Assembly: GCA_023135785.1 (NCBI GenBank)
Contig: JAGLSL010000008.1
Location: 1-48,222, forward strand
Length of the DNA: 48,222 nt
From: a bacterium
GTDB lineage: Bacteria; CAIJMQ01
Direction of reading: 5' to 3'
In this document: one piece after another, positions 1 to 48,222 of the stretch
How positions within the stretch are numbered: the stretch's first letter is position 1
Layout: each line of letters begins with the position of its first letter
Made by a program: the position numbers and the translations under genes
The notes under the pieces: generated by a model
What the model was told of the DNA's origin: nothing
What the model saw: the letters and a program-made list of their open reading frames with translations, nothing else
The model's database searches: none

Positions 1-113
1 ATTGCAAGGCAATCTCAAGGACTTTAGTCCCGGAAATTCTACGAATTTCTCGGGGTGATATTTAATTTTTGCATTTTAAATTAATTATTATGTAATAAAG
101 GAGGGATAAAGAT

Positions 114-386
114 ATGAACGGACAAAGTGTGAACAAAGGCGTTCTATTTTTTATTGTGGCAATTCTTCTCGGAGCTATCTTAGGAGGCGTTCTCGGAGAA
201 ATACTGGGTTTAATAATTACAGGAGGAGTATTAAACAAGATATTGGTAACAGGACTATCTCTTTCCTTAAGCCCCGCCACTTTGGATTTGGCAGTCCTAA
301 ATTTTACGTTCGGAGTAGGCATGAAACTCAATCTGCTTTCAGTATTTGGAATTGCGGGAGCTATGTGGTTATTTTATAAAATGTAA
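114..386 (+). CDS. small hydrophobic membrane protein (DUF4321-like)
   Basis: 90-aa ORF with an AAAGGAGGG Shine-Dalgarno shortly upstream of the ATG. Gly/Leu/Ile-rich with two hydrophobic segments. Family name is from memory only. Confidence 0.5.
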   Translation: MNGQSVNKGVLFFIVAILLGAILGGVLGEILGLIITGGVLNKILVTGLSLSLSPATLDLAVLNFTFGVGMKLNLLSVFGIAGAMWLFYKM

Positions 387-439
387 TTTCTATCCCGATG
401 TAATGTCAGGACAATGTTAACTTCTATTAACTAAAAATT

Positions 440-1312
440 ATGAAGCTAAACGAAATAGTAAATAAAAAAGAATTGGCACAGAGCATTAAACTTTTTGATA
501 TATATGCGCCCAACATAGCAAAGAAATGCCTGCCCGGTAATTTCATAATATTGATGGTATCCGAATACGGAGAAAGAATTCCTCTTACAATAAATGACTG
601 TGATAGAGCGAAGGGAACGATAAGAATCATAGTCCAGGAAATAGGCAGAACAACACAAGAACTTGGCAAAATGAAAGTGGGAGAAATCATCCCCAATCTG
701 ATGGGTCCGCTCGGTCATGCCTCCCATATAGAAAAATTCGGTAAAGTAGTATGCATAGGAGGCGGAGTGGGAACCGCAGTAATGTATCCGATTGCAAAAG
801 CATTGAAAGAAAAAGGAAACGAAGTTATCACAATTATCGGCGCAAAAACAAAAGCACTTGTAATTCTTGAGAATGAGATGAAAAAAATAAGTTCACAATC
901 CTATATTACAACCGATGACGGAAGTTACGGCAGGAAGGGGTTTGTAACCGAACCATTAAACGATATTATTTCGTCACAAACCCCGAACCAGTCCGCCACT
1001 GCTTCAATGGCGGACGGTACAGGGCACGGGATAGGCAGAGTATTTGCAATCGGCCCACTTATAATGATGAAGATAATAAGCGAGATAACAAAAAAACATT
1101 CAATCCCCACAATAGTCAGTTTAAATCCCATAATGATAGACGGCACGGGAATGTGTGGCGGTTGTCGTGTAAGCGTGGGCAATGAAACAAAATTCGCCTG
1201 TGTTGACGGGCCCGAATTTGATGCGCATAAAGTTGATTTTGACGAACTCATCCAAAGAAACAATAGATTTCAAGTAGAAGAAAGACATGCCTGTAAACTT
1301 TTAGAAAAATGA
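440..1312 (+). CDS. nfnA: FAD/NAD(P)-binding oxidoreductase small subunit (NfnA / sulfide-dihydroorotate dehydrogenase-like, PyrK family)
   Basis: 290 aa. GGGVGTA nucleotide-binding motif and a C-terminal Cys cluster (GTGMCGGCRV...FAC) typical of a PyrK-like 2Fe-2S site. Stop overlaps the start of the GltD-like partner (ATGA at 1309-1312). Confidence 0.7.
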   Translation: MKLNEIVNKKELAQSIKLFDIYAPNIAKKCLPGNFIILMVSEYGERIPLTINDCDRAKGTIRIIVQEIGRTTQELGKMKVGEIIPNLMGPLGHASHIEKFGKVVCIGGGVGTAVMYPIAKALKEKGNEVITIIGAKTKALVILENEMKKISSQSYITTDDGSYGRKGFVTEPLNDIISSQTPNQSATASMADGTGHGIGRVFAIGPLIMMKIISEITKKHSIPTIVSLNPIMIDGTGMCGGCRVSVGNETKFACVDGPEFDAHKVDFDELIQRNNRFQVEERHACKLLEK

Positions 1313-2700
1313 AAAGAAGACCCGTAAAAGAAAGAATAAAAGATTTTGGGGAAGTTGCTCTCGGTTTTAGCAAAGAAGAAGCAATAGCCGAAGCAAAAAG
1401 ATGTCTGCAATGCAAAAAACCTCTTTGTATTAAAGGATGTCCCGTTCAGATAAATATTCCTAAATTCATAAAAGAAATTGCCGAAGAAAAATTCAGTGAT
1501 GCGATTAAAACATTAAAAGAAACTAACAGTCTGCCTGGAATATGCGGGAGAGTATGTCCGCAGGAAACTCAATGCGAAATGTTTTGTGTCTTGGGCAAAA
1601 AAGGAAAACCAATAGATATCGGCTCACTTGAAAGATTTGCATCGGACGAGGGAAAGAACGAGGGACGAGGGACGAGGGACGAAGGACGCAATAAATTCCT
1701 CAATCCGCAATCCTCAATCCGCAATGGTATTAAGACAACGGTCGTTGGTTCGGGACCTGCGGGACTTACTTGCGCGGGGGAACTTGCAAAAATGGGTTAT
1801 GAAGTAACAATATTTGAAAGTCTGCACAAGGCAGGCGGTGTATTAAGATACGGCATACCAGAATTTAGAATGCCCCGCGATGTTTTAGACAGTGAAATAC
1901 AATATGTAAAAGATTTGGGGGTAAAAATAGAGTGCGATGTTTTAATAGGAAAAACATTTTCCATAGACGAACTTTTTCAGGAAGGATATAAAGCAATATT
2001 CATCGCAAGCGGCGCAGGCTATCCGCAATTTTTGAATATAGAAGGAGAGAATGCAAACGGAGTTTATTCGGCAAACGAATTTCTTACCAGAGCGAACCTG
2101 ATGAAAGCATATGATAAACAATATCACACCCCTATAAAAGTCGGCAAAAAAGTAGGCGTGATAGGCGGAGGCAATGTCGCAATGGATGCGGCAAGAGTGG
2201 CTCTTAGATTAGGAGCGGATAATGTCTATTTAGTTTATCGCCGAACTGAAAAAGAAATGCCTGCAAGAGAAGAAGAAAGGGAGAACGCCAAAGAAGAAGG
2301 AGTAATTTTTAAAATCCTCACTCAACCCGTCAAAATAAAAACAGACGACAAGGGATGGGTGAAAGAACTTGAGTGTTTGCAAATGAAACTTGGCAAGCCG
2401 GATGATTCCGGAAGAAGAAGACCCCTTCCGATTAAAGATTCCAATTTTTCTATTCCTTTAGATACTATTGTTATCGCAATAGGACAAAATCCAAACCCCC
2501 TTATCCCCTCATCCACTCCGAACTTAAAAACAGGCAAAAAGGGAACAATAGAAGCAAATGAAGTCGGAGCAACATCCATCGAAGGAGTATTCGCAGGCGG
2601 CGATATAGTAACAGGCGCCGCAACGGTCATAGAAGCAATGGGCGCAGGAAGAAAAACGGCAAAGGCAATGGATGAGTATATACGCTCCGCTAAGACCTAA
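1309..2700 (+). CDS. nfnB: GltD-like NADPH oxidoreductase large subunit (NfnB / homotetrameric glutamate synthase type)
   Basis: 463 aa. N-terminal Fe-S Cys motifs (RCLQCKKPLCIKGCPV, CGRVCPQETQCE). Two dinucleotide folds (VVGSGPAGL, VIGGGNVAMD). C-terminal GGDIVTGAATVIEAMGAGR. Confidence 0.75.
   Translation: MKRRPVKERIKDFGEVALGFSKEEAIAEAKRCLQCKKPLCIKGCPVQINIPKFIKEIAEEKFSDAIKTLKETNSLPGICGRVCPQETQCEMFCVLGKKGKPIDIGSLERFASDEGKNEGRGTRDEGRNKFLNPQSSIRNGIKTTVVGSGPAGLTCAGELAKMGYEVTIFESLHKAGGVLRYGIPEFRMPRDVLDSEIQYVKDLGVKIECDVLIGKTFSIDELFQEGYKAIFIASGAGYPQFLNIEGENANGVYSANEFLTRANLMKAYDKQYHTPIKVGKKVGVIGGGNVAMDAARVALRLGADNVYLVYRRTEKEMPAREEERENAKEEGVIFKILTQPVKIKTDDKGWVKELECLQMKLGKPDDSGRRRPLPIKDSNFSIPLDTIVIAIGQNPNPLIPSSTPNLKTGKKGTIEANEVGATSIEGVFAGGDIVTGAATVIEAMGAGRKTAKAMDEYIRSAKT
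1658..1725 (+). repeat. in-frame microsatellite block inside nfnB: heptamer ACGAGGG x4 (1658-1685), then a perfect 14-mer CCTCAATCCGCAAT x2 (1698-1725)
   Basis: Read directly from the sequence. Encodes the low-complexity linker NEGRGTRDEGRNKFLNPQSSIRN just before the first GxGxxG fold. Confidence 0.85.
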
Positions 2701-2766
2701 GACTATAGACATTAGACCTTTGACTTTAGACTAAAAAACCACAGACATTAGACTTTAGACTAAAAA
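2692..2766. repeat. TAGAC-word low-complexity arm (left arm flanking the RM gene)
   Basis: taagacctaagactatagacattagacctttgactttagactaaaaaaccacagacattagactttagactaaaaa. The 13-nt tagactttagact (2749-2761) is the exact reverse complement of 5702-5714. The nfnB stop codon lies inside the arm. Confidence 0.8.
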
Positions 2767-2832
2767 CTCCCAACCTCTTATCAATTTACAATCCCTTTTT
2801 GTGATTTTTCTCATTGTGTTTCGTCTTATTAT

Positions 2833-5517
2833 TTATTTTATAATAACCCCATACTCAGACAATCTCTTATAAGCTTCTTTTAATTTTTTCTTAACCGTTT
2901 CAATGACTTCATATTTATTTGCTATTTCTTTTTGCTTGGCTAAATCAAATTTTCCAGTAGATGTTATGGGTATCTTTATATTTTTTACATCTTCTTCTAT
3001 GTGAGTTTTCTTTAATCTTTTGTTTCCTTGCCCCTGTATAAAATCTGGAAGATGGTTATTCAAAAGGTACAACAAATATTTATAGTCCAACTCTTTTTTG
3101 TGTTCTTCTTTAATTAAAAGCAATCCAGAATGACAAGTCATATTAAACTTACCCTTTCTATAAAAAACCATACCAGGATAAGAGCCATCTATAGACCAAG
3201 TTAAACCTTCAGCATCCCAATCATAATGATCTATTTTTCCTATCTCTCCATTATTTAGTGTTTGTGCAGAATAAACCGGATATTCACCTTGATGGTTGTT
3301 GATATACTCTTTGGTGTATTTTGCCTTGCCTAATTCTATATCAAATAATTCAGTGATCTTTTTATCTTTGAATTTTACCTTGCTGATTTCATCTTCGATT
3401 TTCTTAATCTTTTTTCTTGAAGAATTAATTTCTTTTTCTAAATCAGATAAAAACTCATTATAAGAACAAATGCCTAGTGTTTTCTTTTCTTCTTTTATTT
3501 TCAGATTAATAAGCTCTTTATCTTTCCAGAAATTCTCAATAATCCAGTATTTACTTTTATCAAAAACATTAAAATCTATTAGCTTGCATCTTGGATCATC
3601 AACTTTAAAAAAAGTTTTGCTTCCTTTAAATTGATTATAAAGATTCTTGGCTTGTTCTAAATCGTTATCTTCGATTTCAAACCTATCTGCGTCCAAGTTT
3701 TCCCCTATGCTCGAAACTAGATAACAAAAGATAGGGAAGTCCTGAATATCAACATTATTCTGTTTTTTCTCAACACATAAAATATAGGTTTTTTTATTTG
3801 TATTAAAAAAGGTTTTCATTGGTAAAGAAATTATAGCATTGATAAAACACTCTTTCTTAATTTCTTCCCTTAGTTTCTTATTAGCAAAATTATCCATAAT
3901 TCCATTAGGTATAACTACAAAAGCCCGCCCGTCTTTTCTTAAATTATTTAGTATCCATTTTAAAGCAAGCCCCTCAACACCAACACCTGAACACTTATAT
4001 TCTGATTCTAAACCTTCTTCTTTTATTTCGTTTCTTAAACTTCTTGAACCTTTTTTTACATAGGGTGGATTAGAAAGGATAAGGTCAGGTTTATCTCTTT
4101 CCTGTTTGAATTTTACTTTTAAAGTCCCCAGATTACTTTCGGAAAGTAGCTTGAATGTTCCATTAAAATATTCAGCATAATTCTTGGTTAAATTAGGTGC
4201 TTTTTGTACAATATCTGATAAATATATTAACATATTAGCTTTGGCCAATATTATAGTTCTATGTTCATCGTCGTCACTACCTTTATCATAACCAAGAAAT
4301 TTAACCCTCTTTGATGAGAAATTCGATCGAAACTGGCTCTTGAGTTTGGGATAAGTTTGTAAAGGCTCTAAAATAAAACCACCTACACCACAAAAAGGAT
4401 CACATATAAACTCTGCTGAATTTACATCGGCCATTTCTATAATAGCCCGCACAACTTTTCTAGGAGTAAAAAATTGCCCCAAACGGCTCTTGTCTTGGCT
4501 TTGCTTTAAAAAAGTCTCAAATAACTTTGTCTTAAATTCTTTCTTTATATTTCTTAGGGACTGGAATTCTGCGTATTTCTGTAACGAACTCTTGAATAGG
4601 TTGGCTTGACTGTAAACTGGCTTTCCTTTACCGTCAACAAAGATTGTTCCGTTTATTATTGTAGTCCCATCGTCTGCAATGGGAAACAGTTTTATTATCT
4701 CTACCCTTGAATTTCTTGCGTAAAACTCCAAAACCTCTTTGCTTGTTTTTTTATTTTTATACATATCCATCAAACTTTGAAAGTCATATGGAGTTTTTAG
4801 GACGTTGAGATCGCTTAAAAACTTAAAAATAAACAATTCGACAACATTATACAGACATTTTGTAGGATCTTTTCCTGTATTGACGTAAATATCCTGCCAA
4901 ACACTTTTAGCTAGATTTAATGGGTCAACTTCTTTTGTTTTCCTGAAAGTAGAGTTTTGTTCAGATATTTGATCTAATATCTTTTGAATTAAATCATAAG
5001 TCTCTTTAGTTGTTTCTTCTAATTTTTCATAGTTTAGCTGTTTTTGCTCCTTAATGAAAAAATTCGTCTGAACTTTTTGCTTATCTTCACTTAAAATAAA
5101 AGAATAACTCCTTTTTTCGTCTGTAGTTCTGTCTCTGTAATCATTCTTTGCATCATCTTGTCTTGGATTAATCCAGTAGGTTACAATTCCATCTGTAATA
5201 ACCCCAATACTTGCATCAAGTAGCTGGCACACATCATTACATTGTTCTATTGATTCTTTCTTTTGTTTGTCTGTTTGAAAGCCACTAGGTTTCTTCCACT
5301 CTATCACAAGTAAAACTTTTGGCTTTTTTTTGTCTCTCCTATCAACAAGAAGTCCGTCAGCCTTCCTCTTTTCATATTTACCATAGCTTCTTTTCTCAAT
5401 TATTCCACTATCCTTATATTGTTTTACTGTTGTGGAATGTAGAGGGAAGAACTCATAATCAACTATCAAAATACCCTTTTTGTCCAGCTCCCTTGAGATT
5501 TGTTCTTCACTAGCCAC
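2833..5517 (-). CDS. single-chain Type IIG restriction-modification enzyme (PD-ExK nuclease + gamma-class N6-adenine methyltransferase + HsdS-like target recognition domain)
   Basis: 894 aa. N-terminal ADGLLVD...VLLVIEWKKP fits D...ExK. FFTPRKVV and DPFCGVGGF form the AdoMet motif, and LILSNPPYVKKG is catalytic motif IV. A coiled-coil linker is followed by a C-terminal ~190 aa (ELGKAKYTKEY...EYPVYSAQTLNNGEIG...WSIDGSYPGMVFY) that resembles one Type I S-subunit TRD. The gene is visibly more AT-rich than its neighbours. Confidence 0.8.
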   Translation of the reverse strand: MASEEQISRELDKKGILIVDYEFFPLHSTTVKQYKDSGIIEKRSYGKYEKRKADGLLVDRRDKKKPKVLLVIEWKKPSGFQTDKQKKESIEQCNDVCQLLDASIGVITDGIVTYWINPRQDDAKNDYRDRTTDEKRSYSFILSEDKQKVQTNFFIKEQKQLNYEKLEETTKETYDLIQKILDQISEQNSTFRKTKEVDPLNLAKSVWQDIYVNTGKDPTKCLYNVVELFIFKFLSDLNVLKTPYDFQSLMDMYKNKKTSKEVLEFYARNSRVEIIKLFPIADDGTTIINGTIFVDGKGKPVYSQANLFKSSLQKYAEFQSLRNIKKEFKTKLFETFLKQSQDKSRLGQFFTPRKVVRAIIEMADVNSAEFICDPFCGVGGFILEPLQTYPKLKSQFRSNFSSKRVKFLGYDKGSDDDEHRTIILAKANMLIYLSDIVQKAPNLTKNYAEYFNGTFKLLSESNLGTLKVKFKQERDKPDLILSNPPYVKKGSRSLRNEIKEEGLESEYKCSGVGVEGLALKWILNNLRKDGRAFVVIPNGIMDNFANKKLREEIKKECFINAIISLPMKTFFNTNKKTYILCVEKKQNNVDIQDFPIFCYLVSSIGENLDADRFEIEDNDLEQAKNLYNQFKGSKTFFKVDDPRCKLIDFNVFDKSKYWIIENFWKDKELINLKIKEEKKTLGICSYNEFLSDLEKEINSSRKKIKKIEDEISKVKFKDKKITELFDIELGKAKYTKEYINNHQGEYPVYSAQTLNNGEIGKIDHYDWDAEGLTWSIDGSYPGMVFYRKGKFNMTCHSGLLLIKEEHKKELDYKYLLYLLNNHLPDFIQGQGNKRLKKTHIEEDVKNIKIPITSTGKFDLAKQKEIANKYEVIETVKKKLKEAYKRLSEYGVIIK

Positions 5518-5630
5518 TTTTTCCCCTTTGTTTATCTCATATATTATATAAACTCAAAGATAAAAAACAAGCATTATAAATTACATATTAGAATTCAAAT
5601 TCATTTAGAGAATTACAAATCAACTTATAA

Positions 5631-5801
5631 TACTTGCTAACTGCTAATTGCTAATTTTAACTTGTCTTTAGTCTTTTGTCTATTATCTGTTTTCTGTTTT
5701 CAGTCTAAAGTCTATAGTCTATGGTCTTTAGTCTAAGGTTTAATGTCTTTTTTCTTTGTTTTATTACTTGCTAATTGATAATTGATAGTTGCTAATTTTA
5801 A
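5631..5801. repeat. GCTAA-word direct repeats (5631-5660 and 5764-5801) bracketing the GTCTA-word arm (5663-5747)
   Basis: tacttgctaactgctaattgctaattttaa and ttacttgctaattgataattgatagttgctaattttaa have the same orientation. Between them lies gtctttagtc...cagtctaaagtctatagtctatggtctttagtctaagg. Confidence 0.8.
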
Positions 5802-5865
5802 ATTGTCTATAATCCCATCTTTTTCCTTTTCTCTCCTTCTGTTATATAATAAATCCTTAAAATAT

Positions 5866-5951
5866 GCGGACGTGGCGGAATTGGTATACGCGTATGGCTT
5901 AGGACCATATCCCTTCGTGGGTTGAGAGTTCAAGTCTCTCCGTCCGCACCA
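5866..5951 (+). tRNA. tRNA-Leu (anticodon TAG), CCA encoded
   Basis: Manual cloverleaf. Acceptor GCGGACG/CGTCCGC. Anticodon stem TATGG/CCATA with loop CTTAGGA. Long variable arm. T-arm GAGAG-TTCAAGT-CTCTC. Discriminator A followed by CCA. Confidence 0.9.
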
Positions 5952-5962
5952 CAATTAGGGAT

Positions 5963-5991
5963 TTGACAGTTTAGGATTTATGGTTTATAGT
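5963..5991 (+). promoter_or_regulatory. sigma-70-type promoter candidate for tRNA-Gly (TTGACA-N17-TATAGT)
   Basis: TTGACA at 5963-5968, a 17-nt spacer, TATAGT at 5986-5991, about 55 nt upstream of the tRNA-Gly 5' end. Confidence 0.4.
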
Positions 5992-6048
5992 TGTCGTTTC
6001 CAAATCGCATACAATAGACCATACACTATAGATTATTGGTTGGTTTTT

Positions 6049-6120
6049 GCGGGTGTAGCTCAGTGGTAGAGCGTCACGTTGCCAACGTGAGGGTCACGAG
6101 TCCGAATCTCGTCGCCCGCT
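6049..6120 (+). tRNA. tRNA-Gly (anticodon GCC), no encoded CCA, unusual T-loop TCCGAAT
   Basis: Manual cloverleaf. Acceptor GCGGGTG/CGCCCGC (one G-U pair). D-arm GCTC-AGTGGTA-GAGC. Anticodon arm TCACG-TTGCCAA-CGTGA. T-arm ACGAG-TCCGAAT-CTCGT. Confidence 0.85.
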
Positions 6121-6121
6121 C

Positions 6122-6155
6122 TAATAACAACACTGATATATCAGTGTTGTTATTA
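6122..6155. repeat. perfect 34-bp palindrome directly after tRNA-Gly
   Basis: taataacaacactgata|tatcagtgttgttatta is perfectly self-complementary. It could be a processing or termination hairpin, but there is no U-tract. Confidence 0.8.
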
Positions 6156-6404
6156 CCCCGAGAGTATCGGGAAAATGTCTGTTGGAGATTTTTTCGATGG
6201 TTTACGATACGGGGTTTGCAGTGGGATATCTGCGTGATAATCACCCCGAGAGTATCGGAAAATTTCCACGAGGAAATTTCTGTAAAAATGTCTGTTGGAG
6301 ATTTTTTCGATGGTTTACGATACGGGGTTTGCAGTGGGATATCTGTGTGAAAATTACCCCGCAGAGTATCCCGAAGGTTTTCGGGATGGCTTACGATACG
6401 GGGT
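6155..6404 (+). repeat. tandem array of three ACCCCG(C)AGAGTATCG...TTACGATACGGGGT palindromic units (6155-6215, 6243-6328, 6356-6404)
   Basis: The arms are conserved and the interiors differ in length (61, 86 and 49 bp). The inter-unit spacer TTGCAGTGGGATATCTG(C/T)GTGA is also repeated. Unit 2 is nearly identical to the unit at 10340-10426. Confidence 0.85.
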
Positions 6405-6415
6405 TTATATGGTAT

Positions 6416-6456
6416 AGAAGACAGTAAACAGACAACAGATGACAGAAAAACACAGA
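6416..6456 (+). repeat. GACAGA-word repeat (copy of 41126-41166)
   Basis: agaagacagtaaacagacaacagatgacagaaaa matches cagaagacagaaaacagacgacagatgacagaaaa at the carA 3' end with 2 mismatches. Confidence 0.8.
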
Positions 6457-6467
6457 ATGGATATGCA

Positions 6468-6556
6468 ATAGAAATACGGTAGAAATACAGTGGAAATACG
6501 TAGTATAAAAACAATATATTTCGAAATATTTCTATGTATTTCAATTTATTTCTGTC
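6468..6556. repeat. GAAATA/TATTTC word hairpin upstream of tig
   Basis: Left arm aatagaaatacggtagaaatacagtggaaatacg. Right arm tatttcgaaatatttctatgtatttcaatttatttct. The 20-mer atgtatttc(a/g)atttatttct is shared with 44584-44603. Confidence 0.8.
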
Positions 6557-6572
6557 CAATAAGGAAGAATAT

Positions 6573-7811
6573 ATGCAAATAGAAGTTAAAGATTTAAAAG
6601 AGAATAAAAAATCGTTATCTATCGAAATTCCTAAGGAAGAAGTAGATAAGAAACTGGCAAAAACATATGCGACGGTTTTAACCAGCGCCGCTATCCCTGG
6701 GTTTAGAAAAGGGAAAGCTTCCTTGAAAATATTAAAGCTTTATTACGGCAAGGATATTAAAAAACAGGTTTCGGAAGAACTTGTGGACGAATATTATCAG
6801 AAAGCAATTGATGAGAAAGATTTGAGGGTGGCTCCTTCACCGGAAATCAAGGAAGTAGAAGTGGAAGAAGGCAAACCTTTGAAGTTTGAAGCTATTGTTG
6901 AGACATTTGCCAAATTTAATATAGGAGAATATAAGGGAATAGAGATTGAAAGAGAGAAATCAGAAGTTGGCGACAAAGAGATAAACGCTGTACTTGAGAG
7001 AAAACGCGAAGAACTTGCAGAGCTTATCCCTGTTAATAACCGCCCGTCTATAAAGGGGGACCTTTTAACGGCTGATTATCATATAGAAATAGACGGGAAA
7101 GTCGCAAAAGAATTAAAAAACCAAAAATTAGTATTAGGCAAAACTCCTGTTCCCAAAGGATGGGAAAAAGAATTGACCGGAGTCAAGAAAGGTGATGTTA
7201 GAGAAATCCGCGAAAAAGCCAAATCGGAAAAATCTAAAGAGGTATTGTATAAATTTGTTGTCAAGGATGTTCAGGAAAGACGACTTTTAGCCCTTGATGA
7301 TGATTTCGCGAAAAAATTGGGCGATTTCGAAAGTTTGGCTAAGGCAAGAGAAAAGATAAAGGCAGAATTGGAGAAAATGGCTCGTTTTTACGAAGAAGAA
7401 AATCTAAGAAGAACTGTCATTGATAAAATCCTTAAAAATTCCGATATTGAAGCACCTGCTTCTTTAATTAAAAGGTTTACGGATTATTATAAATCTATGA
7501 ATAAGGATATGAGCGAAGAGGAAAGCAAAAAACTGGCGGAAGAAAATATTAAGAAAGAACTGATAGTGGACGAAATTGCTAAAAAAGAAGGGATAAAAGC
7601 AACTGACGAGGAAATAAGTAGAAGAAAAAGCCAGATTACAAGAAAAGAAATTTCGCAGGAAGATATCCGGGAAGACTTGAAAAAAGAAAAAGTTTTAAAA
7701 TTTCTTATTGACAACGCAAAAATAAAAGATAAAGCAAAAAAAGCGATTATTACCCCTGAAGAAGAGAATAAACTTTCTTCGGACAAAAAAGGAAGTATCA
7801 TAATTCCTTAA
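6573..7811 (+). CDS. tig: trigger factor
   Basis: 412 aa from MQIEVKDLKENKKSLSIEIP, with RBS AAGGAAG at 6561-6567. FRKGK ribosome-binding signature (GFRKGKAS). clpP follows. The ORF-track start at 6534 lies in a repeat arm and was not used. Confidence 0.9.
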   Translation: MQIEVKDLKENKKSLSIEIPKEEVDKKLAKTYATVLTSAAIPGFRKGKASLKILKLYYGKDIKKQVSEELVDEYYQKAIDEKDLRVAPSPEIKEVEVEEGKPLKFEAIVETFAKFNIGEYKGIEIEREKSEVGDKEINAVLERKREELAELIPVNNRPSIKGDLLTADYHIEIDGKVAKELKNQKLVLGKTPVPKGWEKELTGVKKGDVREIREKAKSEKSKEVLYKFVVKDVQERRLLALDDDFAKKLGDFESLAKAREKIKAELEKMARFYEEENLRRTVIDKILKNSDIEAPASLIKRFTDYYKSMNKDMSEEESKKLAEENIKKELIVDEIAKKEGIKATDEEISRRKSQITRKEISQEDIREDLKKEKVLKFLIDNAKIKDKAKKAIITPEEENKLSSDKKGSIIIP

Positions 7812-7820
7812 AAAACTAAA

Positions 7821-8453
7821 ATGGCTTTAATTCCTATAGTTATAGAACAAACAGGCAGGATGGAAAGAGCGTATGATATCTATTCGCGACTGTTGAAAGA
7901 CAGGATAATTATGTTGGGCGTTCCCATAGACGACCATATTGCCAATGTGGTAATTGCGCAACTGTTATATTTGGAATCCGAAGACCCCAAAAAAGACATA
8001 TTTCTGTATATAAATTCACCCGGCGGGTATGCAACCGCAGGATTGGCGATATATGATACTATGCAGTTTATAAAATGCGATGTGTCTACGATATGCCTAG
8101 GGCAAGCCTCTTCTGCCGCCGCATTATTGCTTCTTGCGGGGACTAAGGACAAGCGACTGTCCTTGCCGCATAGTAGAATACTTATTCATCAGCCTTCCGG
8201 CGCTGTTCAGGGACAAGCCACAGATATTGGAATCCACGCAAAGGAAATATTAACTCTAAAGGAAAAAATGAACGAACTTATTTCTCAACATACAGGTCAA
8301 TCATTAGAGAAAGTTCAAAAAGATACTGAAAGAGATTATTTTATGAATCCCGAAGAAGCTAAAAAATATGGTATCATAGACGAAATTATTTATTCTAAGA
8401 AACCCGCCTCTTCCGGCAAAAAAGATAAGGGCGAAGGAGTTAATAAAAAATGA
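7821..8453 (+). CDS. clpP: ATP-dependent Clp protease proteolytic subunit
   Basis: 210 aa. [16 protein letters not shown] and INSPGG motifs, catalytic Ser context [11 protein letters not shown], and HQP. Short Lys-rich C-terminal tail. Confidence 0.95.
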
Positions 8454-8914
8454 AAACATTTATACTCAAAAAAGAAGCAGTTGAAAGAAAATGGTATTTA
8501 GTAGACGCCAAAGATGAAATCCTGGGAAGATTAGCATCAAGAATAGCCCTTGTTTTGCAAGGCAAGAATAAGCCCTCATATACTCCCAACGTTGATATGA
8601 GTGATTTTGTAGTGGTTATAAATGCGGAAAAAATAAAAGTTACGGGCAAAAAATTGCAAACCAAACAATACGAAAGACATTCAACCTATCCGAGCGGTTT
8701 AAAAATCGAAAAATTTGAAACATTGCTTAATACAAAGCCCGCAGAAGTGATAAAGAAAGCAGTTAAAAGAATGTTGCCCGTAAACAAATTAAGAGATAAA
8801 AGAATGAAGAAATTGAAAATTTACAAAGGTTCTGAACATCCGCATAAAAGTGTAAAAATAGAACCTATAAATCTTACCAAGAAAAGAACTAGTTCGGTTC
8901 TTGGTAAACCCTGA
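8450..8914 (+). CDS. rplM: 50S ribosomal protein L13
   Basis: 154 aa. [17 protein letters not shown]...GKNKP.YTP..D.GD.VVVINA is the canonical L13 N-terminus. ATGA overlap with the clpP stop. Confidence 0.95.
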
Positions 8915-8959
8915 ATCGTCTAAACATTATATCGGGACTGGTTTGGGGCTTACAAAATA

Positions 8960-8996
8960 CCTGCCTCGCCGAAAACGGCGATTCAAGGCGGGGAGG
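8960..8996 (+). repeat. GC-rich mini-palindrome CCTGCCTCGCC...GGCGGGGAGG in the rplM-rpsI spacer
   Basis: Same arm design as 11518-11547 (in pdxA) and 39837-39872 (in the 874-aa gene). Inner hairpin TCGCCGaaaaCGGCGA. Confidence 0.6.
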
Positions 8997-9009
8997 AGAA
9001 TTTTGTTTT

Positions 9010-9399
9010 ATGGAAAATAAAGTTAATACTACAGGAAGAAGAAAAGAAGCAGTTGCAAAAGTTTTTCTTTCCTTGGGAACAGGCAATATCGTCATAAACG
9101 GCAAAAGATTGGACGAATATTTCCCACTATCGAACCTTCAGGCAAGAGTTCTTGCCCCACTTGAAGTTACTGAAAATCTAAAGCTATATGATGTAAAAAT
9201 TAAGGTGCTCGGTGGAGGTATTTCAGGACAAGCCGGTGCAGCTGCGCTTGGTATTGCCCGCGCCCTAGTTGAAACAGACGAAAAATTTAGAGCTACGCTT
9301 AAGAAAAAAGGCTTATTAAAAAGAGATCCTCGAATGGTAGAGAGAAAAAAATATGGCCGAAGAAAAGCTCGTAAAAGCCCCCAATACTCCAAACGATAA
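9010..9399 (+). CDS. rpsI: 30S ribosomal protein S9
   Basis: 129 aa. GRRKEAVA...GGG.SGQAGA...GIARAL, ending in RRKARKSPQYSKR. Confidence 0.95.
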   Translation: MENKVNTTGRRKEAVAKVFLSLGTGNIVINGKRLDEYFPLSNLQARVLAPLEVTENLKLYDVKIKVLGGGISGQAGAAALGIARALVETDEKFRATLKKKGLLKRDPRMVERKKYGRRKARKSPQYSKR

Positions 9400-9673
9400 A
9401 GGGGAAATTGTTGTTGTTAGTGTTCTCGGTAATGAAATTAGATTAAGAACACAAGCCGGTTCGGATTATATTCATAAGTTAACCGAAGATATTGAAAACA
9501 GAATAAAATGCTGTATGAGCGATTCGGGCATTATGTCTTCCCTGAAAGCGGTGATTTTAGTATGCCTTGACCTTGCGGACGAATTGGAAAAGCAAAAGAA
9601 ACAGCATTCCAAAAAAGACAAGTCTTGTGAAGAAAGAATAGATAAACTAATCAATAAAATTTCCGCAGTTTAA
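9353..9673 (+). CDS. zapA: cell division protein ZapA
   Basis: 106 aa. V.VLGNEIRLRT....DYIHKLTEDIENRI....S....KAVILVCLDLADEL fits the ZapA pattern. The only in-frame ATG overlaps rpsI by 47 nt. Confidence 0.6.
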   Translation: MAEEKLVKAPNTPNDKGEIVVVSVLGNEIRLRTQAGSDYIHKLTEDIENRIKCCMSDSGIMSSLKAVILVCLDLADELEKQKKQHSKKDKSCEERIDKLINKISAV

Positions 9674-9798
9674 TTCTAACGCATAGAAATGCGTTAGAAT
9701 TACCCCGCAGAGTATCGAAAAAATATCGAAGACCCAGGGTATTATTAACAATGGGGCGAGAGATTTTTTTGATGTTTTACGATACGGGGTTTCGTTGA
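9672..9798 (+). repeat. 127-bp direct repeat, copy A (30-bp palindrome AATTCTAACGCAtagaaaTGCGTTAGAATT plus an ACCCCG...CGGGGT unit at 9702-9790)
   Basis: Base-for-base identical to 10193-10319. Begins inside the zapA stop codon. Confidence 0.9.
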
Positions 9799-9818
9799 AA
9801 TAGAAATACGTTCCGTTT

Positions 9819-9973
9819 ACCCCGTTTAGAGATTTTACGTCGAATAGAACCCTTTACTTAAATAGAAGTATAAAAGGTAATTACGGAAGAAAATTTTTAC
9901 GAATAAGTTACACTCCGACAACGATACGCCGGAGTTATCCCCGCCTTGCCGTCGAGACAGGTCTAACAGGGGT
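9819..9973 (+). repeat. degenerate ACCCCGTTTAGAGAT...GTCTAACAGGGGT element
   Basis: Arms related to the 19881 and 22676 elements. An internal hairpin (CTCCGacaacgatacgcCGGAG) precedes the right arm. The right arm abuts the -35 box of the 6S-like RNA promoter. Confidence 0.5.
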
Positions 9974-10000
9974 TTACAATCCAATTTTGCGTGTTATAAT
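9973..10000 (+). promoter_or_regulatory. strong sigma-70-type promoter: TTTACA-N16-TGT-TATAAT (extended -10)
   Basis: TTTACA at 9973-9978, TG at 9992-9993, TATAAT at 9995-10000. A G at 10008 lies 7-8 nt downstream. Confidence 0.6.
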
Positions 10001-10007
10001 AAGTCAA

Positions 10008-10187
10008 GGCTCTGGGATATACGTGATGGAATAAATGGAATCTTGAGCCAAATAGTTAAAAAGGGAATTCTACTTTGGGTAAAGCGTGTACGTCCCGATG
10101 TAATGTCGGGAAAACACAAACTATTCAAGGGAATACCCACTTTGTAAAGCAGCTTTAAGATTCCTGTCCCACACGGTATCTTGGGGC
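10008..10187 (+). ncRNA. ssrS: candidate 6S RNA
   Basis: 180 nt starting 7-8 nt after a near-consensus promoter. The 5' end GCUCUGGGAUAUACGUG pairs with the 3' end CACACGGUAUCUUGGGGC, followed by UUUUU. A second helix forms between GGAAUCUU and AAGAUUCC. The centre is largely unpaired, and the apical hairpin is GUGU-acg-UCCCGAuguaaugUCGGGA-aa-ACAC. UGAGCC on the 5' side and UUCAAGGG on the 3' side resemble elements I recall in E. coli 6S RNA. Location downstream of zapA matches the E. coli zapA-ssrS arrangement. Confidence 0.55.
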
Positions 10188-10192
10188 TTTTT

Positions 10193-10319
10193 AATTCTAA
10201 CGCATAGAAATGCGTTAGAATTACCCCGCAGAGTATCGAAAAAATATCGAAGACCCAGGGTATTATTAACAATGGGGCGAGAGATTTTTTTGATGTTTTA
10301 CGATACGGGGTTTCGTTGA
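10193..10319 (+). repeat. 127-bp direct repeat, copy B
   Basis: Identical to 9672-9798. Followed at 10321-10339 by half of the TGCGTTAGAATT palindrome and then another unit. Confidence 0.9.
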
Positions 10320-10339
10320 TATAGAAATGCGTTAGAATT

Positions 10340-10426
10340 ACCCCGCAGAGTATCGGAAAATTTCCACGAGGAAATTTCTGTAAAAATGTCTGTTGGAGAT
10401 TTTTTCGATAGTTTACGATACGGGGT
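10340..10426 (+). repeat. ACCCCGCAGAGTATCGG...TTTACGATACGGGGT unit (near-copy of 6243-6328)
   Basis: Same interior as unit 2 of the array after tRNA-Gly, including the hairpin GAAATTTCCacgaGGAAATTTC, with 1-2 differences. Confidence 0.85.
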
Positions 10427-10536
10427 GATTAAATTCTTCATTCCTTTAAATACAATTTCAAAAATCAAATTATAAAGTGTAGAATAGTACGCTTACTAAT
10501 GAGAGCACTTTATACTTAACATTTCATACGTGAGCT

Positions 10537-10681
10537 GTCATTCCTGCATGTAGTAAGCAGGAATCCAGTCTTTCGTCATGAATAGATTCGTCCCCAAGTG
10601 TTTCTATTGGGGATAAAAATCCCCGATTACTGCATTCGGGGGCAGGCTATTCGGGAATGACAAAAGAGGGGCGGGAATGAC
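10537..10681. repeat. GTCATTCC...GGGAATGAC palindromic element with internal hairpins
   Basis: Left end GTCATTCCTGCatgtagtaaGCAGGAATCC. Right end CGGGAATGACA occurs twice (10653-10661 and 10673-10681). Internal hairpin TCCCCAagtgtttctaTTGGGGA. Confidence 0.7.
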
Positions 10682-10746
10682 ACACAATGTAAAGTACTTT
10701 CTGTCCTCCTTAGTAATATCAATAGTATTAACATATAAAAAAATAT

Positions 10747-11763
10747 ATGCTGCCAATTATTGGAATAACGATGGGCGACCCTGCCGGAATAGGCGGAGAA
10801 ATTATCATAAAATCTCTCAAACAAAAAGCCCTGCGCTCAAAGTATTGTCCCGTTATTATCGGTGATTTTTCCTATTTGAAACTCCTCATAAAAAAACTTT
10901 CTAGTCCCTTAAAAATAACCAGTATAAATAAAATTAAAGACAGAAAATCCTTACCCATTGACGCAGTCCCCATAATTGACCTGAAAAATTTGGAAAATAA
11001 AAAAATAAAGTTTGGAATATGTGACACTGGTTGCGGGAAAGCTTCTTACGAATATATAGCCAAAGCCATAGAATTAGCTTCTTACGGATTTATTGACGCG
11101 ATTGTTACAGCCCCCATAAACAAAGAAAGTTTTCATAAAGCACATATACCTTATACCGGACATACGGAAATGTTGGCTAAACTTACAAAAACGAAAAATT
11201 TCGCAATGATGCTCGTAGGCGGAAAATTAAGAGTCGTATTAGTGACAAGACATATCCCCATTAAAAATGTTTCAAAAAAATTAACTGAAGAAAAAGTTTT
11301 CACAGCTATAAAACTTGCCCACAATGCAGGTAAATATTTCAATATCACTAAACCAATAATAGGCATCTGTGGACTTAATCCTCATAGCGGCGAAGGTGGA
11401 ACTATAGGAGATGAAGAGATTAAAATAATTATACCCGCAATCAAGAAATCCAAAAAAACGGGAATAAACGCGATGGGACCATATGCTTCGGATACTATTT
11501 TTTATAAAGCTTTAAAACCTGCCCGCCAAAGTTTGTCAGGCGGGGGAAACTATGATTTTGTTGTTGCAATGTTCCACGACCAAGGACTTATACCTTTAAA
11601 AGCGCTTTATTTTGACGAAGGGGTAAACGTTACCTTGGGATTGCCTTTTATCCGAACCTCGCCCGACCACGGTACGGCTTATGATATTGCAGGAAAAGGC
11701 ATCGCAAATCCTAAAAGTATGCAGGAAGCGATAAAATTAGCTGTAAAAATGAGCCGTATTTAA
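10747..11763 (+). CDS. pdxA: 4-hydroxythreonine-4-phosphate dehydrogenase
   Basis: 338 aa. GITMGDPAGIGGEII, GHTEMLA, MFHDQGLIPLK and LPFIRTSPDHGTAYDIAGKG motifs. Confidence 0.9.
   Translation: MLPIIGITMGDPAGIGGEIIIKSLKQKALRSKYCPVIIGDFSYLKLLIKKLSSPLKITSINKIKDRKSLPIDAVPIIDLKNLENKKIKFGICDTGCGKASYEYIAKAIELASYGFIDAIVTAPINKESFHKAHIPYTGHTEMLAKLTKTKNFAMMLVGGKLRVVLVTRHIPIKNVSKKLTEEKVFTAIKLAHNAGKYFNITKPIIGICGLNPHSGEGGTIGDEEIKIIIPAIKKSKKTGINAMGPYASDTIFYKALKPARQSLSGGGNYDFVVAMFHDQGLIPLKALYFDEGVNVTLGLPFIRTSPDHGTAYDIAGKGIANPKSMQEAIKLAVKMSRI
11518..11547 (+). repeat. GC-rich mini-palindrome CCTGCCCGCCaaagtttgtcaGGCGGGGGA, in frame inside pdxA
   Basis: Encodes PARQSLSGGG in a loop that, from my memory of E. 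coli PdxA, is about 9 aa longer here (between DT.F and AM.HDQGL). Confidence 0.6.
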
Positions 11764-11789
11764 AATAAAATTTACAAATTTAACTTTTA

Positions 11790-12614
11790 TCAGAAAGACT
11801 GAATTTTCTTCCTGATTTTCTTAATCATCCAAGGCGGAGTAGATGCTCCTGCGGTTATTCCGACTTTTTGAAAATTTTTAAACCATTCTTTCTTAAGTTC
11901 AGATTCGTCTTCAACCTGACAAGCGCGTTTCTTATTTTTTATACATAGTTCCAGCAACTGTCGTGTATTGGCGCTATTATGTCCGCCTATTATTATCATT
12001 ATATCCACATCCTTTAAAAGTTTTAGCGTAGATGTTTGTCTTTTTCTGGTGGCGTCACAGATAGTATTTATTACCTTGATCTCTTTGGAGCATTTTGATG
12101 CTTTTAAAACAACCTGTTGAAAAATATTCTCACTCATTGTGGTTTGAGCTACTACTCCGCAGGAACCAATAGATTTGTTTTGTAATTCTGATTTATCTTT
12201 TACCACAATCACATTACCCTGCAAGAACGGTAATATACCTCTAATTTCAGGATGTTTCTTGTCCCCGACTATTATTAATTGTTCACACATCTTGCTAAGT
12301 TTGATAGCTTCATCCCGGGCTTTTTTTACGAAAGGACAAGTCGCATCAATAATTTTTTTTACTCTCGGTTTTATTTTCTTAAGCACTTCAGGAGAAATGC
12401 CATGTGAAGGAATAATTACTATTTCATTATCTATTTTTTCAAAATTCTCTATGACTACAATGCCTTTGTTTTCCATTTTTCGGACCATAGGAGGATTATG
12501 TATTAAAGCGCCCAGTGTGTAAACCTGTCCATTTTTAGCCGCATCTAAAGCTATTTTTACGGCTCTTTTTACACCGAAACAGAAGCCTGCATTCTTAGCA
12601 ACAATTATTTTCAT
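11790..12614 (-). CDS. ispH: 4-hydroxy-3-methylbut-2-enyl diphosphate reductase
   Basis: 274 aa. MKIIVAKNAGFCFGVKRAV, ATCPFV and the third Cys context TICDAT, then IIIGG.NS.NT. Confidence 0.9.
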   Translation of the reverse strand: MKIIVAKNAGFCFGVKRAVKIALDAAKNGQVYTLGALIHNPPMVRKMENKGIVVIENFEKIDNEIVIIPSHGISPEVLKKIKPRVKKIIDATCPFVKKARDEAIKLSKMCEQLIIVGDKKHPEIRGILPFLQGNVIVVKDKSELQNKSIGSCGVVAQTTMSENIFQQVVLKASKCSKEIKVINTICDATRKRQTSTLKLLKDVDIMIIIGGHNSANTRQLLELCIKNKKRACQVEDESELKKEWFKNFQKVGITAGASTPPWMIKKIRKKIQSF

Positions 12615-12627
12615 TTTATTAACTGAC

Positions 12628-12720
12628 TGTCATTGCGAGCCCAAACATAGTGAAGGCGTGGCAATCTAAAAATGAGATTGCTTCGTCGTCCCGCTTTCAG
12701 CGGAGCTTCTCGCAATGACA
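12628..12720. repeat. TGTCATTGCGAG...CTCGCAATGACA palindromic element
   Basis: 12-bp perfect terminal inverted repeats. Internal hairpins GCAATCTaaaaatgAGATTGC and CCGCTttcAGCGG. Confidence 0.8.
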
Positions 12721-12724
12721 AGCA

Positions 12725-13150
12725 TTAAGTGTTACTTTCATTTTTATTCTTTAAGATTCTCGAAATGGAAGGTAATGTATCTTTGTTTATCTGATTTAAT
12801 TTTTTCTCGTATACAAACAATGCATAGAAAGTTAAAACAAAAGTGATGCCCCCTGCTATGGCAGAGACAATTTCACTGCGGCTTATGCCCCATAGGATTA
12901 AATATCCGATTAAAAAAGTCATTATCGGTAAAATAAAAACAAGGAAACTCAATTTGGAAATCATACCCTCGGAAATAAATATTTCCACTTCGTTTCCAAT
13001 TTTGGCTCCAATATCATTGTCAGCAGTTAGCGTCCTTTGCCCTTCATCATCAAGCATACAAATTCTACATTTATCGCAATGTTCAGAAGCGCTTAAAAGC
13101 ACAACTGCCCTATTTTCTTCTATCTTTATAACTTTCCCTATTTCAATCAT
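12725..13150 (-). CDS. RseC/MucC-family (SoxR-reducing system) membrane protein
   Basis: 141 aa. N-terminal beta domain with CDKCRIC, followed by two TM helices, which is the typical RseC layout. Confidence 0.6.
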   Translation of the reverse strand: MIEIGKVIKIEENRAVVLLSASEHCDKCRICMLDDEGQRTLTADNDIGAKIGNEVEIFISEGMISKLSFLVFILPIMTFLIGYLILWGISRSEIVSAIAGGITFVLTFYALFVYEKKLNQINKDTLPSISRILKNKNESNT

Positions 13151-13331
13151 ATGACTATCATTTTAGGTAAAGCACACCGAGTTGGCAAATAAAAATTCAG
13201 AATTCTTCCCAAAGAAAATCTAATAGTGTATTATATACAATCTAATCGCATATAAGTGCGTTTAGATTATCCCGCTGAATGCGGGACTAAAGAAAACCAC
13301 AGCAGAAGAAAGAAGATTAAGGAAAGTTTAT

Positions 13332-13964
13332 ATGAGCGATTTAAATAAAATAGCGGAAAATGTAATTAGCGGCAAAGCCGAGGATGTGAAAAACTTAGTC
13401 CAGCAAGCGTTAGATGAAAATATCCCTCCAAAAAAAATATTGGATGAAGGATTGATTGCGGGGATGAATATCGTAGGACAAAAATTTAAAAATAACGATT
13501 TTTATATTCCGGAAGTGCTTATTGCGGCAAGAGCTATGCATAGCGGAATGGATGTGTTAAAACCAAGTCTTGTGAAATCAGGAGTAAAACCAATAGCAAA
13601 AATTGCAATCGGCACAGTAAAAGGCGACTTGCACGATATCGGAAAAAATCTCGTCACAATGATGCTTCAGGGCGCGGGTTTTGAAATAAATGATTTGGGT
13701 ATCGATGTCCCCCCGCAGAAATTTATTGAAGCAGTCAAACAAGGTATTCAAATTATAGGATTAAGCGCCCTTCTTACTACAACAATGCCGTCTATGAAAG
13801 AGATAGTTGATACTTTTAAAAAAGAGGGATTAAGAGATAAAGTTAAAATTATGGTGGGAGGAGCGCCCTTAACCCAGGAATATGCCGACGAGATAGGAGC
13901 TGATGGTTTCGCCTCCGATGCCGCATCTGCCGTAGATAAAGCAAAAGAATTGCTTAAGTTATAA
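13332..13964 (+). CDS. cobalamin-binding (corrinoid) protein, methyltransferase-cognate type
   Basis: 210 aa. Helical cap followed by a B12-binding Rossmann domain with the DxHxxG (DLHDIGKN), SxL (SALLTTT) and GG (VGGAP) motifs. Confidence 0.8.
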   Translation: MSDLNKIAENVISGKAEDVKNLVQQALDENIPPKKILDEGLIAGMNIVGQKFKNNDFYIPEVLIAARAMHSGMDVLKPSLVKSGVKPIAKIAIGTVKGDLHDIGKNLVTMMLQGAGFEINDLGIDVPPQKFIEAVKQGIQIIGLSALLTTTMPSMKEIVDTFKKEGLRDKVKIMVGGAPLTQEYADEIGADGFASDAASAVDKAKELLKL

Positions 13965-14023
13965 GTTATTTTATAATCCCGCAATCTGAATGATAATTTT
14001 TTCATCTTCAACGAAAAAATCAG

Positions 14024-14097
14024 CGTCCCCAGGAGGAGTCGAACCTCCAACCTACGGATCCGAAGTCCGTTGCTCTATCCAGTTGAGCTATGGGGAC
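14024..14097 (-). tRNA. tRNA-Arg (anticodon TCG)
   Basis: The reverse complement folds as GTCCCCA-TA-GCTC-AACTGGATA-GAGC-A-ACGGA-CTTCGGA-TCCGT-AGGTT-GGAGG-TTCGACT-CCTCC-TGGGGAC-G. Confidence 0.9.
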
Positions 14098-14142
14098 AAA
14101 AACATCACATACGTTAAGATAAAAAAGTTTTGGGTTTTGCAA

Positions 14143-15210
14143 CTATAACCATTTTTTACGCCTGAAGTAGAGCATCATTAAACCGGCAACACCAGCCATT
14201 ATTAACAAAACAAAAGGGTAGCCCAATTTCCACCCAAGCTCCGGCATAAACCGAAAATTCATTCCATAAACTCCCGCAATAAATGTCAACGGAATAAATA
14301 TGGTCGCAATGATTGTGAGCACTTTCATGACTTCGTTCATTCTATTGCTTATACTCGAAAGATAAATATCAAGCATTCCAGAAAGCATATCCCTAAATGT
14401 TTCTACGGAATCAATTACCTGAATGGTATGGTCGTAAACATCCCTCAAATATACCATTGTGGTTTTATAGATAAGCTTTGATTCTCCTCTTTGCATATTG
14501 CTTATTATTTCTCTTAACGGCCAAATAGATTTACGCAGTGACATCATCTCTCTTTTTAAGTTATGAATTTTCTGTGCGGTTTTTGTTGTCGGCTCCAGCA
14601 TAACCTCATCTTCTAAAGACTCGGTTTTTTCGCCCAATTTTTCAAGAATAAGAAAATATCCGTCAACTATGGCATCTATTAATGAATAGGCAAGATAGTC
14701 GGACTTCATTTTTCTTATTTTCCCTTTATTTGTTCTGATTCTTCCTCTGATTGAGTTAAAAATATCCCCTTCAGCTTCTTGAAACGAAATAACAAAATTA
14801 GAACCAAAAACAATGCTTACTTGTTCCTCTTTTATTCCGTTATTTTTTTCATTCTGATAAAGCATTTTCAAAACTATAAAAATATGTTCCGGGAAATCCT
14901 CTATTTTAGGGCGTTGAGATGTGTTAACAATATCTTCCAAAATTAAAGAATGAAGATTAAAGTGCTCCCCAACTTTTCGTATAAGGTCAAGATTATGTAT
15001 GCCGTCTATGTTTATCCAGGTTACAGTAGGCTTATCCCTGTATGGGAAAGCTTCCTCGATAGTTTTTACTTCCTTTTCTTCAAAAGTTTTTTCGTCATAA
15101 TCAAAAATCGTTATCCTTACCTTTGCATCCCTTTCTTCGCCTATGTGCACCAAAGTTCCCGGCGGCAGTCCAACCATTTCAGAACTTTTTTTAGTAGATT
15201 TCCAAAACAT
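14143..15210 (-). CDS. corA: magnesium/cobalt transporter CorA
   Basis: 355 aa from MFWKSTKK, with RBS AAGAGGTG upstream. YGMNF signature and two C-terminal TM helices. The longer ORF-track start at 15258 lacks an RBS. Confidence 0.9.
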   Translation of the reverse strand: MFWKSTKKSSEMVGLPPGTLVHIGEERDAKVRITIFDYDEKTFEEKEVKTIEEAFPYRDKPTVTWINIDGIHNLDLIRKVGEHFNLHSLILEDIVNTSQRPKIEDFPEHIFIVLKMLYQNEKNNGIKEEQVSIVFGSNFVISFQEAEGDIFNSIRGRIRTNKGKIRKMKSDYLAYSLIDAIVDGYFLILEKLGEKTESLEDEVMLEPTTKTAQKIHNLKREMMSLRKSIWPLREIISNMQRGESKLIYKTTMVYLRDVYDHTIQVIDSVETFRDMLSGMLDIYLSSISNRMNEVMKVLTIIATIFIPLTFIAGVYGMNFRFMPELGWKLGYPFVLLIMAGVAGLMMLYFRRKKWL

Positions 15211-15433
15211 TTTCACCTCTTTTCGTTTGCATTTATTACCAATCTTTATATACCTCAAAACTCGCTTTGGTTTTATTTATACTAAATCGCAGGCAAGCTG
15301 TCAAAATTGTCACCTTGAGCAAAATCTTGTAAAAAATATTTTAGAGGATATGCTAATAATTTATCAGCTGTAGATATATAGAATCCTAAGCAGATATGAT
15401 AAAATTCACCAGTAACACTTGAAAGGAGCTATT

Positions 15434-16069
15434 ATGAGCGTCGAAGTTGAAAAATTATGCGAGCGATATCCTGACTTAATTGCCTGCAGAAAAGATATCG
15501 AATCTGCAATAGACACAATAAAGGGATGTTATGAAAACAATAATAAAGTATTAACTTGCGGAAACGGCGGAAGCGCAGCCGATGCTGAACATATAGTAGG
15601 CGAATTAATGAAGGGGTCTCGTAAGAAAAGGAAGGTTTCAAGTGTTTTTTCTGAAAAAATAAAAGGATTTTATCCGCAAGAGTGTGAACAATTATGCGAC
15701 AACCTCCAAACTCCGCTGCCTGCGGTTGCGCTCACTTCTCATTTATCTTTTACAACAGCTTTTAACAATGATATGAATCCGGAGTTTACTTTTACACAGC
15801 AACTTTTTGGGCTTGGGAAAGAGGGAGATGTTTTAATAGCATTGTCCACTTCCGGAAATGCAAAAAATGTTATCAATGCTTGCAAACTGGCAAAAGTTCT
15901 GGGTATAAAAACTGTCGCTTTAACAGGAAGAGACGGGGGGAGGCTTAAAGATATATGCGATATTGTTATACGTGTTCCGGAGGATGAAACATTTCTTATT
16001 CAGGAATACCACCTACCTATTTATCACGCAATATGTTCTGCAATAGAGAATGAATTTTTCGAGGAATAG
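15434..16069 (+). CDS. SIS-domain sugar-phosphate isomerase (GmhA-like phosphoheptose isomerase)
   Basis: 211 aa from the ATG at 15434, preceded by AAAGGAG. CGNGGSAADAEH and STSGN motifs. Confidence 0.65.
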   Translation: MSVEVEKLCERYPDLIACRKDIESAIDTIKGCYENNNKVLTCGNGGSAADAEHIVGELMKGSRKKRKVSSVFSEKIKGFYPQECEQLCDNLQTPLPAVALTSHLSFTTAFNNDMNPEFTFTQQLFGLGKEGDVLIALSTSGNAKNVINACKLAKVLGIKTVALTGRDGGRLKDICDIVIRVPEDETFLIQEYHLPIYHAICSAIENEFFEE

Positions 16070-16071
16070 TT

Positions 16072-16911
16072 TTACAACTTAATTTGCATTCCCTCATAAA
16101 CAGCAAAACATTTCAAATTGCTCTTTTCTTTCTTAATTATCTGCTTACAATCTTTAACTATTTTGTCTAAATCCTTGTCTTCTCTCTCCTGATTATGATG
16201 GAATAGACCAAACTTTTTCACATTAGCTTCCATGGCTAATTTTAACGCATCTTTGTAAATGGAATGTCCCCAACCTTTTTTAGTTTTATAATCCTTTTGT
16301 GTATATTCGCAATCGTGTATAAGCAGGTCGGCTCCTGACGAAAAATCCACATAATCTTTATAATCAAGCCCTCCGGGGTGTTTAAAGGTTAATTCATTAT
16401 CTGTTAGAAAAACAAAAGATTTGTTATCTTCTATAAATTTATAACCTAATCCACCATTGGGGTGACTTAACGATATCGGGATAACCGTAACGGAATCTAT
16501 CCGAAACTTATCCTTACAAGCCTCATGATAAGAAATGTTGGCCTTGATATCTTCATAATTTACAGGGAAATAAGGAGGAGTCATTGATATTTTGAGAAGT
16601 TCCTTGATTGATTTTTGGGCAAACGGATAACCATACATTTTTATACGCGCTTTTTGGGTATATATGGGCTTAAAAAACGGAAACCCCAATAGATGATCCC
16701 AATGCGCATGTGTAAAAACGATATCATAACTATACTTTTTTTCTTCAAGAAGTTTAATCCCTAATTTTCTAATACCTGAACCCGCATCGATTATGATTAT
16801 TTCGCCATTCTTGCTCCTTACCTCCATGCAAGTGGTAGAACCTCCATATTTAATATATTCTTTGCCCGAAACCGGTATTGAGCCCCTTGCCCCCCAACAT
16901 TTAATAATCAT
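16072..16911 (-). CDS. MBL-fold metallo-hydrolase
   Basis: 279 aa. HAHWDH metal-binding motif, then further downstream His/Asp residues (DCEY, GHS, FHHN). Confidence 0.75.
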   Translation of the reverse strand: MIIKCWGARGSIPVSGKEYIKYGGSTTCMEVRSKNGEIIIIDAGSGIRKLGIKLLEEKKYSYDIVFTHAHWDHLLGFPFFKPIYTQKARIKMYGYPFAQKSIKELLKISMTPPYFPVNYEDIKANISYHEACKDKFRIDSVTVIPISLSHPNGGLGYKFIEDNKSFVFLTDNELTFKHPGGLDYKDYVDFSSGADLLIHDCEYTQKDYKTKKGWGHSIYKDALKLAMEANVKKFGLFHHNQEREDKDLDKIVKDCKQIIKKEKSNLKCFAVYEGMQIKL

Positions 16912-17025
16912 TTCAAATCCTCTTTTTTGGTAAAATTACTAACGTGATACAAATGATAGCATTACTGTGTAGTTATCTTCAAGTATTGTAACTTTTTAGG
17001 TGTTTTTAGAGTATTATATGTAGGA

Positions 17026-17523
17026 ATGGTAAATAAGATGATTTGCAAAGACTACGAAAAACAAATCTCAGGGATTTTGGATGGAGAAAAACTTCCCCGC
17101 CAAATTTTATCTCATATAGACGAATGCAAATCTTGTCTTAATTTTTATAGAGATACCATAGATTTACAAAGGGGTTTCAGCGAGATAGAAAAATTAGAAC
17201 CATCGCTGGATTTTGATGCAAAGATTCTTGAAAAACTAAAAATGCGACCTTCCTATTACAAGATTCTAATTTTAATCAGTCCCTTTATTATTTTTATTTC
17301 TTTTTTGCTTACCTCTCTTGTTGTTGGAAGATACTCCACTCAAATTACCGTGTTTTGCGCAAAAATATTAAAAATCTGGGAAGTTTTATCCGGATTGTTT
17401 TCATATAAATTTTACATCTCTGGAATTTTATTGTTTCTAAGTGCCGCATTTATTGTCATTACTTTTAGCGTATTTGATATCGTTTTACTTTCAAAACTTA
17501 TTAAAAATGGAGGAGAGTTATGA
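17026..17523 (+). CDS. putative zinc-finger (zf-HC2) anti-sigma factor, membrane anchored
   Basis: 165 aa. N-terminal C..........H...C..C pattern (CKDYEK...SHIDECKSC), followed by hydrophobic TM segments. Confidence 0.55.
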   Translation: MVNKMICKDYEKQISGILDGEKLPRQILSHIDECKSCLNFYRDTIDLQRGFSEIEKLEPSLDFDAKILEKLKMRPSYYKILILISPFIIFISFLLTSLVVGRYSTQITVFCAKILKIWEVLSGLFSYKFYISGILLFLSAAFIVITFSVFDIVLLSKLIKNGGEL

Positions 17524-18533
17524 AAAAAGTATTGATATTGTTTTGTTTTTTAATGTTATCTTCCGTATTATTGGCTAGTGAAGTTTTCCACATCGAGCAA
17601 TCCACAATTATAAAAGAGGACTTGGTTCTCATAGGCAAATCCTGCGTGATAGATGGAACCGTTAGAGGAGATGCCGTTATTATTAACGGAAACTTAGAAC
17701 TTAACGGAACGGTTGAGGGAGATGCCGTCGTTCTCGGCGGAGAAGCAATAGTCAACGGACAAAGCCACGTAAAAGGAGATTTGGTTATTGTAGGAGGAAA
17801 CCTTATAAAAGCAGAAGGTGCTTTTGTAGACGGCGAGGTCGTAATAATCTCCCTGGGACCCTTAAAAAATCTGTTTAAACTTATACCCTCGGTCGTGCAA
17901 TTCTCAACGGAAAACGGCAAAATCACAATTGAAGGAGACAGTATAATAAAGCCCTTCGGACAAGGGACAAGACAGACGCATACACGACATACATTTGGAT
18001 GGAAACCCAGCCCAATTTTGCCCTCTTGGATATTACTCGTAAAAGGGATTGCTCTATCAATGTTTATAATGATTTTCACTGCTATTTTCTCATCCGGGTC
18101 AGAAACAATGGCGCTTTATTTAGAGAAAAAACCGAGGCAAGCTTTCTTTGCCGGATTTTTAGCGCAGATTTTATTTGTTCCTGCGATTATCGTTCTTGTT
18201 TTTAGCATAATCGGAATTTTATTTATTCCTTTCTTAATGCTCGCTTATCCTATAGCATTGCTTGTAGCTCTTGTGCCTTGTTCGCTTTTTATAGGCAAAA
18301 AAATCGTTAAAGAATCCGCTTTTTTTAATGAAAAGAGATCTCTAATATCATTGATAGGACTTCTCATCCTTTTTATTATGCTTTTCCTGGGGCAACTGCT
18401 TCAAATAGGAAGCTCCGCATTAAATATTATTGGAGGAAGTATTTGCTTTTTAACACTTTTTGCATTTTATCTCTATTTTACTTTCGGGCTGGGCTGTCTT
18501 ATATTATCAAGAGTAGGCACGAGAAAACCCTGA
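17520..18533 (+). CDS. membrane protein with N-terminal bactofilin-like (polymer-forming, beta-helical) repeat domain
   Basis: 337 aa. Signal/anchor sequence, then G(D/T)V.GD.V...G.L...G repeats, then about 5 TM helices. ATGA overlap with the upstream gene. Confidence 0.6.
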   Translation: MKKVLILFCFLMLSSVLLASEVFHIEQSTIIKEDLVLIGKSCVIDGTVRGDAVIINGNLELNGTVEGDAVVLGGEAIVNGQSHVKGDLVIVGGNLIKAEGAFVDGEVVIISLGPLKNLFKLIPSVVQFSTENGKITIEGDSIIKPFGQGTRQTHTRHTFGWKPSPILPSWILLVKGIALSMFIMIFTAIFSSGSETMALYLEKKPRQAFFAGFLAQILFVPAIIVLVFSIIGILFIPFLMLAYPIALLVALVPCSLFIGKKIVKESAFFNEKRSLISLIGLLILFIMLFLGQLLQIGSSALNIIGGSICFLTLFAFYLYFTFGLGCLILSRVGTRKP

Positions 18534-18669
18534 ACCCTGCTCCACTGGTTTTACCTCCCCCCTGCACGCAGGGGTTGGTTTATAACCGTGGTCTCGGGGT
18601 CATTACCGTTCGGAAAATTCTAACATTTCTATCTTATGTAGCATCGGGGGTTTTGGGGGAGCGGGGTAA

Positions 18670-19185
18670 ATGGAACTGGATGCAAAATTCATAGAAAAGT
18701 TATATAAAAAGGACGAAGAAGCATTAGGAGTCTTTTTGGGCGAATTCAAAGTCCCGCTTTATAATTATATTTATAGAATAATTTATAACAGGCACGATGC
18801 GGAAGATATTCTGCAAGAAGTATTCTTAAAGATTTTCCGAAATATTTTCAAAATAGACTTTTCTAAAAATTACAAGTCTTTTATTTATAAAATAGCAAGA
18901 AATGCAACCCTGGACTTTCTTAAAAAAAGAAAAGAAGAATATAAGTTTAACAAGAAACCGATAGAAAAAGACGAAGAATCCTGCGAAAAATTAGAGATAA
19001 AAAACACTATAGAAATAGCGCTAAGGAGTCTAAATACAAAAGAAAGAGAGTTAATTGTTTTGAAGTATATCCAAGGTTTTAAAATTTCCGAGATCAGCGA
19101 AATTCTCAAAATACCCGAAAGTACAATTAAGATAAGGACATTTAGGATAATAAGAAAAATGAGAAATTATATGCAAGACAAATAA
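18670..19185 (+). CDS. ECF-type RNA polymerase sigma factor
   Basis: 171 aa. Region 2 (AEDILQEVFLKIF, IARNATLDFLKKR) and region 4 HTH (ISEISEILKIPESTIKIRTFR). Confidence 0.8.
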   Translation: MELDAKFIEKLYKKDEEALGVFLGEFKVPLYNYIYRIIYNRHDAEDILQEVFLKIFRNIFKIDFSKNYKSFIYKIARNATLDFLKKRKEEYKFNKKPIEKDEESCEKLEIKNTIEIALRSLNTKERELIVLKYIQGFKISEISEILKIPESTIKIRTFRIIRKMRNYMQDK

Positions 19186-19211
19186 GAAAATTTTGCCACT
19201 TTTGCTGAATA

Positions 19212-19451
19212 TCACTTTCTCAATTTCTTCACAACATATACTTTCAGAGGACACTTACATAGATAACAAGACTCAAAAAGAAATGAGTATTCACATAGCC
19301 AAGCATCTTTATTGGAACATTCTACAAACGATTCCATTGGAGTATCTTTTGTCATAGAAAGATTTTTAAAATCAGACCTGTAGCATGCAAAATCTTTTGG
19401 ACATTTCATTTCGCTCATTATTTTTTCTATTTGTTCTTTATGCTCTATCAT
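19212..19451 (-). CDS. small Cys-rich hypothetical protein (8 Cys in 79 aa)
   Basis: ORF only. Co-oriented 22 nt downstream of the 108-aa ORF. I recognise no family. Confidence 0.4.
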   Translation of the reverse strand: MIEHKEQIEKIMSEMKCPKDFACYRSDFKNLSMTKDTPMESFVECSNKDAWLCEYSFLFESCYLCKCPLKVYVVKKLRK

Positions 19452-19473
19452 TTTTTTTTCTTCCTGTTTTTAT

Positions 19474-19800
19474 TTAATCGGAAAAACTTATCCCAATCGG
19501 CAAATCTTTCCATTTTTCGCTAAGACAAGGAGGATTTTGGGGATTATTTTGTTTACAACAAGTTAACCTCCCCCAACCGAATTTTCTTAAGAGTTTACAA
19601 ATAACAAGCAAGTCTTTTCCACTAAAGTATTTATCTGCAAATTTTTTAATGGTCTCAGGTTTAAACTTTCCAGTCCCATTATTTTCTACGGCTACTACCA
19701 CTAATAAAAGAAGTGCTGTTAATTCTTTCCCTGATAATATATTGATTAGATAAGAATCAATTTTCTTAAGAATTTTAAACGATCTAAATATCTTCTCCAT
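19474..19800 (-). CDS. hypothetical protein (possible winged-helix fold, Cys-rich C-terminus)
   Basis: 108-aa ORF. AT-rich. First gene of a two-gene minus-strand unit, divergent from the XRE gene. Confidence 0.4.
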   Translation of the reverse strand: MEKIFRSFKILKKIDSYLINILSGKELTALLLLVVVAVENNGTGKFKPETIKKFADKYFSGKDLLVICKLLRKFGWGRLTCCKQNNPQNPPCLSEKWKDLPIGISFSD

Positions 19801-19880
19801 ACACTTGTAAAAAAGGAACTATTTCACTTATTTTTTATAATAAATATTATATATTATTCCTAAGTATAGAGTGTTTGTCA

Positions 19881-20006
19881 ACCCCGTTAGAGATTAAAGA
19901 GAAAAAAATATAATTCATCTCAATAATTAGGAGACAAAAAGAGAATGTATGTAAATATTAAACTGTGATTTACGGTAGCCTTATGGCTACCTATCTCTAA
20001 CGGGGT
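19881..20006. repeat. ACCCCGTTAGAGAT...ATCTCTAACGGGGT element (126 bp, perfect 14-bp terminal inverted repeats)
   Basis: Arms at 19881-19894 and 19993-20006. A-rich interior ends with the hairpin GGTAGCCttatGGCTACC just before the right arm. Confidence 0.85.
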
Positions 20007-20060
20007 CAAGGGTTTTAAAAACTTGTAGGTTAAAAATTATTATGATATTATTCCCCAGCC

Positions 20061-20561
20061 ATGAAACGACGAACTGAACAAACTATTTTGTTAGCAAAAG
20101 AGATTGGTCTAAAGCTAAGAAATATAAGGAAAAAACTGGAATTAACTCAAAAACAGCTTTCTCAAAAGATACCGGATAAATTAGATTATACATATATTGG
20201 AAAAATTGAACGGGGCGAAATACTACCTTCACTTAAAATGCTTAAAAGGATAAGTGAGGGATTGAAAGTTCCTGTAGATTTTTTCTTTCAAAAAGAAACA
20301 GTGACAGAGTTACTGAACATTCTGCCTCAAGAGATCAGAGATATTGCTCGGGACATTGATAAAGTTGCTTTTTTTAGAGCAATAAAAGAACTGGACAAAA
20401 AAGATATTCCTTTAGTAACTGAAATAATAAGAATACTGAACAAACATCGTATATCTTTGAATGAGGGCAAAGTTCACAGATATTTTCCTTCCGCAGAACA
20501 CACGGTTAGGTTGGTAGCCGAAAAGAAAACTTCTTATAAGCGCAAGAAATCTGACAAATAA
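20061..20561 (+). CDS. XRE-family helix-turn-helix transcriptional regulator with C-terminal extension
   Basis: 166 aa. LRNIRKKLELTQKQLSQKI....YIGKIERGE..PSL..L.RIS..L.V. Confidence 0.75.
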   Translation: MKRRTEQTILLAKEIGLKLRNIRKKLELTQKQLSQKIPDKLDYTYIGKIERGEILPSLKMLKRISEGLKVPVDFFFQKETVTELLNILPQEIRDIARDIDKVAFFRAIKELDKKDIPLVTEIIRILNKHRISLNEGKVHRYFPSAEHTVRLVAEKKTSYKRKKSDK

Positions 20562-20576
20562 GACATTTTTCTTGCG

Positions 20577-21608
20577 TTATTTATTTTTGGGGAAATACTT
20601 TTCTATAGCTGCCTGGATATAACCATCGTAAGCTATAACCAATTCAATAACGAAAGGAGTAAACTTACTTACTTGCATTCCTATCAAAGCAACTTGAGGC
20701 TGGGAGATGGCAACTACGAGTATATCGTCTTTTTTCTCTACTGGAATGACGCCCAACTCACGCACCGTTTTTTCCGGAAGGATGGTAGCTATTTCTTGCG
20801 GTATATTTAAACTTGACAGGTCTACCCAAGATAGATGAAATTGGCTGGCTAAAGCAACACATATATCAGTGGGAGTTATATGCTTAAGGTCTACTAATAT
20901 TTGCCCTAACTTTTTGTCTTTCTGTTCCTTTTGCTTGTTAAGGGCATCCTCCAATTGGTGAGAAGTAATATAACCCGCACCGAGAATAATTTCTCCCAAA
21001 GGTTTAATTTTTGTCTTTTCTATAAGTTTTTGTTCCGCTCTTCTTATTTCATCTTCAATTATAAAAAACCCTTCTGATTGCTGGGTAATAGTTTCTTTCT
21101 GTCCTCCGTCTTTCTTTTCTCTTTCCATCCTTTGTTGTTTAAATAATCGCTCCACTTCTTCCAGAGTAATGTTTTGTTGGTCTATTAATTTTTTACCCAA
21201 CAATCTTTTGCAATCAACGTTTTTAACCGTAGCAGCATTTATATAAATACGTTCGCTTTTATCCGCAGGATTTATAGGCACTATAAAAAAACCGGCATCT
21301 TTGAGATTATATTTGTTAGTAGAGCCGTCAACTATCTGTCCGTCCTTAAATTCCACCTTCAGCCTATAGGGAAGAACACCTGCATATATTGACTGGTCTA
21401 TGGTTTCTTTGTGCAGAATGTTTCCGCTGCTGTCTTTTTTCTTGAGAAAGATAATTTGTTTGATTAAATCTATCTTAATGGGGATGTTGTCTATTTCGCC
21501 TTTGTCGTTCTTGGATTGCAAATAAAACACGGGAAAGTTCATATTGAAACTGAACACTTCCCCTTCTTTTTCTTCTCCTTCTAAAAATTTAACTATAACA
21601 TGGTGCAT
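20577..21608 (-). CDS. protein with C-terminal T2SS-E N-terminal (MshEN-like) domain and duplicated N-terminal beta-rich modules
   Basis: 343 aa. C-terminal LGEIILGAGYITSHQLEDALNKQ....KLGQILVDLKHIT..D...ALA.QF.L..VDL....I........P....RE..V.PV is the GspE/MshE N-domain pattern. There is no ATPase domain. Confidence 0.6.
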   Translation of the reverse strand: MHHVIVKFLEGEEKEGEVFSFNMNFPVFYLQSKNDKGEIDNIPIKIDLIKQIIFLKKKDSSGNILHKETIDQSIYAGVLPYRLKVEFKDGQIVDGSTNKYNLKDAGFFIVPINPADKSERIYINAATVKNVDCKRLLGKKLIDQQNITLEEVERLFKQQRMEREKKDGGQKETITQQSEGFFIIEDEIRRAEQKLIEKTKIKPLGEIILGAGYITSHQLEDALNKQKEQKDKKLGQILVDLKHITPTDICVALASQFHLSWVDLSSLNIPQEIATILPEKTVRELGVIPVEKKDDILVVAISQPQVALIGMQVSKFTPFVIELVIAYDGYIQAAIEKYFPKNK

Positions 21609-21863
21609 TTAACTTGCATCCCTTCTGGTTTGGATAAGCAAGATTCAATTAGACATCGCAAACATCACAGCCTAAATTCCCTCACCGTTTGGTATCTTAG
21701 CATAGATATATATAAATTCAAAATGGAATTTTTCATAAAAATCTTATATTAAAACACCGGAGTTTACTCTTTATTTTTTATCTTTATAAGTGTTAGAATT
21801 AACCGTAAAATAAAATTAGTTTGTATGACATTATAATAACGGCTAAATTAGGAAATTTCTAAT

Positions 21864-22685
21864 ATGAATAATTTTGGGTTGGAATTTTTAAAGGTGTCCG
21901 GAACTGGTAACGACTTCATCATAGTTATAAATGTAGAAAATAAATATAACTATGAATGGTCCAGTCTGGCAAAAAATCTATGCAGGCGTCACCTATCTAT
22001 AGGAGCAGATGGGCTTATCGTATTGGAAACTTCTCTCAAAGCAAATGCCAGAATGAGAATATTTAATTCTGACGGGAGCGAAGCAGAGATGTGCGGTAAT
22101 GCAGCGCGCTGTTCTGCGCGGGTTCTTGTGCATAAAAAACTAACTATCCCAGGTGAAGTTAGTCTGGAAACACTCTCCGGAATTATCACGGCACAGGTAA
22201 AAGAGGATACAGTGAAAATAAAAATGACACCACCACATAGTTTCAAGGAAGAGATACATATAAAAATTGATGGCACGGATTATATCGGAAGTTTTATTAA
22301 TACAGGCGTCCCTCATGCTGTTTTTTTAACTGACGACATAAATAAAATAGACTTACTTGAGATTGCGCCTAAAATCAGAAATAATGAACAGTTTCAGCCG
22401 GAAGGAACAAATGTCAACTTTGTGCAAATCCTAGATAATAATTCAATGTCCATCCGCACATATGAAAGAGGAGTGGAAGACGAAACCTATGCATGCGGCA
22501 CAGGCGCCGTTGCTTCAAGTATCGTAAATTTTATAAAAGGCAACTTAAAAACAAACCTTATAAAAGTGCAAACAAAAGGCGGAGAATTAACTGTTTCCAT
22601 AGAAGGGACACCCGATAAAATAGAAAATATTTACCTTGCCAGTCCCGTTGAAATAATTTATTCAGCAAAAATTTCACCCCGTTAG
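21864..22685 (+). CDS. dapF: diaminopimelate epimerase
   Basis: 273 aa. SGTGNDFIIV and both catalytic Cys contexts (MCGNAARC, ACGTGAVAS). The last 3 codons and the stop lie in a repeat arm. Confidence 0.9.
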   Translation: MNNFGLEFLKVSGTGNDFIIVINVENKYNYEWSSLAKNLCRRHLSIGADGLIVLETSLKANARMRIFNSDGSEAEMCGNAARCSARVLVHKKLTIPGEVSLETLSGIITAQVKEDTVKIKMTPPHSFKEEIHIKIDGTDYIGSFINTGVPHAVFLTDDINKIDLLEIAPKIRNNEQFQPEGTNVNFVQILDNNSMSIRTYERGVEDETYACGTGAVASSIVNFIKGNLKTNLIKVQTKGGELTVSIEGTPDKIENIYLASPVEIIYSAKISPR

Positions 22686-22803
22686 AGATTAATTTAATAG
22701 AAAAAGTTTAGGCTTTACCAAAGTTTTAAAGCTAAAAACAGGGAAAGAAAACCTTGGGAGTATGACAGAAATGTCAAAAGACATTTCTTATCTCTAACGG
22801 GGT
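22676..22803. repeat. ACCCCGTTAGAGAT...ATCTCTAACGGGGT element (128 bp)
   Basis: Arms at 22676-22689 and 22790-22803 are identical to those of the 19881 element. The interior is unrelated but has the same layout, with the hairpin AGAAATGTCaaaaGACATTTCT before the right arm. The left arm supplies the dapF stop codon. Confidence 0.85.
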
Positions 22804-22820
22804 TTAGGAGAAGAAATAAA

Positions 22821-23993
22821 ATGATTGATGTTTCAAAAAAATTAAAAGCACTTGTTGAATACCCTTTTGCAGAACTTGACAGAAAAAAAGCAGAAGTTTT
22901 GAAAAAAGGTGGTGACGTTATATCCCTTGGAATTGGCGACCCCGATTTAGGACCGTTTCCGAGTGTAATAGAAAAACTAAAAGAATCAACATCAACGCTC
23001 AATGTAAATAAATACCCTTCATATAAAGGCAGCGAAGAATTACGCTACGCTGTTGCAAAATGGTATAAAGACAGATTCGGTGTAAAACTTGACCATGAAA
23101 CAGAAGTTCTAATTCTAATAGGCGCAAAAGAAGGCATAGGACATATACCATTGGCTTTTGTTGACCAAGGGGACAGCGTATTAGTACCAGACCCCGGATA
23201 TCCGGTATATAAGGCGGGCACTATTCTGGCTGGTGGTTCACCTTTAACTATGCCATTGCACGCAGAAAACGGATTTCTTCCGGATCTAAAAGACATTGAA
23301 AAAAAATATGGGCCTCAACTTATAAACTGTAAAATGATGTTCTTAAATTATCCAAATAACCCGACCAGCGCCATAGCTGACGAAGGCTTTTTTAAAGAAG
23401 TCGTCGATTTTGCGCAGCGACACAATATAATCATCTGCCACGATGCAACTTATTCGGAAATTACTTATGATAACTATAAAGCACAAAGCTTTCTGGAAAC
23501 AGAAGGAGCCAAAAATGTCGGAGTAGAATTCCATTCGCTTTCAAAATCCTGCAATATGACAGGTTGGAGAATTGGATTTGTAGTAGGCAATAGAGAAGTA
23601 ATTGTAGGATTGGGGAAAGTAAAAACAAACATGGATTCAGGTGCGCCAAACCATATGCAGATTGCAGGGATAGAAGCGATAAATACAATGCAGGAAAATT
23701 TGGGAAGGATTCTTCCGGTATATAAAGAGAGAAGAGACCTATTAGTGAAAGCAATGCAGGAAGCAGGCATCAATATGCAGTCTCCAAAAGCGACATTCTA
23801 CCTGTGGATTCCTGTCCCTGCTGGCATGAAGTCTGTAGACTTCTGCGGGAAAGTACTTGAAGAATGCGGCGTTCTGGTAACACCCGGCACAGGTTTTGGA
23901 GCTGAAGGTGAAGGTTATTTCAGGATAAGCTTAACCGCCTCCACAGAAAAAATAGAAGAAGCATATAAAAGAATTAAAAATTTGAAATTGTAA
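22821..23993 (+). CDS. dapL: class I/II PLP aminotransferase, probable LL-diaminopimelate aminotransferase
   Basis: 390 aa. N.PNNPT and SLSKS.NM.GWR (PLP lysine) motifs. Immediately downstream of dapF. The substrate assignment is an inference from synteny. Confidence 0.6.
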   Translation: MIDVSKKLKALVEYPFAELDRKKAEVLKKGGDVISLGIGDPDLGPFPSVIEKLKESTSTLNVNKYPSYKGSEELRYAVAKWYKDRFGVKLDHETEVLILIGAKEGIGHIPLAFVDQGDSVLVPDPGYPVYKAGTILAGGSPLTMPLHAENGFLPDLKDIEKKYGPQLINCKMMFLNYPNNPTSAIADEGFFKEVVDFAQRHNIIICHDATYSEITYDNYKAQSFLETEGAKNVGVEFHSLSKSCNMTGWRIGFVVGNREVIVGLGKVKTNMDSGAPNHMQIAGIEAINTMQENLGRILPVYKERRDLLVKAMQEAGINMQSPKATFYLWIPVPAGMKSVDFCGKVLEECGVLVTPGTGFGAEGEGYFRISLTASTEKIEEAYKRIKNLKL

Positions 23994-24047
23994 AATTGTC
24001 GGATTTTAAAAATTTTCTCCACTTTTAAAAAATTTAACTTATTTTTT

Positions 24048-24062
24048 GCACAATTTTTGTGC
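24048..24062. promoter_or_regulatory. palindromic operator candidate GCACAA-ttt-TTGTGC, abutting TGC-TATAAT (extended -10 at 24060-24068)
   Basis: Perfect 6+3+6 palindrome. The same motif occurs at 28948-28962 and, with one mismatch, at 31197-31211. Confidence 0.5.
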
Positions 24063-24093
24063 TATAATTTCATCTGTTGATTTAGTGAGATTT

Positions 24094-24129
24094 AACCACG
24101 ACGCCGTGGAAAGCGCCGTGGTTTTTTTA
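24094..24129 (+). terminator. intrinsic terminator or attenuator in the dapL-gdhA spacer
   Basis: AACCACG (24094-24100) pairs with CGTGGTT (24117-24123), followed by a T7 run. The direct repeat CGCCGTGG x2 offers an alternative, non-terminating partner at 24105-24109. Confidence 0.55.
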
Positions 24130-24131
24130 TT

Positions 24132-24158
24132 TTGTAATATTAGAAAAAGTGGTAAAAT
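24132..24158 (+). promoter_or_regulatory. second promoter candidate for gdhA (TTGTAA-N15-TGG-TAAAAT)
   Basis: Extended -10 TGGTAAAAT at 24150-24158. The spacer is short at 15 nt. Confidence 0.3.
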
Positions 24159-24216
24159 CCACAAAGCAGTGATAACGACAAAGGTGTCTAACAAGTTAAG
24201 TGAGGAGGTTAGTTCT

Positions 24217-25554
24217 ATGTCTAATAAGATTGAATCTTTTATGGAAAAAATCATCAAGAAAAATCCTGGTGAACAGGAATTCCATCAGGCGGTAAAAGAG
24301 GTAGCTGAATCTGTGATACCGTTTATTGAAAAGAACCCAAAATATAAAAAAGCTAAGATATTAGAAAGAATAGCAGAACCCGAGAGAGTAATAATGTTCC
24401 GCGTTCCTTGGCTTGACGATAAAGGTGAAGTCCAAATTAACCGCGGCTTCCGCGTTCAAATGAACAACGCTATCGGCCCGTACAAAGGGGGACTACGTTT
24501 TCATCCCACTGTTTATTTAGGACTTTTAAAGTTTCTTGCTTTTGAACAGGTTTTCAAAAATAGCCTAACAACCCTTCCTATGGGTGGAGGCAAAGGCGGT
24601 TCTGACTTTGACCCTAAAGGAAAATCAGATAACGAAGTAATGAAGTTCTGCCAAAGTTTCATGACAGAACTTTGCAGACATATAGGCCCTAACACCGACA
24701 TACCTGCAGGAGATATCGGCGTAGGAGGACGTGAAATCGGCTTCATGTTCGGTCAATACAAACGTCTCCGCAACGAATTCACTGGCATCCTCACAGGCAA
24801 AGGTCTCAACTGGGGCGGTAGCTTAATCAGACCTGAAGCCACAGGTTATGGTTGTGTTTATTTTGTGGAAGCAATGTTAAAACACAAAGGAGATACATTA
24901 AAAGGAAAAACTTGCGCAGTATCAGGTTCCGGTAATGTTGCACAATATACAGCAGAGAAAGTAAACCAGTTGGGAGGAAAATGTGTTACCCTTTCCGACT
25001 CAAACGGTACAATTTACGACCCTAAAGGCATAGACGAGAAAAAATTAGCATATGTCATGGAACTTAAAAACGTAAAACGCGGTCGTATCAAAGAATATGC
25101 TAAAAAATACGGATGCAAATATTCCGAAGGCAAACGTCCTTGGGGCGTAAAATGCGATATTGCTTTCCCATCTGCAACACAAAATGAGATAAGCAAATCA
25201 GATGCAAAAGAGCTGGTTAAAAACGGTTGTATAGCTGTGGGAGAAGGCGCAAACATGCCTACAACACCTGAAGCTATAACAGTCTTCCAGAAGGCTAAGA
25301 TTCTATACGGTCCCGGCAAAGCAGCTAACGCTGGCGGGGTTTCTACTTCAGGACTTGAAATGTCACAGAATAGCCAAAGGCTTCCTTGGTCAAGAAAAGA
25401 AGTTGACAACAAACTTCATGAAATTATGGTTAATATACATCAGACATGTGTTAAATATGGGACAGAAGGTAAATACGTCAACTATGTAAAAGGAGCAAAT
25501 ATCGGCGGATTTGTAAAAGTCGCCGATGCAATGTTAGATCAAGGTCTGGTATAA
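24217..25554 (+). CDS. gdhA: NADP-specific glutamate dehydrogenase
   Basis: 445 aa from MSNKIESFMEK, with RBS GAGGAGG at 24202-24208. GGGKGGSDFDPKGKSD active-site motif and GSGNVAQY dinucleotide fold. Confidence 0.95.
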   Translation: MSNKIESFMEKIIKKNPGEQEFHQAVKEVAESVIPFIEKNPKYKKAKILERIAEPERVIMFRVPWLDDKGEVQINRGFRVQMNNAIGPYKGGLRFHPTVYLGLLKFLAFEQVFKNSLTTLPMGGGKGGSDFDPKGKSDNEVMKFCQSFMTELCRHIGPNTDIPAGDIGVGGREIGFMFGQYKRLRNEFTGILTGKGLNWGGSLIRPEATGYGCVYFVEAMLKHKGDTLKGKTCAVSGSGNVAQYTAEKVNQLGGKCVTLSDSNGTIYDPKGIDEKKLAYVMELKNVKRGRIKEYAKKYGCKYSEGKRPWGVKCDIAFPSATQNEISKSDAKELVKNGCIAVGEGANMPTTPEAITVFQKAKILYGPGKAANAGGVSTSGLEMSQNSQRLPWSRKEVDNKLHEIMVNIHQTCVKYGTEGKYVNYVKGANIGGFVKVADAMLDQGLV

Positions 25555-25591
25555 AAATAAAAAGCGCAAAGTTTGCGCTTAACTCATAGAC

Positions 25592-25635
25592 AAAGGCGTT
25601 CCTATCTATAATTAAAGATAGGAACGCCTTTTTTG
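25592..25635 (+). terminator. intrinsic terminator after gdhA
   Basis: AAAGGCGTTCCTATCT-ataattaa-AGATAGGAACGCCTTT is a 16-bp stem followed by a T-run. It is preceded by a smaller hairpin, AAGCGCAAagtTTGCGCTT (25562-25580). Confidence 0.85.
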
Positions 25636-25654
25636 TCAAAATTAGGAAGAAACT

Positions 25655-26167
25655 ATGGACTTTAGAATATTACTGGAGAAAATAACGCCTGCACTGAAAC
25701 ATATTGCGCGAAAACATTTATTATATGGTTTTTATGATGAGAAAGACCTTTACCAAGAAATGTGTCTTTATCTGTGGCAGAATTACGCAAACGGACTACC
25801 GATAGGCATAAATGAAGCATATGTGATCAAGGGATGCGAATTCCATATACAGAATTTCTTAAGAAAAGGCAGACCCAAAACACCTCTTTCAAGCCTTGAT
25901 AAACTAATATCTCCCGAAGGATTAACTTTGGGCGATATTCTTGAAGATAAAAAAACAAACCTTGAATTAGATATAGATTGCAAACTTACAATTGATAAAA
26001 TAAAAAGCATAGGGTTAAACGACAAAGAACGAAAGGTATTCTATTCTTTGCTTAAAGGATATACTGTTCGAGAGATAGCAAAAGAAATAGGATGTTCACA
26101 TGTTATGGTTATTAAGCATAAAAAGAACATAACAAAAAAATGGCAAAAAAAAGGTTACCAAGAGTAG
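25655..26167 (+). CDS. small sigma-70-family (ECF-like) sigma factor
   Basis: 170 aa. Region 2-like DLYQEMCLYLWQNY and region 4 HTH LNDKERKVFYSLLKGYTVREIAKEIGCSHVMV. Confidence 0.6.
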   Translation: MDFRILLEKITPALKHIARKHLLYGFYDEKDLYQEMCLYLWQNYANGLPIGINEAYVIKGCEFHIQNFLRKGRPKTPLSSLDKLISPEGLTLGDILEDKKTNLELDIDCKLTIDKIKSIGLNDKERKVFYSLLKGYTVREIAKEIGCSHVMVIKHKKNITKKWQKKGYQE

Positions 26168-26236
26168 TATATTTTTACTTAATACCATTGAAACACTCAG
26201 AAGTGTAAAGAAAACAAATTTAGGTAGTTTAGACAT

Positions 26237-26280
26237 AGGCGTCTTATCAATTTAATAAAATTGGCAAGACGCCTTTTTAT
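26237..26280 (+). terminator. intrinsic terminator after the sigma-like gene
   Basis: AGGCGTCTT...AAGACGCCT stem followed by TTTTTATTTTT. Confidence 0.7.
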
Positions 26281-26308
26281 TTTTAAAAAATTAAAAAAGG
26301 AGGGGAAG

Positions 26309-27070
26309 ATGCTAAAGAAGTCAAGGGGAAGGTTTAATGTATTGTCAGTAGCGGTTCTATTTTTAACTGTATTTGTTTCTTCTAATTGTTATGCTCAGGA
26401 AGGATTATTAGAAAATACGGACATAGGGATAAGTTCTGATGTAGGGATCTATTCAAAATACATCTGGAGAGGATTTAAGCTTGACGATGACCCGGTAATG
26501 CAGTCGGGAATTTACACAAGCATTAAAGGACTTACTGTTAGCATATGGGGAAGTTTTGATGTCGGAACAGAAGACAGCTTGAATTCAGATGAAGTTGACT
26601 ATTCAATAGATTACACTTATGAATTCGAAGATTACCTTAGCTTGTCGGTGGGACATAATTATTATGATTTCCCGCCAGCAGATCTATTTACTAAAGAGTT
26701 TTATATCGGCATGGGTTCTAATGTGCTACTTTCCCCAACTCTGACTTGGTATAGAGATTATGGAGACGAAGACAAAGGTGGTGGCGACGGCAGTTACACG
26801 GTTTTAGGCCTAAGTCACAGCTTTCCTTTGGGGGATTCGCCTGTTAGTTTGGACTTGAGCGGACATGTAGGATATAACGATAAACTTTTCATACAGGGCG
26901 AAGGAGGCGATACGGCTTTTAGCATTGGTTTAACTGTTCCTTTAACTGAAAAGATAACATTTAGTCCAAATGCTAATTATTCTATGCCATTCGGAGACCT
27001 CAAAGATGAAGATGACGGGAATCAGGAAGAAGAATTTTATTATGGGTTCACTATGGCATTTGATTTTTAA
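26309..27070 (+). CDS. putative outer-membrane beta-barrel porin (TorF / TIGR02001-like)
   Basis: 253 aa from MLKKSRG, with RBS AAAGGAGGGG. Signal peptide ending in YAQE. Alternating beta-strand pattern, YSKYIWRGF, and a C-terminal F. Upstream of amt, as is common for this family (from memory). Confidence 0.6.
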   Translation: MLKKSRGRFNVLSVAVLFLTVFVSSNCYAQEGLLENTDIGISSDVGIYSKYIWRGFKLDDDPVMQSGIYTSIKGLTVSIWGSFDVGTEDSLNSDEVDYSIDYTYEFEDYLSLSVGHNYYDFPPADLFTKEFYIGMGSNVLLSPTLTWYRDYGDEDKGGGDGSYTVLGLSHSFPLGDSPVSLDLSGHVGYNDKLFIQGEGGDTAFSIGLTVPLTEKITFSPNANYSMPFGDLKDEDDGNQEEEFYYGFTMAFDF

Positions 27071-27091
27071 AAATAGAAAGGAGGATGAAAT

Positions 27092-28462
27092 ATGTTAAAA
27101 ATGTTACATAGAGTATTAAAAGTAATTCCACTAGCGCTATTATTTACTTTCGGATTGGCAATATACGCATTTGCCGATGAGCCTAGTGCAGCAAGTAATG
27201 CCGTAGCCATTAATACCGTCTGGACTCTGGTAGCGGCATTCTTAGTTTTCTTTATGCAGCCGGGTTTTGCTATGGTTGAGGTCGGTTTTACCAGGGCAAA
27301 AAATGCCTCAAATATTTTAATGAAAAATCTTATGGATTTTTCAGTGGGTTCAATTGCTTTCTGGCTGGTAGGTTTTGGGATTATGTTTGGTGCGGATAAA
27401 TTAGGTCTTTTTGGCACCAGCGGATTTTTCTTAAGTGCCGCTAATCCTGCAACAGGGGAAGGCTTATGGCAATTTGCTTACTGGATGTTTCAAATAGTAT
27501 TTGCCGCTACCGCTGCTACCATCGTTTCAGGAGCAATGGCGGAAAGGACAAAATTTCCGGCCTATCTAATTTACTCGGTTTTCATCTGTGCCTTAATCTA
27601 TCCTGTAGTGGGCCACTGGATTTGGGGCGGCGGCTGGCTTTCAAGTAAAGGAATAATTGATTTTGCCGGTTCAACAGTAGTTCATTCAGTGGGCGGTTGG
27701 GCGGCCTTGGCCGGAGCAATATTGCTAGGTCCGAGGCTGGGGAAATACAACAAGGATAAAACCTCTAATGCTATTCCCGGGCATAACATTCCCTTAGCTG
27801 CATTGGGCGTGTTTATCCTCTGGTTTGGCTGGTTTGGTTTTAACGCTGGAAGCACGACTGCCGGCACTAATTTAAGTATTGCCACTATTGCAGTAACCAC
27901 TAATTTAGCTGCTGCAGCCGCTGCGATTACAGCTATGTTTACTGCCTGGAAAAAATTCGGGAAGCCGGATACCAGTATGGCTTTTAACGGAGCATTAGCT
28001 GGTTTAGTAGCCATAACCGCTCCCTGTGCCAGTGTATCCCCTTTGAGCGCGATTATTATCGGGGCGATAGCCGGTATATTAGTAGTTCTTAGTGTTGAGT
28101 TTATAGATAAAGTTCTACATATTGACGACCCCGTAGGAGCAATATCGGTTCATGGCGTTTGCGGTGCTTGGGGTACTCTTTCAGTCGGGCTCTTTGCTCA
28201 AAGTGCTTATGGCCAGTCAAGCGGAATAGGCGCTGTAAACGGTTTTTTCTTCGGAGGAGGATTATCACAGTTTTTTACTCAATTATTAGGCGTGGGTTCA
28301 GTATTCATATGGGTATTTGGAACCGCCTCAATTCTCTTCTTTATTATTAAGAAAACTATAGGATTAAGAGTATCCAAAGAAGATGAGTTGAAAGGTCTGG
28401 ATATTACTGAACATGGCATGGAGTCTTATGCTGGGTTTCAGATATTTACTACAGAAAAATGA
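27092..28462 (+). CDS. amt: ammonium transporter
   Basis: 456 aa. Signal peptide and about 11 TM helices. FFMQPGFAMVE.G, D.AGS.VVH..GG and GVHG.CG motifs. Confidence 0.95.
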   Translation: MLKMLHRVLKVIPLALLFTFGLAIYAFADEPSAASNAVAINTVWTLVAAFLVFFMQPGFAMVEVGFTRAKNASNILMKNLMDFSVGSIAFWLVGFGIMFGADKLGLFGTSGFFLSAANPATGEGLWQFAYWMFQIVFAATAATIVSGAMAERTKFPAYLIYSVFICALIYPVVGHWIWGGGWLSSKGIIDFAGSTVVHSVGGWAALAGAILLGPRLGKYNKDKTSNAIPGHNIPLAALGVFILWFGWFGFNAGSTTAGTNLSIATIAVTTNLAAAAAAITAMFTAWKKFGKPDTSMAFNGALAGLVAITAPCASVSPLSAIIIGAIAGILVVLSVEFIDKVLHIDDPVGAISVHGVCGAWGTLSVGLFAQSAYGQSSGIGAVNGFFFGGGLSQFFTQLLGVGSVFIWVFGTASILFFIIKKTIGLRVSKEDELKGLDITEHGMESYAGFQIFTTEK

Positions 28463-28530
28463 AAAGTACTAGCAAGCGTCCCGGCATTATGTCGGGACTA
28501 CTTGCTACCTTATAATAGGAGGATATTAAT

Positions 28531-28872
28531 ATGAAACTTATAATTGCAATGATACAACCGCACAAATTACCGGATGTAAAAAAAGCGCTCTATGATGCGA
28601 AAGTTTATAAAATGACTGTCTCCAATGCATTAGGTTGCGGGCAACAAAAAGGATTTAGTGAAACTTACCGTGGCGTAATCCACGAAGTGAATTTATTGAA
28701 AAAAGTAAGACTGGAGATAGCAGTTAACAAAGATTTTGTTGAACCAACAATTAACGCAATCATTAAAGGAGCAAGAACCGGCAACATCGGAGACGGCAAG
28801 ATATTTGTTTTGGACTTACAGGAATGTATTAGAATAAGAACAGGGGAACGCGGATATGATGCTATAGGATAA
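28531..28872 (+). CDS. glnK: P-II nitrogen regulatory protein
   Basis: 113 aa. [16 protein letters not shown] and a T-loop with YRG; GDGKIFV...C.RIRTGE. Adjacent to amt. Confidence 0.9.
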
Positions 28873-28947
28873 ATTGTTTTTGAAGGTTACCAAAAGCTCT
28901 GTTTTTTTACTTGTTACAATGTCAAATGTACAAGTCTAAGCAATAGA

Positions 28948-28962
28948 GCACAAGGTTTGTGC
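28948..28962. promoter_or_regulatory. palindromic operator candidate GCACAA-ggt-TTGTGC upstream of glnA
   Basis: Perfect palindrome about 100 nt upstream of the glnA ATG. A second inverted repeat, CTTGTTACA-N8-TGTACAAG, lies at 28911-28934. Confidence 0.5.
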
Positions 28963-29060
28963 AAATGTATAGAAAATAATTTAAAACAAAGTTGTTTTAA
29001 TCCTGATGGGTTAGAACATTTTTTTATTTAGAATTAACAACTTAAAAATGGAGGTTTAAA

Positions 29061-30392
29061 ATGGCAAAGAAAACAAAACAGGACATTTTAAAATTGGTTA
29101 AGGAAAAAGATGTAAAGTTTATACGCTTGTGGTTTACCGATTTATTAGGGCAGGTGAAGAGTTTTTCAATCACAGACAAGGAATTAGAGAATGCGCTTGA
29201 TAATGGTATGGGATTTGATGGCTCTTCCGTTACAGGTTATCAGGACATAGAAGAATCAGACATGATTGCAATGCCTGACCCTGATACATTTGCGGTATTG
29301 CCGTGGAGGCCAACAGAGAAAGCTGTCGCCAGAATGATATGCGACGTATTAAACCCCGACAAGACTCCATATGAAGGGGATCCGCGTTATGTCTTAAAAA
29401 GAGCTCTAAAACGCGCAAGCAAAATGGGTTTTGACCATTTTTATTTAGGGCCGGAACTTGAGTTTTTCTATTTTAAAAACGATATAGGCACAGAGATACT
29501 TGATAAAGGCGGGTATTTCGACCTAACCACACTCGACGTAGCAAGCGATTTAAGGAGAGAAACAGTATTGGCTCTTGAAAAGATGGGTATAGACGTTGAA
29601 TATTCGCATCATGAAGTAGCCCCATCTCAACATGAAGTCGATATGAAATATAAAGATGCGCTCGAGATGGCAGACAACGTTATAACTTACAGGGTTGTCG
29701 TAAAAGAGATTGCAAGTAAATTCGGAGTATATGCCACCTTTATGCCAAAACCTATTTTTGGGCAAAACGGTTCAGGAATGCATGTACATCAATCGCTATT
29801 CAAAGGAAAGAAAAACGCGTTTTTTGACAAAAATACAAAAGATAATTTATCAGATACAGCTCAAAGCTACATAGCAGGTCTTTTAAAATACTCAAAAGAG
29901 ATATGTTCTATCTTTGCGCAAACTACCAATTCGTATAAAAGATTAGTCCCGGGTTTCGAAGCACCGGTATACATAGCATGGAGCCGCAGGAACCGAAGCG
30001 CGCTTGTAAGAGTGCCGCTTTATTATCCCGGCAAAGAAAACGCTACCAGATGCGAATTCCGGGCAGGTGATCCTGCGTGTAATCCTTACATTACCTTTGC
30101 CGCTATGCTTCACGCGGGATTAGAAGGCGTAGAAAAGAAATATAAAGCGCCTAAGCCTATGGACCAGAATTTGTATCATTTAACTGCTGCAGAAAGAAAA
30201 GCTAAAGCTATCGAAACGCTTCCCGATAATCTTGGGAATGCAATCGCTCTAACCGAAAACAGCGAACTTGTTAAAAAGGTTCTGGGAAATCATATCTTCC
30301 CTAGATTCATCGAGCTGAAGAAGAAAGAATGGGACGATTATAGAATTCAAGTTCCTCAACACGAACTTGATAAGTATCTTTCTATTCTATAG
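29061..30392 (+). CDS. glnA: glutamine synthetase, type I
   Basis: 443 aa. FTD..G......I, GPE.EFF, GSGMH.H.S, NSYKRLVPG.EAP and the R.PD...NPY region. Confidence 0.95.
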   Translation: MAKKTKQDILKLVKEKDVKFIRLWFTDLLGQVKSFSITDKELENALDNGMGFDGSSVTGYQDIEESDMIAMPDPDTFAVLPWRPTEKAVARMICDVLNPDKTPYEGDPRYVLKRALKRASKMGFDHFYLGPELEFFYFKNDIGTEILDKGGYFDLTTLDVASDLRRETVLALEKMGIDVEYSHHEVAPSQHEVDMKYKDALEMADNVITYRVVVKEIASKFGVYATFMPKPIFGQNGSGMHVHQSLFKGKKNAFFDKNTKDNLSDTAQSYIAGLLKYSKEICSIFAQTTNSYKRLVPGFEAPVYIAWSRRNRSALVRVPLYYPGKENATRCEFRAGDPACNPYITFAAMLHAGLEGVEKKYKAPKPMDQNLYHLTAAERKAKAIETLPDNLGNAIALTENSELVKKVLGNHIFPRFIELKKKEWDDYRIQVPQHELDKYLSIL

Positions 30393-30448
30393 CAAGCCGA
30401 AAGTTACTGTTATTACTATTATCATAAGCAAATATAATAGATTTTAAT

Positions 30449-31168
30449 ATGAGTTTATCGCAAGAAATCAGCAATTGGATAGAAAAGCAAGTTAAAAACG
30501 CCAATAAAAAAGGTATTGTTTTAGGACTGAGCGGGGGAATTGATTCTTCGGTAGTAGCGGTTTTATCGAAGAAAGCATTAGGCGATAATGTTCTCGGGTT
30601 ACTCCTTCCCTGTAATAGTTCCAACATAGACGAGAGGTTGGCAACGGAACTTGCAAACACATCCAACATAAAAACCAGGAAGATAGATTCGTCCGGCCTC
30701 TTTAATCAGCTAATTAATATAAATCCCAAAGCAAATGACCTGGCTAAAGCCAATTTGAAACCCAGGTTGAGAATGCTGATTTTGTATTATTTTGCTAACT
30801 CATTGGATTATTTAGTAGCAGGTACCGGAAACAAAAGCGAGATAATGACAGGTTACTTTACCAAACACGGTGATGGAGGCTGTGATGTTTTGCCTTTGGG
30901 AGGATTATTGAAAACAGAAGTGAAAAGTTTAGCAAGAGAGTTGAATCTTCCATCTGAAATTATAAAAAGACCGCCAACTGCGGGGCTTTGGGAAGGGCAA
31001 ACAGATGAATCCGAAATGGCTATAACTTATAAAGATTTAGATAAATGTCTTATAGCAATTGAAAGTAAAACTTTTAAAAATCTTAAAGAATCGGACTTAA
31101 AAAGAGTACGGTTGATGATTAAGAAATCACACCATAAAAGAAAAAGAATTCCAATGTTCTATTTTTAA
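30449..31168 (+). CDS. nadE: NH3-dependent NAD+ synthetase
   Basis: 239 aa. SGGIDSS PP-loop and GTGNKSE..TGYFTK.GDGG. There is no glutaminase (CN-hydrolase) domain. Confidence 0.9.
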   Translation: MSLSQEISNWIEKQVKNANKKGIVLGLSGGIDSSVVAVLSKKALGDNVLGLLLPCNSSNIDERLATELANTSNIKTRKIDSSGLFNQLININPKANDLAKANLKPRLRMLILYYFANSLDYLVAGTGNKSEIMTGYFTKHGDGGCDVLPLGGLLKTEVKSLARELNLPSEIIKRPPTAGLWEGQTDESEMAITYKDLDKCLIAIESKTFKNLKESDLKRVRLMIKKSHHKRKRIPMFYF

Positions 31169-31196
31169 AAAGAAATTGAAAAACTTGTTTAAAAAT

Positions 31197-31211
31197 GCAC
31201 AAGAATTGAGC
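31197..31211. promoter_or_regulatory. operator-like site GCACAA-gaa-TTGAGC, 8 nt upstream of the Fis-like gene
   Basis: One mismatch to the gdhA and glnA palindromes. Lies in the 50-nt nadE/Fis-like spacer. Confidence 0.4.
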
Positions 31212-31218
31212 GTTTTTT

Positions 31219-31446
31219 ATGATAGACAATATTTCTGATATATTGGATAAAGATTTTTATGATATAGACGCTGGCAAGATATATGCCAACATGGTCAACC
31301 GTGTTGAAAAAATAGTTATAACAAAAGCACTTGAGCGTTCATGCGGCAACCAGGTTGAGGCATCAAAGATACTCGGGCTACACCGCAATACTTTACATAG
31401 TAAGATAAAGAAGTTTAATATAGACATAATGAAATTTAAAAAATGA
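31219..31446 (+). CDS. stand-alone Fis-type (HTH_8) DNA-binding protein
   Basis: 75 aa. VEKIVITKALERSCGNQVEASKILGLHRNTLHSKIKKFNI matches the C-terminal HTH of the Fis and NtrC families. Stop overlaps the gltB start (ATGA at 31443). The RBS is weak. Confidence 0.6.
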   Translation: MIDNISDILDKDFYDIDAGKIYANMVNRVEKIVITKALERSCGNQVEASKILGLHRNTLHSKIKKFNIDIMKFKK

Positions 31447-34400
31447 ATTCCAGATCTTTTCCTGTTAAACAGGGATTATATGACCCGTGGTTTGAGCACG
31501 ACAGTTGTGGTGTGGGATTTGTCTGCAATATAAACGGGGAAAAATCGCATGATATTGTAAGTAAAGGCATCGAGGTTCTTGAAAGATTAAGTCACAGAGG
31601 CGCCGTTGGAGCTGATCCCGAAACGGGAGATGGCGCAGGCATATTGATACAAATACCCCATAAATTCTTACTGCAACAATGTAAAGAAAACGATATTCTA
31701 TTGCCCAAATTCGGACATTATGGAACAGGATTGGTTTTCCTACCTACCGATAATAAAGAAAAAAACTTCTGCATTAATCTATTCAAAAAAACTGTTAATG
31801 AAGAGGGGCAAAAATTTCTCGGCTGGCGTAATCTCCCTGTAGATAGTTCGGTGATAGGAGAAAGCGCAAAAAAAACCATGCCGTTTATTTCTCAAGTCTT
31901 TATTGGAAGAAATAAAAACTTAAAGACTCAGGCTACATTTGAGAGAAAACTCTATATCATTAGAAAACAAATTGAGAATATTATCCGCTCATCTTCCTTA
32001 AAGCAAAAATCCTGCTTTTATATTACAAATTTATCATCCAAAACCCTAAGTTATAAAGGATTATTAAAACCTTCCCAATTAAGAGATTTTTTCCCTGACC
32101 TAAAGAATAAAACTATAGAAAGTTCTTTATGTCTGGTTCATTCACGATACAGCACAAACACCTTCCCTACTTGGGATCTATCACAACCATTCAGGTTCTT
32201 AGCTCATAATGGAGAGATAAACACCTTGCGCGGAAACATAAATTGGATCAGAGCAAGAGAACGGCTTCTTGTAAACGAATTATTCGGCACGGATATAGAA
32301 AAATTAAAACCAGTTATTGTTGAAGGAGGCAGTGACTCGGCAGCTATTGATAACGTCTTTGAACTGCTAGCGTTGTCAGGCAGACCTCTTGAGCATGCAA
32401 TGATGATGCTTATTCCTGAAGCTTGGGAGCACAACGATTTTTTAAATAAAGAACTTGAAGATTTTTATAAATACCATGCCTGCTTTATGGAGCCATGGGA
32501 CGGTCCGGCTGCAATAGCGTTTACAGATGGAAAAAATATCGGAGCAATACTAGACAGAAACGGACTTAGACCTGCGCGTTATATTGTAACCAAGAATGAT
32601 TTTGTGGTAATGGCATCAGAGGTCGGAGTTCTCAATATAGACCCTGAAGATATTAAGACCTCAGGAAGACTTGAGCCGGGTAAAATATTCCTTATTGATA
32701 CCCAATCCGGACGCATAGTGCAAGATTGTGAAATTAAAAAGAAAGTCTCTATGTCTTCTCCTTATGGTAAGTGGAATACTGCGAATATGGTTAACCTCGA
32801 TAAACTTATTACCAGCGGCACAGGTAATAAAAAATCTGAAGATATCATGTCTCAACTAAAAGCCTTCGGTTATTCCAGAGAAGATTTAAAAATGATTATA
32901 AAACCTATGGCAGAAGACGGCAAAGAACCTACTGGTTCCATGGGGAATGATACTCCTCACGCATTTTTATCAAAAAAACCTCAAATCCTTTATAACTATT
33001 TCAAACAACTTTTCGCGCAAGTAACAAATCCTGCCATAGACTCAATAAGAGAAAAACTTGTTATGAGTCTGGAAAGTTTTGTTGGACCTGAGAAAAACAT
33101 CTTAGAGGAAACACCGGAACATAGCCATAAACTTACGGTAAAAAATCCAATACTAACAAACGACGAGTTTGAAAAGATTCGCGATATAAGCATAAACGGG
33201 TTCACATCAAAGACACTCTATACTTTCTTCAATGCGGCAGACGGTCAGGAGGGATTTAGGCTTACTTTAGAAAGGATTTGCTTTGAAGCAGAATATGCTA
33301 TTGAAAAGGGATATTCTTTTATCGTACTCAGTGACAGAGGAACAAACAAAGATAATATAGCTTTACCAATGCTTTTGGCTACAAGCACCATTCATCAACA
33401 CCTTGTAAGAAAAAATATACGTTCGCAGGTCGCAATTATAATCGAAAGCGCAGAACCACGGGAAGTACATCATTTTGCGCTCCTTTTCGGTTACGGCGCA
33501 GATTGTATAAACCCATACCTTGCATATGAAACAATAGAATATCTCATAGAACAAAAGGAGATTAACGTAGATATTAAAAAAGCGCTTGCAAATTACAACC
33601 AAGCACTAAGAAACGGCATATTAAAAATACTATCCAAGATGGGAATATCCACCTTAAGAAGTTATAGAGGCGCGCAGATATTTGAAGCATTGGGTTTGGA
33701 TAACGAGCTTATAGAAAAGTTTTTTACCGGGACAGTATCGAGAATAGGAGGGGTAGGACTTGAAGGCATAGCAGACGAAACCATAGAAAGACATAAATTC
33801 GCCTATCCTAAAAGAGGTATGACAGCCCCCTATCTGGCAAGCGGCGGAATATACCAATGGAAAAAAGATGGAGAATTTCACCTTTGGAACCCTGAGAGTA
33901 TCGCTGCGCTGCAGGATGCTACGTGCAATAATGACTATGCTCTATACAAAGAATTTGCAAATATGATCAATGACCAATCAAAAAACCCTACGACTTTGAG
34001 GGGACTGCTTAAATTTAAAAAAGGAAAACCAATTTCTATTGATAAAGTTGAACCTGCCCGAAAGATAATGAAACGTTTCGCAACAGGAGCAATGAGCTTC
34101 GGCTCAATCTCCAAAAAAGCGCATGAAACAATCGCAATTGCCATGAACAGAATTGGGGGGAAATCCAATACCGGTGAAGGCGGTGAAGACCCTAATAGAT
34201 TTATAAAATTACCAAATGGAGATTCCAAACGAAGCGCTATAAAGCAAGTTGCTTCCGGTAGATTCGGAGTTACTATTAATTATTTGGTAAATGCAGACGA
34301 GATTCAAATAAAAATTTCCCAAGGAGCAAAACCGGGTGAAGGCGGCCAACTTCCCGGACATAAAGTAAGTGAAATTATTGCAAGAACGCGCTATACAACT

Positions 34401-35975
34401 CCGGGCGTTACTTTAATATCACCACCTCCACATCATGATATATATTCAATTGAAGACCTTGCCCAACTAATATTTGATTTAAAAAACGCTAACCCCAAAG
34501 CGCGCGTGAGTGTAAAATTAGTTTCTGAAATAGGAATAGGGACTATTGCTGCAGGAGTTGCAAAAGGTCATGCAGATATGATTCTTATCTCCGGCGCTGA
34601 CGGAGGAACTGGAGCATCTCCTAAAAGCTCTATAAGATATGCAGGGCTTCCTTGGGAATTAGGACTTTCAGAAACACACCAGACCCTTTTACTTAACAAC
34701 CTGCGTTCCGGAGTTCGTCTGCAAACTGATGGGCAAATGCGAACAGGTCATGATGTTGCGATTGCAGCGCTTTTAGGCGCCGAGGAATACGGGTTTTGCA
34801 CAGCCGTACTCATTACATCAGGATGCGTTATGTTAAGGCACTGCCACTTAAATAATTGTTCCGTCGGAGTAGCCACACAGGATGATATTTTACAAAAAAG
34901 ATTTAGAGGAAAACCTGAATATATAGTTAACTATTTCAATTTTATAACACACGAGCTTCGCGAAATAATGGCAAATCTTGGCATAAAAACTATAAACGAA
35001 ATGATAGGCAGAACAGACCTTCTTGAAGTTAATAAAGATATAATTCCTGTTAAAGCAAAAGGGATAGATTATTCACAAATGCTTTATAAACCCGAGCTTC
35101 CCCCTAATGTAGGACGATACTGCACATCAAAACAGAAAAACGAGCTTGATTCTGTATTAGACAGAAAACTAATAAGGATGTGTAAAAACACTTTTGAGAA
35201 AAATGAACCGACAAATATTTCGCTTTTAATCAAAAATACAGACCGAACAACAGGCGCAATGTTAAGCGGAGAAATATGCAAAAGATGCGGTGATGGAACG
35301 CTTTTAGAGGATACTATTACCTGCAAGTTCAAAGGCACGGCAGGGCAAAGTTTCGGAGCATTCCTTGCAAAAGGCATTACATTTGAACTGGAAGGCATGA
35401 CTAACGACTATGTAGGTAAAGGCATTTCCGGCGGAAAAATTATCATCTATCCTGACAGAAAAGCAGACTACACTCCCGACGAGAATGTAATTGTAGGAAA
35501 TACCACCTTCTACGGGGCTATATCAGGCGAAGCATATATATGTGGCATTGCAGGGGAAAGATTCTGCGTAAGAAATTCCGGACTTTATGCTGTTGTAGAG
35601 GGCGTTGGCGACCATGGTTGCGAATATATGACAGGCGGAAGAATAATAGTTCTTGGAAAAACCGGAAGAAATTTTGCGGCAGGAATGTCAGGCGGGATAG
35701 CATATATATATGATGAAGATAAAACTTTCAAAAACAAATGCAACAAGAATATGGTCAAATTAGAAAAAATAGAAGAAAGCGATAAAGACACAATATGTAA
35801 ATTACTTAACAACCACTTTAAATATACGAAAAGCAAGAAAGCAAAAAGAATTATAAAAAATATAGACAATGAATTGAAAAAATTCGTTAAGGTCATGCCG
35901 ATGGAATATCGGCGTATCTTAGAAAAAGTAAAGATAGAAGAGAAACTAGAATTGACGGAGGAATTAGATGGGTGA
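31443..35975 (+). CDS. gltB: glutamate synthase large subunit
   Basis: 1510 aa. Ntn Cys in HDSCGVGF, an FMN/3Fe-4S central domain (GEGGE, ISPPPHHDIYSIEDL) and a C-terminal GXGXG beta-helix. Confidence 0.95.
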   Translation: MNSRSFPVKQGLYDPWFEHDSCGVGFVCNINGEKSHDIVSKGIEVLERLSHRGAVGADPETGDGAGILIQIPHKFLLQQCKENDILLPKFGHYGTGLVFLPTDNKEKNFCINLFKKTVNEEGQKFLGWRNLPVDSSVIGESAKKTMPFISQVFIGRNKNLKTQATFERKLYIIRKQIENIIRSSSLKQKSCFYITNLSSKTLSYKGLLKPSQLRDFFPDLKNKTIESSLCLVHSRYSTNTFPTWDLSQPFRFLAHNGEINTLRGNINWIRARERLLVNELFGTDIEKLKPVIVEGGSDSAAIDNVFELLALSGRPLEHAMMMLIPEAWEHNDFLNKELEDFYKYHACFMEPWDGPAAIAFTDGKNIGAILDRNGLRPARYIVTKNDFVVMASEVGVLNIDPEDIKTSGRLEPGKIFLIDTQSGRIVQDCEIKKKVSMSSPYGKWNTANMVNLDKLITSGTGNKKSEDIMSQLKAFGYSREDLKMIIKPMAEDGKEPTGSMGNDTPHAFLSKKPQILYNYFKQLFAQVTNPAIDSIREKLVMSLESFVGPEKNILEETPEHSHKLTVKNPILTNDEFEKIRDISINGFTSKTLYTFFNAADGQEGFRLTLERICFEAEYAIEKGYSFIVLSDRGTNKDNIALPMLLATSTIHQHLVRKNIRSQVAIIIESAEPREVHHFALLFGYGADCINPYLAYETIEYLIEQKEINVDIKKALANYNQALRNGILKILSKMGISTLRSYRGAQIFEALGLDNELIEKFFTGTVSRIGGVGLEGIADETIERHKFAYPKRGMTAPYLASGGIYQWKKDGEFHLWNPESIAALQDATCNNDYALYKEFANMINDQSKNPTTLRGLLKFKKGKPISIDKVEPARKIMKRFATGAMSFGSISKKAHETIAIAMNRIGGKSNTGEGGEDPNRFIKLPNGDSKRSAIKQVASGRFGVTINYLVNADEIQIKISQGAKPGEGGQLPGHKVSEIIARTRYTTPGVTLISPPPHHDIYSIEDLAQLIFDLKNANPKARVSVKLVSEIGIGTIAAGVAKGHADMILISGADGGTGASPKSSIRYAGLPWELGLSETHQTLLLNNLRSGVRLQTDGQMRTGHDVAIAALLGAEEYGFCTAVLITSGCVMLRHCHLNNCSVGVATQDDILQKRFRGKPEYIVNYFNFITHELREIMANLGIKTINEMIGRTDLLEVNKDIIPVKAKGIDYSQMLYKPELPPNVGRYCTSKQKNELDSVLDRKLIRMCKNTFEKNEPTNISLLIKNTDRTTGAMLSGEICKRCGDGTLLEDTITCKFKGTAGQSFGAFLAKGITFELEGMTNDYVGKGISGGKIIIYPDRKADYTPDENVIVGNTTFYGAISGEAYICGIAGERFCVRNSGLYAVVEGVGDHGCEYMTGGRIIVLGKTGRNFAAGMSGGIAYIYDEDKTFKNKCNKNMVKLEKIEESDKDTICKLLNNHFKYTKSKKAKRIIKNIDNELKKFVKVMPMEYRRILEKVKIEEKLELTEELDG

Positions 35976-37413
35976 TCCAAGAGGTTTCTTGAAAATATCC
36001 AGACAAACGGGAGAATACAGAGAAGTATCTAGGCGTCTCCAAGACTTTAAACATGTTGCAAAGTTGCGATCTGAAAAAAAGTCAAAAGAACAAGCTTCGC
36101 GATGCATGGACTGCGGAACTCCCTTTTGCCATTGGAATTGCCCAATAGGCAACTATATTCCTGAATGGAATGATTATATGTTCCATAGCAATTGGCAAGC
36201 TGCATTCGCTTTATTAAACTCGACAAATAATATGCCTGAGATAACAGGAAGGATTTGTCCCGCCATCTGCGAGTATGCGTGCGTATTAGGATTGAATGAT
36301 GAAGCTGTAACCATACGCGAAAATGAACTTGCTATTATAGAATTTGCGTTTAAAAACAAATTAATAAAACCCCATATCCCCAAAGAAAGAACCGGTAAAA
36401 AAATAGCCGTTATAGGTTCGGGTCCGGCAGGATTATCCTGCGCCGCGCAACTTAACAGCACAGGTCATAGTGTCATAGTTTTTGAAAAAGATAAGAAACC
36501 GGGAGGAATCCTACGCTACGGCATACCTGATTTTAAACTTGAAAAAAACCTTATAGACAGGCGTATTGATATATGGAAGAAAGAGGGCATTACTTTTAAA
36601 ACAGGGATAGATGTTGGTAAAGATTATTCTGTAAAAAAACTTCTAAAAGATTTTGATGCCATATGCCTGGCAGGCGGGTCAAGAATTCCCAACGACCTTA
36701 ACATTAAAGGAAGAAATCTAAAAGGTATATATTTTGCAATGGATTATCTAATCCAATCAAACAAGCTCGCATCAGGTGAAAAAATATCACCAAATGAGGT
36801 CATAAACACTAAAGGCAAAAAAGTAATTGTTCTAGGTGGAGGCGACACGGGGGCAGACTGTATCGGAATAGCGCATAGACAATCAGCTTCAAGTGTTGTA
36901 CAAATAGAAGTCATGCCAAAACCGCCAAAATGCCGCAACGAAGAACATCCCTGGCCCAACTATCCTTTAATCCTAAAGACCTCATCCAGCCACGAAGAAG
37001 GTGGCCAGCGCCATTGGGAAATACTCACGAAATATTTTATTGGAAATAAGGGGTTAGTAAAGAAGCTTGAATGCGTAAAGGTCGAATTTGCAAAAGAAAA
37101 AGGTAATAATTGTCCTGTTATGAAGGAAGTTGCAGGAAGTAATTTTGAAATTGAGGCAGACCTTGTTATTTTAGCTGTCGGATTTTCACACCCCCAACAT
37201 TCAGGTTTGCTCAGCGAACTAAAAGTAGAACTTGATAAGCGTGGGAATGTAAAAACTAGCGATAACTTTATGACTTCCGTTGACAAGATATTCTGCGCAG
37301 GTGACATGAGAAGAGGCCAGTCACTTGTAGTATGGGCTATATCTGAAGGACGACGTTGCGCCCATTCTATTGATAAAAATCTGATGGGAGAAAGCAATCT
37401 GGCTTCTATGTAA
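35968..37413 (+). CDS. gltD: glutamate synthase small subunit (NADPH)
   Basis: 481 aa. Fe-S Cys motifs (RCMDCGTPFCH, CPAICE.AC), VIGSGPAGL, GGGDTG.DC and GD..RGQSLVVWAI.EGR. 8-nt overlap with gltB. Confidence 0.95.
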   Translation: MGDPRGFLKISRQTGEYREVSRRLQDFKHVAKLRSEKKSKEQASRCMDCGTPFCHWNCPIGNYIPEWNDYMFHSNWQAAFALLNSTNNMPEITGRICPAICEYACVLGLNDEAVTIRENELAIIEFAFKNKLIKPHIPKERTGKKIAVIGSGPAGLSCAAQLNSTGHSVIVFEKDKKPGGILRYGIPDFKLEKNLIDRRIDIWKKEGITFKTGIDVGKDYSVKKLLKDFDAICLAGGSRIPNDLNIKGRNLKGIYFAMDYLIQSNKLASGEKISPNEVINTKGKKVIVLGGGDTGADCIGIAHRQSASSVVQIEVMPKPPKCRNEEHPWPNYPLILKTSSSHEEGGQRHWEILTKYFIGNKGLVKKLECVKVEFAKEKGNNCPVMKEVAGSNFEIEADLVILAVGFSHPQHSGLLSELKVELDKRGNVKTSDNFMTSVDKIFCAGDMRRGQSLVVWAISEGRRCAHSIDKNLMGESNLASM

Positions 37414-37433
37414 ACATATAAAGGGTTATTAAA

Positions 37434-40058
37434 ATGATAAGCACAGGTATAAATGGTTTAGATAATATAATTACAGGATTAAGAATTGGGGATAATACTG
37501 TTTGGCAAATAGATGACATAAAGGACTATGCCCAACTCGTTAAACCGTTTGTAGCGCAGGCACTTAAAGACAAGAAAAAAGTTGTATACATGAGGTTTGC
37601 TTCCCATAAAGAACTGCTTAAACCTTCACCAAAAATAAAACGCTATGAACTTAATGCATATGCGGGATTTGAATCTTTTGCCACAAAAGTCAACAACATA
37701 ATTACACGGGAAGGCGAAGGCGCATATTATGTATTTGACTGCCTTTCAGAACTTCTTTCAGCCTGGGCTACCGACCTTATGATAGGAAACTTTTTCATGG
37801 TCACTTGTCCTTATCTTTACGAACTTAAAACCGTCACATACTTCTCAATATTAAGATATAAACATTCCTTTAAGTCAATAGCCAGGATACGTGAGACAAC
37901 TCAATTATTGGTGGATGTATATCATTGCCAAGGTAGTTTTTACATACATCCTCTAAAAGTTTGGAATCGTTATTCTCCCACTATGTTTCTTCCTCACCAG
38001 AAAGAAAACGGTAAATTTACACCTATTACAGACAGTGTTAACGCTGTAAAGTTGCTTTCTTATATACACGAAAAGGGAGCGGAGAGCGCAAAAAGAAATC
38101 TGGATTATTGGGACCTTTTATTTATCAAGGCAGAGGAACTACTCAAGAATAATGCTTCGAAGAATAAAATAAAAAATATGGTAAAAAAACTTTGCGGCAT
38201 AATGTTAACAAAAAACGAAAAAATATTATCCCTGGGGATACAACACTTCTGTTTAGAAGAACTTATCGAGATAAAATCAAGATTGATAGGCACAGGATAT
38301 ATTGGCGGGAAAAGCACAGGAATGCTTCTTGCTCGAAAAATTCTTTCGGAGAACAAATTGCTTAATTGGGAGAAAATCTCAGAATCGCACGACTCATTTT
38401 ATATAGGTTCGGATATATTCTATTCATACATAGTGCAGAACCGATTATGGAAACTACGTATGCAACAGAAAACAGAGGGCGAATACTTCAAAGTAGCAAA
38501 AATCCTAAAAGAAAAGATACTTTATGGAACCTTTCCTGAAGAAATTATGGAACACTTTCAGCAGATTATAGAATATTTTGGCTCATCGCCTATCATAATA
38601 CGCTCAAGTTCACTTTTAGAAGACGGTTTTGGCAACGCATTTGCCGGAAAATATGAAAGCATATTTTTAGCCAATCAAGGAAGCCCCGAACAAAGATATA
38701 TTCAATTTGCAGAAGCTGTAAAGAAAGTATATTCAAGCACTATGAGCGAAGACGCCCTTGCATATAGAAAACAAAGAGGCCTGGATAAATTAGACGAACA
38801 AATGGCGCTGTTGGTGCAAAGAGTTTCGGGCGCCCCTCACCAAGAGTATTTCTTTCCTGACCTTGCGGGAGTTGGTCTATCTCACAATATATACATGTGG
38901 AATGAAAATATGAATCCAAAGGCAGGAATACTCAGATTAGTTTTTGGACTTGGAACAAGAGCAGTTAACCGCGTTGAAGGGGATTATCCTAGAATGGTTG
39001 TACTCGACAATCCTTTACAAAGACCATACGCAGAAAAAGATGACTTGAGAAAATTTTCACAACACGAAGTAGACCTTATAAACATAAAAGAAAATGCTTT
39101 TAAGACCATCCCTTTCGAAAATCTTATAAATGAAAAATCTTATGTAAATATAGACCGCGTCGCTGTAAAAGATTATGAGTCCATACACATGATGAGTAAG
39201 AACGACACCGAAGACAAAGAATATTGGATATTGACACTGGATAATGTATTTAACGGTAATACATTGATAAGTTTATTTAAAAAGATATTAAAATCACTTG
39301 AGAAAAGTTACGGCTATCCTGTCGAGATAGAATTTACGGTAAACTTTGTAAGGGATAATACCTTCAAAATAAATTTACTGCAATGCAGGCCACTACAGAC
39401 AACGGGGCGCGGACGTAGAGTTGGGATGCCAAATATTGTAAAGAGAGAAAATATATTCTTCCAGTCACAAGGATATTTTCTGGGAGGCAATATTTCGCAG
39501 GAAATACGAAGGATTGTATATATTGACCCACAGAAATATAGTAAACTTATATTATCTGATAAATATGAAATCGCCCGTATAGTAGGAAGATTAAACAGCT
39601 GCATAGAAAGCAGGGAAAAGTTACCCACTCTTCTTATGGGACCAGGAAGATGGGGCACCACAACACCATCCTTAGGTATACCGGTAAAATTTGCAGAAAT
39701 AAACAATGTGGCAATCCTTGCAGAAGTCGCCTTCTCGGAAGGTAACCTTATGCCTGAACTGTCTTTCGGAACACATTTTTTCCAGGACTTGGTTGAAACA
39801 AACATATTCTATGTTGCATTGTTTCCTGAGAAAAAATCTGCCCGCTTCGCCGAGAGGCAAGCAGGCGGAGATATTATATTCAACGATAAATTTTTCAAGA
39901 AAGATAAAAATTTACTCGCAAAACTTGTGCCTCAATCGGCTAAATATAAAGATGTTATCGGTGTATATGATATAAGTAGCGGAGATTTAAAAATAATGTC
40001 AGACATAGTCTCGCAGAAGATTATATGTTTTTCAGACTCAAAAAGGATACTTAAATGA
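37434..40058 (+). CDS. uncharacterised PEP/pyruvate-binding (PPDK_N, ATP-grasp-like) domain protein with a degenerate KaiC/RecA-like N-terminal domain
   Basis: 874 aa. The centre has IGGKSTGMLLARKIL and IIIRSSSLLEDGFGNAFAGKYESIFL, resembling the nucleotide-binding domain of PEP synthase/PPDK. I found no phosphohistidine swivel motif (G.TSH). The N-terminus GINGLDNIITGLRIGDNTVWQIDD resembles the KaiC/RadA entry motif but has no GxxGxGK(S/T). The stop overlaps the carA start (ATGA at 40055). Confidence 0.7.
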   Translation: MISTGINGLDNIITGLRIGDNTVWQIDDIKDYAQLVKPFVAQALKDKKKVVYMRFASHKELLKPSPKIKRYELNAYAGFESFATKVNNIITREGEGAYYVFDCLSELLSAWATDLMIGNFFMVTCPYLYELKTVTYFSILRYKHSFKSIARIRETTQLLVDVYHCQGSFYIHPLKVWNRYSPTMFLPHQKENGKFTPITDSVNAVKLLSYIHEKGAESAKRNLDYWDLLFIKAEELLKNNASKNKIKNMVKKLCGIMLTKNEKILSLGIQHFCLEELIEIKSRLIGTGYIGGKSTGMLLARKILSENKLLNWEKISESHDSFYIGSDIFYSYIVQNRLWKLRMQQKTEGEYFKVAKILKEKILYGTFPEEIMEHFQQIIEYFGSSPIIIRSSSLLEDGFGNAFAGKYESIFLANQGSPEQRYIQFAEAVKKVYSSTMSEDALAYRKQRGLDKLDEQMALLVQRVSGAPHQEYFFPDLAGVGLSHNIYMWNENMNPKAGILRLVFGLGTRAVNRVEGDYPRMVVLDNPLQRPYAEKDDLRKFSQHEVDLINIKENAFKTIPFENLINEKSYVNIDRVAVKDYESIHMMSKNDTEDKEYWILTLDNVFNGNTLISLFKKILKSLEKSYGYPVEIEFTVNFVRDNTFKINLLQCRPLQTTGRGRRVGMPNIVKRENIFFQSQGYFLGGNISQEIRRIVYIDPQKYSKLILSDKYEIARIVGRLNSCIESREKLPTLLMGPGRWGTTTPSLGIPVKFAEINNVAILAEVAFSEGNLMPELSFGTHFFQDLVETNIFYVALFPEKKSARFAERQAGGDIIFNDKFFKKDKNLLAKLVPQSAKYKDVIGVYDISSGDLKIMSDIVSQKIICFSDSKRILK
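39837..39872 (+). repeat. GC-rich mini-palindrome TCTGCCCGC...GGCGGAGA, in frame inside the 874-aa gene
   Basis: Encodes SARFAERQAGGD, in the same reading frame relative to the arm as the pdxA copy (PARQSLSGGG). Confidence 0.5.
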
Positions 40059-41155
40059 AGGCGAAACTTGCTCTTGAAGACGGGACGGTATGGGAAGGAT
40101 TAAATTTCGGCGCAAAAGGTGAAAGCTATGGTGAAATAGTTTTCAATACCAGCATGGCCGGCTATCAGGAAATACTTACCGACCCTTCCTACAAGGGTCA
40201 GATTGTTGCCATGACTTATCCCCTCATCGGAAATTACGGAATAAACAGCGAAGATGTGGAATCTATAAAACCCTTCTTAGAAGGTTTCGTAGTAAAAGAA
40301 TGCAGTCAAATCTCCAGTAGTTGGCGTTCAGAAAAAAGTCTGGATGAATACCTTAAAGAAAATAATATTATAGGCATAGAAGGCATAGATACGCGCGCTC
40401 TTACAAAACATATTAGATTGCAGGGAGCAATGAAAGCGGTAATCTCTACAAAAGATTTAGATAACAACTCATTAATCAAAAAAGCAAAAGCATCCGAGGG
40501 ATTGATAGGCAAAGATTTGGTCAAAGAGGTCACCTGTAAAAAAATACAAACTTGGAACGAGAGAGGTAAACACAAAGTTGTCGTATTGGATTGCGGGGTA
40601 AAATTCAATATCTTAAGAGAACTATCCAATAACAACTGTAAAGTGATTTTCCTGCCGGCTAAAACCGATGCAAAAACCATATTGGGTTTGAAACCTGACG
40701 GGCTACTACTCTCAAACGGCCCGGGCGACCCGGAAGGTGTTGCCTATGTTGTGGAAACCGTAAAAAAATTATTAGACAAGTTACCAATTTTCGGCATATG
40801 TTTCGGGCAACAAATGTTGGGGTTGGCTCTGGGCGGAAAAACATATAAATTAAAATTCGGACATCATGGAGCAAACCATCCCGTCAAAGATTTAAAAACA
40901 GGCAAAATTTACATAACCGCGCAGAATCACGGATTCTGTGTCGATATAAATTCTTTAAACAAAGAAGACATCGAAATTACACACGTAAACTTAAACGATA
41001 ATACTTTAGAGGGAATAAGACACAAAAAATTGCCCGTTTTTTCCGTGCAATTTCATCCTGAGGCAGGACCCGGTCCAAACGACGCAAAATACCTGTTCGG
41101 GGAATTTGTAGAGATGATGGATAAAGACAGAAGACAGAAAACAGACGACAGATGA
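40055..41155 (+). CDS. carA: carbamoyl-phosphate synthase small (glutaminase) subunit
   Basis: 366 aa. FGICFGQQ catalytic Cys and FSVQFHPEA. The last ~10 codons and the stop lie in the GACAGA word repeat. Confidence 0.95.
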   Translation: MKAKLALEDGTVWEGLNFGAKGESYGEIVFNTSMAGYQEILTDPSYKGQIVAMTYPLIGNYGINSEDVESIKPFLEGFVVKECSQISSSWRSEKSLDEYLKENNIIGIEGIDTRALTKHIRLQGAMKAVISTKDLDNNSLIKKAKASEGLIGKDLVKEVTCKKIQTWNERGKHKVVVLDCGVKFNILRELSNNNCKVIFLPAKTDAKTILGLKPDGLLLSNGPGDPEGVAYVVETVKKLLDKLPIFGICFGQQMLGLALGGKTYKLKFGHHGANHPVKDLKTGKIYITAQNHGFCVDINSLNKEDIEITHVNLNDNTLEGIRHKKLPVFSVQFHPEAGPGPNDAKYLFGEFVEMMDKDRRQKTDDR

Positions 41156-41222
41156 CAGAAAAGACAATAGGATTAATAATTTTTTAATTTCTGAGTTCTG
41201 TTTTCTGATATCTGACTTCTGA
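41126..41222. repeat. GACAGA/TCTGT word hairpin spanning the carA stop and the carA-carB spacer
   Basis: Left arm gacagaagacagaaaacagacgacagatgacagaaaagaca. Right arm tttctgagttctgttttctgatatctgacttctga is imperfectly complementary to it. Confidence 0.8.
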
Positions 41223-41229
41223 AAAAATT

Positions 41230-42951
41230 ATGCCTAAAAGAACGGATATAAAAAAGATATTAATAATCGGCGCAGGTCCTATCGTAATCGGACAGGCATG
41301 CGAATTTGATTATTCGGGAACACAGGCATGTAAAGTTCTCAAAGCCGAAGGATTTCATGTTATCCTGCTAAACAGCAATCCTGCAACGATTATGACAGAT
41401 CCGATAACAGCTGATAAAACATACATCGAGCCAATTACTCCCGAAATAGTTCAAAGAATTATTGAAAAAGAAAAACCCGACGCTATTCTGCCCACACTCG
41501 GCGGACAAACTGCGCTAAATGTTACCGTACAAGTTGCAGAAATGGGAATATTTGATAAATACAATGTGGAAGTCATAGGCGCAAATATACAAGCTATCAA
41601 AAAAGCCGAAAACAGAGAACTATTCAAAAAGGCAATGCATAAAATAGGGCTGGATTTACCCAGAAGCGACAAAGCGCACAGCTTAAAAGAAGCCTTAGAG
41701 GTGGTCGAAGAAATCGGAATTCCCGTAATTATAAGACCAAGTTTCACATTGGGAGGAACAGGCGGAGCAGTCGCATACAATATAGAAGAATTCAAACGAT
41801 TAGCTAAGACAGGTCTTGAATCGAGCATGATTAGCCAAATATTAATTGAAGAATCCGTCATCGGATGGAAAGAATTCGAATTGGAAGTTATGCGAGACGT
41901 AAAAGACAATGTTGTTATTATATGTTCTATAGAAAATTTTGACCCTATGGGGGTTCATACAGGTGATTCAATTACGGTTGCTCCCATACAAACTTTAACA
42001 GACAAAGAATATCAAAACATGCGTGATGCCTCAATTGCATGCATCAGAGAAATAGGTGTAGAAACAGGCGGTTCCAATGTTCAATTTGCGGTTAATCCGG
42101 ATAACGGACGAATGGTAGTTATTGAAATGAATCCCCGTGTATCAAGAAGTTCCGCATTGGCCTCCAAAGCAACAGGATTTCCCATTGCAAAAATAGCCGC
42201 AAAACTTGCCATAGGATATACGCTGGATGAAATTCCCAATGACATCACAAAAGAAACTCCCGCGTGTTTTGAACCAACAATCGATTATTGCGTAGTTAAG
42301 ATACCACGATTTACTTTCGAAAAATTCTCCGAAGCGAACGCTACTCTAACCGTATCCATGAAATCCGTAGGCGAGGCAATGGCAATCGGACGAACATTCA
42401 AAGAAGCGTTGCAAAAAGGATTAAGGTCTTTGGAAATAGGAGTAGACGGTCTTATGGATTTAAAATTTCAAGTTAGCGAAATTCAACTTTTCGAAAAGTT
42501 AAGAACTCCAAACGCCGAGAGAATTTTTTATATAAAATACGCATTAAAGAACGGTATGAATATAGACGATATTTATAAACATACTCAAATTGACAGATGG
42601 TTTTTACATAACATCCAAGAAATTGTAGAATTGGAAAAACAAATAACAGATTCCAGACAACAGATTTCAGACAACAGAAATCAGAAAATTAAAAATAAAA
42701 AACAAAAAGATATGTCATCTGATGTCCGTCCTCTGTCTTCTGATTTGTTATTGAAAGCTAAACAATTCGGGTTCAGCGACAAACAACTTGCAAGGATGCT
42801 AAAAACAGAGGAAGAAATTATTAGAAATTTACGTAATAAATTAAATATTAAAGCTGTATATAAATTGGTCGATACCTGCGGTGCAGAATTTGAAGCTTAC
42901 ACACCATATTACTATTCTACCTATGAAAAAGAAAACGAAAGCTGTAATTAA
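41230..42951 (+). CDS. carB: carbamoyl-phosphate synthase large subunit, N-terminal half only (first ATP-grasp plus oligomerisation domain)
   Basis: 573 aa. [30 protein letters not shown], then the ATP-grasp domain, ending at [27 protein letters not shown]. From memory this is where the second synthetase half of the ~1070-aa enzyme begins. Confidence 0.85.
42641..42752 (+). repeat. imperfect CAGA/TCTG word palindrome, in frame within carB
   Basis: aaataacagattccagacaacagatttcagacaacagaaatcagaa...tcatctgatgtccgtcctctgtcttctgatttgttatt. The ends AATAACA/TGTTATT are complementary. Encodes [34 protein letters not shown]. Confidence 0.75.
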
Positions 42952-44485
42952 AGAATATGTTGCGATTCTGGATTTTGGTTCGCAATACACGCAATTAATC
43001 GCTCGCAGAGTAAGAGAGTGTAAAATCTATTCCGAAATATTCCCATATACCGTCTCCCTTAAAAAAATTATCGCGGACAAACCCAAGGCTATCATTCTAT
43101 CCGGCGGGCCGGCAACAGTTACCTTGAGCAAGAGTCCGACTATATCAAAGCAGATATTCGAACTTGGGATTCCCGTATTAGGCATATGCTACGGCATGCA
43201 ACTTATGGCAAAATTATTTGACGGTAAAGTGAAGCGTTCTCCAAACCGCGAATATGGAAATGCAAAATTAAACATAGCAAAATCCGACAAAATTTTTAGC
43301 GGACTTAGCAAAAACTTCACCGTCTGGATGAGCCATGGGGACCAAGTACTGACTCTTCCCAAAGATTTCAAGGCAATCGCATACAGTTCAAACGCCAAAA
43401 TAGCAGCAATACAGAATAAAACAAAAAAATTATACGGCGTCCAGTTTCATCCTGAGGTAGTCCATACTCCTCAAGGTTTAAAAATAATAGATAATTTCTT
43501 AAAGAAAATATGCGGATGTTCTGCCAGCTGGACAATAAGTTCATTTATTAAAAATTCCGTAAAAGATATAAGAAAAGAAGTGGGAAACAACCGCGTTATT
43601 TGCGCTTTAAGCGGCGGAGTAGATTCTTCCGTATTGGCAATTCTTCTGCATAAAGCAATAGGGAAGAGACTTTCATGTGTTTTTGTTGATAACGGCTTAT
43701 TACGAAAAAATGAAGCGGCGCAAATTGTTAAAAAATTTAAACAGCAGTATAAACTAAATCTAATTCATGTCGATGCAAGTAAAAGATTTATAAAAGAATT
43801 AAAAGGTGTCATTGATCCTGAGGAAAAACGGCATATTATCGGTAAGGAATTCATAAAAGTATTTGAAGCCGAGGCAAAGAAATCAGGTAAAATAAAATTT
43901 TTGGCGCAAGGAACTCTTTATCCCGATGTAGTAGAATCTCAGTCCGTATTTGGAGGGCCTTCTGCCACAATAAAATCACACCATAATGTCGGAGGACTGC
44001 CCAAGAATATGCAATTTAAACTTATTGAACCATTCAGATCCTTATTCAAAGACGAAGTAAGAAAAGTCGGAGAAGAACTAAAACTTCCAGAAAACATAAT
44101 ATGGAGGCAACCTTTTCCCGGACCCGGATTGGCGGTAAGAATAATAGGAGAAATAACCGAAGAAAGAATAAATATCTTAAAAGAAGCTGATTCAAGAATT
44201 CAGGATGAAATAAAAGCCGCAGGTCTTTATAAAGAAATCTGGCAATCTTTCGGAGTCCTTCTTCCGATTAAAACAGTCGGGGTTATGGGGGACGAACGAA
44301 CTTATGAAAATGTTATTACTATAAGAGCCGTAACAAGTCAGGACGGCATGACTGCAGATTGGGTAAAATTGCCGTATGAATTACTGGGTAAAATTTCCAA
44401 CAGAATAATTAATGAAGTTAAAGGTGTAAACAGAGTGGTTTATGATATTTCAAGTAAACCGCCGGCAACAATTGAATGGGAATAA
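42923..44485 (+). CDS. guaA: GMP synthase (glutamine-hydrolysing)
   Basis: 520 aa from [39 protein letters not shown], the FHPE GATase triad, the SGGVDSS PP-loop and a C-terminal PPATIEWE. Overlaps the carB 3' end by 29 nt. Confidence 0.95.
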
Positions 44486-44492
44486 CAAACTA

Positions 44493-44606
44493 CAGAAAAT
44501 AGAAATACGGTAGATATACGATAGAAATATGGTAGAAATATATAACAAGATGCAGGTAGGCAATTTATTTCCATTATATTTCAATGTATTTCGATTTATT
44601 TCTTTC
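44493..44606. repeat. GAAATA/TATTTC word hairpin upstream of hisH
   Basis: Left arm acagaaaatagaaatacggtagatatacgatagaaatatggtagaaatat. Right arm aatttatttccattatatttcaatgtatttcgatttatttct. Homologous to 6468-6556. Confidence 0.8.
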
Positions 44607-44634
44607 TTATTTTATCGAACGAAGTGAGGTAAAT

Positions 44635-45261
44635 ATGATAGCAATAATTGACTACGGGATGGGAAATTTAAGAAGTGTTAGCAAAGCTCTGGAATCTGTC
44701 GGCGCAAAAACTATAGTCACAAATAAACCCGAAGACATAAAATCCGCCGATGCAGTAATCCTGCCAGGAGTTGGCGCATTTTACAGAGGCATGGAAAATC
44801 TAAAGGATAAAAAACTTTTGCCCGTTATATCCGAAGCTGTAAAAAGCAAAAAGCCCTTTTTGGGCATTTGCTTAGGATTACAACTCTTATTCACAGAAAG
44901 CGAAGAACACGGTATATCCAAAGGATTGGGGCTAATAAAAGGACGCGTTAAAAAATTCTCCTCCGGCTTAAAAATTCCACATATGGGATGGAACCAAATA
45001 AGACTAAAGACCGAAGACCAAAGACCAAAGACCATAAACTTATTTAAAGATATACCGGATGAAAGTTATTTTTACTTCGTGCATTCTTATTACGTAGAGC
45101 CTGAAGACAAAAACACTATTATTGCTACTACCAATTATGGCGAAAATTTTGTTTCGGCAATAAATAAAGATAATATATGGGGTGTCCAATTTCACCCCGA
45201 AAAAAGCTCGGATTTGGGATTAAAAATTTTAAAAAATTTCGTTGAATCAATAAAAAAATAA
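44635..45261 (+). CDS. hisH: imidazole glycerol phosphate synthase, glutaminase subunit
   Basis: 208 aa from MIAIIDYGMGNLRS. GICLGLQ catalytic Cys, HMGWN and QFHPEKS. The ORF-track start at 44584 lies in a repeat arm. Confidence 0.95.
   Translation: MIAIIDYGMGNLRSVSKALESVGAKTIVTNKPEDIKSADAVILPGVGAFYRGMENLKDKKLLPVISEAVKSKKPFLGICLGLQLLFTESEEHGISKGLGLIKGRVKKFSSGLKIPHMGWNQIRLKTEDQRPKTINLFKDIPDESYFYFVHSYYVEPEDKNTIIATTNYGENFVSAINKDNIWGVQFHPEKSSDLGLKILKNFVESIKK
45001..45035 (+). repeat. heptamer AGACC(A/G)A x4-5, in frame within hisH
   Basis: agactaa agaccga agaccaa agaccaa agaccat encodes LKTEDQRPKT, in a loop about 6 aa longer than I recall for E. coli HisH. Confidence 0.8.
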
Positions 45262-45267
45262 TGTTAG

Positions 45268-45291
45268 CCCCGTTAGAAATATTTTAACGGG
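45268..45291. repeat. minimal CCCCGTTAGAAAT...TTAACGGG hairpin (arms of the ACCCCGTTAGAGAT family without an interior)
   Basis: CCCGTTA/TAACGGG stem in the hisH-hisF spacer. The right arm runs into the hisF RBS GGGAGG. Confidence 0.55.
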
Positions 45292-45306
45292 AGGAAAAGA
45301 TAACAA

Positions 45307-46110
45307 ATGGAAAAAGAAACTAAATTTCTAACAGGGTTAGCAAAAAGAATAATACCCTGCTTAGACGTAAAAGGCGGACGTGTTGTAAAAGGCATTAAGT
45401 TCCGTGAACACCGTGACGCCGGCGATCCTGTAGAACTTGCCTTTTTTTATAATAAAGAGGGTGCTGATGAGCTGGTATTCTACGACATTACAGCATCCAG
45501 TGATGAGCGTTCCATAATGCTTGATGTGGTTCGGCGAACAGCTAACCAGCTTTTTATACCCCTTACCGTAGGTGGCGGTCTGCGTACTGTGGATGACATG
45601 AACCAAATGCTGAAAGCCGGAGCGGACAAAATATCTATTAATACCGCAGCAGTAATGAACCCCAAATTGATATCAGAGGGCGCGCAACGCTTCGGCAGTC
45701 AATGCATAGTGCTTGGAATGGATGCCAAGCGTATCCCCGATTCAAATCCAGTTCGCTGGATTATTCACACTCATACAGGCGCGGACGGAGGACATTCCGC
45801 AGGTCTGGATGCAATAGACTGGGCAAAACAGGCAGTGGAACTGGGAGCGGGCGAGATTGTGGTAAACAGTATTGATGCCGATGGCACTAAAAAGGGATAT
45901 GACCTGGAGTTGCTACGCGCTATTTCAGAAAATGTTTCAGTCCCTGTAGTTGCCAGCGGCGGAGCAGGTAATTTAGACCATCTTGCCGAAGCCCTGACTA
46001 AAGGCAAAGCCGATGCAGTCCTCGCCGCTTCAATCTTTCATTATGGCGAATATTCAATTAAAGAAGCAAAAGAATATCTTAAAAAGAAGGGAATTCTTGT
46101 AAGAATATAA
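45307..46110 (+). CDS. hisF: imidazole glycerol phosphate synthase, cyclase subunit
   Basis: 267 aa. [26 protein letters not shown] and ASGGAG...ASIFH. Confidence 0.95.
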
Positions 46111-46242
46111 TAGTAACCAGTAACCTGTGTACTGTAACCAGAAAAATATGAAAGAAAATTTCCAGTTCGATTTTGAAAAGTTGAGTGTATATCTATGTAG
46201 ATTTTTAACTGTGAACTGTAAACTGGTTACTGTTAACTAACC
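46111..46242. repeat. GTAAC/GTTAC word hairpin between hisF and purF
   Basis: Left arm tagtaaccagtaacctgtgtactgtaaccag. Right arm taactgtgaactgtaaactggttactgttaactaacc. Confidence 0.8.
46148..46240 (+). pseudogene. 30-codon ORF, possibly the N-terminal remnant of a four-helix-bundle (23S rRNA IVS-type) protein gene
   Basis: MKENFQFDFEKLSVYLCRFLTVNCKLVTVN*. The first 15 aa resemble the F.FE.L.VY(Q/K) N-terminus I recall for TIGR02436-type proteins. The remainder is read-through of the right repeat arm. Confidence 0.3.
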
Positions 46243-46261
46243 GAGCATAAGCGAGGTAAAC

Positions 46262-47638
46262 GTGTGCGGAATATTTGGAATATACGGTCATAAAGATGCA
46301 TCTCGGCTCACCTATCTGGGGCTTTATGCTCTCCAGCATCGCGGTGAAGAAAGCGCCGGCATAGTTTCCGCTAACGGTGGCGGCAAAGTAAAATCCCATA
46401 ATGGTATGGGGCTTGTATCCGATGTCTTCAAGGAAAAAACCATAAAATCTCTTCACGGAAATGTAGCAGTTGGTCATGTCCGTTATTCAACAACCGGTTC
46501 AAGCATTTCCAAAAACATACAGCCGTTTCTTGTAGCTCACCGAAAAGGTCATATAGCAATTGCTCATAACGGCAATCTCGTAAACACTAAACAATTGCGA
46601 CACGGGATGGAGAACAAGGGATCCATTTTCCAAACCTCAATGGATTCGGAGCTTGTAGTCCACCTAATTGCGAAATCGGATAAAAAAGATAAGAAACACA
46701 TTATTATAGAGGCCCTATCACAACTTGAAGGCGCTTATTCAATAATTCTAATGATGAACAATACATTAATCGGAGCAAGAGACCCTTACGGATTTAGACC
46801 CCTTTGCGTAGGCAAACTTGACGGGGCATATGTACTGGCAAGCGAAACCTGCGCATTAGATTTAATACAGGCAAAATATGTCCGCGATATAGAACCAGGC
46901 GAGATTGTGTTTATTGACAACCAAGGACTTCGCTCCATTAAACCTTTCCCGCCCCAAAAACACGCATCCTGTATATTTGAATACATATATTTCTCAAGAC
47001 CTGACAGTAATATATTCGAAAAAAACGTTTACTTGACAAGAAAGCGATTAGGCAAACAGCTTGCAAAAGAACATCCCGTCAAAGCCGATTTAATAATGCC
47101 TATCCCAGACTCAGGCAACTACGCAGCGCTCGGTTTCGCAGAAGCATCCAACATACCATACGAAATAGGAATGATACGAAATCATTATATCGGCAGAACA
47201 TTTATCCAGCCGTCACAGTTTATACGCGATTTCAAAGTAAAAATTAAGTTAAATCCCATAAAAGACGTGCTTAAAGGTAAGCGCATAGTAATAATAGAAG
47301 ATTCCATAGTAAGAGGCACAACAAGCCGCATAAGAGTAAAAACCCTAAGAGAAGCAGGCGCAAAAGAAGTCCATATGCGGGTAAGTTGTCCTCCGCTTAT
47401 ATCGCCCTGTTTCTACGGCATAGATTTCCCCACAAAAAAAGAACTCATTGCTTCAAACCGCACAATTGAAAGCATAAAAAATTTTATAGGATTAGACAGC
47501 CTAAAATATCTAAGTTTGGAAGGTATGCTCAAATCAATGTTATTGCCGAAAGAAGAATTTTGTACGGCATGTTTCACAGGCAATTATCCAATTAAGTTAT
47601 CTAAAAAAGTTTCTAAAAAAATGCTGGAGAAAAATTAA
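46262..47638 (+). CDS. purF: amidophosphoribosyltransferase
   Basis: 458 aa. GTG start followed by the Ntn Cys (MCGIFGI). The PRTase motif [12 protein letters not shown] and an Fe-S Cys context. Confidence 0.95.
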
Positions 47639-47639
47639 A

Positions 47640-48222
47640 ATGCCAAAATATATATTTATAACCGGTGGCGTAGTTTCAAGTCTGGGTAAAGGAATAGCTT
47701 CTGCTTCAATAGGTAAACTTCTAGAATCAATGGGCTTAAAAATAACCATTATAAAATGCGACCCGTATATAAATGTTGACCCCGGCACAATGAATCCGTT
47801 CCAGCACGGTGAAGTTTATGTCACTGACGACGGCGCCGAAACAGATTTGGACTTAGGTCATTATGAACGCTTCACAAACGCAATCGTCGGCAAAGCCAAT
47901 AATATAACCAGCGGCAAAGTATATTATTCGGTTATCTGTAAAGAAAGAAAAGGCGAATTCCTCGGCGGAACAGTTCAGGTAATTCCTCATATCACAGACG
48001 AGATAAAGTCACAGATAAAAAATGCTTCAAAAGGCAAAAATTTGGATATAGTAATAGTTGAAATCGGCGGAACTGTCGGTGATATAGAAAGCTTACCTTT
48101 TATGGAAGCAATCAGACAGATGACTTTGGAACTGGGCAGAAAAAATGCAATAAACATACACCTTACCCTTGTACCTTATATTAAAAGCGCGCAAGAAATA
48201 AAAACAAAACCTACACAGCATA
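47640..48222 (+). CDS. pyrG: CTP synthase (5' partial, runs off the window)
   Basis: My own translation gives [78 protein letters not shown], with no stop before the window end. Starts 1 nt after the purF stop. Not in the ORF track. Confidence 0.9.

Follow-up and report, generated by a model that had tools for sequence, protein, structure and literature searches.

The RM gene and its flanks

The window analysed here, the whole stretch of 48,222 nt (48 kb), comes from an uncultured Omnitrophota bacterium and contains a restriction-modification (RM) gene that lies between the two halves of a ~100-base hairpin repeat and adjoins a tRNA gene. The conserved left flank of the locus is a gltD-like gene (1309-2700, + strand) encoding an NADPH oxidoreductase of the small-subunit type with Pfam Fer4_20 and Pyr_redox_2 domains. 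Its final three codons already fall within the heptamer array of the left hairpin arm (2690-2768, + strand), and the GltD orthologues of the relatives L006, L007 and L008 are 79-87% identical to it, with a C-terminal tail that is different in each. Homology of the window to these three relatives stops at ~2768. The slot that follows holds the 3′ flank of the RM gene (2769-2832), which has no homology to relatives, the RM gene itself (2833-5517, − strand), referred to below as cargo, and an AT-rich 5′ region (5518-5630) predicted to contain its probable promoter and leader, the nearby − strand offering consensus promoter-like matches only. An inner TTGCTAA heptamer array (5631-5660, + strand; TRF period 7) precedes the right arm (5661-5752, + strand), and an outer TTGATAA/TTGCTAA array (5764-5814, + strand), the second copy of this direct repeat, follows it, such that the two copies bracket the arm. 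The right conserved flank starts with a region upstream of tRNA-Leu (5815-5865, + strand) that contains TATAAT; alignment to L006 resumes here, and L174 has the same sequence. The gene for tRNA-Leu(tag) (5866-5951, + strand; ARAGORN, Rfam RF00005) is the anchor of the slot in all relatives and is followed by that for tRNA-Gly(gcc) (6049-6121, + strand; ARAGORN, Rfam). As a preliminary description of this DNA had stated, the two tRNA genes follow the right arm, and nothing lies between the arms except the 894-aa ORF and its flanks. The RM gene is antisense to gltD and to the tRNAs.

The RM product is a single-chain R-M-S protein of 894 aa with a Type IIG-like architecture. Pfam places an N6_Mtase domain (PF02384) at residues 332-639 (E 1.6e-30) and, in the same chain, the target-recognition domain Methylase_S (PF01420) at residues 714-877 (E 2.2e-14); no nuclease domain was found in the protein by Pfam. 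Across 33 homologues the sequences DPFCGVGGF (373-381) and NPPY (483-486), which are SAM motif I and catalytic motif IV, are invariant, as are D54, E73 and K75 in the arrangement D54...E73-x-K75. The AlphaFold2 model has a pLDDT of 84.9, with ~88-94 for an alpha/beta N-terminal domain, and Foldseek returned full-length matches to BpuSI (PDB 3s1s, E 7e-15) and DrdV (7lo5), with low global TM-scores (0.31). Like BpuSI, the RM protein is one chain of ~890 aa that combines a gamma-class N6-adenine methyltransferase with a single target-recognition domain and, at its N-terminus, a putative PD-(D/E)xK-like domain, and the predicted RM structure aligns with BpuSI over the full length. The RM protein differs from the solved Type IIG enzymes in that identity to them is only 11-20%, and its methyltransferase and recognition domains are nearest to Type I HsdM and HsdS. 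Taken together, the domains, the invariant motifs and the predicted fold are consistent with the Type IIG R-M-S fusion that the preliminary description had proposed.

The GC content of the RM gene is 31.2%, compared with a gene mean of 37.2%. Its closest homologues, P0002, P0003 and P0008, are 70-75% identical and occur in unrelated contexts, and a pair of word arms comparable to the TAGAC pair is absent from the flanking stretches read around them. In L168, a 12-nt TAGACTAAAAAC match lies beside a transposase gene and is possibly an IS end; it was judged coincidental. A plasmid search with the RM protein gave just distant matches (at most 36% identity), and exact-protein look-ups of GltD and RM returned the same population only, with the RM gene always present. 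The idea that the arms travel with the RM gene was rejected, as no comparable arms occur in the flanks read around the homologues of L166, L168 and L169, the closest three for which a context could be retrieved. As judged from the sequences compared, the arms are a property of the locus or genome, that is of the host, and not of the RM gene.

Structure of the inverted arms

The left arm consists of ~11 imperfect NNTAGAC heptamers in a single orientation (TRF period 7) and the right arm of GTCTANN heptamers, each arm being one half of the split hairpin. Within the right arm, 5696-5752 pairs colinearly with 2697-2768 of the left arm, and 5661-5695 consists of extra units (~35 nt) on the loop side. 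A gapped local alignment gives a colinear inverted match in 54 of 70 columns, and a repeat search resolves inverted repeats of 43 nt at 81% (2695-2737 / 5697-5739) and 34 nt at 85% (2734-2767 / 5696-5729). The longest perfect match between the arms is the 13-mer already reported, TAGACTTTAGACT at 2749-2761, with its reverse complement AGTCTAAAGTCTA at 5702-5714.

The preliminary description had itself named, as what would count against it, an arm similarity no greater than that expected of low-complexity DNA. Chance and low complexity are ruled out by three results. The inverted score of 34 compares with a mean of 11.0 in dinucleotide shuffles (sd 1.5, maximum 19; z = 15), it is the top score of the 276 intergenic pairs in the window (second 20, 95th percentile 15), and these two arms are the only places in the 48 kb with at least three TAGAC or GTCTA per 100 nt. 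The two arms are true colinear inverted copies, built from the same words in opposite orientation and located within a few bases of where they had first been placed.

The right arm is nested between GCTAA-word direct repeats, as had also been noticed, and these measure 43 nt at 81% in the repeat search (5631-5673 / 5772-5814). With this bracketing and the additional ~35 nt of units, the arrangement is not explained by simple insertion in a single step. No target-site duplication is present in the sequence read just outside 2690 and 5752, and neither junction microhomology nor target duplication was found.

When the arms are joined by a 4-nt linker, a duplex of ~55 bp is predicted, with −58.1 kcal/mol on the + strand (z −10.6) and −64.8 kcal/mol on the − strand (z −13.1). 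Such stability would suit arms that are kept for RNA pairing, forming a long-range stem round the cargo transcript for RNase III-type processing or as an insulating stalk, in the manner of rRNA-flanking stems and rRNA intervening sequences. In the relative L182 the presumed ancestral hairpin lies in a tRNA-operon spacer, and PF05635 'rRNA intervening sequence' proteins are found inside word hairpins, both of which would fit a role in RNA. We nevertheless consider an RNA stem very improbable. The mismatches between the arms show no wobble bias, the signature of RNA pairing, with three G·U-compatible mismatches on each strand against eight transversions, and the antisense orientation of the RM gene also speaks against it. 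Additionally, the best RM promoter-like site is inside the right arm, from which an mRNA would lack most of its 5′ arm, although this is weak evidence.

The slot in relatives and the word hairpins of the genome

Alleles of related genomes were compared at the slot, as the preliminary description had proposed. In L182 an intact hairpin of the same family (2297-2395) lies between tRNA-Lys and tRNA-Leu, directly 5′ of tRNA-Leu, with both arm types side by side, and folds at −35.1 kcal/mol (z −5.3). The left arm of the window aligns with the left arm of L182 at 26/33 positions and the right arm with its right arm at 35/45 (z 8.3 in each case). The preliminary description would have been weakened by relatives that lack both the RM gene and any arm remnant; L182 keeps both arm types. 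The left neighbour in L182 is tRNA-Lys and not gltD, so that L182 represents an empty site on the tRNA-Leu side only, and membership of a dispersed family, as opposed to strict orthology, could explain the match.

Sister species have different cargo in the slot. In L006 and L007 it is a gene for 267 aa and in L174 one for 523 aa, whereas L008 and L087 both carry a HEAT protein together with a Panacea toxin-antitoxin pair. L087, of the same species as L008, is one of two short close relatives (L086 and L087) found in a metagenome scan with GltD. There are thus four cargo sets across five lineages, with gltD and tRNA-Leu/tRNA-Gly/tig conserved and trigger factor 96.6-98.8% identical among the window, L006 and L174. 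Cargo GC is 29-36% compared with 36-39% for the loci (RM, the 267-aa gene of L006, the 523-aa gene of L174, two L008 genes and the L184 IVP gene described below). The 267-aa protein is not related to the 523-aa protein. Together with cargo proteins of 300 aa and 140 aa, the two gave no or only marginal matches in scans that covered Pfam and PHROGs for the 267-aa, 523-aa and 300-aa proteins, NCBIfam for the 267-aa protein and PADLOC for the 267-aa and 300-aa proteins; the 140-aa protein was scanned in PHROGs only and is without a precomputed Pfam match. A paralogy between the L006 cargo gene and a lytB-like gene was considered and rejected, as the two have only a 19-nt string in common.

In L006 and L174 the hairpin that has the cargo at its apex is from another family, whose arms are likewise inverted pairs (z 4.7 and 8.0). 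The left modules of the two relatives are identical over 50 nt up to ...CAAAGAAAAA and their right modules have TTTTTCAACGA in common, around genes that are unrelated. An intact local copy of this family occurs at another locus (L008 5675-5775; z 9.3 and 14.7), and the CTAGAT hairpin family is present at two loci across relatives. The position of a TAAGT-word module, inside the arms in L174 but outside them in L006, implies further rearrangements. A compensatory word switch between TAGAC/GTCTA (window, L182) and TAGAT/ATCTA (L006, L174) is suggestive but was not adopted: the heptamers differ at 3/7 positions and the right arm of L182 has no significant alignment to the right arms of L006 or L174 (z about 0), and the two are therefore treated as two families rather than as proven covariation. 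These comparisons show that the gltD–tRNA-Leu spacer is a slot for variable single genes, with the halves of a split hairpin as its boundaries. The contrast between intact and occupied sites is itself undirected, and would result from insertion or from deletion.

The RM gene is on the strand opposite to that of the cargo in L006, L174 and L008, and inverted repeats are the substrate of inversion switches, so the arms might be thought to drive inversion of the enclosed gene as an on/off switch for the RM system. We find such a switch scarcely credible. The RM gene has the same orientation as in the window in three other assemblies with the locus (L001, L002 and L003), homologous recombination would have a perfect arm match of at most 13 nt to work with, which is short, there is no invertase close by, and the segment itself apparently contains the promoter.

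Arrays of the kind that form the arms are not confined to this locus. In ~170 kb there are 49 arrays of period 7 and none of periods 5, 6, 8, 9 or 10. The window contains at least eight different words, mostly with inverted partners, and at least six different word families, and word hairpins fill most spacers of this genome. Two hairpin families have two copies each within the 48 kb (6468/44499; 6435/41148), and turnover is fast, since the same spacers carry different words between species with 98% identical HisF. The word hairpins are REPIN-like dispersed elements made of 7-nt word arrays and a hallmark of the lineage; literature searches aimed at Omnitrophota or at repeats of this type returned no description of such families.

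The local hairpins all lie in spacers and fold at −22 to −35 kcal/mol (z −2.6 to −6.0). One, upstream of tig (~6469-6553), is composed of 11-mer GAAATAC words (−24.2 kcal/mol, z −6.0) and belongs to the same family as the hairpin of the guaA-hisH spacer (~44499-44602; 11- and 10-mer words, TRF), with which it has a 20-nt string in common (44499-44518). Another, of AAGACAG / TTCTG words, fills the carA-carB spacer (~41121-41222; −28.2 kcal/mol, z −4.4) and overlaps the C-terminal codons of carA; the same spacer in L184 carries a hairpin of different words. Heptamer-word hairpins were also seen to invade protein linkers and C-terminal tails. The hisF–purF spacer contains a hairpin of GTAACC / GGTTAC words (~46111-46242; −31.9 kcal/mol, z −4.1) with a loop of ~70 nt that includes a 30-codon stub ORF. 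Among the hairpins listed in the preliminary description, those at 41126-41222, 6468-6556 and 46111-46242 stand (z −4.1 to −6.0), whereas the fold of the one at 44493-44606, in the guaA-hisH spacer, is weak (z −2.6), with 3 of 200 shuffles folding as well.

At hisF–purF, L184 has an intact 120-aa IVP/bAvd-type gene (PF05635) among word modules, with copies of the arm modules in both direct and inverted orientation on its flanks, where the window has the hairpin and stub only. This shows hisF–purF to be a second locus with a contrast between occupied and collapsed alleles, and the hairpin at 46111-46242 has the appearance of what is left after an occupied site has collapsed. The earlier suggestion that it holds a gene remnant stands by position, the L184 gene being in the same spacer, but not by similarity, as the 30-aa stub (46147-46240) has no significant similarity to IVP proteins (best E-value 0.4). 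Word-arm pairs that enclose genes, for which the preliminary description had proposed a search, are seen in L006, in L174, around the IVP gene of L184 and, more weakly (z 3.9), around an IVP-like pseudogene in L002.

No recombinase or transposase domain was found in the Pfam-scanned window ORFs of at least 100 aa, a few others being covered by precomputed Pfam labels on matching contigs, and neither an integrase nor a RAYT (Y1/HUH) was found among the Pfam-scanned ORFs of the window. This agrees with the view of the RM gene as a cassette that carries no recombinase of its own. Such a cassette could be moved in trans by an enzyme whose gene lies elsewhere, for example a RAYT/HUH-type or other structure-specific transposase. 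The arms would then be the terminal inverted repeats of a non-autonomous arm-cargo-arm unit, from which the 'empty' hairpins would have arisen by internal deletion, in the manner of MITEs or REPINs. Hairpin families that are multi-copy and differ between close species are what within-genome mobile populations would produce, and the loop with a stub at 46111-46242, where L184 has a whole gene, has the pattern of an internal deletion. Furthermore, more RM genes than expected have inverted repeats on both sides (Furuta et al. 2010, PMC2853133), and RAYT genes themselves lie between inverted REPs (PMC3116915). Of the features of transposons and MITEs, however, terminal inverted repeats are present but a target-site duplication outside the arms is absent, and the unoccupied site of L182 has both types of arm. 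The same arms at the same site with identical junctions enclose different cargo in L006 and L174, the closest RM homologues are without arms, and no transposase was found in the window. In addition, at least six word families in 48 kb would call for many sequence specificities or for a purely structure-specific enzyme. We regard a transposon-like unit as unlikely on these grounds.

The hairpin might instead be a bystander at an ordinary hot spot by tRNA genes, of the minimal mobile element (MME) type, where cargo would move by homologous recombination in the gltD and tRNA/tig flanks after DNA uptake. Conserved flanks, variable cargo and the absence of a mobility gene fit this arrangement, as does the MME concept of Saunders & Snyder 2002 in the form in which PMC1538595 cites it, and with word hairpins filling most spacers an insertion between genes will probably hit one of them. 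What argues against a bystander is the position of the cargo, which in each of two independent families is enclosed by hairpin halves that are complete and colinear, instead of interrupting an arm or adjoining the hairpin, and the use of the same apex junctions by the unrelated cargo of L006 and L174. Thus a mere bystander role seems distinctly unlikely.

Proposed explanation and comparison with known systems

The explanation we favour, and consider moderately probable, is that the arms are the halves of one ~100-nt REPIN-like host hairpin with an acquired Type IIG-like RM gene at its apex, and that cargo is exchanged there. As part of this explanation, the RM gene would be a horizontally acquired single-gene system, in a setting where the cargo differs per lineage and the flanking core and tRNA genes are fixed. 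Long quasi-palindromes are prone to break at their centre, and in other bacteria an SbcCD-type nuclease cleaves hairpin tips. By analogy, a break at the palindrome centre through hairpin-tip cleavage by such a nuclease could be repaired with capture of foreign DNA at the apex, and the captured DNA would separate the arms and stabilise the palindrome. In an occupied slot, cargo could be exchanged among relatives by homologous recombination via the arms and the conserved gltD/tRNA flanks, as in Neisseria MMEs, and internal deletion would rejoin the arms into an 'empty' hairpin. The preliminary description had presented the hairpins as possible insertion or exchange sites for single-gene cassettes; the variable slot bounded by a split hairpin bears out one part of this, and that the apex directs the insertion is a step we infer. 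The sequence comparisons suggest that the hairpins mark places of single-gene swapping.

A more far-reaching proposal, which we put forward as doubtful, is that the hairpins represent an undescribed class of structure-defined elements, in which the apex of a 7-nt-word hairpin would be the landing pad for promoter-bearing single genes (defence, bAvd-like). Capture and exchange would be dispersed in an integron-like manner and proceed either without a dedicated recombinase, through palindrome-centre breakage, or with a structure-specific enzyme acting in trans.

The movement of single defence genes without mobility genes between bacterial genomes is poorly understood, and the known answers are homologous exchange in conserved flanks, as for MMEs, and hitch-hiking on transposons. 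In the genomes compared here, two repeat families and two loci show cargo placed precisely at the apex of a host hairpin repeat, and alleles with intact hairpins can be set beside occupied ones. Should the apex prove to be where genes enter, the role of extragenic palindromes would go beyond that of mRNA stabilisers or selfish repeats, and they would act as structural hot spots that influence where accessory genes build up.

Among known systems, the word hairpins resemble REPIN/REP elements in being extragenic elements of ~100 nt with two inverted arms, a spacer and a predicted hairpin fold, in occurring as several sequence families per genome that differ between related lineages and apparently have several copies each, and in their positions between genes of one operon or at gene ends. 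They differ in that the arms here are tandem arrays of 7-nt (sometimes 11-nt) words, no motif is common to all families in the sequence examined, no RAYT gene is seen in the 48 kb, and genes lie between hairpin halves. An integron gene cassette has a single 3′ attC hairpin, whereas the arms here are on both sides of the cargo, and no integrase was found in the window.

MMEs are defined by their conserved flanks and are not known to be marked by a split hairpin or inverted repeats. In the accounts of Saunders & Snyder 2002 given by the papers that cite it (PMC1538595 and PMC3082526), Neisseria MMEs share with the present slot a fixed site between conserved genes that holds differing single genes or small sets, often RM, per strain or species, with no mobility gene and with homologous recombination in the flanks presumed. 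The difference is that the cargo described here is at a hairpin apex in two independent families.

REP sequences are the targets of IS1397, ISPpu9/10, ISPa11 and others (Tobes & Pareja 2006, PMC1525189). In these cases too, extragenic palindromes are specific landing sites and the inserted DNA is flanked by palindrome halves, but what is inserted is an IS element with its own transposase, in contrast to the RM or other genes without transposase found here. Some inverted-repeat-flanked RM genes look like transposons (Furuta et al. 2010, PMC2853133). These published cases are similar in having RM genes, including Type IIG, within long imperfect inverted repeats, and empty-site genomes to compare. 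In the transposon-like units the repeats occur only in the inserted unit, are missing from the empty site and are flanked by 8-bp target duplications, whereas the repeats described here are part of a host repeat family, occur at the 'empty' site too and show no target duplication.

Finally, tandem heptamers are known as the STRR of cyanobacteria, as TAACTGA in Beggiatoaceae (MacGregor 2015, PMC4679880) and from Nostoc (bioRxiv 10.1101/2022.06.06.494920). Like those described here, they are abundant intergenic tandem 7-nt repeats that occasionally lie inside ORFs and often reach start codons without a visible Shine-Dalgarno sequence. In the cyanobacterial and Beggiatoaceae cases one or few fixed words dominate and the repeats are nearly always direct, whereas here there are many words, each array has an inverted partner near or distant, and the words change between close species.

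Inverted arms around a restriction-modification gene

The window comes from the chromosome of an uncultured Omnitrophota bacterium. Its proteins have identical copies on MAG GCA_030639545.1 and on ENA/Logan assemblies of the same sample set, its nearest genome is 'Candidatus Omnitrophota bacterium Modern_marine.mb.319', and NCBI names its trigger-factor protein cluster Omnitrophota. A gltD-like oxidoreductase gene (1309-2700, plus strand) runs into a heptamer array of NNTAGAC words, the left arm (2690-2768), followed by an 894-aa ORF on the minus strand (the RM gene, 2833-5517), an AT-rich leader, a TTGCTAA array (5631-5660), a GTCTANN array that forms the right arm (5661-5752) and a second TTGATAA/TTGCTAA array (5764-5814). 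As described previously, the right arm is nested between GCTAA-word direct repeats, detected here as 43-nt repeats, and tRNA-Leu(tag) (5866-5951) and tRNA-Gly(gcc) (6049-6121) lie beyond it. MITE-like repeats, two more word arrays and then tig, clpP, rplM and rpsI follow. A near-consensus promoter (TTGACA, 17 nt, TATAGT; 5963-5991) lies upstream of tRNA-Gly within GGTTTAT-type heptamers and is kept in three relatives (loci L006, L174 and L183); L006 has a small palindromic repeat inserted immediately before it. Directly 3' of tRNA-Gly, a perfect 17-bp palindrome (TAATAACAACACTGATA / TATCAGTGTTGTTATTA; 6122-6155) is probably a terminator or processing hairpin of the tRNA pair.

The exact 13-nt inverted match claimed in the preliminary description (2749-2761 versus 5702-5714) is present, and around it the inverted repeat runs ungapped for 43 nt (81% identity) and for 34 nt (85%). 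A single gapped colinear alignment of the arms matches at 54 of 70 positions and takes in the irregular stretch AAAAAACCACAGAC; since this stretch also aligns, the arms are mirror copies of one specific sequence, beyond being arrays of the same words. None of 500 dinucleotide shuffles reaches the inverted score of 34 (shuffle mean 11.0, sd 1.5; z 15). The score also ranks first when all 276 intergenic region pairs of the window are compared, the second pair scoring 20, and in the 48 kb TAGAC or GTCTA clusters are confined to the two arms. Together these results exclude chance similarity in AT-rich DNA. With a short linker between them, the arms are predicted to form a duplex of ~55 bp (-58 to -65 kcal/mol), compared with -22 to -35 kcal/mol at most for local hairpins of the same genome; the four other local word hairpins reported earlier were recovered by folding, the one at 44490-44610 weakly. 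A long-range RNA stem formed by the arms is disfavoured, as their mismatches carry no wobble bias. An inversion switch driven by the arms is likewise disfavoured, since three other assemblies covering the locus have the orientation of the window.

The 894-aa protein contains N6_Mtase and one Methylase_S recognition domain (Pfam). Among 33 homologues (47-75% identity), motif I (DPFCGVGGF), NPPY and an N-terminal domain triad, D54...E73-x-K75, are invariant. An AlphaFold2 model (pLDDT 84.9) gives full-length alignments to BpuSI, a Type IIG enzyme, and to DrdV, with low global TM-scores. The domains, invariant motifs and full-length structural alignments predict a Type IIG R-M-S fusion, as first proposed; the nuclease domain is a putative assignment from the conserved motif. 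At 31.2%, the GC content of the gene is below the 37.2% average (sd 3.5) of the other genes, and the gene family is widespread, with more than 3400 matches, a top match just 75% identical, and Planctomycetota and Saccharimonadales among the named members. This low GC and wide family are consistent with horizontal acquisition, the GC gap being only ~1.7 sd.

Variable cargo and intact hairpins in relatives

The order gltD, tRNA-Leu, tRNA-Gly, tig, clpP is kept in the closest relatives, and the gene intervening in the gltD–tRNA-Leu slot differs (trigger factor identity among the window, L006 and L174 is 96.6-98.8%). In place of the minus-strand RM gene, L006 and six further contigs of the same species carry a plus-strand 267-aa gene with no known domain, L007 a homologue of it, L174 an unrelated plus-strand 523-aa gene, and L008 and L087 a HEAT-repeat protein gene followed by a SocA/Panacea antitoxin gene and others (defence-type; L008 12461-13030 and beyond). 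Window–L006 homology stops at ~2768 and restarts at ~5815. Further word-arm pairs enclosing genes were found, in that the L006 and L174 cargo are bracketed by inverted pairs (z 4.7 and 8.0, higher than every shuffle) with CTAGATA words in one arm and TATCTAG words in the other, unlike the words of the window arms. On the left, the L006 and L174 modules share 50 identical nt ending ...CAAAGAAAAA, and on the right they have TTTTTCAACGA in common; two unrelated genes therefore occupy the same junctions. In L008 a right-module remnant is retained after the first cargo gene. A 19-nt string of the L006 cargo gene (TTAAAGGATGTCGATATAA; 11795-11813) recurs identically, inverted, in a lytB-like gene (17842-17860), and encodes LKDVDI on opposite strands in otherwise unrelated proteins.

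In a relative with an 80% identical trigger factor (L182), an intact local hairpin lies directly 5' of tRNA-Leu (-35.1 kcal/mol, z -5.3), and its left and right arms match those of the window at 26/33 and 35/45 positions (z 8.3 each). Similarly, the ligA–lepB spacer of L008, a different locus, contains an intact local hairpin of the CTAGAT family, with arms matching the left and right modules of L006 at 31/40 (z 9.3) and 33/38 (z 14.7). These intact TAGAC and CTAGAT hairpins show that each arm pair is the two halves of one discrete element. L183 has a further, different word hairpin 5' of tRNA-Leu. In L182 and L183 the left neighbours are tRNA-Lys and an M42 peptidase gene instead of gltD, and so only its tRNA-Leu side identifies L182 as an unoccupied site.

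The main alternative is a transposon-like unit of arm, cargo and arm that is moved in trans. Against it, the arms are present at the unoccupied site, different cargo lies within the same arms, no target duplication was found, and the Pfam-scanned ORFs of the window include no transposase. The comparative tests of the reading of the hairpins as exchange sites came out in its favour, as far as sequence comparison reaches.

A second spacer, hisF–purF, shows an occupied and a collapsed form. In the window (46111-46261) it is a word hairpin whose ~70-nt loop contains a 30-codon stub, and in L184, from the L006 species (HisF 98% identical), it holds an intact 120-aa PF05635/bAvd-type gene among inverted and direct modules of one word family. 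In the window genome, ~9 kb upstream of base 1, an IVP-like pseudogene with an in-frame stop (L002 1096-1464; PF05635, 23S rRNA intervening-sequence protein/bAvd-like) is flanked by inverted CAAGATG/CAAGAAA arms, a weaker pair (z 3.9). The preliminary claim that the hairpin at 46111-46242 holds a gene remnant gains positional support from the intact L184 gene in the same spacer; homology of the stub to the L184 or L002 IVP-type proteins was not demonstrable. Defence-type AbiEii, HEPN/nucleotidyltransferase and Fic genes follow hisF in L185 (7892-13877).

Origin of the arms and proposed mechanism

The three closest retrievable RM homologues lie in unrelated contexts: one in a glycosyltransferase neighbourhood, another on an archaeal-virus or plasmid-like contig with Cdc6 and MazE, the third in an ABC-transporter neighbourhood. 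No comparable word-arm pair was seen in the flanking DNA read around them. Near one homologue, an inverted pair by a DDE transposase (GTTTTTAGTCT / AGACTAAAAAC; L168 1880-1985) includes the 12-mer found at the end of the window left arm (TAGACTAAAAAC), a match that is probably coincidental. Across ~170 kb of window and relatives, 49 arrays have period 7, none has period 5, 6, 8, 9 or 10, and two have period 11; heptamer arrays characterise this lineage. They fill spacers, overlap the final codons of gltD and carA, and occupy the GltD inter-domain linker, which is different in each relative. Since the flanks read around the RM homologues show no such arms and heptamer arrays are typical of the lineage, the arms are host DNA, separate from the RM gene. 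Together, the results show a variable slot for single genes, held in the window by the RM gene and bounded by the halves of a host hairpin element.

Word arrays also lie within coding sequence, at 1644-1725 (the GltD linker, whose sequence and length vary in every relative), 41121-41155 (CarA C-terminal tail), 42645-42708 (carB/guaA ORF-overlap region) and 45000-45034 (HisH), and the array-generating process seems to act anywhere the sequence tolerates it.

We propose that the hairpin apex may direct gene insertion. The centres of long palindromes are break-prone in other bacteria. Foreign DNA would enter at the apex of the long quasi-palindrome, relatives would exchange cargo by homologous recombination via the arms and conserved flanks, and internal deletions would rejoin the arms. 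The history is multi-step, given that direct repeats of 43 nt enclose the right arm, which has ~35 nt of extra units, that a TAAGT module lies inside the arms in L174 and outside them in L006, and that the L184 hisF–purF locus has both direct and inverted module copies.

Word hairpins and known repeat systems

Entire spacers of co-directional genes are word hairpins (window 41121-41229 and 44486-44583; L184 2900-2978 and 6235-6338); these hairpins reach the next ATG, and no Shine-Dalgarno sequence is recognisable in them. An array 3' of tRNA-Gly retains ACAGA-type words in the window, L006, L182 and L183. Additionally, a MITE-like family (CCCCGnAGAGTATCG ... CGATACGGGGT, units of ~77-130 nt) occurs at 6156-6410, 9698-9800 and 10219-10430, with copies flanking the 6S RNA gene (10006-10191; Rfam RF00013, 95.6 bits), and in L006 and L174. 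A second small palindromic family, with ends ACCCCGTTAGAGAT / ATCTCTAACGGGGT, occurs at 19880-20006, 22676-22803 and ~45266-45290, and in relatives at L006 2022-2092 and L008 797-1182.

Hairpin families recur within one genome (those at 6468 and 44499 share a 20-nt string, those at 6435 and 41148 a 15-nt string), and the carA–carB and guaA–hisH spacers of species with 98% HisF identity hold hairpins of similar size and wholly different words. In recurring within a genome and differing between species they are like REPINs, described in PMC3116915 as non-autonomous hairpin elements that form populations within a genome. The heptamer repeats of cyanobacteria and Beggiatoaceae share the 7-nt periodicity of the window arrays but, as described in PMC4679880 and bioRxiv 10.1101/2022.06.06.494920, consist mostly of one or a few fixed words as direct repeats, unlike the window hairpins. 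No description of genes at the apices of heptamer-word hairpins was found in literature searches on Omnitrophota or such repeats. The interest of the present case lies in such genes, seen in two repeat families, together with a second occupied or collapsed spacer. Minimal mobile elements (MMEs) of the Neisseria type are thought to exchange by homologous recombination, according to PMC1538595, citing Saunders & Snyder (2002). We class the finding as REPIN-like repeats combined with MME-like gene exchange.

Follow-up and report, generated by a model that had tools for sequence, protein, structure and literature searches.

Mosaics of short intergenic palindromic modules, nested in one another, are represented by the BIMEs of enterobacteria and by the very small nested repeats of cyanobacteria. 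In attC sites, conserved closing arms with the consensus boxes RYYYAAC and GTTRRRY enclose a free interior. The IS200/IS605 family has miniature derivatives; its Y1 HUH transposase binds the hairpins and cleaves the top strand, and its elements are oriented with the replication strand. REPINs, which RAYT transposases mobilise, consist in the account given in PMC3337134 of conserved inverted arms and variable spacers, and among the spacers described there no two are identical and all form hairpins. REP palindromes are described in PMC3733652 as carrying an unpaired GTAG (or CGTC) tag at one end, and BOX elements in PMC3049150 as having variable central modules. IS608 is described as having subterminal hairpins and as inserting 3' of TTAC by means of guide pairing, without gain or loss of DNA (PMC3201880).

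The window, the whole stretch of 48,222 nt of DNA analysed here, carries six copies of a repeat unit that shares features with several of these systems. The units are rather likely to be the core of a lineage-specific, non-autonomous, hairpin-forming mobile repeat, similar to REPIN, BOX and IS200/IS605 elements. Because the family has been gained, lost, duplicated and once flipped among close relatives, it looks like miniature mobile DNA and not like a new functional RNA. The host genome (G000) is about 1.34 Mb long, with 104 contigs and 37% G+C, and is rated 96% complete; four relatives (G001 to G004) serve for comparison. All six units are present on the + strand at the positions given in the preliminary description. 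The features of the window are as follows, with hpA denoting the hairpin on the left of a unit and the bits of units referring to a covariance model.

6049..6121, + strand: tRNA-Gly(GCC), given for context; the unit array starts directly 3' of it, and the encoded 3' CCA reads CTA
6122..6155, + strand: hpA, left hairpin of unit 1, TAATAACAACACTG / CAGTGTTGTTATTA; 14-bp perfect stem abutting the unit
6155..6215, + strand: unit 1, 61 nt, 67.2 bits
6216..6242, + strand: spacer between units 1 and 2; its 3' part is GGGATATCTGCGTGATAATC
6243..6328, + strand: unit 2, 86 nt, 57.7 bits
6329..6355, + strand: spacer between units 2 and 3, a duplicate of 6216-6242
6356..6404, + strand: unit 3, 49 nt, with a short CCCGAAGGTTTTCGGG tip, 57.2 bits
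9669..9824, + strand: copy 1 of a 156-nt duplication consisting of hpA, unit, half hairpin and ACCCCG; copy 2 is 10190-10345, 96% identical
9671..9702, + strand: hpA, TAATTCTAACGCAT / ATGCGTTAGAATTA
9702..9790, + strand: unit 4, 89 nt, identical to unit 5
9819..9973, + strand: neighbouring element of the ACCCCGTTAGAGAT inverted-terminal-repeat family, 155 nt, given for context; absent in G001
10006..10191, + strand: 6S RNA (RF00013, 95.6 bits), given for context
10192..10223, + strand: hpA, directly after the T-run of 6S RNA
10223..10311, + strand: unit 5, 89 nt, 72.7 bits
10312..10340, + strand: spacer between units 5 and 6, with only the 3' half of the hpA hairpin, ATAGAAATGCGTTAGAATTA
10340..10426, + strand: unit 6, 87 nt, 65.1 bits

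The six units are beyond chance because their arms are found far more often than expected: the right arm CGATACGGGGT occurs six times as compared with 0.24 times in shuffles, and the left arm ACCCCGCAGAGTATC four times as compared with 0.02. Units 1 and 2 lack the C of this left arm (ACCCCGAGAGTATC), and unit 3 has GTATCC in place of GTATCG. The array behind tRNA-Gly is indeed a tandem of three units, beginning 34 nt downstream of the tRNA gene, and the final A of hpA at 6122..6155 is the first base of unit 1. Unit 2 corresponds to unit 1 enlarged by a hairpin insert of 25 nt; over 80 nt, it shares 98.75% identity with unit 6, which lies about 4 kb away. Unit 3 is of the same type as the one unit that G001 has at its tRNA-Gly locus. 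The 3' part of the spacer between units 1 and 2, GGGATATCTGCGTGATAATC, matches the right half of the hpA hairpin of G001 at that locus. Units 4, 5 and 6 bracket the 6S RNA gene, and the TAA at 9671-9673 within the hpA of unit 4 is the stop codon of the ORF at 9353-9673. The common leader reported for this region is the 156-nt duplication (9669-9824 and 10190-10345, 96% identity). It ends at ACCCCG, beyond which one copy reads TTTAGAGAT and the other CAGAGTATC; one duplicate enters the ACCCCGTTTAGAGAT element and the other enters unit 6. The physical linkage of the units to the ACCCCGTTAGAGAT family, which had been noted as well, is borne out.

The units combine conserved closing arms with highly variable, hairpin-forming interiors, in agreement with the first reading of the window. 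However, the closing stem proposed there, in which GTATCG pairs with CGATAC around a CAGA bulge, is the minimum-energy fold in only one of the five distinct window units. In the other distinct units, minimum-energy folding pairs TATCGG... with ...CGATG and leaves ACGAUA unpaired. The conserved fold predicted from the alignment of the whole family is not the GTATCG/CGATAC stem but a succession of two stems and a loop, in which stem P1 (ACCCCGCA/TGCGGGGT) leads through an asymmetric internal loop to stem P2 (ATCGGAAAAAT/ATTTTTCCGAT) and from there to the variable tip. The internal loop, with GAGT on its left side and G-N-N-TTACGT on its right side, contains most of the invariant columns, and conservation is highest at its unpaired GAGT and TTACG. 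The arms are imperfect inverted repeats, in which ACCCCGCA and ATCGGAAAAAT are common to both and GAGT and ACGTAAGAC differ. In an unfitted MAFFT alignment, 91.1% of the cells pair, as compared with 84.2% in shuffles and 38-55% with slid partners, and seven pairs change on both sides. The covariation score of 0.228, as against 0.115, is reached by none of 500 shuffles. Both stems covary, with C-G replaced by U-A at position 2 of P1 in 14 copies and G-C replaced by C-G at two positions of P2 in 13 copies each.

Exact arms are almost confined to the window, and looser searches lead to diverged copies on other contigs. A covariance model (R1), built from a MAFFT alignment of 25 copies, identifies at least 67 forward copies in all five genomes of one family-level lineage (18 in G000; 18, 12, 22, 6 and 9 over the five), a lower bound because scoring covered only 86-150 of the roughly 1,600 first-look candidates in each genome. 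The element is asymmetric, because forward scores (29-83 bits) lie far above those of the reverse strand (26-33 bits). Another 36 genomes, four of them of the same class, yielded no copy, either among the scored candidates or by a strict pattern search. A 20-nt arm pattern matched 26 metagenome loci, 21 of which contain the full unit, the remaining five being chance matches inside unrelated sequence; viral contigs gave no matches. With a 14-nt arm pattern, the genome collection yields at least 120 single matches in unrelated taxa, the number that chance predicts for a collection of this size. The CGATAC right arm is present in only eight of the 67 copies, namely the six of the window and two in G002, whereas most copies have CGTTGC. 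The pairing first noted is thus a local peculiarity, and the window copies form a local subfamily. The copy number is low (6-22 per genome), and the 67 copies are intergenic throughout. Among 57 loci scanned for nearby tRNA genes, only three came up: the tRNA-Gly locus, a locus in G001 where a unit precedes tRNA-His by 34 nt, and a unit about 240 nt from a tRNA-Ser.

The unit is the core of a larger composite, in which it is preceded by hpA with a TAAT...ATTA foot and often followed by a third hairpin, hpC. A perfect hairpin of at least 6 bp abuts the unit in 47 of the 67 copies and ends on the first base of the unit. Its stem sequences are many and different, but 41 of the 47 feet have TAAT at the start and ATTA at the end. 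The hairpins at 6122-6155, 9671-9702 and 10192-10223, which stand before the first array units, belong to the element. hpC (AAACCCCGTGCTTTAGCACGGGGAGATTCAT) follows six units on other contigs of G000, one of them a truncated copy on contig C35, and stands alone at two further places. A short T(T/C)AT tail lies 3' of the unit, and hpC ends in GATTCAT. The ends of the composite read TAATCGG... and ...GATTCAT and have no terminal inverted repeats. In 18 of the 67 copies, with ORFs called crudely as the longest ones of at least 90 aa, the TTAAT at the start of hpA supplies the TAA with which an upstream ORF on the same strand ends.

The interiors fall into discrete types according to the hairpin tip. 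Units of 50 nt have a CCCGACGTTACGTCGGG tip, basic forms measure 60 nt and 64 nt, forms of 85-94 nt carry a CCCTGCCCGC...GCAGGCGGGG hairpin, and forms of 124-188 nt carry a 65-nt two-hairpin module, sometimes with another insert within the module. This module is found in unit tips of all five genomes in both orientations, and outside units at more than 10 other places in G000. Judged from these sequences, the variable interiors consist of other small palindromic repeats, copies of which are nested at the hairpin tip, together with insertions and deletions, and the earlier view that the repeats exceed a simple REP holds. Truncated and short forms are present on genome contigs C35, C42, C58, C62 and C70 and after tRNA-Gly in G003. 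Such forms agree in part with the decay of dead miniature transposons, the pattern that the preliminary description had named as refuting its reading. The orientation of the copies is biased but not uniform.

The composites differ in their distribution between relatives. Between tRNA-Gly and tig, G000 has three units and G001 a single one, G003 has a truncated short form, and G002 and G004 lack units. After the 6S RNA gene, there are two units in G000, one in G001, one with another type of tip in G002 and none in G003. Unit 4 is missing at the orthologous site in G001, G003 and G004, as is the neighbouring element, and the site in G002 has a different 391-nt stretch with no forward-oriented unit. 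Filled and empty sites can be paired between G000 and G001, with flanks 81-97% identical, and the composite appears in them as a block of 120-230 nt.

Site C8: 121 nt, filled in G000, empty in G001
Site C37: about 125 nt, filled in G000, empty in G001
Site C49: 203 nt, filled in G000, empty in G001
Site C53: 122 nt, filled in G000, empty in G001
Unit-4 site: filled in G000, empty in G001
Reverse case: filled in G001, empty in G000

In five of the six comparisons, both alleles have TTAAT precisely at the left junction, the left junction without AAT being that of the reverse case. Target duplications are absent from all six. The right junction, near GATTCAT, is imprecise, the empty alleles holding 2-14 nt that are absent from the filled ones (28 nt at the unit-4 site). 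Site C53 is an insertion in the G000 line because the outgroup G003 is also empty there, and it is the one site at which the direction of gain or loss is established. At site C33, G001 retains hpA alone. Several copies occupy the same loci in the two genera; except where unit types have been swapped, arm identity at orthologous loci is 83-97%, as compared with 68-83% for the flanks. Such conservation of the arms above the flanks would likewise be expected from purifying selection on a host function or from homogenisation of the copies. In DNA run X4, one contig joins the 3' end of 6S RNA (10192) via 19 other letters to a unit of the unit-3 type (side 52). This joint hints at another unit type after 6S RNA, although its 88% likeness may reflect a relative or a repeat. 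DNA run X8 reproduces the arrangement of G001 but is possibly the source of G001 itself, so that it does not count as independent support.

A host function as cis-acting RNA is unlikely, although a number of observations fit it. The hairpins would lie at the 3' ends of mRNA and stable-RNA operons or between cistrons, where they would protect transcripts from exonucleases, mark processing or tune termination, with a protein binding to the loop. Upstream stop codons inside the hairpin foot (18 of 67 copies), the high conservation of the unpaired GAGT and TTACG between two covarying stems, and orthologous arms that are conserved at or above the level of coding flanks are all in line with such a role. 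REP and BOX elements are reported to act in this way in PMC3733652 and PMC3049150. A terminator scan called no unit terminator-like, and because no terminator is predicted between the promoter-like site of tRNA-Gly (5963-5991) and tig, units 1-3 are probably read through. Among the 67 copies, 30 have both neighbouring genes in the same orientation as the unit and 14 have both in the opposite orientation, which also favours an RNA role. However, 58 copies have two called neighbours, and the 14 just mentioned run antisense to both genes; a further 14 are placed between genes that diverge (9) or converge (5), the neighbours of nine copies being uncalled. Moreover, genomes that are 81-97% identical differ in which copies they have, one copy has been inverted in place, and the flanking genes, looked at in passing, have no obvious common function. 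G-U pairs are not in excess over A-C when the invariant T-G pair is set aside (18 versus 17 and, in a larger set, 49 versus 40). The + strand folds with a mean advantage of -3.08 kcal/mol, but composition-matched shuffles reproduce it (-2.78 kcal/mol), so that there is no signal beyond base composition. At gathering scores, Rfam matches only 6S RNA and three tRNAs over the whole window, and at E<=1 over 5950-10700 the sole match over a unit reaches 20.8 bits as compared with a cut-off of 85. The structured-RNA scaffold suggested at first finds no support, given the lack of an Rfam match and of a G-U excess, a strand folding advantage that equals that of shuffles, the antisense copies and the turnover of presence and absence; a strand-specific RNA function, though conceivable, is not supported. 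In the contigs of RNA library X13 from a related strain, a contig of depth 2423 covers 10008-10191 of 6S RNA. Two other features of this library are neutral on unit transcription, namely a single joint in the tRNA-Gly/tig spacer, from 6248 to 6363 (depth 5.1, shorter side 20 letters), and contigs without cover over 10309-10800. The unit lies on the G-rich strand at 21 of 25 loci or contigs, one exception being the inverted copy. Because this strand is also coding-rich, effects of replication and transcription are inseparable in the orientation bias.

The inverted copy bears on another explanation, in which the arms are sites of a site-specific recombinase, either a folded attC-like site or an invertible switch, and the interior is a tolerated spacer. 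At locus C9, a gene stop, hpA and the unit follow one another in G001, G002 and G004. The flanks are identical in G000, but the interior there is inverted, exactly from one 7-bp arm (ACCCCGC) to the other (GCGGGGT). The nested 65-nt module likewise occurs in both orientations within units, and the design resembles attC. The recombination site that the preliminary description had considered thus has one in-place inversion in its favour. The array units lie 27-28 nt apart with no ORF or cassette between them, in contrast to attC sites, which gene cassettes separate and which go with an integron integrase. By eye, the arms also lack RYYYAAC/GTTRRRY boxes, the inversion is the only one among about 12 orthologous sets, and a quasi-palindrome can be inverted by template switching without any recombinase, which together make recombinase sites highly improbable. 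It is also very unlikely that the hairpins are non-transposing host structures, such as terminator-like or nucleoid-protein sites, that have been spread or homogenised by duplication, slippage and gene conversion. Tandem and segmental duplications, near-identical units about 4 kb apart, the low copy number, the lack of a linked transposase among the genes searched, and structural turnover within a locus that is much faster than in its flanks (contig C42 versus G001) would suit this explanation. It is at odds with block insertions of 120-230 nt at unrelated single-copy loci, five of six with TTAAT at the left junction, and with the empty ancestral state confirmed by the outgroup at one site; gene conversion, for its part, requires a homologous copy already at the recipient site. 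Small non-autonomous mobile DNA remains the reading that we favour.

Four RAYT-like Y1 genes in G000 reach 58.7-82.3 bits against NF047646 (cut-off 80). The seven Y1 genes of G000, G002 and G003 have no unit within 1.5 kb, and their flanks hold other inverted repeats. One RAYT-like gene is flanked by CCCACCTCSGAGGTGGG hairpins, which are found at about 18 places, and gene and hairpins together look like a classical REP-RAYT pair. No Y1 match was obtained in G001 (92% complete, 10 contigs) or G004, both of which carry units. A link between RAYT and the units was not found, none of the RAYT genes being flanked by units, and the IS605-type element of G002 was dismissed as a parent because its ends are unrelated to the units. 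The search for an autonomous version was likewise negative: ORFs are not bracketed by any pair of arms, and just one pair of ACCCCGTTAGAGAT ends has a separation of 400-5000 nt; it surrounds a murJ-like gene and was set aside as well. A link to HUH enzymes is suggested by subterminal hairpins, a fixed left flank, the lack of inverted terminal repeats and the lack of a target duplication, which are features of IS608.

The mobile repeat would move as folded single-stranded DNA, acted on in trans by an enzyme that recognises hairpins. The best candidate would be a HUH/Y1 transposase of the RAYT or IS200 type, acting as in the IS608 model, in which base pairing beside the hairpin foot serves to recognise the tetranucleotide of the target or cleavage site. 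As the comparisons show, the composite comes and goes as a block immediately 3' of TTAAT and multiplies locally by tandem and segmental duplication. Its tip accumulates nested palindromes in either orientation, and it can invert between the 7-bp arms. If the element affects transcripts, through the structure of 3' ends or the context of stop codons, this would be a by-product or would have been co-opted later. A bolder version, which we consider quite unlikely, takes the composite as a new kind of single-strand (HUH-type) miniature transposon. The TTAAT target, often a stop codon, would become the foot of the left hairpin by means of the ATTA of the element, the asymmetric loop of the right hairpin would be the handle for the enzyme, and the tip would be a landing pad for palindromic elements.

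Small-genome uncultivated lineages are usually assumed to be streamlined. The present one, of about 1.4 Mb, keeps several interacting families of miniature palindromic repeats, which nest in the hairpin tips of one another. The family studied here offers an unusually clean natural series: sites both filled and empty, a left hairpin on its own, short forms, tandem arrays and an in-place inversion. Such a series could show how hairpin repeats without a linked transposase move and persist, and how the 3' ends of genes and the flanks of stable RNA genes (tRNA-Gly, 6S) are reshaped. In the bolder version, the persistence of the family across two genera without a linked transposase would imply that an enzyme so far unrecognised mobilises it, or that it has been domesticated as a 3' structure abutting stop codons. 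In practical terms, the repeats break short-read assemblies, and the Logan contigs of run X1 end at units.

The composite shares with REPINs inverted conserved arms around a spacer that is variable in length and sequence and always folds, an extragenic location, largely vertical inheritance within a lineage, and the presence of RAYT-like genes in G000. However, the arms of the unit are not themselves palindromic REPs, and they have no GTAG/CGTC tag: GTAG is found in three of 67 left arms and CGTC in seven of 67 right arms, the consensus being GCAG on the left and CGTT on the right. A cognate RAYT gene is flanked by the same repeats in REPIN systems, but none is flanked by the units here, and two unit-bearing genomes have no Y1 match. 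The family counts tens of copies and not hundreds, and its members have an additional hairpin on the left as well as a left flank fixed as TTAAT. With BOX elements (boxA - boxB(n) - boxC), the likeness is one of architecture: the terminal modules pair, and the centre varies without disturbing the fold. BOX elements are also described as varying in length between strains and as inserting into each other (PMC3049150). In contrast, the centre of the unit is a nest of different palindromes at the tip and not a tandem of a single module, and the terminal inverted repeats of BOX are proposed to match ISSpn2, whereas the ends of the composite are not mutual inverted repeats.

As in IS200/IS605 elements such as IS608, the composite has subterminal hairpins at both ends (hpA on the left, the unit or hpC on the right) and no terminal inverted repeats. 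It inserts directly 3' of a fixed short left-flank sequence without target duplication, the right junctions differing by 2-28 nt. The target pairs with element sequence beside the hairpin foot, and there is a strand bias, towards a strand that is both G-rich and coding-rich. Unlike in IS608, the target TAAT is the hairpin foot itself and does not lie 19 nt away; the right junctions are imprecise, and no cognate TnpA was found among the genes searched. The composite resembles the BIMEs and the nested repeats of cyanobacteria, as these are generally described, in being an intergenic mosaic of palindromes with one small repeat inside another. The repeat looks like a new family within a known kind, that of small non-autonomous palindromic mosaic repeats.

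Where an element of the unit family lies downstream of tRNA-Gly, the 3' end of the tRNA gene differs. In the tRNA-Gly region (6049-6125 of the window), the place of the encoded CCA is taken by CTA or CTG in the three genomes that carry an element there, and it is CCA in both related genomes that lack a downstream unit. From this comparison, the encoded CCA seems to have been overwritten by the insertion of the element. The region on the 5' side of tig (6405-6560) is AT-rich, with iterated TAGAAATAC motifs opposed to GTATTTC motifs. A purine-rich GACAGA-type repeat in this region recurs in the related genomes G001 and G002, and a TAGAAAT block of a similar kind is also found on contig C35.

Other features of the window lie farther downstream:

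9819-9973, element of the ACCCCGTTAGAGAT family
10006-10191, 6S RNA
19881-20006, element of the ACCCCGTTAGAGAT family
22676-22803, element of the ACCCCGTTAGAGAT family

The 6S RNA is preceded by a strong promoter-like site at 9973-10000 (11/12 matches, with TG), and a 184-nt contig of the RNA library from a related strain covers 10008-10191 at a depth of 2423. The stretch of about 242 nt at 10495-10738, which has GTCATTCC...GGGAATGAC motifs, is skipped in DNA run X8, which reproduces the G001 arrangement, and reaches depths of 155 and 259 in DNA runs X1 and X4 against about 10 around it, that is, 15-25 times its surroundings. Therefore, this stretch is another repeat or mobile insertion.

The ACCCCGTTAGAGAT family is much commoner genome-wide than the unit family, and both share an organization of conserved ends and variable interiors. 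Its termini number 135 at up to two mismatches. They form pairs with inverted ends of 14 bp in at least 44 elements, which fall into discrete size classes of 33, 73, about 104, 122-134 and about 155 nt. The ACCCCG motif occurs 427 times genome-wide versus about 185 expected. A murJ-like gene on contig C20 (4962-6792), which shows up as two adjoining reading frames, 221 and 305 aa long, sits between two ACCCCGTTAGAGAT-type ends. A 65-nt module, in which a CCCTCTGGAATTT... hairpin is joined to a CCCGGGAATTC... hairpin, constitutes a repeat family of its own, occurring in both orientations within units and also alone. The module and the RAYT-like Y1 transposase genes, four of which are present in this genome, are distributed as follows:

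Loci L126, L180, L191, L196, L199 and L206, and contigs C2, C29, C32, C44 and others of this genome, 65-nt module
Contigs C31, C33, C38 and C60 (loci L166, L170, L171 and L168), RAYT-like Y1 genes

The tail of the C60 Y1 protein is a helix-turn-helix like that of the DnaA C terminus. The C38 Y1 gene is flanked by CCCACCTCSGAGGTGGG hairpins, which are found at about 18 places, and together they look like a classical REP-RAYT system.

Follow-up and report, generated by a model that had tools for sequence, protein, structure and literature searches.

A 6S RNA gene with its own promoter between zapA and pdxA in an uncultured Omnitrophota bacterium

Introduction

6S RNA is among the most widespread bacterial small RNAs. 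In E. coli its gene, ssrS, sits in the zapA-ssrS-ygfA (fau) locus, and the mature RNA is processed from longer P1/P2 precursors. The Omnitrophota are an uncultured, largely ultra-small phylum, and a search of the available literature library for 6S RNA in Omnitrophica/Omnitrophota found no paper. The stretch of DNA analysed here (hereafter the window, 48,222 nucleotides) contains, downstream of a zapA gene, a segment that a first reading made from the sequence alone had described as a structured RNA with a promoter, probably 6S RNA. The question raised by this locus is whether the segment is an independent 6S RNA gene, a part of a neighbouring messenger, a small coding sequence or an RNA of similar fold with another function.

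The evidence taken together makes it nearly certain that positions 10006-10191 of the forward strand are an ssrS gene, with its own sigma-70-type promoter, a primary transcript some 184 nt long, the rod-like fold of the family and, by homology, a function in the sequestration of RNA polymerase holoenzyme. The coordinates of all features are collected in Table 1.

Table 1. Features of the zapA-6S region (positions in the window)
Feature	Position	Strand	Evidence
zapA, 106 aa	9353..9673	+	Pfam PF05164 ZapA, E = 6e-14, 52.6 bits
156-nt direct repeat, upstream copy (hairpin and ACCCCG...CGGGGT element)	9669..9824	+	Repeat search
-35 hexamer TTTACA	9973..9978	+	Promoter scan, 11/12; same in L001, TTGACA in L002
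Extended -10 TGTTATAAT (TG-T-TATAAT), with TATAAT at 9995-10000	9992..10000	+	Promoter scan; TATAAT invariant in three lineages
6S RNA (ssrS) gene	10006..10191	+	RF00013; z = -6.31; 184-nt RNA contig in a relative, equivalent to 10008-10191
Closing stem, 5' arm	10007..10024	+	Rfam alignment and MFE fold
Internal helix, 5' arm GGAAUCUUGAGCC; predicted product-RNA template	10037..10049	+	Rfam alignment and MFE fold
Central bubble, 5' strand AAAUAGUUAAAAA, 13 nt	10050..10062	+	Unpaired in Rfam consensus
Apical hairpin UCCCGAU-GUAAU-GUCGGGA	10093..10111	+	Rfam alignment and MFE fold; one compensatory change in L002
Central bubble, 3' strand ACUUUGUAAAGCA, 13 nt	10139..10151	+	Unpaired in Rfam consensus
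Internal helix, 3' arm GCUUUAAGAUUCC	10152..10164	+	Rfam alignment and MFE fold
Closing stem, 3' arm	10173..10189	+	Rfam alignment, MFE fold and relatives
U-run (five T's) after the closing stem	10188..10192	+	Sequence; RNA contig ends at 10191
156-nt direct repeat, downstream copy	10190..10345	+	Repeat search
Perfect 14-bp hairpin immediately 3' of the 6S gene, forming the first part of the downstream copy	10192..10223	+	Repeat search

The locus and its host

The position next to zapA, which the sequence-only reading had given as part of its argument, is borne out by the Pfam match of the upstream frame; this is the classic, though not a defining, location of 6S genes. On the 5' side of zapA are found rpsI, rplM (from position in the list of open reading frames) and clpP, and on the 3' side pdxA (10747-11763), followed by ispH on the opposite strand. 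A single ZapA frame starts with ATG, and it shares 47 nt (9353-9399) with the 3' end of rpsI; the closest relative shows this arrangement too. The best relative of PdxA (90% identical) belongs to 'Candidatus Omnitrophota bacterium Modern_marine.mb.319' (locus L001) and the next (75% identical) to a metagenome-assembled genome labelled Ratteibacteria (locus L002). By these PdxA relatives the host belongs to the uncultured Omnitrophota. The window's own sequence is found in DNA runs from cold-seep metagenomes.

Family match and fold of the RNA

Scanning the whole 48-kb window with Rfam 15 at gathering thresholds gave four matches, three tRNAs and the 6S/SsrS family RF00013. The latter lies at 10006-10191 (+) with 95.6 bits and E = 5.5e-18, about twice the gathering score of the family (46.4), and it is full-length (model positions 1-187 of 187, not truncated). 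A permissive local scan of 9600-10700 returned the same match (E = 1.3e-19), and this is the only 6S copy within the window. Membership of the 6S family is thus observed at the levels of both sequence and structure, and the gene is a standard 6S RNA of an already known kind, easily detected by the public covariance model. The size of 180 nt proposed at first is slightly short, the actual length being 184-186 nt.

The predicted fold is much more stable than expected from composition: its minimum free energy is -67.7 kcal/mol, against -42.5 +/- 4 in 200 dinucleotide shuffles (none as good as the RNA itself), and the G+C content of the RNA is 41% compared with 37% for the window. The architecture described from the sequence recurs both in the Rfam alignment and in the minimum free energy (MFE) fold, which agree on the pairing of the two ends over about 18 bp, on a second, internal helix, and on an apical hairpin joined to the central bubble by an interrupted stem. 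The open middle, also foreseen, is unpaired on both strands of the Rfam consensus; RNAfold partly closes it with four weak A-U/G-U pairs, a helix that is absent from L002.

Conservation in relatives and coding potential

Both L001 and L002 carry an RF00013 match (96.9 and 87.4 bits, respectively), which is flanked by zapA and pdxA as in the window. The RNA of the window differs from that of L001 at 4 of 186 positions (98% identity), while that of L002 is about 80% identical. A metagenome contig (L168) reproduces the L001 sequence exactly, 6S gene included. When the 16-mer TTCCTGTCCCACACGG, taken from the 3' part of the RNA, which is invariant, was compared with metagenome contigs, 120 stretches were recovered, nearly all of them by chance, and the 6S gene was present only in L168. 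In four further loci chosen through PdxA and labelled Omnitrophota or Margulisiibacteriota (L003, L006, L007 and L012) no 6S match was found within reach.

Across the three distinct sequences, which are too shallow a set for a covariation statistic, around 12 one-sided changes preserve pairs (G-U becoming A-U or G-C). Eight of these fall in the closing stem; one further change is compensatory (C-G to U-A in the apical stem of L002). None of the closing-stem pairs is broken in this set, whose changes are consistent with the fold; L002 has lost several pairs in the apical part and in the bubble.

The initial statement that no open reading frame explains the region has to be corrected in one respect, since frames do exist there: a program lists one of 34 aa on the plus strand (10043-10147) and one of 92 aa on the minus strand (9994-10272). 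Its substance stands, because in L002 indels of 1 nt shift these frames, stops appear and no frame runs through the RNA, so that the conservation is not of the protein-coding kind.

Promoter, transcript and 3' end

The near-consensus promoter noticed upstream is real, and it recurs in the two Omnitrophota lineages of L001 and L002. It consists of TTTACA-N16-TATAAT with the TG of an extended -10 element at 9992-9993, and with 11 of 12 matches it is the top site within 9300-10900. With 6 promoter-like sites, compared with 5.1 expected from shuffles, this interval shows no excess over chance, and the case for the promoter therefore rests on its conservation in relatives and on the start of an RNA contig 8 nt downstream. 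L001 has TTTACA-N16-TATAAT and L002 has TTGACA-N16-TATAAT, both at an unchanged distance from the RNA.

That RNA contig comes from a groundwater metatranscriptome (X15), where a single contig of 184 nt aligns with window positions 10008-10191 with four differences, which are those separating the window from L001. With respect to L001 it shows 0 differences and spans positions 3574-3757. Its first nucleotide, 8 nt past the -10 box, agrees with the transcription start near 10008 that had been read from the DNA, and its length answers the expectation of a transcript of about 180 nt, here in a relative that is 98% identical. Its word depth is 2423, compared with 4.84 for zapA, 3.81 for pdxA and about 8 for rpsI, that is, some 300- to 600-fold higher. 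Neither the promoter nor the downstream hairpin has coverage, and there are gaps on both sides of the 184 nt. These data derive from a close relative of the window's population and from the assembler contigs of one run, where contig ends and word depth give only rough estimates; the RNA is missing from two further runs of that study. The pattern is that expected for an abundant, discrete RNA which starts from the predicted promoter and ends in the U-run.

A run of T's after the paired ends, also pointed out at first, is present, and a scan of the region found no canonical intrinsic terminator. The 3' end could be formed either by the closing stem and the U-run acting as a terminator or by trimming back from the hairpin that follows.

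Alternative explanations

It might be thought that the segment acts in cis within a neighbouring mRNA, as the 3' UTR or terminator of zapA or as the leader of pdxA, given that zapA, the RNA and pdxA share the same strand with the RNA in between, and that E. coli 6S RNA is itself cut from a longer transcript. Such a reading is very improbable: the RNA has its own conserved promoter 8 nt before the start of the RNA contig, this contig is confined to 184 nt with gaps flanking it and has a depth about 500 times that of zapA and pdxA, and the start of pdxA lies 555 nt downstream of the RNA, beyond two repeat inserts. A small protein, from either of the frames mentioned above, has an almost negligible probability. 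Both frames exist mechanically, and the one on the minus strand spans the entire RNA without a stop both in the window and in L001, but the indels and stops of L002 leave no continuous frame, the 92-aa frame extends into a repeat element, and the covariance-model match together with the abundant plus-strand RNA accounts for the conservation.

A further idea is that a 6S-like fold could serve another purpose, such as binding of core polymerase, as Ms1 does, or serve in processing or termination as a module linked to the flanking repeats. The arrangement of the locus lends it something, as repeats bracket the gene and a hairpin with an ACCCCG...CGGGGT element follows it directly on the 3' side in all three lineages. 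Nevertheless, relatives lack the upstream copy of the repeat, which makes the bracket recent and external to the gene; the match to the 6S model is strong and full-length, with conserved motifs flanking the bubble; and Ms1 belongs to an actinobacterial family whose fold is not that of 6S RNA (PMC9130861). Another job for this RNA is accordingly a highly improbable reading, and a 6S RNA expressed from its own promoter is by far the preferred one.

Predicted mechanism

The 6S cycle, which consists of the sequestration of holoenzyme and its release by product-RNA (pRNA) synthesis, has been described in other bacteria (PMC3299989, PMC3753640, PMC8876501). By analogy with those systems we infer RNA polymerase binding, a pRNA start site, a structural rearrangement and a physiological role for the RNA of the window. 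Its transcript begins at about G10008 and stops in the U-run at about 10191. The bubble would mimic an open promoter and, as the homology suggests, occupy the active-site cleft of the RNA polymerase holoenzyme with the housekeeping sigma factor, so that holoenzyme would be sequestered as growth slows. On nutrient upshift, with rising NTPs, the polymerase would copy the 5' strand of the bubble into a short pRNA; this synthesis would unzip the internal helix, the freed 3' strand would refold and the enzyme would be released.

Positions 10036-10053 are the predicted pRNA template. The template base is an A at the column that the Rfam alignment places opposite the E. coli pRNA start, so that initiation here has probably moved by one to four nucleotides. 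The consensus alignment and the literature on initiating nucleotides (PMC3753640) make U10053 or C10049 the more likely positions; the predicted pRNA would be 5'-AUUUGGCUCAAGAU... from U10053, with A as initiating nucleotide, or 5'-GGCUCAAGAUUCC... from C10049, with G. RNAs of 14-20 nt would escape capture in X15, which is a random-primed library with assembled contigs. When the pRNA-paired segment was blocked in a constrained fold, a new hairpin, UAAAG-CAG-CUUUA, appeared in the 3' strand at 10145-10157, resembling the rearrangements described for the 6S RNAs of E. coli and B. subtilis.

Relation to known 6S RNAs

The RNA shares with E. coli 6S the full-length match to the model, a size of about 185 nt, the closing stem, central bubble and apical stem, the UGAGCC motif at the 5' edge of the bubble, the place directly downstream of zapA and an abundance that is high in comparison with the neighbouring mRNAs. 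It differs from it in apparently being the primary transcript of a single promoter, with transcription starting at the mature 5' end, and in that the downstream gene is pdxA instead of ygfA/fau. With B. subtilis 6S-1 (bsrA) it has in common the family and the predicted cycle, in which pRNA synthesis would open the helix adjoining the bubble and a new hairpin would form in the 3' strand (PMC8876501, PMC3923129). B. subtilis has two 6S paralogues, of which 6S-1 needs a G-initiated pRNA (PMC3753640), whereas the 48-kb window contains one copy.

Beyond correct annotation the gene is of little importance. Its value lies in documenting, in Omnitrophota, a 6S RNA with its own promoter and with a very abundant transcript in situ, seen in a near-identical relative. 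Besides, with two inserts here and neither of them in close relatives, the locus is a clear-cut natural setting in which to compare the activity of palindromic repeats in this clade.

Flanking repeats and inserts

The two copies of the direct repeat are 96% identical over 156 nt, and their first 130 nt are identical. Each opens with a perfect 14-bp hairpin, TAATTCTAACGCAT-AGAA-ATGCGTTAGAATTA, followed by a palindromic unit with ACCCCG...CGGGGT arms. The upstream copy is located inside an insert of 291 nt (9675-9965), where L001, L168 and contigs from groundwater and biofilm DNA runs (X6 and X8) have 28 nt; for this reason the copy is regarded as a recent insertion of this lineage and not as a part of the 6S gene. 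The same insertion explains why the spacer between zapA and the 6S gene measures 333 nt in the window and 70 nt in relatives. At their left junctions both copies have the microhomology TTTAAT, in one case at the stop of zapA and in the other at the 6S U-run. The rest of the upstream insert (9825-9972), when compared with the downstream array, scored 22, not above its shuffles (18.6 +/- 3.5), and the permissive scan of 9600-10700 assigned the flanking repeats to no Rfam family (E of 0.1-0.9 for the best matches, whose scores were well under the gathering thresholds).

Palindromic units of the kind just described also make up an array behind tRNA-Gly, at 6155-6404. A perfect TAAT...ATTA hairpin and then an ACCCCG...CGGGGT unit are observed immediately 3' of the 6S gene in the window (10192-10311), in L001 (3757-3902) and in L002 (3805-3901), and the same arrangement follows tRNA-Gly in the window (6122-6215). 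The stems of these hairpins are wholly different in sequence in each case. The elements are similar to REP/REPIN sequences in being short palindromic units, placed between genes and after them, in forming tandem arrays and in varying in copy number among close relatives, and they are unlike them in their variable interiors and in the perfect TAAT...ATTA hairpin of unrelated sequence that precedes the first unit. They do not belong to the 6S RNA.

Hairpin and unit may be a functional 3'-end module, or the units may belong to a repeat family that targets such hairpins. A more specific proposal, which we consider unlikely, is that the module found after 6S, tRNA-Gly and zapA forms or protects the 3' ends of stable RNAs without a canonical U-tract terminator, and that it is possibly mobile and, in the window's lineage, was duplicated onto the 5' flank of the 6S gene. 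If this were true, recombination between the direct repeats (130 nt identical, 156 nt at 96%) could lead to deletion or amplification of the 6S gene. An apparent joint from 10354 back to 9353 in the cold-seep run X1 was considered as a rearrangement and rejected; it probably reflects a 3.4-kb contig that starts in the similar repeat array of tRNA-Gly.

Another insert confined to this lineage, about 220 nt in length (10495-10715), lies in the gap between the 6S gene and pdxA; it is absent from L001, L168 and the X6/X8 contigs and carries the inverted motifs GTCATTCC...GGAATGAC. In run X1 its word depth is up to 344, compared with about 6-10 in the flanks, which indicates a multi-copy repeat in that community. 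Past the repeat units, the window and L001 realign from 10426 (L001 3902) at GATT(A/C)AATT(C/T)TTCATTCCTTTAAATACAATTTCAAAAATCAAATTATAAAGTGTAGAATAGTAC, and the realigned stretch includes a promoter-like site, TTCAAA-N17-TAGAAT (10457-10485), that is possibly the promoter of pdxA.

Follow-up and report, generated by a model that had tools for sequence, protein, structure and literature searches.

Short inverted-repeat elements in a CAIJMQ01 genome are probably gene-less copies of a very small mobile family that encodes a GIY-YIG nuclease

What keeps the ends, the size and the layout of a short DNA element constant when its interior is not conserved? The question was raised by a stretch of 48,222 nucleotides from a bacterium of the GTDB lineage CAIJMQ01 (contig JAGLSL010000008.1 of assembly GCA_023135785.1, positions 1 to 48,222 of the forward strand), which we call the window. 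A first-pass annotation of its sequence had described two elements with identical arms and unrelated interiors, and had proposed that selection acts on an RNA or DNA structure, for example an RNase III processing stem or a recombinase site. We followed up this observation computationally in the genome of the window (G000), in three genomes of the same genus (G001 to G003), in a genome of a neighboring genus (G004), and in more distant genomes and metagenomes. The observation was confirmed in part: the arms, the hairpins, a degenerate copy and the new dapF stop codon all stood, whereas the size of the unit, a supposed mini copy and the account of the interiors had to be revised. The elements are mobile DNA and not a host structure, and those in the window are probably non-autonomous, internally deleted (MITE-like) copies of a very small mobile family encoding a GIY-YIG nuclease.

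The exact 14-mer ACCCCGTTAGAGAT was found at 19881–19894 and 22676–22689, and its reverse complement at 19993–20006 and 22790–22803, so that both full copies do carry the perfect arms that had been ascribed to them. Taken as units bounded by the 14-mers, copy 1 measures 126 bp (19881–20006) and copy 2 measures 128 bp (22676–22803). When up to two mismatches were allowed, the window contained six arm matches (0.23 expected), a number that was reached in none of 100 shuffles. A hairpin just inside the right arm was also present in both copies as described, at a distance of one base. The degenerate copy reported near 9819–9973 is real, with an indel in each of its two arms; it lies 33 bp upstream of a 6S RNA gene. 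The "arms-only mini copy" at 45268–45291 turned out to be the left end of a complete 71-bp copy (45268–45336). The parts of the four copies are listed below, with arms and target duplications delimited as explained in the next paragraphs.

19878–19881: left target duplication of copy 1, TCAA
19882–19894, plus strand: left 13-bp terminal inverted repeat of copy 1, CCCCGTTAGAGAT
19895–19973: variable interior of copy 1, a member of the largest interior cluster of the genome (20 members)
19974–19991: subterminal hairpin of copy 1, GGTAGCC-TTAT-GGCTACC, separated from the right arm by a single T (19992)
19993–20005, minus strand: right 13-bp terminal inverted repeat of copy 1
20006–20009: right target duplication of copy 1, TCAA
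22673–22676: left target duplication of copy 2, now TTCA (TTTA in G001)
22677–22689, plus strand: left arm of copy 2, giving the dapF codons for P and R and the stop TAG (22683–22685)
22767–22788: subterminal hairpin of copy 2, AGAAATGTC-AAAA-GACATTTCT
22790–22802, minus strand: right arm of copy 2
22803–22806: right target duplication of copy 2, TTTA, directly before the dapL ribosome-binding site
45264–45340, plus strand: copy 3, 71 bp, with its TTAG duplications (45264–45267 and 45337–45340); arms at 45268–45280 and 45324–45336, GAAAT variant
9816–9976, plus strand: copy 4, degenerate, 153 bp (9820–9972), with its flanking TTTA/TTTA duplications

When folded as single-stranded DNA, copies 1 and 2 formed an arm stem with an adjacent hairpin (z = −5.8 and −5.6, respectively). 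Their interiors did not align with each other (325 of 500 shuffles scored equally well or better), and the best match of the copy 1 interior elsewhere in the genome was at C61_2118 (87% over 38 nt). A search of the window with Rfam covariance models at the gathering score detected 6S RNA and three tRNAs, and none at the elements.

Cataloguing all copies in the genome and looking for compensatory changes had been suggested at the outset. The assembly (1.34 Mb in 104 contigs, 37% G+C) contained 135 arm matches with at most two mismatches, which included 45 left-right pairs less than 400 bp apart, in size classes of 31–33, 67–73, 89–105, 122–134, 155–158 and 273–323 bp; the hairpin covaries, as detailed below. 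The exact 14-mer occurred 49 times and a reversed control pattern not once. A T was located three bases before the 14-mer in 35 of the 45 pairs and an A three bases after it in 41 of 45, with a weak preference for G before and C after the 4-bp target. The 4-mers that include the outermost arm base were the same on both sides in 22 of the 45 pairs (shuffle mean 3.8, maximum 10). Identical flanking 4-mers were likewise found in 41 of 85 short copies that we recovered from public species-representative genomes (mean 6.4, maximum 16) and in 14 of 83 full-length copies described below (mean 4.2, maximum 10), while the shuffle comparison revealed no enrichment of inverted flanking 4-mers. Therefore, the unit is not a 14-bp arm, as had been supposed: its inverted repeat measures 13 bp (CCCCGTTAGAGAT) and is accompanied by the duplication of a 4-bp TNNA target.

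The 40 interiors of at least 60 bp in this genome fell into clusters of 20, 7, 3 and 2 members and 8 singletons. The interior of copy 1 belongs to the cluster of 20 and that of copy 2 is a singleton; the description of the interiors as unrelated holds for these two copies, but not genome-wide. Many copies lie within coding sequence. Two of them (C9:21555–21682 and, delimited as a unit with 14-bp arms, C2, 2924–3053) add 44 in-frame codons within prepilin leaders. Both restore L-T-G|F-T-L-I-E, a match to the N-terminal methylation motif, and with it the G|FTLIE processing site. An apparent 1.8-kb "long element" (C20:4962–6792) was discarded, being a murJ-like gene between chance or degenerate arms.

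Comparison with related genomes provided empty sites. The exact 14-mer is absent altogether from G004, in which the dapF–dapL junction is uninterrupted and element-free, with a single TTTA (it reads ...AAATATTTAGGAGAATAAAATG), and the hisH–hisF junction is an empty site as well (ATGCTGGCAAAAAGA). In G001, the dapF–dapL element has TTTA on both sides. An element sits at the same TTTA in G003 with an interior other than that of G000 and G001; therefore, re-insertion, replacement or a hot spot is needed to account for this site. The site of copy 1 is a single, element-free TCAA in G002 and G003. The copies at C17_5119 and C75_19495 are absent from G001, although the flanks are 95–98% identical; the former is present, with a similar interior, in the distant G003. 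Decayed copies were seen in G003 at the C75_19495 site and in G002 at the C9_17493 site. Presence or absence together with decayed copies means that the insertions differ in age and that old copies lose their arms, which argues against selection on the arms at the level of the host.

Insertion has altered the ends of host genes. Copy 2 entered the last codons of dapF and, as had been noticed, provides the end of the gene: its arm now supplies P-R-stop, and the match to the DapF profile extends to residue 270 of the 273. When the element and one duplication are removed, the restored ORF ends in ATGA and overlaps the dapL start. The placement of this copy immediately upstream of the dapL ribosome-binding site was correct, too. 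Copy 3 was inserted right after the ancestral hisF ATG (45261–45263) and separated hisF from it; the copy carries a GGAGG (45290–45294) and the present hisF start ATG (45307), and the HisF profile begins at residue 10. Each of the four genomes of the genus has this 71-bp copy after ATG-TTAG and keeps the new start. The copy has no hairpin; what is conserved is the part that now supplies the ribosome-binding site, start codon and N-terminal sequence. Copy 1 is located between divergent genes, and its duplicated TCAA overlaps a minus-strand TTGACA box that remains intact. Contigs from public sequencing runs (three DNA, one RNA) were compared with positions 9000–24000: one strain contig spans copies 1 and 2, none joins across an empty site, and the RNA contigs cover parts of dapF and dapL, not the element. 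One contig of a public run ends 27 bp before copy 2.

We then surveyed the distribution of the arms. All collection scans demanded exact arms and thus left out diverged relatives. Of 41 genomes sampled around that of the window, those containing the exact 14-mer were the four of the genus, with 49, 21, 17 and 41 occurrences, and a single distant one; the reversed control pattern was absent from all 41. Species-representative genomes yielded at least 120 stretches with arm pairs 75–105 bp apart, from which the 85 short copies mentioned above were taken. The labels of the metagenome-assembled genomes among the matches listed were Omnitrophota, Planctomycetota, several Patescibacteria lineages, Elusimicrobia, Ratteibacteria, Endomicrobiales and Clostridia. 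Five such genomes carried 37–81 exact arms each, mostly as pairs 105–125 bp apart among the matches listed. An exact search of viral contigs with either spacing pattern gave no matches, and carriage by phages was rejected on this ground.

Arm pairs about 279 bp apart in G018, G043 and G002 enclose, on one strand, a protein of 86 amino acids that matches Pfam PF01541 (GIY-YIG) with an E-value of about 1e-16 (60–62 bits for the three proteins, against a cut-off of 22.6). A metagenome scan for arm pairs 240–270 bp apart returned at least 121 stretches; 80 loci from these and the three genomic copies made up the 83 full-length elements that we analyzed. Their sizes ranged from 270 to 291 bp with a mode of 279 bp (exactly 279 bp in 44 of 83). 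All 83 enclose the GIY-YIG gene and nothing else; the gene is intact in 79 and has a stop or a frameshift in 4. The start codon is placed about 9 nt inside one arm. The final five codons (L-S-L-T-G) coincide with the opposite arm, and the stop codon (TAA or TGA) comes from the flank. The flanks often read TTTA...TGAA or TTCA...TAAA, and perfect duplications are rarer than around short copies; selection for a stop codon after the arm may account for this in part. In 33 of the 83, the element lies within one ORF6N-like gene family, at several different positions in the gene.

Purifying selection on the gene is clear from its substitution pattern, with a pN/pS of 0.25 over 1953 pairs and a dN/dS of about 0.15 over 321 unsaturated pairs. 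Among 34 sequences, Y3, Y5, G18, R26, H30, E50 and E62 were invariant, and Y16 and N76 were conserved in at least 90%. We take the conserved Tyr..Tyr, Tyr-x-Gly, Arg, His, Glu and Asn to be the residues of the GIY-YIG motif with catalytic roles. The protein consists of the catalytic domain of about 70 residues alone and has no DNA-binding domain. By sequence, its nearest solved structures are the UPF0213 proteins 1zg2 and 1ywl (E = 2.6e-7 with a single sequence and 2.4e-9 with a profile), with SLX1 a weak third. A homology search indicated a very large family, with 5909 protein clusters returned; the best 120 of the 5909 were at least 74% identical and came from many phyla, and 84 of these 120 contained the arm-encoded SLTG. 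Names among these best 120 included "GIY-YIG nuclease family protein", "putative endonuclease" and "excinuclease ABC subunit C"; this last name is misleading for a protein of 86 amino acids.

The genome of the window has six small GIY-YIG genes, none of them bounded by arms and all at most 50% identical to the arm-bounded clade. Close full-length copies were found in G002, which belongs to the same genus, and in G018, G042, G043 and G045. The three copies in G042 were only 71–75% alike and two of them were broken; therefore, no recent burst of the autonomous form was seen.

The hairpin of the short copies has a counterpart in the full-length form. There, the codons for L-R-K-R-F (at about position 90) pair with the segment just before the 3′ arm in a stem of 10–15 bp, and a stem of at least 10 bp was present in 53 of 76 full-length copies compared with 3 of 380 shuffled interiors. 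Both halves lie in coding sequence, and yet they covary, e.g., GGAAACGCTTCAG/CTGAAGCGTTTCC in place of AGAACCGCCTC/GAGGCGGTTCT. Among 105 short copies of 95–140 bp, 69 have a hairpin exactly one base from an arm, compared with 79 of 1050 shuffled interiors, and 58 different stems occur among them, which bears out the idea that structure is conserved here rather than sequence. The layout begins with the arm and a single base (A in 52 of 58), which are followed by a stem of 6–12 bp with a loop of 2–11 nt (3 most often) and then by GT. The 103–105-bp class and the copies of 273 and 323 bp lack the typical hairpin. The remaining 75 nt or so of the short copies equal in length the 5′ leader and the first 24 or so codons of the gene. 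A profile of the full-length form matched 2 of the 105 short-copy interiors at E ≤ 0.01 and none of 525 shuffles; one of these two, in the genome of the window (C98:6151–6284), still reads IFYTYVLRSCKDGK and then runs into stop codons. Judged from these sequence features, the copies of about 125 bp look like internal-deletion derivatives of the full-length form. It had been foreseen that additional copies might expose the interiors as diverged versions of a single sequence without structural covariation. This came true in part, in that a few interiors retain decayed GIY-YIG coding sequence, but the covariation of the stem survives.

These observations suggest the following model. A member of the family has 13-bp inverted repeats (CCCCGTTAGAGAT or the GAAAT variant), inserts at T-N-N-A and duplicates those 4 bp. 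Its full-length form, about 279 bp long, has as its sole gene that of an approximately 86-residue GIY-YIG nuclease of the UPF0213/YhbQ type. Short copies of about 120–130 bp would have lost some 165 nt between the two halves of the stem. They would retain both arms, the stem in the form of a short hairpin, and some 75 nt of 5′ coding sequence in decay. We propose that renewed mobilization is open only to copies in which arms and stem are preserved, so that these parts stay intact while the rest drifts; selection on the arms and the stem with drift elsewhere would then produce a conserved length and shape without a conserved sequence. Slx1, a relative of the GIY-YIG proteins, is a structure-specific nuclease. 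By analogy with such relatives, the element's protein probably recognizes the folded arm plus stem, and it may itself cut the element ends as well as the target. Insertion would be completed by host repair or ligation, and the short copies would be moved in trans or be relics. The simplest reading is that the GIY-YIG nuclease would be the element's own mobility enzyme.

GIY-YIG nucleases hydrolyze DNA and are not known to join strands; a complete transposition would thus need host joining functions. We put forward, at a confidence slightly short of even, that the 279-bp unit represents a new class of autonomous DNA transposon. Its 86-residue nuclease would recognize the folded ends, in which the 13-bp helix of the arm stacks on a covarying stem, and not a long sequence; it would make a 4-nt staggered cut of element and target at TNNA, and leave ligation and repair to the host, and its gene-less derivatives would occur in many phyla of small-genome bacteria and reshape the ends of genes. 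No autonomous transposon smaller than 279 bp is known to us.

Alternatively, the arms could belong to a transposon driven by another enzyme, either an HUH/Y1 enzyme of the IS200/RAYT kind or a DDE insertion sequence that was not assembled, in which case the GIY-YIG gene would be a passenger or a secondary selfish gene. Such a source would supply the strand joining that a hydrolytic GIY-YIG nuclease alone does not explain, and it would fit the 5 of 10 arm-rich genomes (G000, G001, G003, G041 and G044) in whose assemblies no close full-length copy was found. HUH/Y1 enzymes act on single-stranded DNA hairpins, and Y1_Tnp (PF01797) genes do occur in G000 (four), G002 (two), G003 (one) and G043 (five). 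However, those of G000 are flanked by inverted repeats of their own and not by the element arms, G001 gave no Y1_Tnp match despite its 21 exact arms, and HUH elements are not known to make a target duplication, whereas these copies do; RAYT/IS200 was rejected as the mobilizer, its Y1 genes being present but not flanked by the arms. An IS1380 or piggyBac parent, guessed from the 13-bp CCC arms and the 4-bp duplication, found no support from PF13701 (IS1380), which had no match in G000 to G003. PF01609 (IS4/IS5 DDE) had no match in the genus, and PF13843 (piggyBac) gave none either, as was also the case in the control genomes. Thus, searches with PF13701, PF01609 and Y1_Tnp found no transposase of a known insertion-sequence family linked to the arms. 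Moreover, every one of the 83 arm pairs of 270–291 bp holds the GIY-YIG gene and no other, the gene ends within an arm, and it is the stem inside this gene that the short copies retain. We consider that another enzyme is unlikely to be the mover. A homing endonuclease, spread by recombinational repair between homologous loci (e.g., after DNA uptake) and not by transposition, is very improbable. GIY-YIG domains are those of classic homing nucleases, close relatives of the protein are spread over many phyla, and the concentration of full-length copies in the ORF6N-like family would suit homing; however, these copies occupy several different positions within that gene, the protein lacks a DNA-binding domain, and homing does not account for short copies that occupy dozens of unrelated loci in a genome, every one flanked by its own 4-bp duplication.

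The least probable of the alternatives is that the host keeps the arms and hairpin as an RNA or DNA structure (an RNase III stem, a transcript stabilizer or an insulator) and that mobility is incidental or past. In a transcript, the arm stem (13–14 bp) on the hairpin (7–11 bp), with one unpaired base, would give a nearly continuous helix of about 22–25 bp, and copies do sit at the dapF–dapL and hisH–hisF junctions. The hisF copy is retained in the four genomes of the genus, but this is the copy without a hairpin, conserved where it is now coding sequence, ribosome-binding site and start codon. A scan for terminator patterns called zero sites in copies 1 and 2, many copies lie inside genes, and no common gene context was found among the contexts examined in the many phyla. 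Copies are present or absent between near-identical genomes, and arms have decayed in old orthologous copies, including that at 9820–9972. It is the mobile element that is under selection, and not an RNA site of the host. The target duplications, the turnover, the decay of old arms and the spread across phyla are what one expects if selection for mobility acts on the element itself, and all of them speak against the host-selected RNA-processing site envisaged in the first-pass annotation. Its other suggestion, a recombinase site, holds in the broad sense that the ends behave like the site of a DNA-mobilizing enzyme.

If the GIY-YIG nuclease is indeed the mobility enzyme, it adds a nuclease family to the limited set of enzymes behind DNA transposition, and the element would be an exceptionally small autonomous one and a simple system for structure-guided DNA cutting. 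Recognizing the element would improve the annotation of genomes from uncultivated phyla. The family explains small repeats that break assemblies, such as the one at which the public contig stops short of copy 2, and odd gene ends such as the new dapF stop, the genus-wide hisF start and the in-frame insertions in prepilin leaders.

The family with its GIY-YIG parent looks undescribed. This parent resembles no insertion-sequence family known to us. In the literature within our reach, which excluded most subscription journals, no description turned up of a GIY-YIG element from bacteria that has both inverted repeats and a target duplication; a search by arm sequence returned only unrelated primers, and searches for GIY-YIG with inverted repeats, MITEs or target duplication returned only eukaryotic, viral or unrelated work. 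PMC12455944 includes a GIY-YIG domain protein among the genes predicted to move from Patescibacteria to other bacteria.

Several known systems share some features with the elements. The closest solved structures are those of small GIY-YIG proteins of the UPF0213/YhbQ type (1zg2 and 1ywl). GIY-YIG homing endonuclease genes (I-TevI, Seg) share the Pfam GIY-YIG match and a selfish, horizontally spread behavior. In contrast to I-TevI-type genes, the present family has no DNA-binding domain, and it has 13-bp inverted repeats with a duplication, and gene-less derivatives; none of the latter three is a known feature of homing endonuclease genes. An I-TevI-type identity was rejected, the 86 residues being a catalytic domain alone between arms and a duplication. 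IS200/IS605 with its PATE derivatives and REP/REPIN with RAYT are also very small, with an end hairpin in which structure counts over sequence and with abundant non-autonomous derivatives, but they are not known to have terminal inverted repeats or target duplications and use an HUH tyrosine enzyme. The inverted repeats and the duplication set the elements apart from PATEs; the duplication, the other repeats around the Y1 genes of G000 and the lack of a Y1_Tnp match in G001 set them apart from REP/REPIN. With piggyBac and IS1380, the family shares inverted repeats of 13 bp starting with CCC and the duplication of a 4-bp, TTAA-like target, but the gene between the arms here is that of a GIY-YIG nuclease. 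Integron attC sites have the inverse core (..AAC) at the 5′ side and the core (GTT..) at the 3′ side, and form cassette arrays next to an integrase. Here the order of the motifs is reversed (GTTAGAG...CTCTAAC on either strand), and the copies are dispersed singly with duplications; attC was rejected accordingly.

The fullest likeness is to bacterial MITEs, such as Correia/NEMIS of Neisseria and the Rickettsia palindromic elements. These are short, gene-less and present in dozens of copies, have terminal inverted repeats and a target duplication, lie at gene junctions and sometimes in frame within genes, and can donate stops, ribosome-binding sites and starts. The present elements differ in that their parent is a 279-bp unit with a sole GIY-YIG gene and not a DDE insertion sequence, the duplication is of 4 bp at TNNA and not of TA, the conserved end includes a subterminal hairpin that covaries, and the same arms occur across many phyla. 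They have inverted repeats, target duplications with empty sites, multiple copies and a relative with the same ends, and they are small and noncoding (31–323 bp, with most interiors lacking a GIY-YIG ORF). In their behavior, the elements are MITEs.

Of the 83 full-length copies analysed, 33 (metagenome loci L143-L207) were inserted into members of a single gene family whose C-terminus is ORF6N-like (...FDAIRELM...KKRPIGF...), and these insertions lay in the 3' part of the gene at several different positions. In the window's own genome (G000), two related gene-less copies were found in frame within the leaders of type IV pilin-like genes:

C9:21555-21682 (locus L269), in-frame copy
C2:2924-3053, in-frame copy

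Each of them amounts to 44 codons, target duplication included, and the ...TG|FTLIELL motif for processing and methylation is restored by both (Pfam N_methyl, E 1.5e-5). GFTLIELL was also reached by read-through of several public GIY-YIG ORFs.

In the window, the degenerate copy (9820-9972) is followed after 33 bp by an RNA gene:

10006-10191, 6S RNA gene (Rfam, 95.6 bits)

Because a 184-nt groundwater metatranscriptome contig matched positions 10008-10191 with 4 differences and at a depth of 2423, a close relative appears to express 6S RNA strongly.

Other repeats were nested in the copies as small hairpins or dispersed as units of approximately 100 bp:

G000 C9:17493-17815, nested hairpin repeats
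G000 C61:2118-2274, nested hairpin repeats
G001 (another genome of the genus) dapF-dapL element (locus L001), nested hairpin repeats
G000 C75:~17910-18090, dispersed repeat
G000 C9:~19730-19980, dispersed repeat

The nested types comprised a ~30-bp CCCGCCTGCC...GGCAGGCGGG hairpin directly adjoining an arm (the 13-bp terminal inverted repeat of the element family), a ATTCCCACCTCGGAGGTGGGAAT hairpin, whose 16-mers occurred 7-11 times in the genome, and GTCATTCCCGC...GCGGGAATGAC hairpins. The dispersed repeats had dozens of matching loci (75-93% identity), spread over each of the four genomes in the genus, and showed no relation to the arms.

Further genes of G000 were as follows:

C31:3317-3655, C60:7870-8196 and C33:31060-31383, Y1 (IS200/RAYT-like) transposase genes, 224-326 aa
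C20:4987-6564, murJ-like gene split into neighbouring ORFs of 219 and 301 aa
C1:37472-37720, C57:6659-6883 and C86:210-401, small GIY-YIG genes without arms, with 19-22-bp direct repeats at their flanks

Each Y1 gene was surrounded by its own ~20-bp inverted repeat (AATCGGGGGACACAATACCTA in the C33 example). A frameshift, or else a mistake in the assembly, accounts for the murJ-like split. An arm-like match, ATCTCAAACGGGG, at C20:~4960 derived from the UvrC N-terminus (PISNGVY...), itself also a GIY-YIG domain, and was taken as a coincidence. The flanking repeats of the arm-less GIY-YIG genes on C57 and C86 resemble tRNA gene ends, and a tRNA-Gln gene lies near the one on C1; these genes appear to be GIY-YIG gene cassettes of a second, tRNA-targeting type.

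Follow-up and report, generated by a model that had tools for sequence, protein, structure and literature searches.

Palindromes at nitrogen-assimilation genes of an uncultured Omnitrophota bacterium: a probable ANTAR-type leader hairpin at glnA and a separate DNA box at the Fis-like gene before gltB

The DNA studied here is a stretch of 48,222 nucleotides (the window) from an uncultured Omnitrophota bacterium, and it carries a nitrogen-gene cluster on its plus strand. In order, it encodes an aminotransferase, GdhA, a 170-aa regulator, a gcw/TorF-type porin, AmtB, PII, GlnA and NadE. Next come a 75-aa HTH_8 gene that overlaps gltB, then gltD, a gene for a PPDK_N protein, carA, carB-N, guaA, hisH and hisF. 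Part of the window's sequence is also carried by contigs of the MAG GCA_030639545.1. The nearest relatives of GlnA (80-89% identity) are nearly all found in Candidatus Omnitrophota MAGs, which have the synteny in common. The phylum is almost entirely uncultured and its gene regulation is essentially unknown.

Two small regulatory genes of the cluster deserve a closer description. The 170-aa protein scores 43.0 bits against TIGR02937 (cut-off 42.9) with residues 3-166 covered, and 14 out of 14 homologues tested match the same model; it was therefore assigned to the sigma-70 family as an ECF-type sigma factor, and its reading as a LuxR/GerE-like operator-binding regulator was rejected. The 75-aa HTH_8 gene ends in a stop codon that overlaps the gltB start, and the encoded protein resembles both the C-terminus of NtrC and Fis (below: the Fis-like gene and protein). 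A Sigma54_activat domain was found in none of the window's ORFs. Rfam at gathering scores returned only 6S RNA and tRNAs for the whole window, and nothing relevant for the region 23900-31500 at E-values up to 10.

A sequence-only reading of the window had described a palindrome upstream of gdhA, glnA and the Fis-like/gltB unit (at 24048, at 28948 and, with one mismatch, at 31197), and the three sites are present exactly as it noted them. When at most one mismatch is allowed, GCACAANNNTTGTGC matches the 48 kb at these three positions only, with a mean of 0.05 matches in shuffles and none of 100 shuffles reaching three; at up to three mismatches the pattern is not enriched (21 matches, 16.9 expected). 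In 1.13 Mb of related loci it occurs 36 times at one mismatch or fewer; over half of these occurrences are about 100 nt 5' of glnA, and the non-Omnitrophota loci contain none. The distances that had been given hold as well: the gdhA copy lies directly against TGCTATAAT, the end of the glnA copy is 99 nt 5' of the ATG at 29061, and the third copy ends 7 nt 5' of the ATG of the Fis-like gene. No copy had been noted by eye in the other intergenic regions, but further copies do exist: GCGCAAAGTTTGCGC lies at 25564-25578, 77 nt 5' of the next gene, and is found at two mismatches, and a diverged form, ACACTCAGAAGTGT, lies at 26193-26206. The view that these are regulatory elements of the nitrogen cluster, and not chance occurrences, is supported. 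The sites also do not appear to be TnrA, NtcA or NrpR boxes, as judged by eye against the published consensus sequences. The coordinates of the features are collected in Table 1.

Table 1. Regulatory features and regulator genes in the nitrogen cluster of the window, in order of position
Feature	Position	Strand	Basis
gdhA copy GCACAATTTTTGTGC, perfect 6-3-6 dyad	24048..24062	.	overlaps the spacer of an extended -10, TGCTATAAT (24060-24068)
Intrinsic terminator between the gdhA copy and gdhA	24094..24128	+	terminator scan, fold
P1 of the sigma-gene leader, AAGCGC-AAAGUUU-GCGCUU	25562..25580	+	R1, fold, relatives
P2 of the sigma-gene leader (GAC-AAAGGC-GUU) with overlapping intrinsic terminator	25589..25637	+	R1, fold
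ECF-type sigma factor gene, 170 aa, sigma-70 family	25655..26167	+	TIGR02937
Leader of the gcw/amtB/PII operon	26153..26280	+	sequence, R1, fold, promoter-like block
Promoter-like block GGTTACC-N16-TACTT upstream of the glnA leader	28885..28912	+	conserved block count
glnA copy, read as the P1 stem-loop of the glnA leader RNA	28948..28962	+	model R1, orthologues, covariation
P2 of the glnA leader with overlapping intrinsic terminator	28983..29025	+	terminator scan, fold, R1 alignment
Fis-like copy TGCACAAGAATTGAGCG, weak instance of the 17-bp box M2	31196..31212	+	M2 PWM, 16.6 bits
Stand-alone HTH_8 (Fis/NtrC-type DNA-binding domain) gene, 75 aa	31219..31446	+	Pfam HTH_8, 4e-13

The upstream regions of glnA in about 55 relatives share one arrangement, in which the block GGTTACC-N16-TACTT is followed after 20-45 nt by the palindrome, a short linker and an antiterminator/terminator pair. 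The block occurs 64 times in the related loci and the window together, always on the gene strand and with a spacer of exactly 16 nt in 62 cases. It precedes the amtB operon and glnA, and most of the 64 blocks are followed by a leader with two hairpins, P1 and P2. A scan for the core ACAAAGGCGUY with a terminator of its own yielded about 70 units. The core belongs to P2 (consensus RRAC-AAAGGC-GUYY), whose loop and 3' strand form the 5' arm of the terminator in all of these units. Most of them are preceded, across a linker of 3-26 nt, by the hairpin NGCAC-(A N N G N N [N])-GUGCN, which is P1. In many leaders of the relatives P2 and the terminator lack a recognisable P1, and it is also common for P2-terminator units to be repeated in tandem or for P2 to stand by itself.

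The glnA copy of the palindrome fits the description of P1. Its core stem is GCAC/GUGC and its loop AAGGUUU, which begins with A and has G as its fourth base; this loop has 7 nt if the stem is limited to GCAC/GUGC and 3 nt if it is fully zipped, the canonical length being 6. P2 follows as AAAAC-AAAGUU-GUUUU at 28983-28998, and the terminator stem spans 28993-29018 and ends in a U run. Orthologous P1 hairpins are present in 35 glnA leaders, and in relatives a second hexaloop hairpin fused to a terminator always comes after the glnA copy.

Compensatory changes speak for both hairpins in alignments of 36 and of 76 units. In a MAFFT alignment of 36 units the four pairs of the P1 core are distributed as GC 29, AU 5 and GU 2; CG 33, UA 2 and UG 1; AU 32, GC 3 and GU 1; and CG 36. 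The third pair of P2 is AU in 13 units, GC in 9 and GU in 2, and every summary measure of covariation exceeds 500 shuffles and all slid controls. A covariance model, R1, was run on 857 kb of Omnitrophota loci and at a cut-off of E <= 0.1 recovers 76 units, of which 75 lie on the gene strand; 33 are seeds of the model and 43 are not. In the alignment of these 76 units (A4), which was fitted to the model, the first three core pairs of P1 are GC 50, AU 19, GU 5 and UG 1; CG 63, UA 8 and UG 3; and AU 69 and GC 4. The covariation of P1 in the 76 units amounts to 0.312, with 0.177 for shuffles (0 of 500 reach the observed value) and 0.02-0.14 for slid partners, and wobble pairs outnumber non-pairs in the core by 10 to 2. 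The R1 alignment also shows conserved loops: the fourth base is G in all 75 P1 loops and in 68 of 69 P2 loops, and the first base is A in 64 of 75 and 66 of 72, respectively. The P2 loop is 6 nt long. The P1 loop has 6 nt in about a quarter of the units and 7 nt in the remainder, which includes the glnA copy.

The gene that follows an R1 unit is glnA in 35 cases, the sigma gene in 18, amtB or gcw in 10 and a GAF-ANTAR gene in three; the 857 kb of Omnitrophota loci contain no unit before Fis-like/gltB. Within the window the model marks three units. The glnA unit (28944-29001, 43.8 bits) is itself one of the seeds. The sigma-gene unit (25560-25605, 42.4 bits, fold z = -8.0) differs from the glnA copy in its P1 by a compensatory change of A-U to G-C, and the sigma-gene leaders of 18 relatives carry the same P1/P2 unit. 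The amtB-operon unit (26189-26248) reaches 27.0 bits; in its leader, GGTTACC-N16-TACTT (26153-26180) is followed by P1 as ACAC-UCAGAA-GUGU (26193-26206), P2 as AGAC-AUAGGC-GUCU (26231-26244) and the terminator (26237-26280). In the minimum-energy folds of the three leaders P1 and the terminator form and P2 does not. A further R1 match at 108-148, GAACAAAGGCGUUC, lies in the DUF4321 coding region, has neither P1 nor a terminator stem and was treated as chance. The palindrome at 25564 was also considered as the terminator of gdhA; this was rejected, since no U run follows it on the plus strand, P2 and the real terminator come after it, and it is kept as P1 in the sigma-gene leaders.

Units of this kind have a counterpart in other bacteria. 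The RNA substrate of ANTAR proteins consists of two mini-hairpins whose hexaloops begin with A and have G as their fourth base; the second of them is located at the 5' base of the terminator (Ramesh et al. 2012, PMC3369931). Such dual-hexaloop antiterminators are the targets of EutV, NasR and AmiR, and most ANTAR targets lie upstream of genes for PII, ammonium transporters, glutamine synthetase and glutamate synthase (PMC3369931). In Geobacter the ANTAR regulator GnfR binds CAGGCAANGGCGCC in the glnK-amtB and nif leaders (PMC2995071). This sequence is a GGC-AANGGC-GCC hairpin with a loop as in P2, and indeed the P2 loop AAAGGC or AAGGGC equals the loop bound by GnfR. The leaders described here share with the known targets the two short tandem hairpins with A1/G4 loops, the fusion of P2 to the 5' arm of the terminator, the position before glnA, amtB/PII and regulator genes, and the adjacency of ANTAR genes in relatives. 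They differ in that their host belongs to the candidate phylum Omnitrophota and their partner would be a one-component GAF-ANTAR protein, not a response regulator. The P1 loop often has 7 nt, and P2-terminator units may be in tandem or P2 may stand alone; the latter speaks against the ANTAR reading, since published work on EutV finds both hairpins necessary. The units would also be linked to an ECF-type sigma factor and GGTTACC-N16-TACTT promoters.

Candidate partners are encoded in the relatives. A tblastn search with an ANTAR query sequence gave matches in about a dozen related loci, some nine of them in addition to the three confirmed with Pfam (L016, L026 and L048). The proteins of these three loci are GAF+ANTAR proteins of about 240 aa (73-76 bits), encoded directly 5' of a P1/P2 leader, and in loci L053-L055 the ANTAR gene is itself preceded by a P1/P2-type leader. 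The ANTAR part resembles EutV, NasR and Rv1626, and the GAF part resembles the GAF domains of NifA-like proteins and PtsP. Neither the window itself nor the adjoining 10 kb at each end yielded an ANTAR gene. The glnA copy is best described as an RNA element of the ANTAR-target type, with binding of an ANTAR protein as a prediction. An element of this kind is already known, and what appears to be new is its occurrence in an unstudied phylum.

We propose the following course of events. Free leader RNA is predicted to fold into P1 and the terminator, so that transcription would stop before the gene. Under nitrogen limitation a dimeric GAF-ANTAR protein, with the GAF domain as the putative nitrogen sensor, would bind both loops at A1 and G4 and hold P2 closed, which would block the terminator, and RNA polymerase would then proceed into glnA, the amtB operon or the sigma gene. 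The ECF-type sigma factor may recognise the GGTTACC-N16-TACTT promoters of amtB and glnA. If these are indeed its promoters, the palindrome at glnA lies inside the transcript, and control of both genes by the sigma factor would make the system a cascade. ANTAR-based nitrogen control would thereby be extended to another phylum and tied to an alternative sigma factor. The leaders provide a cis-regulatory map that comprises glnA, amtB/PII, the ECF-type sigma gene, the GAF-ANTAR gene and, in relatives, gdhA, and R1 can be applied to MAGs.

The copy in front of the Fis-like gene is of another nature. Relatives do not keep the exact palindrome there; about 30 of them have instead a different box, M2, before Fis-like/gltBD. 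Its consensus is TGCAYAAAAWTTAGGCA, with the outline TGC-N11-GCA, and 36 distinct sites read T G C (A/C/T) (T/C) A A A A (A/T) T T A G G C A. The TGC and GCA ends are near-invariant, whereas the symmetric inner positions pair in only 39-83% of the sites and do not covary; M2 is therefore a directional DNA-type motif and not a helix, and its reading as an RNA hairpin was rejected. A matrix built from the sites before gltB, which themselves score 17.0-27.2 bits, has 39 matches of at least 17 bits in the Omnitrophota (glnA) loci, compared to 1-3 in Markov shuffles. Independent gdhA-bearing metagenome contigs contain eight sites (11 hits; 1-4 in shuffles), all located 5' of gdhA, of FeS-subunit/gltD-like/gdhA operons or, once, of the gene after gdhA.

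The Fis-like site has the highest matrix score of the window, 16.6 bits, which is below that of every training site. It has no R1 match, no terminator and no pairing beyond TGC/GCA, its RNA folds no better than shuffled sequence (z = -0.56), and loop position 4 is A. The box ends 6 nt 5' of the HTH_8 start codon, and these few nucleotides contain no Shine-Dalgarno sequence. Such an arrangement is common: the distance from M2 to the next start codon is 0-12 nt in 23 of the 39 sites, and 21 of these 23 lack a Shine-Dalgarno sequence. Why M2 is found directly 5' of start codons that have no Shine-Dalgarno sequence is not accounted for by a simple operator, and this unusual position could lead to something new. 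The conserved sites indicate that the M2 box at Fis-like/gltBD is real, and it seems to be the more novel part of the present results. M2 would serve as an operator located at or beside the transcription start and be recognised by an HTH_8 protein, for which the 75-aa Fis-like protein is the simplest candidate.

The closest known relative of M2 is the NtrC (NR-I) box of enteric bacteria, TGCACCAnnnTGGTGCA (PMC8743547). The two have in common a length of 17 bp, the outline TGC-N11-GCA, an association with nitrogen-assimilation genes and the property that a position overlapping the promoter would repress. The NtrC box is read by an HTH_8 (Fis-type) domain, and an HTH_8 protein, the gene for which adjoins the box, is the candidate reader of M2. 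Nevertheless, M2 and the copies in the window share only the outline TGC-N11-GC(A) with the NtrC dyad TGCACCA-N3-TGGTGCA, and the centre of M2 is A/T-rich and directional (TGCAY...AGGCA). M2 is located 0-40 nt before start codons and the NtrC box about 100 nt upstream of a sigma-54 promoter, and the candidate binder of M2 is a stand-alone domain of 75 aa. In contrast to the NtrC system, the window has no sigma-54-type promoter and no AAA+ activator. The pattern TGGCAC-N5-TTGCW has no match in the window at one mismatch or fewer, and at up to three mismatches 173 matches were found where 155 are expected. The reading of the palindromes and M2 as sigma-54 promoters was rejected, as they lack the GG-N10-GC geometry and the pattern is not enriched; M2 furthermore has a GCAC-to-GCA spacing of 13 nt rather than 11.

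The sequence-only reading had proposed that the three palindromes are the operator of a single nitrogen regulator, in which case one dimeric protein, for instance the Fis-like HTH_8 protein, would act at gdhA, glnA and Fis-like/gltB. Three near-identical dyads where 0.05 are expected speak for this explanation, as do the HTH_8 gene in the cluster, the overlap of the gdhA copy with a -10 element, and the 17-bp extension TGCACAA-N3-TTGTGCA, which is one change per half-site away from the NtrC box. In a few relatives the glnA P1 hairpins read TGCACAAAGTTTGTGCA, and three of these reach 15.7-17.6 bits on the M2 matrix, so that a dual role in RNA and DNA is possible for them. The window's own glnA copy, however, has 8.3 bits on that matrix, as compared to 17-27 for true sites, and its place is in a leader, where a conserved promoter block precedes it and a terminator follows. 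The paralogous copies change both arms together (GCGC..GCGC at 25564, ACAC..GUGU at 26193), which a sequence-specific protein would not tolerate. G-U pairs are found on the gene strand only, the loop G is invariant, and the box before the Fis-like gene is asymmetric, its inner positions not being mirrored. One operator common to all three genes is consequently improbable in our view. What stands of the proposal is a DNA-type box, which the Fis-like protein could bind, at the Fis-like/gltB unit and possibly at gdhA. The glnA copy is kept in more than 35 orthologues, but the exact palindrome is kept neither before gdhA nor before the Fis-like gene. We consider it likely that the three palindromes represent two, possibly three, classes of elements that share a GCAC...GUGC core. 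Taken jointly, they are probably best explained with the glnA copy as an RNA hairpin, the Fis-like copy as an M2 box and the gdhA copy as a site that fits neither class cleanly. Some caution is thus in order for readings from sequence only: a perfect DNA palindrome at three nitrogen genes looked like one operator and resolves into an RNA hairpin and a separate DNA box with a common GCAC core. The leaders could also work without a protein, as ligand-sensing riboswitches or simple constitutive attenuators, in keeping with the conserved loops and alternative pairing and with the lack of an ANTAR gene in the window. This we regard as very unlikely: the conserved part consists of two hairpins with stems of 4-6 bp, which leaves too little room for a ligand pocket, none of the Rfam families matches it even at E = 10, the motif equals the definition of an ANTAR target, and the GAF-ANTAR genes adjoin such leaders and themselves have leaders 5'.

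The gdhA copy would be either a hairpin derived from P1 that has lost the loop G or a DNA operator similar to M2. Its position fits P1, and its A/T-only centre and the overlap with TGCTATAAT suggest a DNA operator. It is quite possible that it is an RNA hairpin of a decayed or altered leader unit and no DNA operator. Transcripts from upstream would then fold into the altered P1, the P2-like hairpin CCAC-GACGCC-GUGG (24096-24109), which the 5' arm of the gdhA terminator can form as an alternative, and the terminator itself, and gdhA would be expressed from the promoter-like element TGGTAAAAT (24150-24158) closer to the gene. The distances agree with those in P1 units, the ATG being 155 nt downstream of the copy and the start of the terminator 32 nt downstream of its end, and the RNA of 24044-24132 folds with z = -3.55 into both the hairpin and the terminator. 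Furthermore, the gdhA orthologues of loci L087 and L102 have a full unit of P1, P2 and terminator at the same relative place, and others have P2 and a terminator. On the other hand, the copy has U at loop position 4, where all 75 true P1 hairpins have G, and the P2-like loop begins with G and not A. R1 has no unit on the plus strand here; it matches on the minus strand only, with 21.2 bits and through P1 alone. Neither is the copy preceded by a convincing promoter, and a transcript initiated from TGCTATAAT would begin downstream of the copy. Also possible, if with slightly more reserve, is an M2-like operator that would repress the TGCTATAAT promoter. By analogy, the NtrC-type regulator GnfM of Geobacter represses gdhA through promoter-overlapping sites, and the dyad likewise fills the spacer up to the extended -10, which is a perfect one. 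The A/T-only centre is as in M2, and M2 precedes gdhA or gdhA operons in eight independent loci. M2 sites in general, however, usually lie no more than 40 nt from the start codon, and the gdhA copy departs from this. On the M2 matrix the copy scores 15.6 bits (minus strand), which is rank 3 of about 96,000 positions in the window and below all training sites; position 16605 in a coding region scores as high by chance (15.9 bits). The copy deviates at two near-invariant positions of M2 in either orientation, and a terminator lies between the TGCTATAAT promoter and gdhA. The closest gdhA orthologues, only 83-84% identical, have no such site and their upstream regions do not align with that of the window; look-ups with the exact protein found no other strain.

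Finally, the preferred reading of the glnA and Fis-like copies, a leader hairpin at the one and M2 at the other, allows a broader proposal. It may be, and we put this forward with considerable reserve, that these Omnitrophota and at least some Margulisiibacteriota control nitrogen assimilation in two sigma-54-independent tiers, one acting on RNA and one on DNA, that have not been described together before. In the RNA tier a one-component GAF-ANTAR sensor would gate the ECF-type sigma factor through the leader terminators, and the sigma factor would then transcribe amtB/PII and glnA from GGTTACC-N16-TACTT. In the DNA tier the 75-aa NtrC-type domain would recognise TGCAYAAAAWTTAGGCA against the starts of gltBD and gdhA operons that lack a Shine-Dalgarno sequence; if true, it would be an NtrC-derived regulator, or else a promoter element, and would serve mRNAs of glutamate synthesis that are leaderless or nearly so. 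The two-tier cascade of GnfL/GnfM and GnfK/GnfR in Geobacter (PMC2995071) is similar in having a DNA-binding tier on gdhA, an ANTAR antitermination tier on terminator-containing leaders and regulator genes that are themselves controlled in this way. The first tier of Geobacter is dependent on sigma-54 and an EBP, whereas the leaders of the window follow sigma-70-type or ECF-type promoters and their DNA tier is a putative one. M2 was also found after glnA in two loci from outside the Omnitrophota, L077 and L078, the latter being a Margulisiibacteriota locus.

A promoter-like block, GGTTACC-N16-TACTT, was found at 64 sites in the window and the related loci, in all cases on the gene strand. Besides the two sites in the window (see the table), there are 62 in loci L002-L059, and in 62 of the 64 the spacer is exactly 16 nt long. 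The block probably represents the promoter used by the adjacent ECF-type sigma factor of the sigma-70 family. This protein carries only the Pfam label GerE/LuxR, and is 60-75% identical across the nitrogen clusters of the Omnitrophota. In the relatives the sigma gene has a promoter of its own, of the TTGACA/TATACT type, which is followed by one to three tandem terminator units.

Features of the window and their positions
Feature	Position	Strand	Remarks
GGTTACC-N16-TACTT	26153-26180	gene strand	5' of the amtB operon, overlapping the final codons of the sigma gene
GGTTACC-N16-TACTT	28885-28912	gene strand	5' of glnA
Sigma-70-family (ECF-type) sigma factor gene	25655-26167		170 aa
TGGTAAAAT extended -10 element	24150-24158		beside the dual-hexaloop motif at 24159-24200
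874-aa protein	37434-40058		sole domain PPDK_N (PEP-utilising, ATP-grasp)
carB, N-terminal half	41230-42951		573 aa; guaA directly 3'
6S RNA	10006-10191		95.6 bits
tRNA gene	5866-5948
tRNA gene	6049-6120
tRNA gene	14024-14097

The 17-bp directional box M2 (outline TGC-N11-GCA) lies only 0-12 nt before the start codon in 23 of 39 cases (e.g. in L005, L007, L008, L011, L017, L028, L094 and L099). A Shine-Dalgarno sequence is absent from 21 of these 23 genes, and strong GGAGG sites are found on other genes of the same genomes. Since M2 abuts starts that lack such a site, its position suggests either that the mRNAs are leaderless or have a very short leader, or that M2 is itself a promoter element.

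Immediately upstream of the ribosome-binding site of gdhA in the window a weak dual-hexaloop motif was identified that is not accompanied by a terminator (CCAC-AAAGCA-GUG, 5 nt, GAC-AAAGGU-GUC; 11.2 bits and E = 0.68 with R1, the covariance model of the tandem leader hairpins P1/P2). This motif might indicate that the control of gdhA is translational rather than transcriptional. In the public MAG annotation gdhA encodes 502 aa from a TTG start at 24046 (24046-25554), an ORF into which both the terminator and the GCACAA-N3-TTG(T/A)GC palindrome would fall. The start favoured by the alignment of orthologues and by a GAGGAGG site is the ATG at 24217, which yields a product of 445 aa. In many glnA leaders (e.g. 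L020, L021, L024, L007 and L008) P1 is preceded, at a distance of some 25 nt, by a third hairpin such as CUGGU-AUUGUA-ACCAG, in whose loop the first base is again A and the fourth is G.

The regulators appear to be cross-wired: M2 boxes adjoin genes for GAF-ANTAR proteins, the candidate antitermination proteins (L018:4037 and L045:6150), and a P1/P2 leader precedes the GAF-ANTAR gene of L053-L055 (at about 4570-5280).

The range of both elements extends beyond the Omnitrophota. A MAG labelled Actinomycetota has both an R1 unit (L060:9859-9899, 29.9 bits) and an ANTAR gene beside glnA. M2 boxes are found 3' of glnA at L077:3012 and L078:3090; the latter is a Margulisiibacteriota locus, where the box precedes a Fis-like gene.

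Finally, the PPDK_N protein is encoded 3' of gltD in nearly all relatives (65-77% identity). Only the N-terminal half of carB is present in the window and is followed by guaA, which suggests that the large subunit of carbamoyl-phosphate synthase is split and that its second half is encoded elsewhere. The 6S RNA and the three tRNA genes are unrelated to the palindrome finding.

Follow-up and report, generated by a model that had tools for sequence, protein, structure and literature searches.

A same-strand block of ammonia- and glutamine-using genes with putative ANTAR-type attenuators in Candidatus Omnitrophota

The window, i.e. the whole 48,222-nucleotide stretch of DNA analysed here, ends in a run of 20 genes that lie on the + strand from position 24217 to the window edge. 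The gene order is gdhA, a sigma/LuxR-like gene, a porin gene, amt, glnK, glnA, nadE, an HTH_8 gene, gltB, gltD, a PPDK_N gene, carA, a half-size carB (carB-N), guaA, hisH, hisF, purF and pyrG (Table 1). Identities were assigned with NCBIfam profiles and their curated cut-offs, together with Pfam. All genes named in the sequence-only reading were recovered on the + strand at about the positions given there, and all except glnK and the porin exceed their NCBIfam cut-offs. For hisF, the alternative identity WbuZ was rejected; the WbuZ score is below its cut-off while that of TIGR00735 is above.

Table 1. Genes and putative regulatory features of the block
Feature	Position	Strand	Evidence or content
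gdhA leader	23994-24216	+	17-bp dyad, terminator-like hairpin, two mini-hairpins
gdhA, NADP-specific glutamate dehydrogenase	24217-25554	+	NF006929, 779 bits (cut-off 536)
Putative attenuator before sigma-like gene	25562-25640	+	P1 aagcgcAAAGTTTgcgctt 25562-25580; P2 gacAAAGGCgtt 25589-25600
ECF-sigma-like/GerE (LuxR-type) HTH protein, 170 aa	25655-26167	+	TIGR02937 (sigma70-ECF), full-length, 43.0 bits vs cut-off 42.9; Pfam GerE, 28 bits
Putative attenuator before porin-amt-glnK	26231-26290	+	P2 agacATAGGCgtct 26231-26244, overlapping terminator 26237-26274 and U-run; z -4.8
Porin, TorF/Gcw_chp-family, outer-membrane	26309-27070	+	Pfam PF09694, 30 bits (cut-off 24); NCBIfam below cut-off
amt, ammonium transporter	27092-28462	+	TIGR00836, 482 bits
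glnK, P-II signal protein	28531-28872	+	Full-length P-II match, 110 bits, below NCBIfam cut-off; Pfam P-II in L001
Promoter-like block GTTACC-N16-TACTTGT before glnA	28886-28914	+	Conserved
Putative attenuator before glnA	28948-29025	+	P1 gcacAAGGTTTgtgc 28948-28962; P2 ttaaaacAAAGTTgttttaa 28981-29000
glnA, type I glutamine synthetase	29061-30392	+	TIGR00653, 550 bits
nadE, short NH3-dependent NAD+ synthase, 239 aa	30449-31168	+	TIGR00552, 270 bits
Box B dyad TGCACAAGAATTGAGCG, 17 bp	31196-31212	+	6 nt 5' of HTH_8 gene
Stand-alone HTH_8 (Fis/NtrC-DBD-type) protein, 75 aa	31219-31446	+	PF02954, 49 bits
gltB, glutamate synthase	31443-35975	+	NF008730, 1788 bits
gltD, glutamate synthase	35968-37413	+	TIGR01317, 612 bits
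PPDK_N-domain protein, 874 aa	37434-40058	+	PF01326, 167 bits
carA	40055-41155	+	TIGR01368, 522 bits
carB, half-size, N half only, 573 aa	41230-42951	+	NF003671, 919 bits, profile positions 1-545 of 1058
guaA, glutamine-hydrolysing GMP synthase	42923-44485	+	NF000848, 833 bits
hisH, imidazole glycerol phosphate synthase	44584-45261	+	TIGR01855, 258 bits
hisF, imidazole glycerol phosphate synthase	45307-46110	+	TIGR00735, 378 bits, above cut-off
purF	46262-47638	+	TIGR01134, 540 bits
pyrG	47640 to window edge	+	NF003792, 360 bits; 543 aa in L001

By predicted function, the genes fall into three groups: ammonia entry and sensing (porin, amt, glnK); supply of glutamate and glutamine from NH3 (gdhA, glnA, gltBD); and enzymes that draw on NH3 or the glutamine amide in the entry steps of other pathways (nadE, carAB, guaA, hisHF, purF, pyrG). 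Neither nadE, in which profile searches found no glutaminase domain, nor gdhA uses glutamine; their nitrogen source is NH3. The block ends at pyrG, since in L001, an identical contig, the gene that follows the complete pyrG is on the opposite strand. On the other side, the 24 kb 5' of gdhA hold nfnAB-like genes, a methyltransferase gene, tRNAs, tig-clpP, rplM-rpsI, 6S RNA, pdxA, ispH and others; there is no nitrogen theme in this region save for dapF-dapL directly upstream. Six glutamine-amidotransferase enzymes are encoded among the last 12 genes of the block. With 1500-2500 genes per genome and 15-25 amidotransferase genes assumed, the genome-wide probability of this under random placement is about 4e-7 to 1e-6. 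The claim that all glutamine consumers are gathered here is too strong: this window lacks glmS, asnB, gatA, trpG, pabA and purL/Q.

The block was compared across 60 species-level loci (L numbers), all found via the PPDK_N protein, so that the comparison covers Omnitrophota that encode it. Three genes missing from the earlier gene list, those for the 170-aa sigma-like/GerE, the 75-aa HTH_8 and the 874-aa PPDK_N proteins, recur in these loci. Homologues of the 170-aa protein, a candidate cluster-specific transcription factor, precede amt in L010, L013, L019, L041 and L055 and follow the GAF-ANTAR gene in L069/L070. The HTH_8 gene precedes gltB in 24 of the 38 loci with enough upstream sequence. 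The 874-aa protein combines a KaiC/RecA-fold N-domain lacking Walker A, a PPDK-type ATP-grasp domain and a conserved C-domain (AF2 pLDDT 75.7; Foldseek matches are rifampin phosphotransferase and KaiC/FlaH). Its identity among most of the 60 loci is 67-88% (58% in one), an identical sequence is encoded in GCA_030639545.1, and close homologues are named Omnitrophota. The neighbours of Geobacter-type homologues are genes of sugar metabolism and not of nitrogen metabolism.

The core amt-glnK-GS-HTH_8-gltBD-PPDK_N hardly varies across the 60 loci. gltD lies directly 5' of the PPDK_N gene in 49/56 loci; among the 38 loci with enough upstream sequence, gltB is found in 36, glutamine synthetase in 33, glnK in 28 and amt in 27. 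Downstream, at least one amidotransferase gene follows in 25 of 32 loci, at least two in 20 and at least three in 10, a tally that undercounts L013 and L038. The downstream additions depend on lineage and comprise carAB, pyrG, purF, purSQL, guaA, hisH, gdhA, nfnAB and, in 6 loci, a stand-alone class-I amidotransferase. Relatives also contain further glutamine-related members, namely purS/purQ/purL, a divergent GS of ~730 aa (Pfam GSIII_N, L071/L072) and nfnAB-gdhA, and the porin-amt pairing is also seen in L016 and L069/L070. Linkage is kept across loci and order is not: pyrG precedes carA in some loci and follows purF in others, and the place of gdhA varies. Thus the genes are not dispersed in relatives; the GS-GOGAT supply is kept together and glutamine users of different pathways join it. 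Pathway partners that do not use glutamine are not gathered with them: purD/M/N/C/B/H, pyrB/C/D/E/F, guaB and hisA/B do not recur either in the window or in 102 flanking ORFs, and the latter include no recurrent non-amidotransferase pur, pyr or his family.

Many junctions in the block are tight. gltB and gltD overlap by 8 bp, carB-N and guaA overlap by 29 bp, and a 1-bp gap separates purF from pyrG, as previously read. The ATGA overlaps at 31443 and 40055 had been assigned to nadE/gltB and gltD/carA; they belong to HTH_8/gltB and PPDK_N/carA, and this is explained by the two genes missed at these places. The window probably contains four transcription units: gdhA, the sigma-like gene, porin-amt-glnK, and glnA to pyrG. 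The last of these spans about 19 kb and has no convincing internal terminator on the + strand. Since the spacers before carB, hisH and purF in the window contain no attenuator-type element, the predicted co-regulation of these genes depends entirely on the absence of predicted terminators.

Dual hairpins of the ANTAR type, whose loops carry A in position 1 and G in position 4 (A1/G4) and which overlap terminators, occur before glnA, amt, gdhA, fis-gltB, carA and pyrG. In the window, P2 before the sigma-like gene overlaps a strong terminator at 25589-25637 that has a U-run after it (MFE -38.7, z -9.4), and P2 before glnA overlaps a terminator at 28993-29018 with U7 (z -3.1). Before porin-amt, the upstream hairpin (P1, 26193-26206) lacks the A1/G4 loop. 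The leader of gdhA is the weakest: it has a terminator-like hairpin and T-run at ~24095-24130 and two 3-bp mini-hairpins with AAAG-type hexaloops at ~24160-24188, just 5' of the RBS, without clear terminator overlap, and it folds no better than shuffles (z -0.57). The other window leaders fold as predicted in comparison with shuffles. These predicted features match the published definition of an ANTAR substrate, and ANTAR regulons control nitrogen genes (PMC3369931).

Elements made of a P2 hairpin plus terminator number 54 on the cluster strand versus 6 on the other strand and 1-4 in Markov shuffles. Intergenic elements lie 14-220 nt 5' of glnA, a divergent glnA paralogue, gdhA, nfnA, amt, the GerE gene, fis-gltB, carA or pyrG, and the glnA-type architecture precedes glnA in ~20 loci. 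An upstream A1/G4 hairpin with a stem of at least 4 pairs accompanies 28/54 elements, compared with 11% of random windows (p ~1e-13). P1 stems differ in sequence and keep their pairing (gcac/gtgc, gcgc/gcgc, gatac/gtatc, agttc/gaact, aatac/gtatt); many P1 loops have 7 nt, not the canonical 6 nt. Pairing of the inner three P2 pairs is partly by construction, since the search demanded a P2 stem of at least 3 pairs. The stem pair 4-17 of P2 is GC in 19 sequences, AU in 13, GU in 2 and unpaired in 6; P2 covariation at this level was reached by 0/500 shuffles and was far lower in slid controls.

Two further elements are found. The promoter-like block is present in 29 copies in 1.04 Mb (loci plus window), all 29 of them upstream of glnA, GSIII, amt or fis-gltB. 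The box B class (TGC-N11-GCA) gives 49 matches versus 1-5 in shuffles, mostly 6-30 nt 5' of an HTH_8 gene; a 17-bp dyad in the gdhA leader, TGCACAATTTTTGTGCT (24047-24063), abuts the extended -10-like sequence TGcTATAAT. Box B was rejected as an ANTAR hairpin, as it has no G at loop position 4 and sits 3' of the terminator. The leaders show no sigma-54 promoter-like sites.

The window contains no ANTAR gene. In relatives, GAF+ANTAR proteins (PF13185 + PF03861) are encoded within the cluster in L045 and L063, and a GAF-ANTAR gene heads GerE-PII-porin-amt-PII-glnA in L069/L070 and amt-PII-amt-PII-GSIII in L071/L072. Many proteins named as Omnitrophota belong to this family, with identities of 67-88%. 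This linkage and the three conserved cis elements common to the units give in silico support to the co-regulation proposed in the sequence-only reading.

On this evidence, the block is likely to be a lineage-typical, nitrogen-status-controlled supra-operon of Candidatus Omnitrophota. The analysis shows the gene content and its conservation, the positions and covariation of the cis elements and the GAF-ANTAR linkage in relatives; which protein pairs with which element, what the signal is, in which direction control acts and where the operons begin and end are inferred. Transcription attenuation by nitrogen status would switch the units together. In each regulated leader, the second of the two A1/G4 hairpins would compete with the intrinsic terminator; the GAF-ANTAR protein, which in this genome would have to be encoded outside the window, would bind both loops in response to a nitrogen or carbon status signal detected by its GAF domain, and read-through would follow. 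Two extra layers may be present: a dedicated promoter, GTTACC-N16-TACTTRT, which the cluster's own ECF-like sigma/GerE protein may recognise, and the TGC-N11-GCA dyad that lies just 5' of the HTH_8 gene and also precedes gdhA, to which the 75-aa HTH_8 protein may bind.

A less probable organising principle is nucleotide biosynthesis instead of glutamine. As the main sink for nitrogen in small, fast-turnover cells, nucleotide synthesis would have its committed or nitrogen-donating steps placed beside the nitrogen supply. This reading would cover pyrimidine (carAB, pyrG), purine (purF, purSQL, guaA), NAD (nadE) and purine-linked histidine (hisHF) synthesis. All added enzymes save gdhA/nfnAB and the lone amidotransferase belong to nucleotide, NAD or AICAR-linked histidine synthesis, and the non-nucleotide glutamine users glmS, asnB, gatA and trpG never appear; however, glutamine-independent steps do not recur, and the stand-alone amidotransferase has joined the cluster. 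These two readings overlap, and neither excludes the other. It is unlikely that control acts at initiation only, with the palindromes serving as DNA operators for NtrC/Fis- or GerE-type proteins and the hairpins with T-runs as ordinary terminators. The dyads do have a 7-3-7 TGC-N11-GCA layout, which we take to resemble the NtrC box TGCACCA-N3-TGGTGCA; the cluster encodes an HTH_8 and a GerE protein, box B is no ANTAR hairpin, and the gdhA dyad abuts a -10-like sequence. Yet P1 stems that change in sequence and stay paired fit RNA, not a fixed operator, and covariation links the 4 nt before the hexaloop to the 5' arm of the terminator, something that a plain terminator does not need. Elements also precede first genes that follow non-cluster DNA (e.g. 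L013 position 79), the cluster has ANTAR genes linked to it, and sigma-54 promoter-like sites are absent from the leaders. Box B as a DNA operator is compatible with the attenuation reading as an additional layer.

Adjacency might instead serve physical assembly or ammonia/glutamine channelling (metabolon, co-translational assembly). This is very unlikely: tight or overlapping junctions join the true subunit pairs gltB/gltD, carA/carB and hisH/hisF, and also the 874-aa protein gene to carA, but the non-subunit members come in no conserved order, and this speaks against assembly that depends on gene order. Scarcely any weight is left for a functionless by-product of genome reduction and strand bias, or for a horizontally acquired island. 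Small genomes commonly show long same-strand runs, and Omnitrophota genomes are described as reduced (PMC10066038). Against this, the genome-wide chance is ~1e-6, tens of species show the theme and have made independent additions to it, and cis elements are shared. The GC content of the block matches that of the rest of the window, no mobility genes are found in it or at its edges, and the related loci are not near-identical strains (protein identities 58-88%).

Classical nitrogen operons include amtB-glnK, glnA-ntrBC and gltBD in Proteobacteria and amt-glnK-GS-asnB-gltBD clusters in Bacteroidota. They are not known to go beyond the supply line, save for asnB at most, and initiation is controlled by NtrC/sigma-54, GlnR/TnrA or NtcA. 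The Omnitrophota block likewise links ammonium transporter, P-II, glutamine synthetase and glutamate synthase, and is predicted to be nitrogen-regulated as those are; unlike them, it runs on into five other pathways and its leaders lack sigma-54 promoter-like sites. In uber-operons or connected gene neighbourhoods, reportedly described by Lathe, Snel and Bork in 2000 and Rogozin et al. in 2002, related operons are said to be kept together with order shuffled across species. The Omnitrophota block also keeps one neighbourhood with shuffled internal order, but it is united by a common co-substrate (NH3 or the glutamine amide), not by one pathway or molecular machine. Aquifex aeolicus and Methanocaldococcus jannaschii have a split carbamoyl-phosphate synthetase large subunit. 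The half-size gene here similarly spans the N-terminal ATP-grasp and oligomerisation domains; no C-half partner lies beside carB-N in the window, nor in other loci with an N-half-only match at the same place.

ANTAR antitermination regulons of nitrogen metabolism include EutV, NasR and AmiR and have been predicted in Desulfotomaculum and Pelobacter (Ramesh et al. 2012, PMC3369931). Shared with these are the two small A1/G4-loop hairpins, the second overlapping an intrinsic terminator; several units per genome, with targets including P-II, ammonium transporters and glutamine and glutamate synthases; and an ANTAR-domain protein linked to its targets, here in relatives. The Omnitrophota system differs in that the sensor partner is a GAF domain, P1 loops often have 7 nt and the predicted regulon is gathered physically into a single block. 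Its reach includes carA and pyrG leaders as well and, through operon fusion, guaA, hisHF and purF, targets not mentioned in PMC3369931. No published description of such a cluster was found in the literature. ANTAR nitrogen regulons and amt-glnK-GS-GOGAT clusters are already known; what is new in these Omnitrophota is the gathering of amidotransferases.

The ORF listing and the NCBIfam and Pfam scans used for gene calling give an unbroken run of genes on the + strand from 24217 to the window edge. This bears out the placement of the named nitrogen genes, from gdhA onward, on one strand. The gene list of the sequence-only reading is correct for the genes it names; it overlooked two HTH genes and the gene for an 874-aa protein between gltD and carA. 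Because these three had been overlooked, two ATGA overlaps are reassigned: the one at 31443 joins the HTH_8 gene to gltB, and the one at 40055 joins the PPDK_N gene to carA. The other junctions are as first described.

Features of the + strand nitrogen block and its predicted control elements
Feature	Position	Strand	Basis
gdhA	24217-25554	+	NCBIfam/Pfam
ECF-sigma-like/GerE HTH gene, 170 aa	25655-26167	+	NCBIfam/Pfam
TorF/Gcw_chp porin	26309-27070	+	NCBIfam/Pfam
amt	27092-28462	+	NCBIfam/Pfam
glnK	28531-28872	+	NCBIfam/Pfam
glnA	29061-30392	+	NCBIfam/Pfam
nadE, short NH3-type	30449-31168	+	NCBIfam/Pfam
HTH_8 gene, 75 aa	31219-31446	+	NCBIfam/Pfam
gltB	31443-35975	+	NCBIfam/Pfam
gltD	35968-37413	+	NCBIfam/Pfam
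PPDK_N-domain gene, 874 aa	37434-40058	+	NCBIfam/Pfam
carA	40055-41155	+	NCBIfam/Pfam
carB, half-size, N half only	41230-42951	+	NCBIfam/Pfam
guaA	42923-44485	+	NCBIfam/Pfam
hisH	44584-45261	+	NCBIfam/Pfam
hisF	45307-46110	+	NCBIfam/Pfam
purF	46262-47638	+	NCBIfam/Pfam
pyrG	47640 onward	+	NCBIfam/Pfam
Promoter-like block, window copy	28886-28914		
17-bp dyad, window copies	starts 24047 and 31196		

A public contig of identical sequence includes the whole of pyrG, followed by a convergent gene; the block therefore ends at pyrG. The nitrogen theme is absent from the upstream 24 kb of the window, dapF-dapL excepted. This pair, dapF and a gene for glutamate-dependent LL-diaminopimelate aminotransferase (21864-23993), lies directly 5' of the block on the same strand. 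Its membership of the block is possible; no related locus extends far enough upstream to include this region. Elsewhere in the upstream half, a 6S RNA is found at 10006-10191 (Rfam RF00013, 95.6 bits). An 894-aa protein encoded on the - strand (2833-5517) has a weak match to a MAD2 defence-system DNA methyltransferase; its region (2833-5517, 5866-6121) has the lowest GC of the window (0.32-0.34) and adjoins tRNA-Leu and tRNA-Gly genes.

The sequence-only reading would be contradicted by dispersal of these genes in relatives. An identical copy of the 874-aa protein is encoded in the Candidatus Omnitrophota MAG GCA_030639545.1, and homologues with 73-98% identity occur among many Omnitrophota-named proteins. 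With this protein as anchor, 60 loci were collected from species-representative genomes, and all window proteins were mapped onto them. Dispersal is not seen; supply genes and glutamine users stay linked across these loci, every one of which was found via the anchor. The gene directly before the anchor is gltD in 49 of 56 loci. Upstream coverage is sufficient in 38 loci: 36 of these have gltB, 33 a glutamine synthetase (type I or a divergent form of about 730 aa), 28 glnK, 27 amt and 24 the HTH_8 gene. The divergent synthetase is GSIII by Pfam in two loci (L071 and L072). Downstream, where 32 loci offer at least 6 kb of sequence, at least one amidotransferase gene occurs in 25, at least two in 20 and at least three in 10.

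Gene order is not fixed: pyrG precedes carA in some loci and follows purF in others, and gdhA is found in several places. In other lineages the additions are purS-purQ-purL, a stand-alone class-I amidotransferase and nfnAB-gdhA. The same genes, linked in varying order in 60 species-level loci, form a conserved gene neighbourhood (uber-operon). That differing glutamine users have joined it repeatedly and independently is the strongest argument for a genuine theme. In several relatives nfnAB lies directly before gdhA and behind an ANTAR-type leader; this suggests that NfnAB is a source of NADPH for the NADP-specific GdhA. The window itself has an NfnA/NfnB-like pair at 440-2700, comprising an FAD/NAD-binding subunit and a GltA-type subunit. 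In one related locus (L066), the region between pyrG and carA (14273-16807) holds a 381-aa ORF, for which Pfam gives no match, and after it a HisH-like and a HisF-like gene; this trio may serve WbuX/Y/Z-type sugar amidation instead of histidine synthesis.

The shared theme could also be the nitrogen-donating steps of nucleotide synthesis and not glutamine as such, a reading which partly overlaps with the main one. The 102 remaining flanking ORFs, which are assigned to 148 Pfam families, include no recurrent glutamine-independent pur, pyr or his gene. Explanations by chance, by a genomic island or by a metabolon are weak. For six amidotransferase enzymes to fall within 12 consecutive genes, the genome-wide chance is about 1e-6, a figure which rests on assumed genome sizes and amidotransferase counts.

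The 874-aa protein is strongly conserved, with 67-88% identity across most of the 60 loci and 58% in one. Its AlphaFold model (pLDDT 75.7), searched with Foldseek, has an N-terminal domain of the KaiC/FlaH/RecA fold and an ATP-grasp domain of the rifampin-phosphotransferase/PEP-synthase (PPDK) type. Inspection of the sequence reveals no Walker A motif. A PDB sequence search yielded nothing useful, and the structure search recovered domain folds only. Geobacter-type homologues are longer (about 1470 aa), being tandem duplications, and their genes adjoin alpha-amylase/PGI or PFK genes; because of this sugar-metabolism context, the link to nitrogen genes is taken to be lineage-specific. Within Omnitrophota, the protein is a probable player in nitrogen metabolism.

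The product of the window's carB has 573 aa, and the gene shares 29 bp with guaA. Some other Omnitrophota loci have the same N-half-only match in the same position, and the rest have full-length carB. No CarB C-half adjoins the half-size gene. A search for stand-alone C-halves returned mostly fragments at contig ends; the match in L073, another related contig, looks like a frameshifted full-length gene.

The block is unlikely to be a single 24-kb transcript. Strong terminator-type hairpins with U-runs lie within it at 25589-25637, 26237-26274 and 28993-29018; consequently, it is likely to comprise several units. Four are predicted from these signals: gdhA; the sigma-like gene; porin-amt-glnK; and glnA through pyrG (about 19 kb). 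No terminator of comparable quality is predicted on the + strand from glnA to the window edge. The hairpins that follow gdhA and the HTH gene were at first taken as terminators of those genes; they are better taken as leaders of the next unit.

Several repeats are found in the spacers of the window. A period-11 tandem unit, TAGAAATACGG, occurs at 6469-6500 before tig and at 44500-44540 before hisH. Tandem repeats of period 7 occur throughout the window, in spacers and even within genes (e.g. 41124-41160, 45000-45034). The hisF-purF spacer is flanked by inverted heptamer repeats of the GTAACCAG/CTGGTTAC type (46111-46140 and 46207-46245); similar GTTACCAGAAACCAG repeats precede the HTH_8 gene in the related locus L061. 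By inspection, the hisH-hisF spacer has a hairpin, CCCGTTA...TAACGGG (45269-45291), with no U-run; its 3' arm overlaps the hisF Shine-Dalgarno sequence.

Alignment of leaders across species gave three shared cis elements. The first is a pair of small hairpins, P1 (upstream) and P2 (proximal). ANTAR proteins bind two small hairpins which have hexanucleotide loops with A1 and G4, and of which the second overlaps a terminator; ANTAR regulons concentrate on nitrogen genes (PMC3369931). The leader pair matches this published substrate in its tandem hairpins and its terminator overlap and, less clearly, in its loops, as many P1 loops have 7 nt. P2 has the consensus RRAC-[A-W-N-G-R-Y]-GTYY, and the 3' bases of its loop together with its GTYY 3' stem double as the 5' arm of the terminator (GGCGTTC..GAACGCC plus U-run). 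The cluster strand has 54 P2 elements; the opposite strand has 6, and shuffled sequences have 1-4. Intergenic copies precede glnA, the divergent glnA paralogue, gdhA, nfnA, amt, the GerE gene, fis-gltB, carA and pyrG. P2 loops are always of 6 nt, and A1 and G4 are invariant in 52 aligned copies, under a search pattern which fixed G4 and limited position 1 to A or T.

P1 (a stem of at least four pairs and a 6- or 7-nt loop with A1/G4) accompanies 28 of the 54 P2 elements, compared with 11% of random windows (p about 1e-13). Clear dual hairpins number 27, with linkers of 2-19 nt; those of the window lie at 25562-25600 and 28948-29000. P1 stems keep their pairing while their sequences differ. P1 loops keep A1/G4; many are of the 7-nt form AAnGTTT, in which further pairing could shrink the loop to 5 or 3 nt. 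In a single alignment, hexaloop and heptaloop copies of P1 fall into different registers. In P2 stems, GC, AU and GU pairs are exchanged, the 5' RRAC segment covaries with GTYY, and the observed covariation is matched by none of 500 shuffles. The search itself required the inner three pairs, so that independent evidence comes from the outer pairs and from pair 4-17 (GC in 19 copies, AU in 13).

In the window, the porin-amt P1 does not have the A1/G4 motif and the gdhA leader is unconvincing as an ANTAR-type leader. A generic dual-hairpin scan of the window had a high background and gave nothing beyond three leaders. A motif at position 133 was discarded, as it lies inside a small membrane-protein ORF. 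No Rfam family, including the glutamine riboswitch (glnA RNA), matches the leaders at the gathering threshold; at E up to 10, the region 23900-31500 has only chance-level matches to unrelated families.

The second element is a promoter-like block, GTTACC-N16-TACTT(A/G)T. It has 29 copies in 1.04 Mb, every one upstream of glnA, GSIII, amt or fis-gltB. The third is a 17-bp dyad of the type TGCCTAAAAATTAGGCA or TGCACAAAATTTAGGCA, with 49 matches compared with 1-5 in shuffles. Most copies lie 6-30 nt ahead of the HTH_8 gene, and others precede gdhA and nfnA; where the dyad follows a terminator (box B), it is a possible DNA operator. GCACAA-N3-TTGTGC palindromes were first taken as NtrC-like operators. 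For the glnA-type copies this was abandoned because of compensatory stem changes, A1/G4 loops common to the second hairpin and the conserved promoter block upstream. Sigma-54 -24/-12 promoters (TGGCAC-N5-TTGCW, up to two mismatches) are at chance level, with 16 matches compared with 16.6 expected; none lies in the leaders, whereas an NtrC/sigma-54 nitrogen regulon would have such promoters before glnA, amt or gltB.

The window has no ANTAR-domain gene. A consensus-based tblastn search followed by Pfam found GAF+ANTAR proteins (PF03861, 72 bits) encoded inside the cluster in two related loci (L045 and L063); members of this family are frequent among Omnitrophota-named records. In other contigs the gene heads GerE-PII-porin-amt-PII-glnA or amt-PII-amt-PII-GSIII; in one it lies away from the cluster. 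Judging from these sequence patterns, a GAF-ANTAR protein encoded outside the window would bind the leaders and regulate read-through, acting as an antiterminator on a nitrogen or carbon status signal. The promoter block would be read by the sigma-like protein of the cluster, and the HTH_8 protein would bind the dyad.

A full scheme, "glutamine economy in cis", is tentative and on balance rather doubtful. One GAF-ANTAR antiterminator, a cluster-encoded sigma-like factor and the mini HTH_8 protein would throttle uptake, GS-GOGAT and the nitrogen-donating entry steps to purines, pyrimidines, GMP, histidine and NAD as one module. The 874-aa protein would be a new enzyme or an ATP-dependent regulator of nitrogen assimilation, and the half-size CarB might work without its C-terminal half.

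Clusters of amt, glnK and GS-GOGAT genes are already known, as are shuffled but linked neighbourhoods. Bacterial gene clusters are usually interpreted as a pathway or a machine. What unites this one is a nitrogen donor used in common, a theme kept across many species despite changing gene order. Such a pattern implies that selection has favoured controlling the supply and the spending of nitrogen together. Searches of open-access literature gave no account of such a cluster or of Omnitrophota nitrogen clusters, and none of a systematic gathering of pur, pyr, gua, his and NAD amidotransferases onto the supply line with the same attenuator in carA and pyrG leaders. Omnitrophota is a candidate phylum for which a 2023 survey (PMC10066038) reported no isolate. 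For this phylum, the block offers a concrete regulatory model of ANTAR attenuator, dedicated promoter and dyad operator. With it, predicted ANTAR control reaches the amidotransferases of nucleotide entry, and the 874-aa protein stands out for its probable role.
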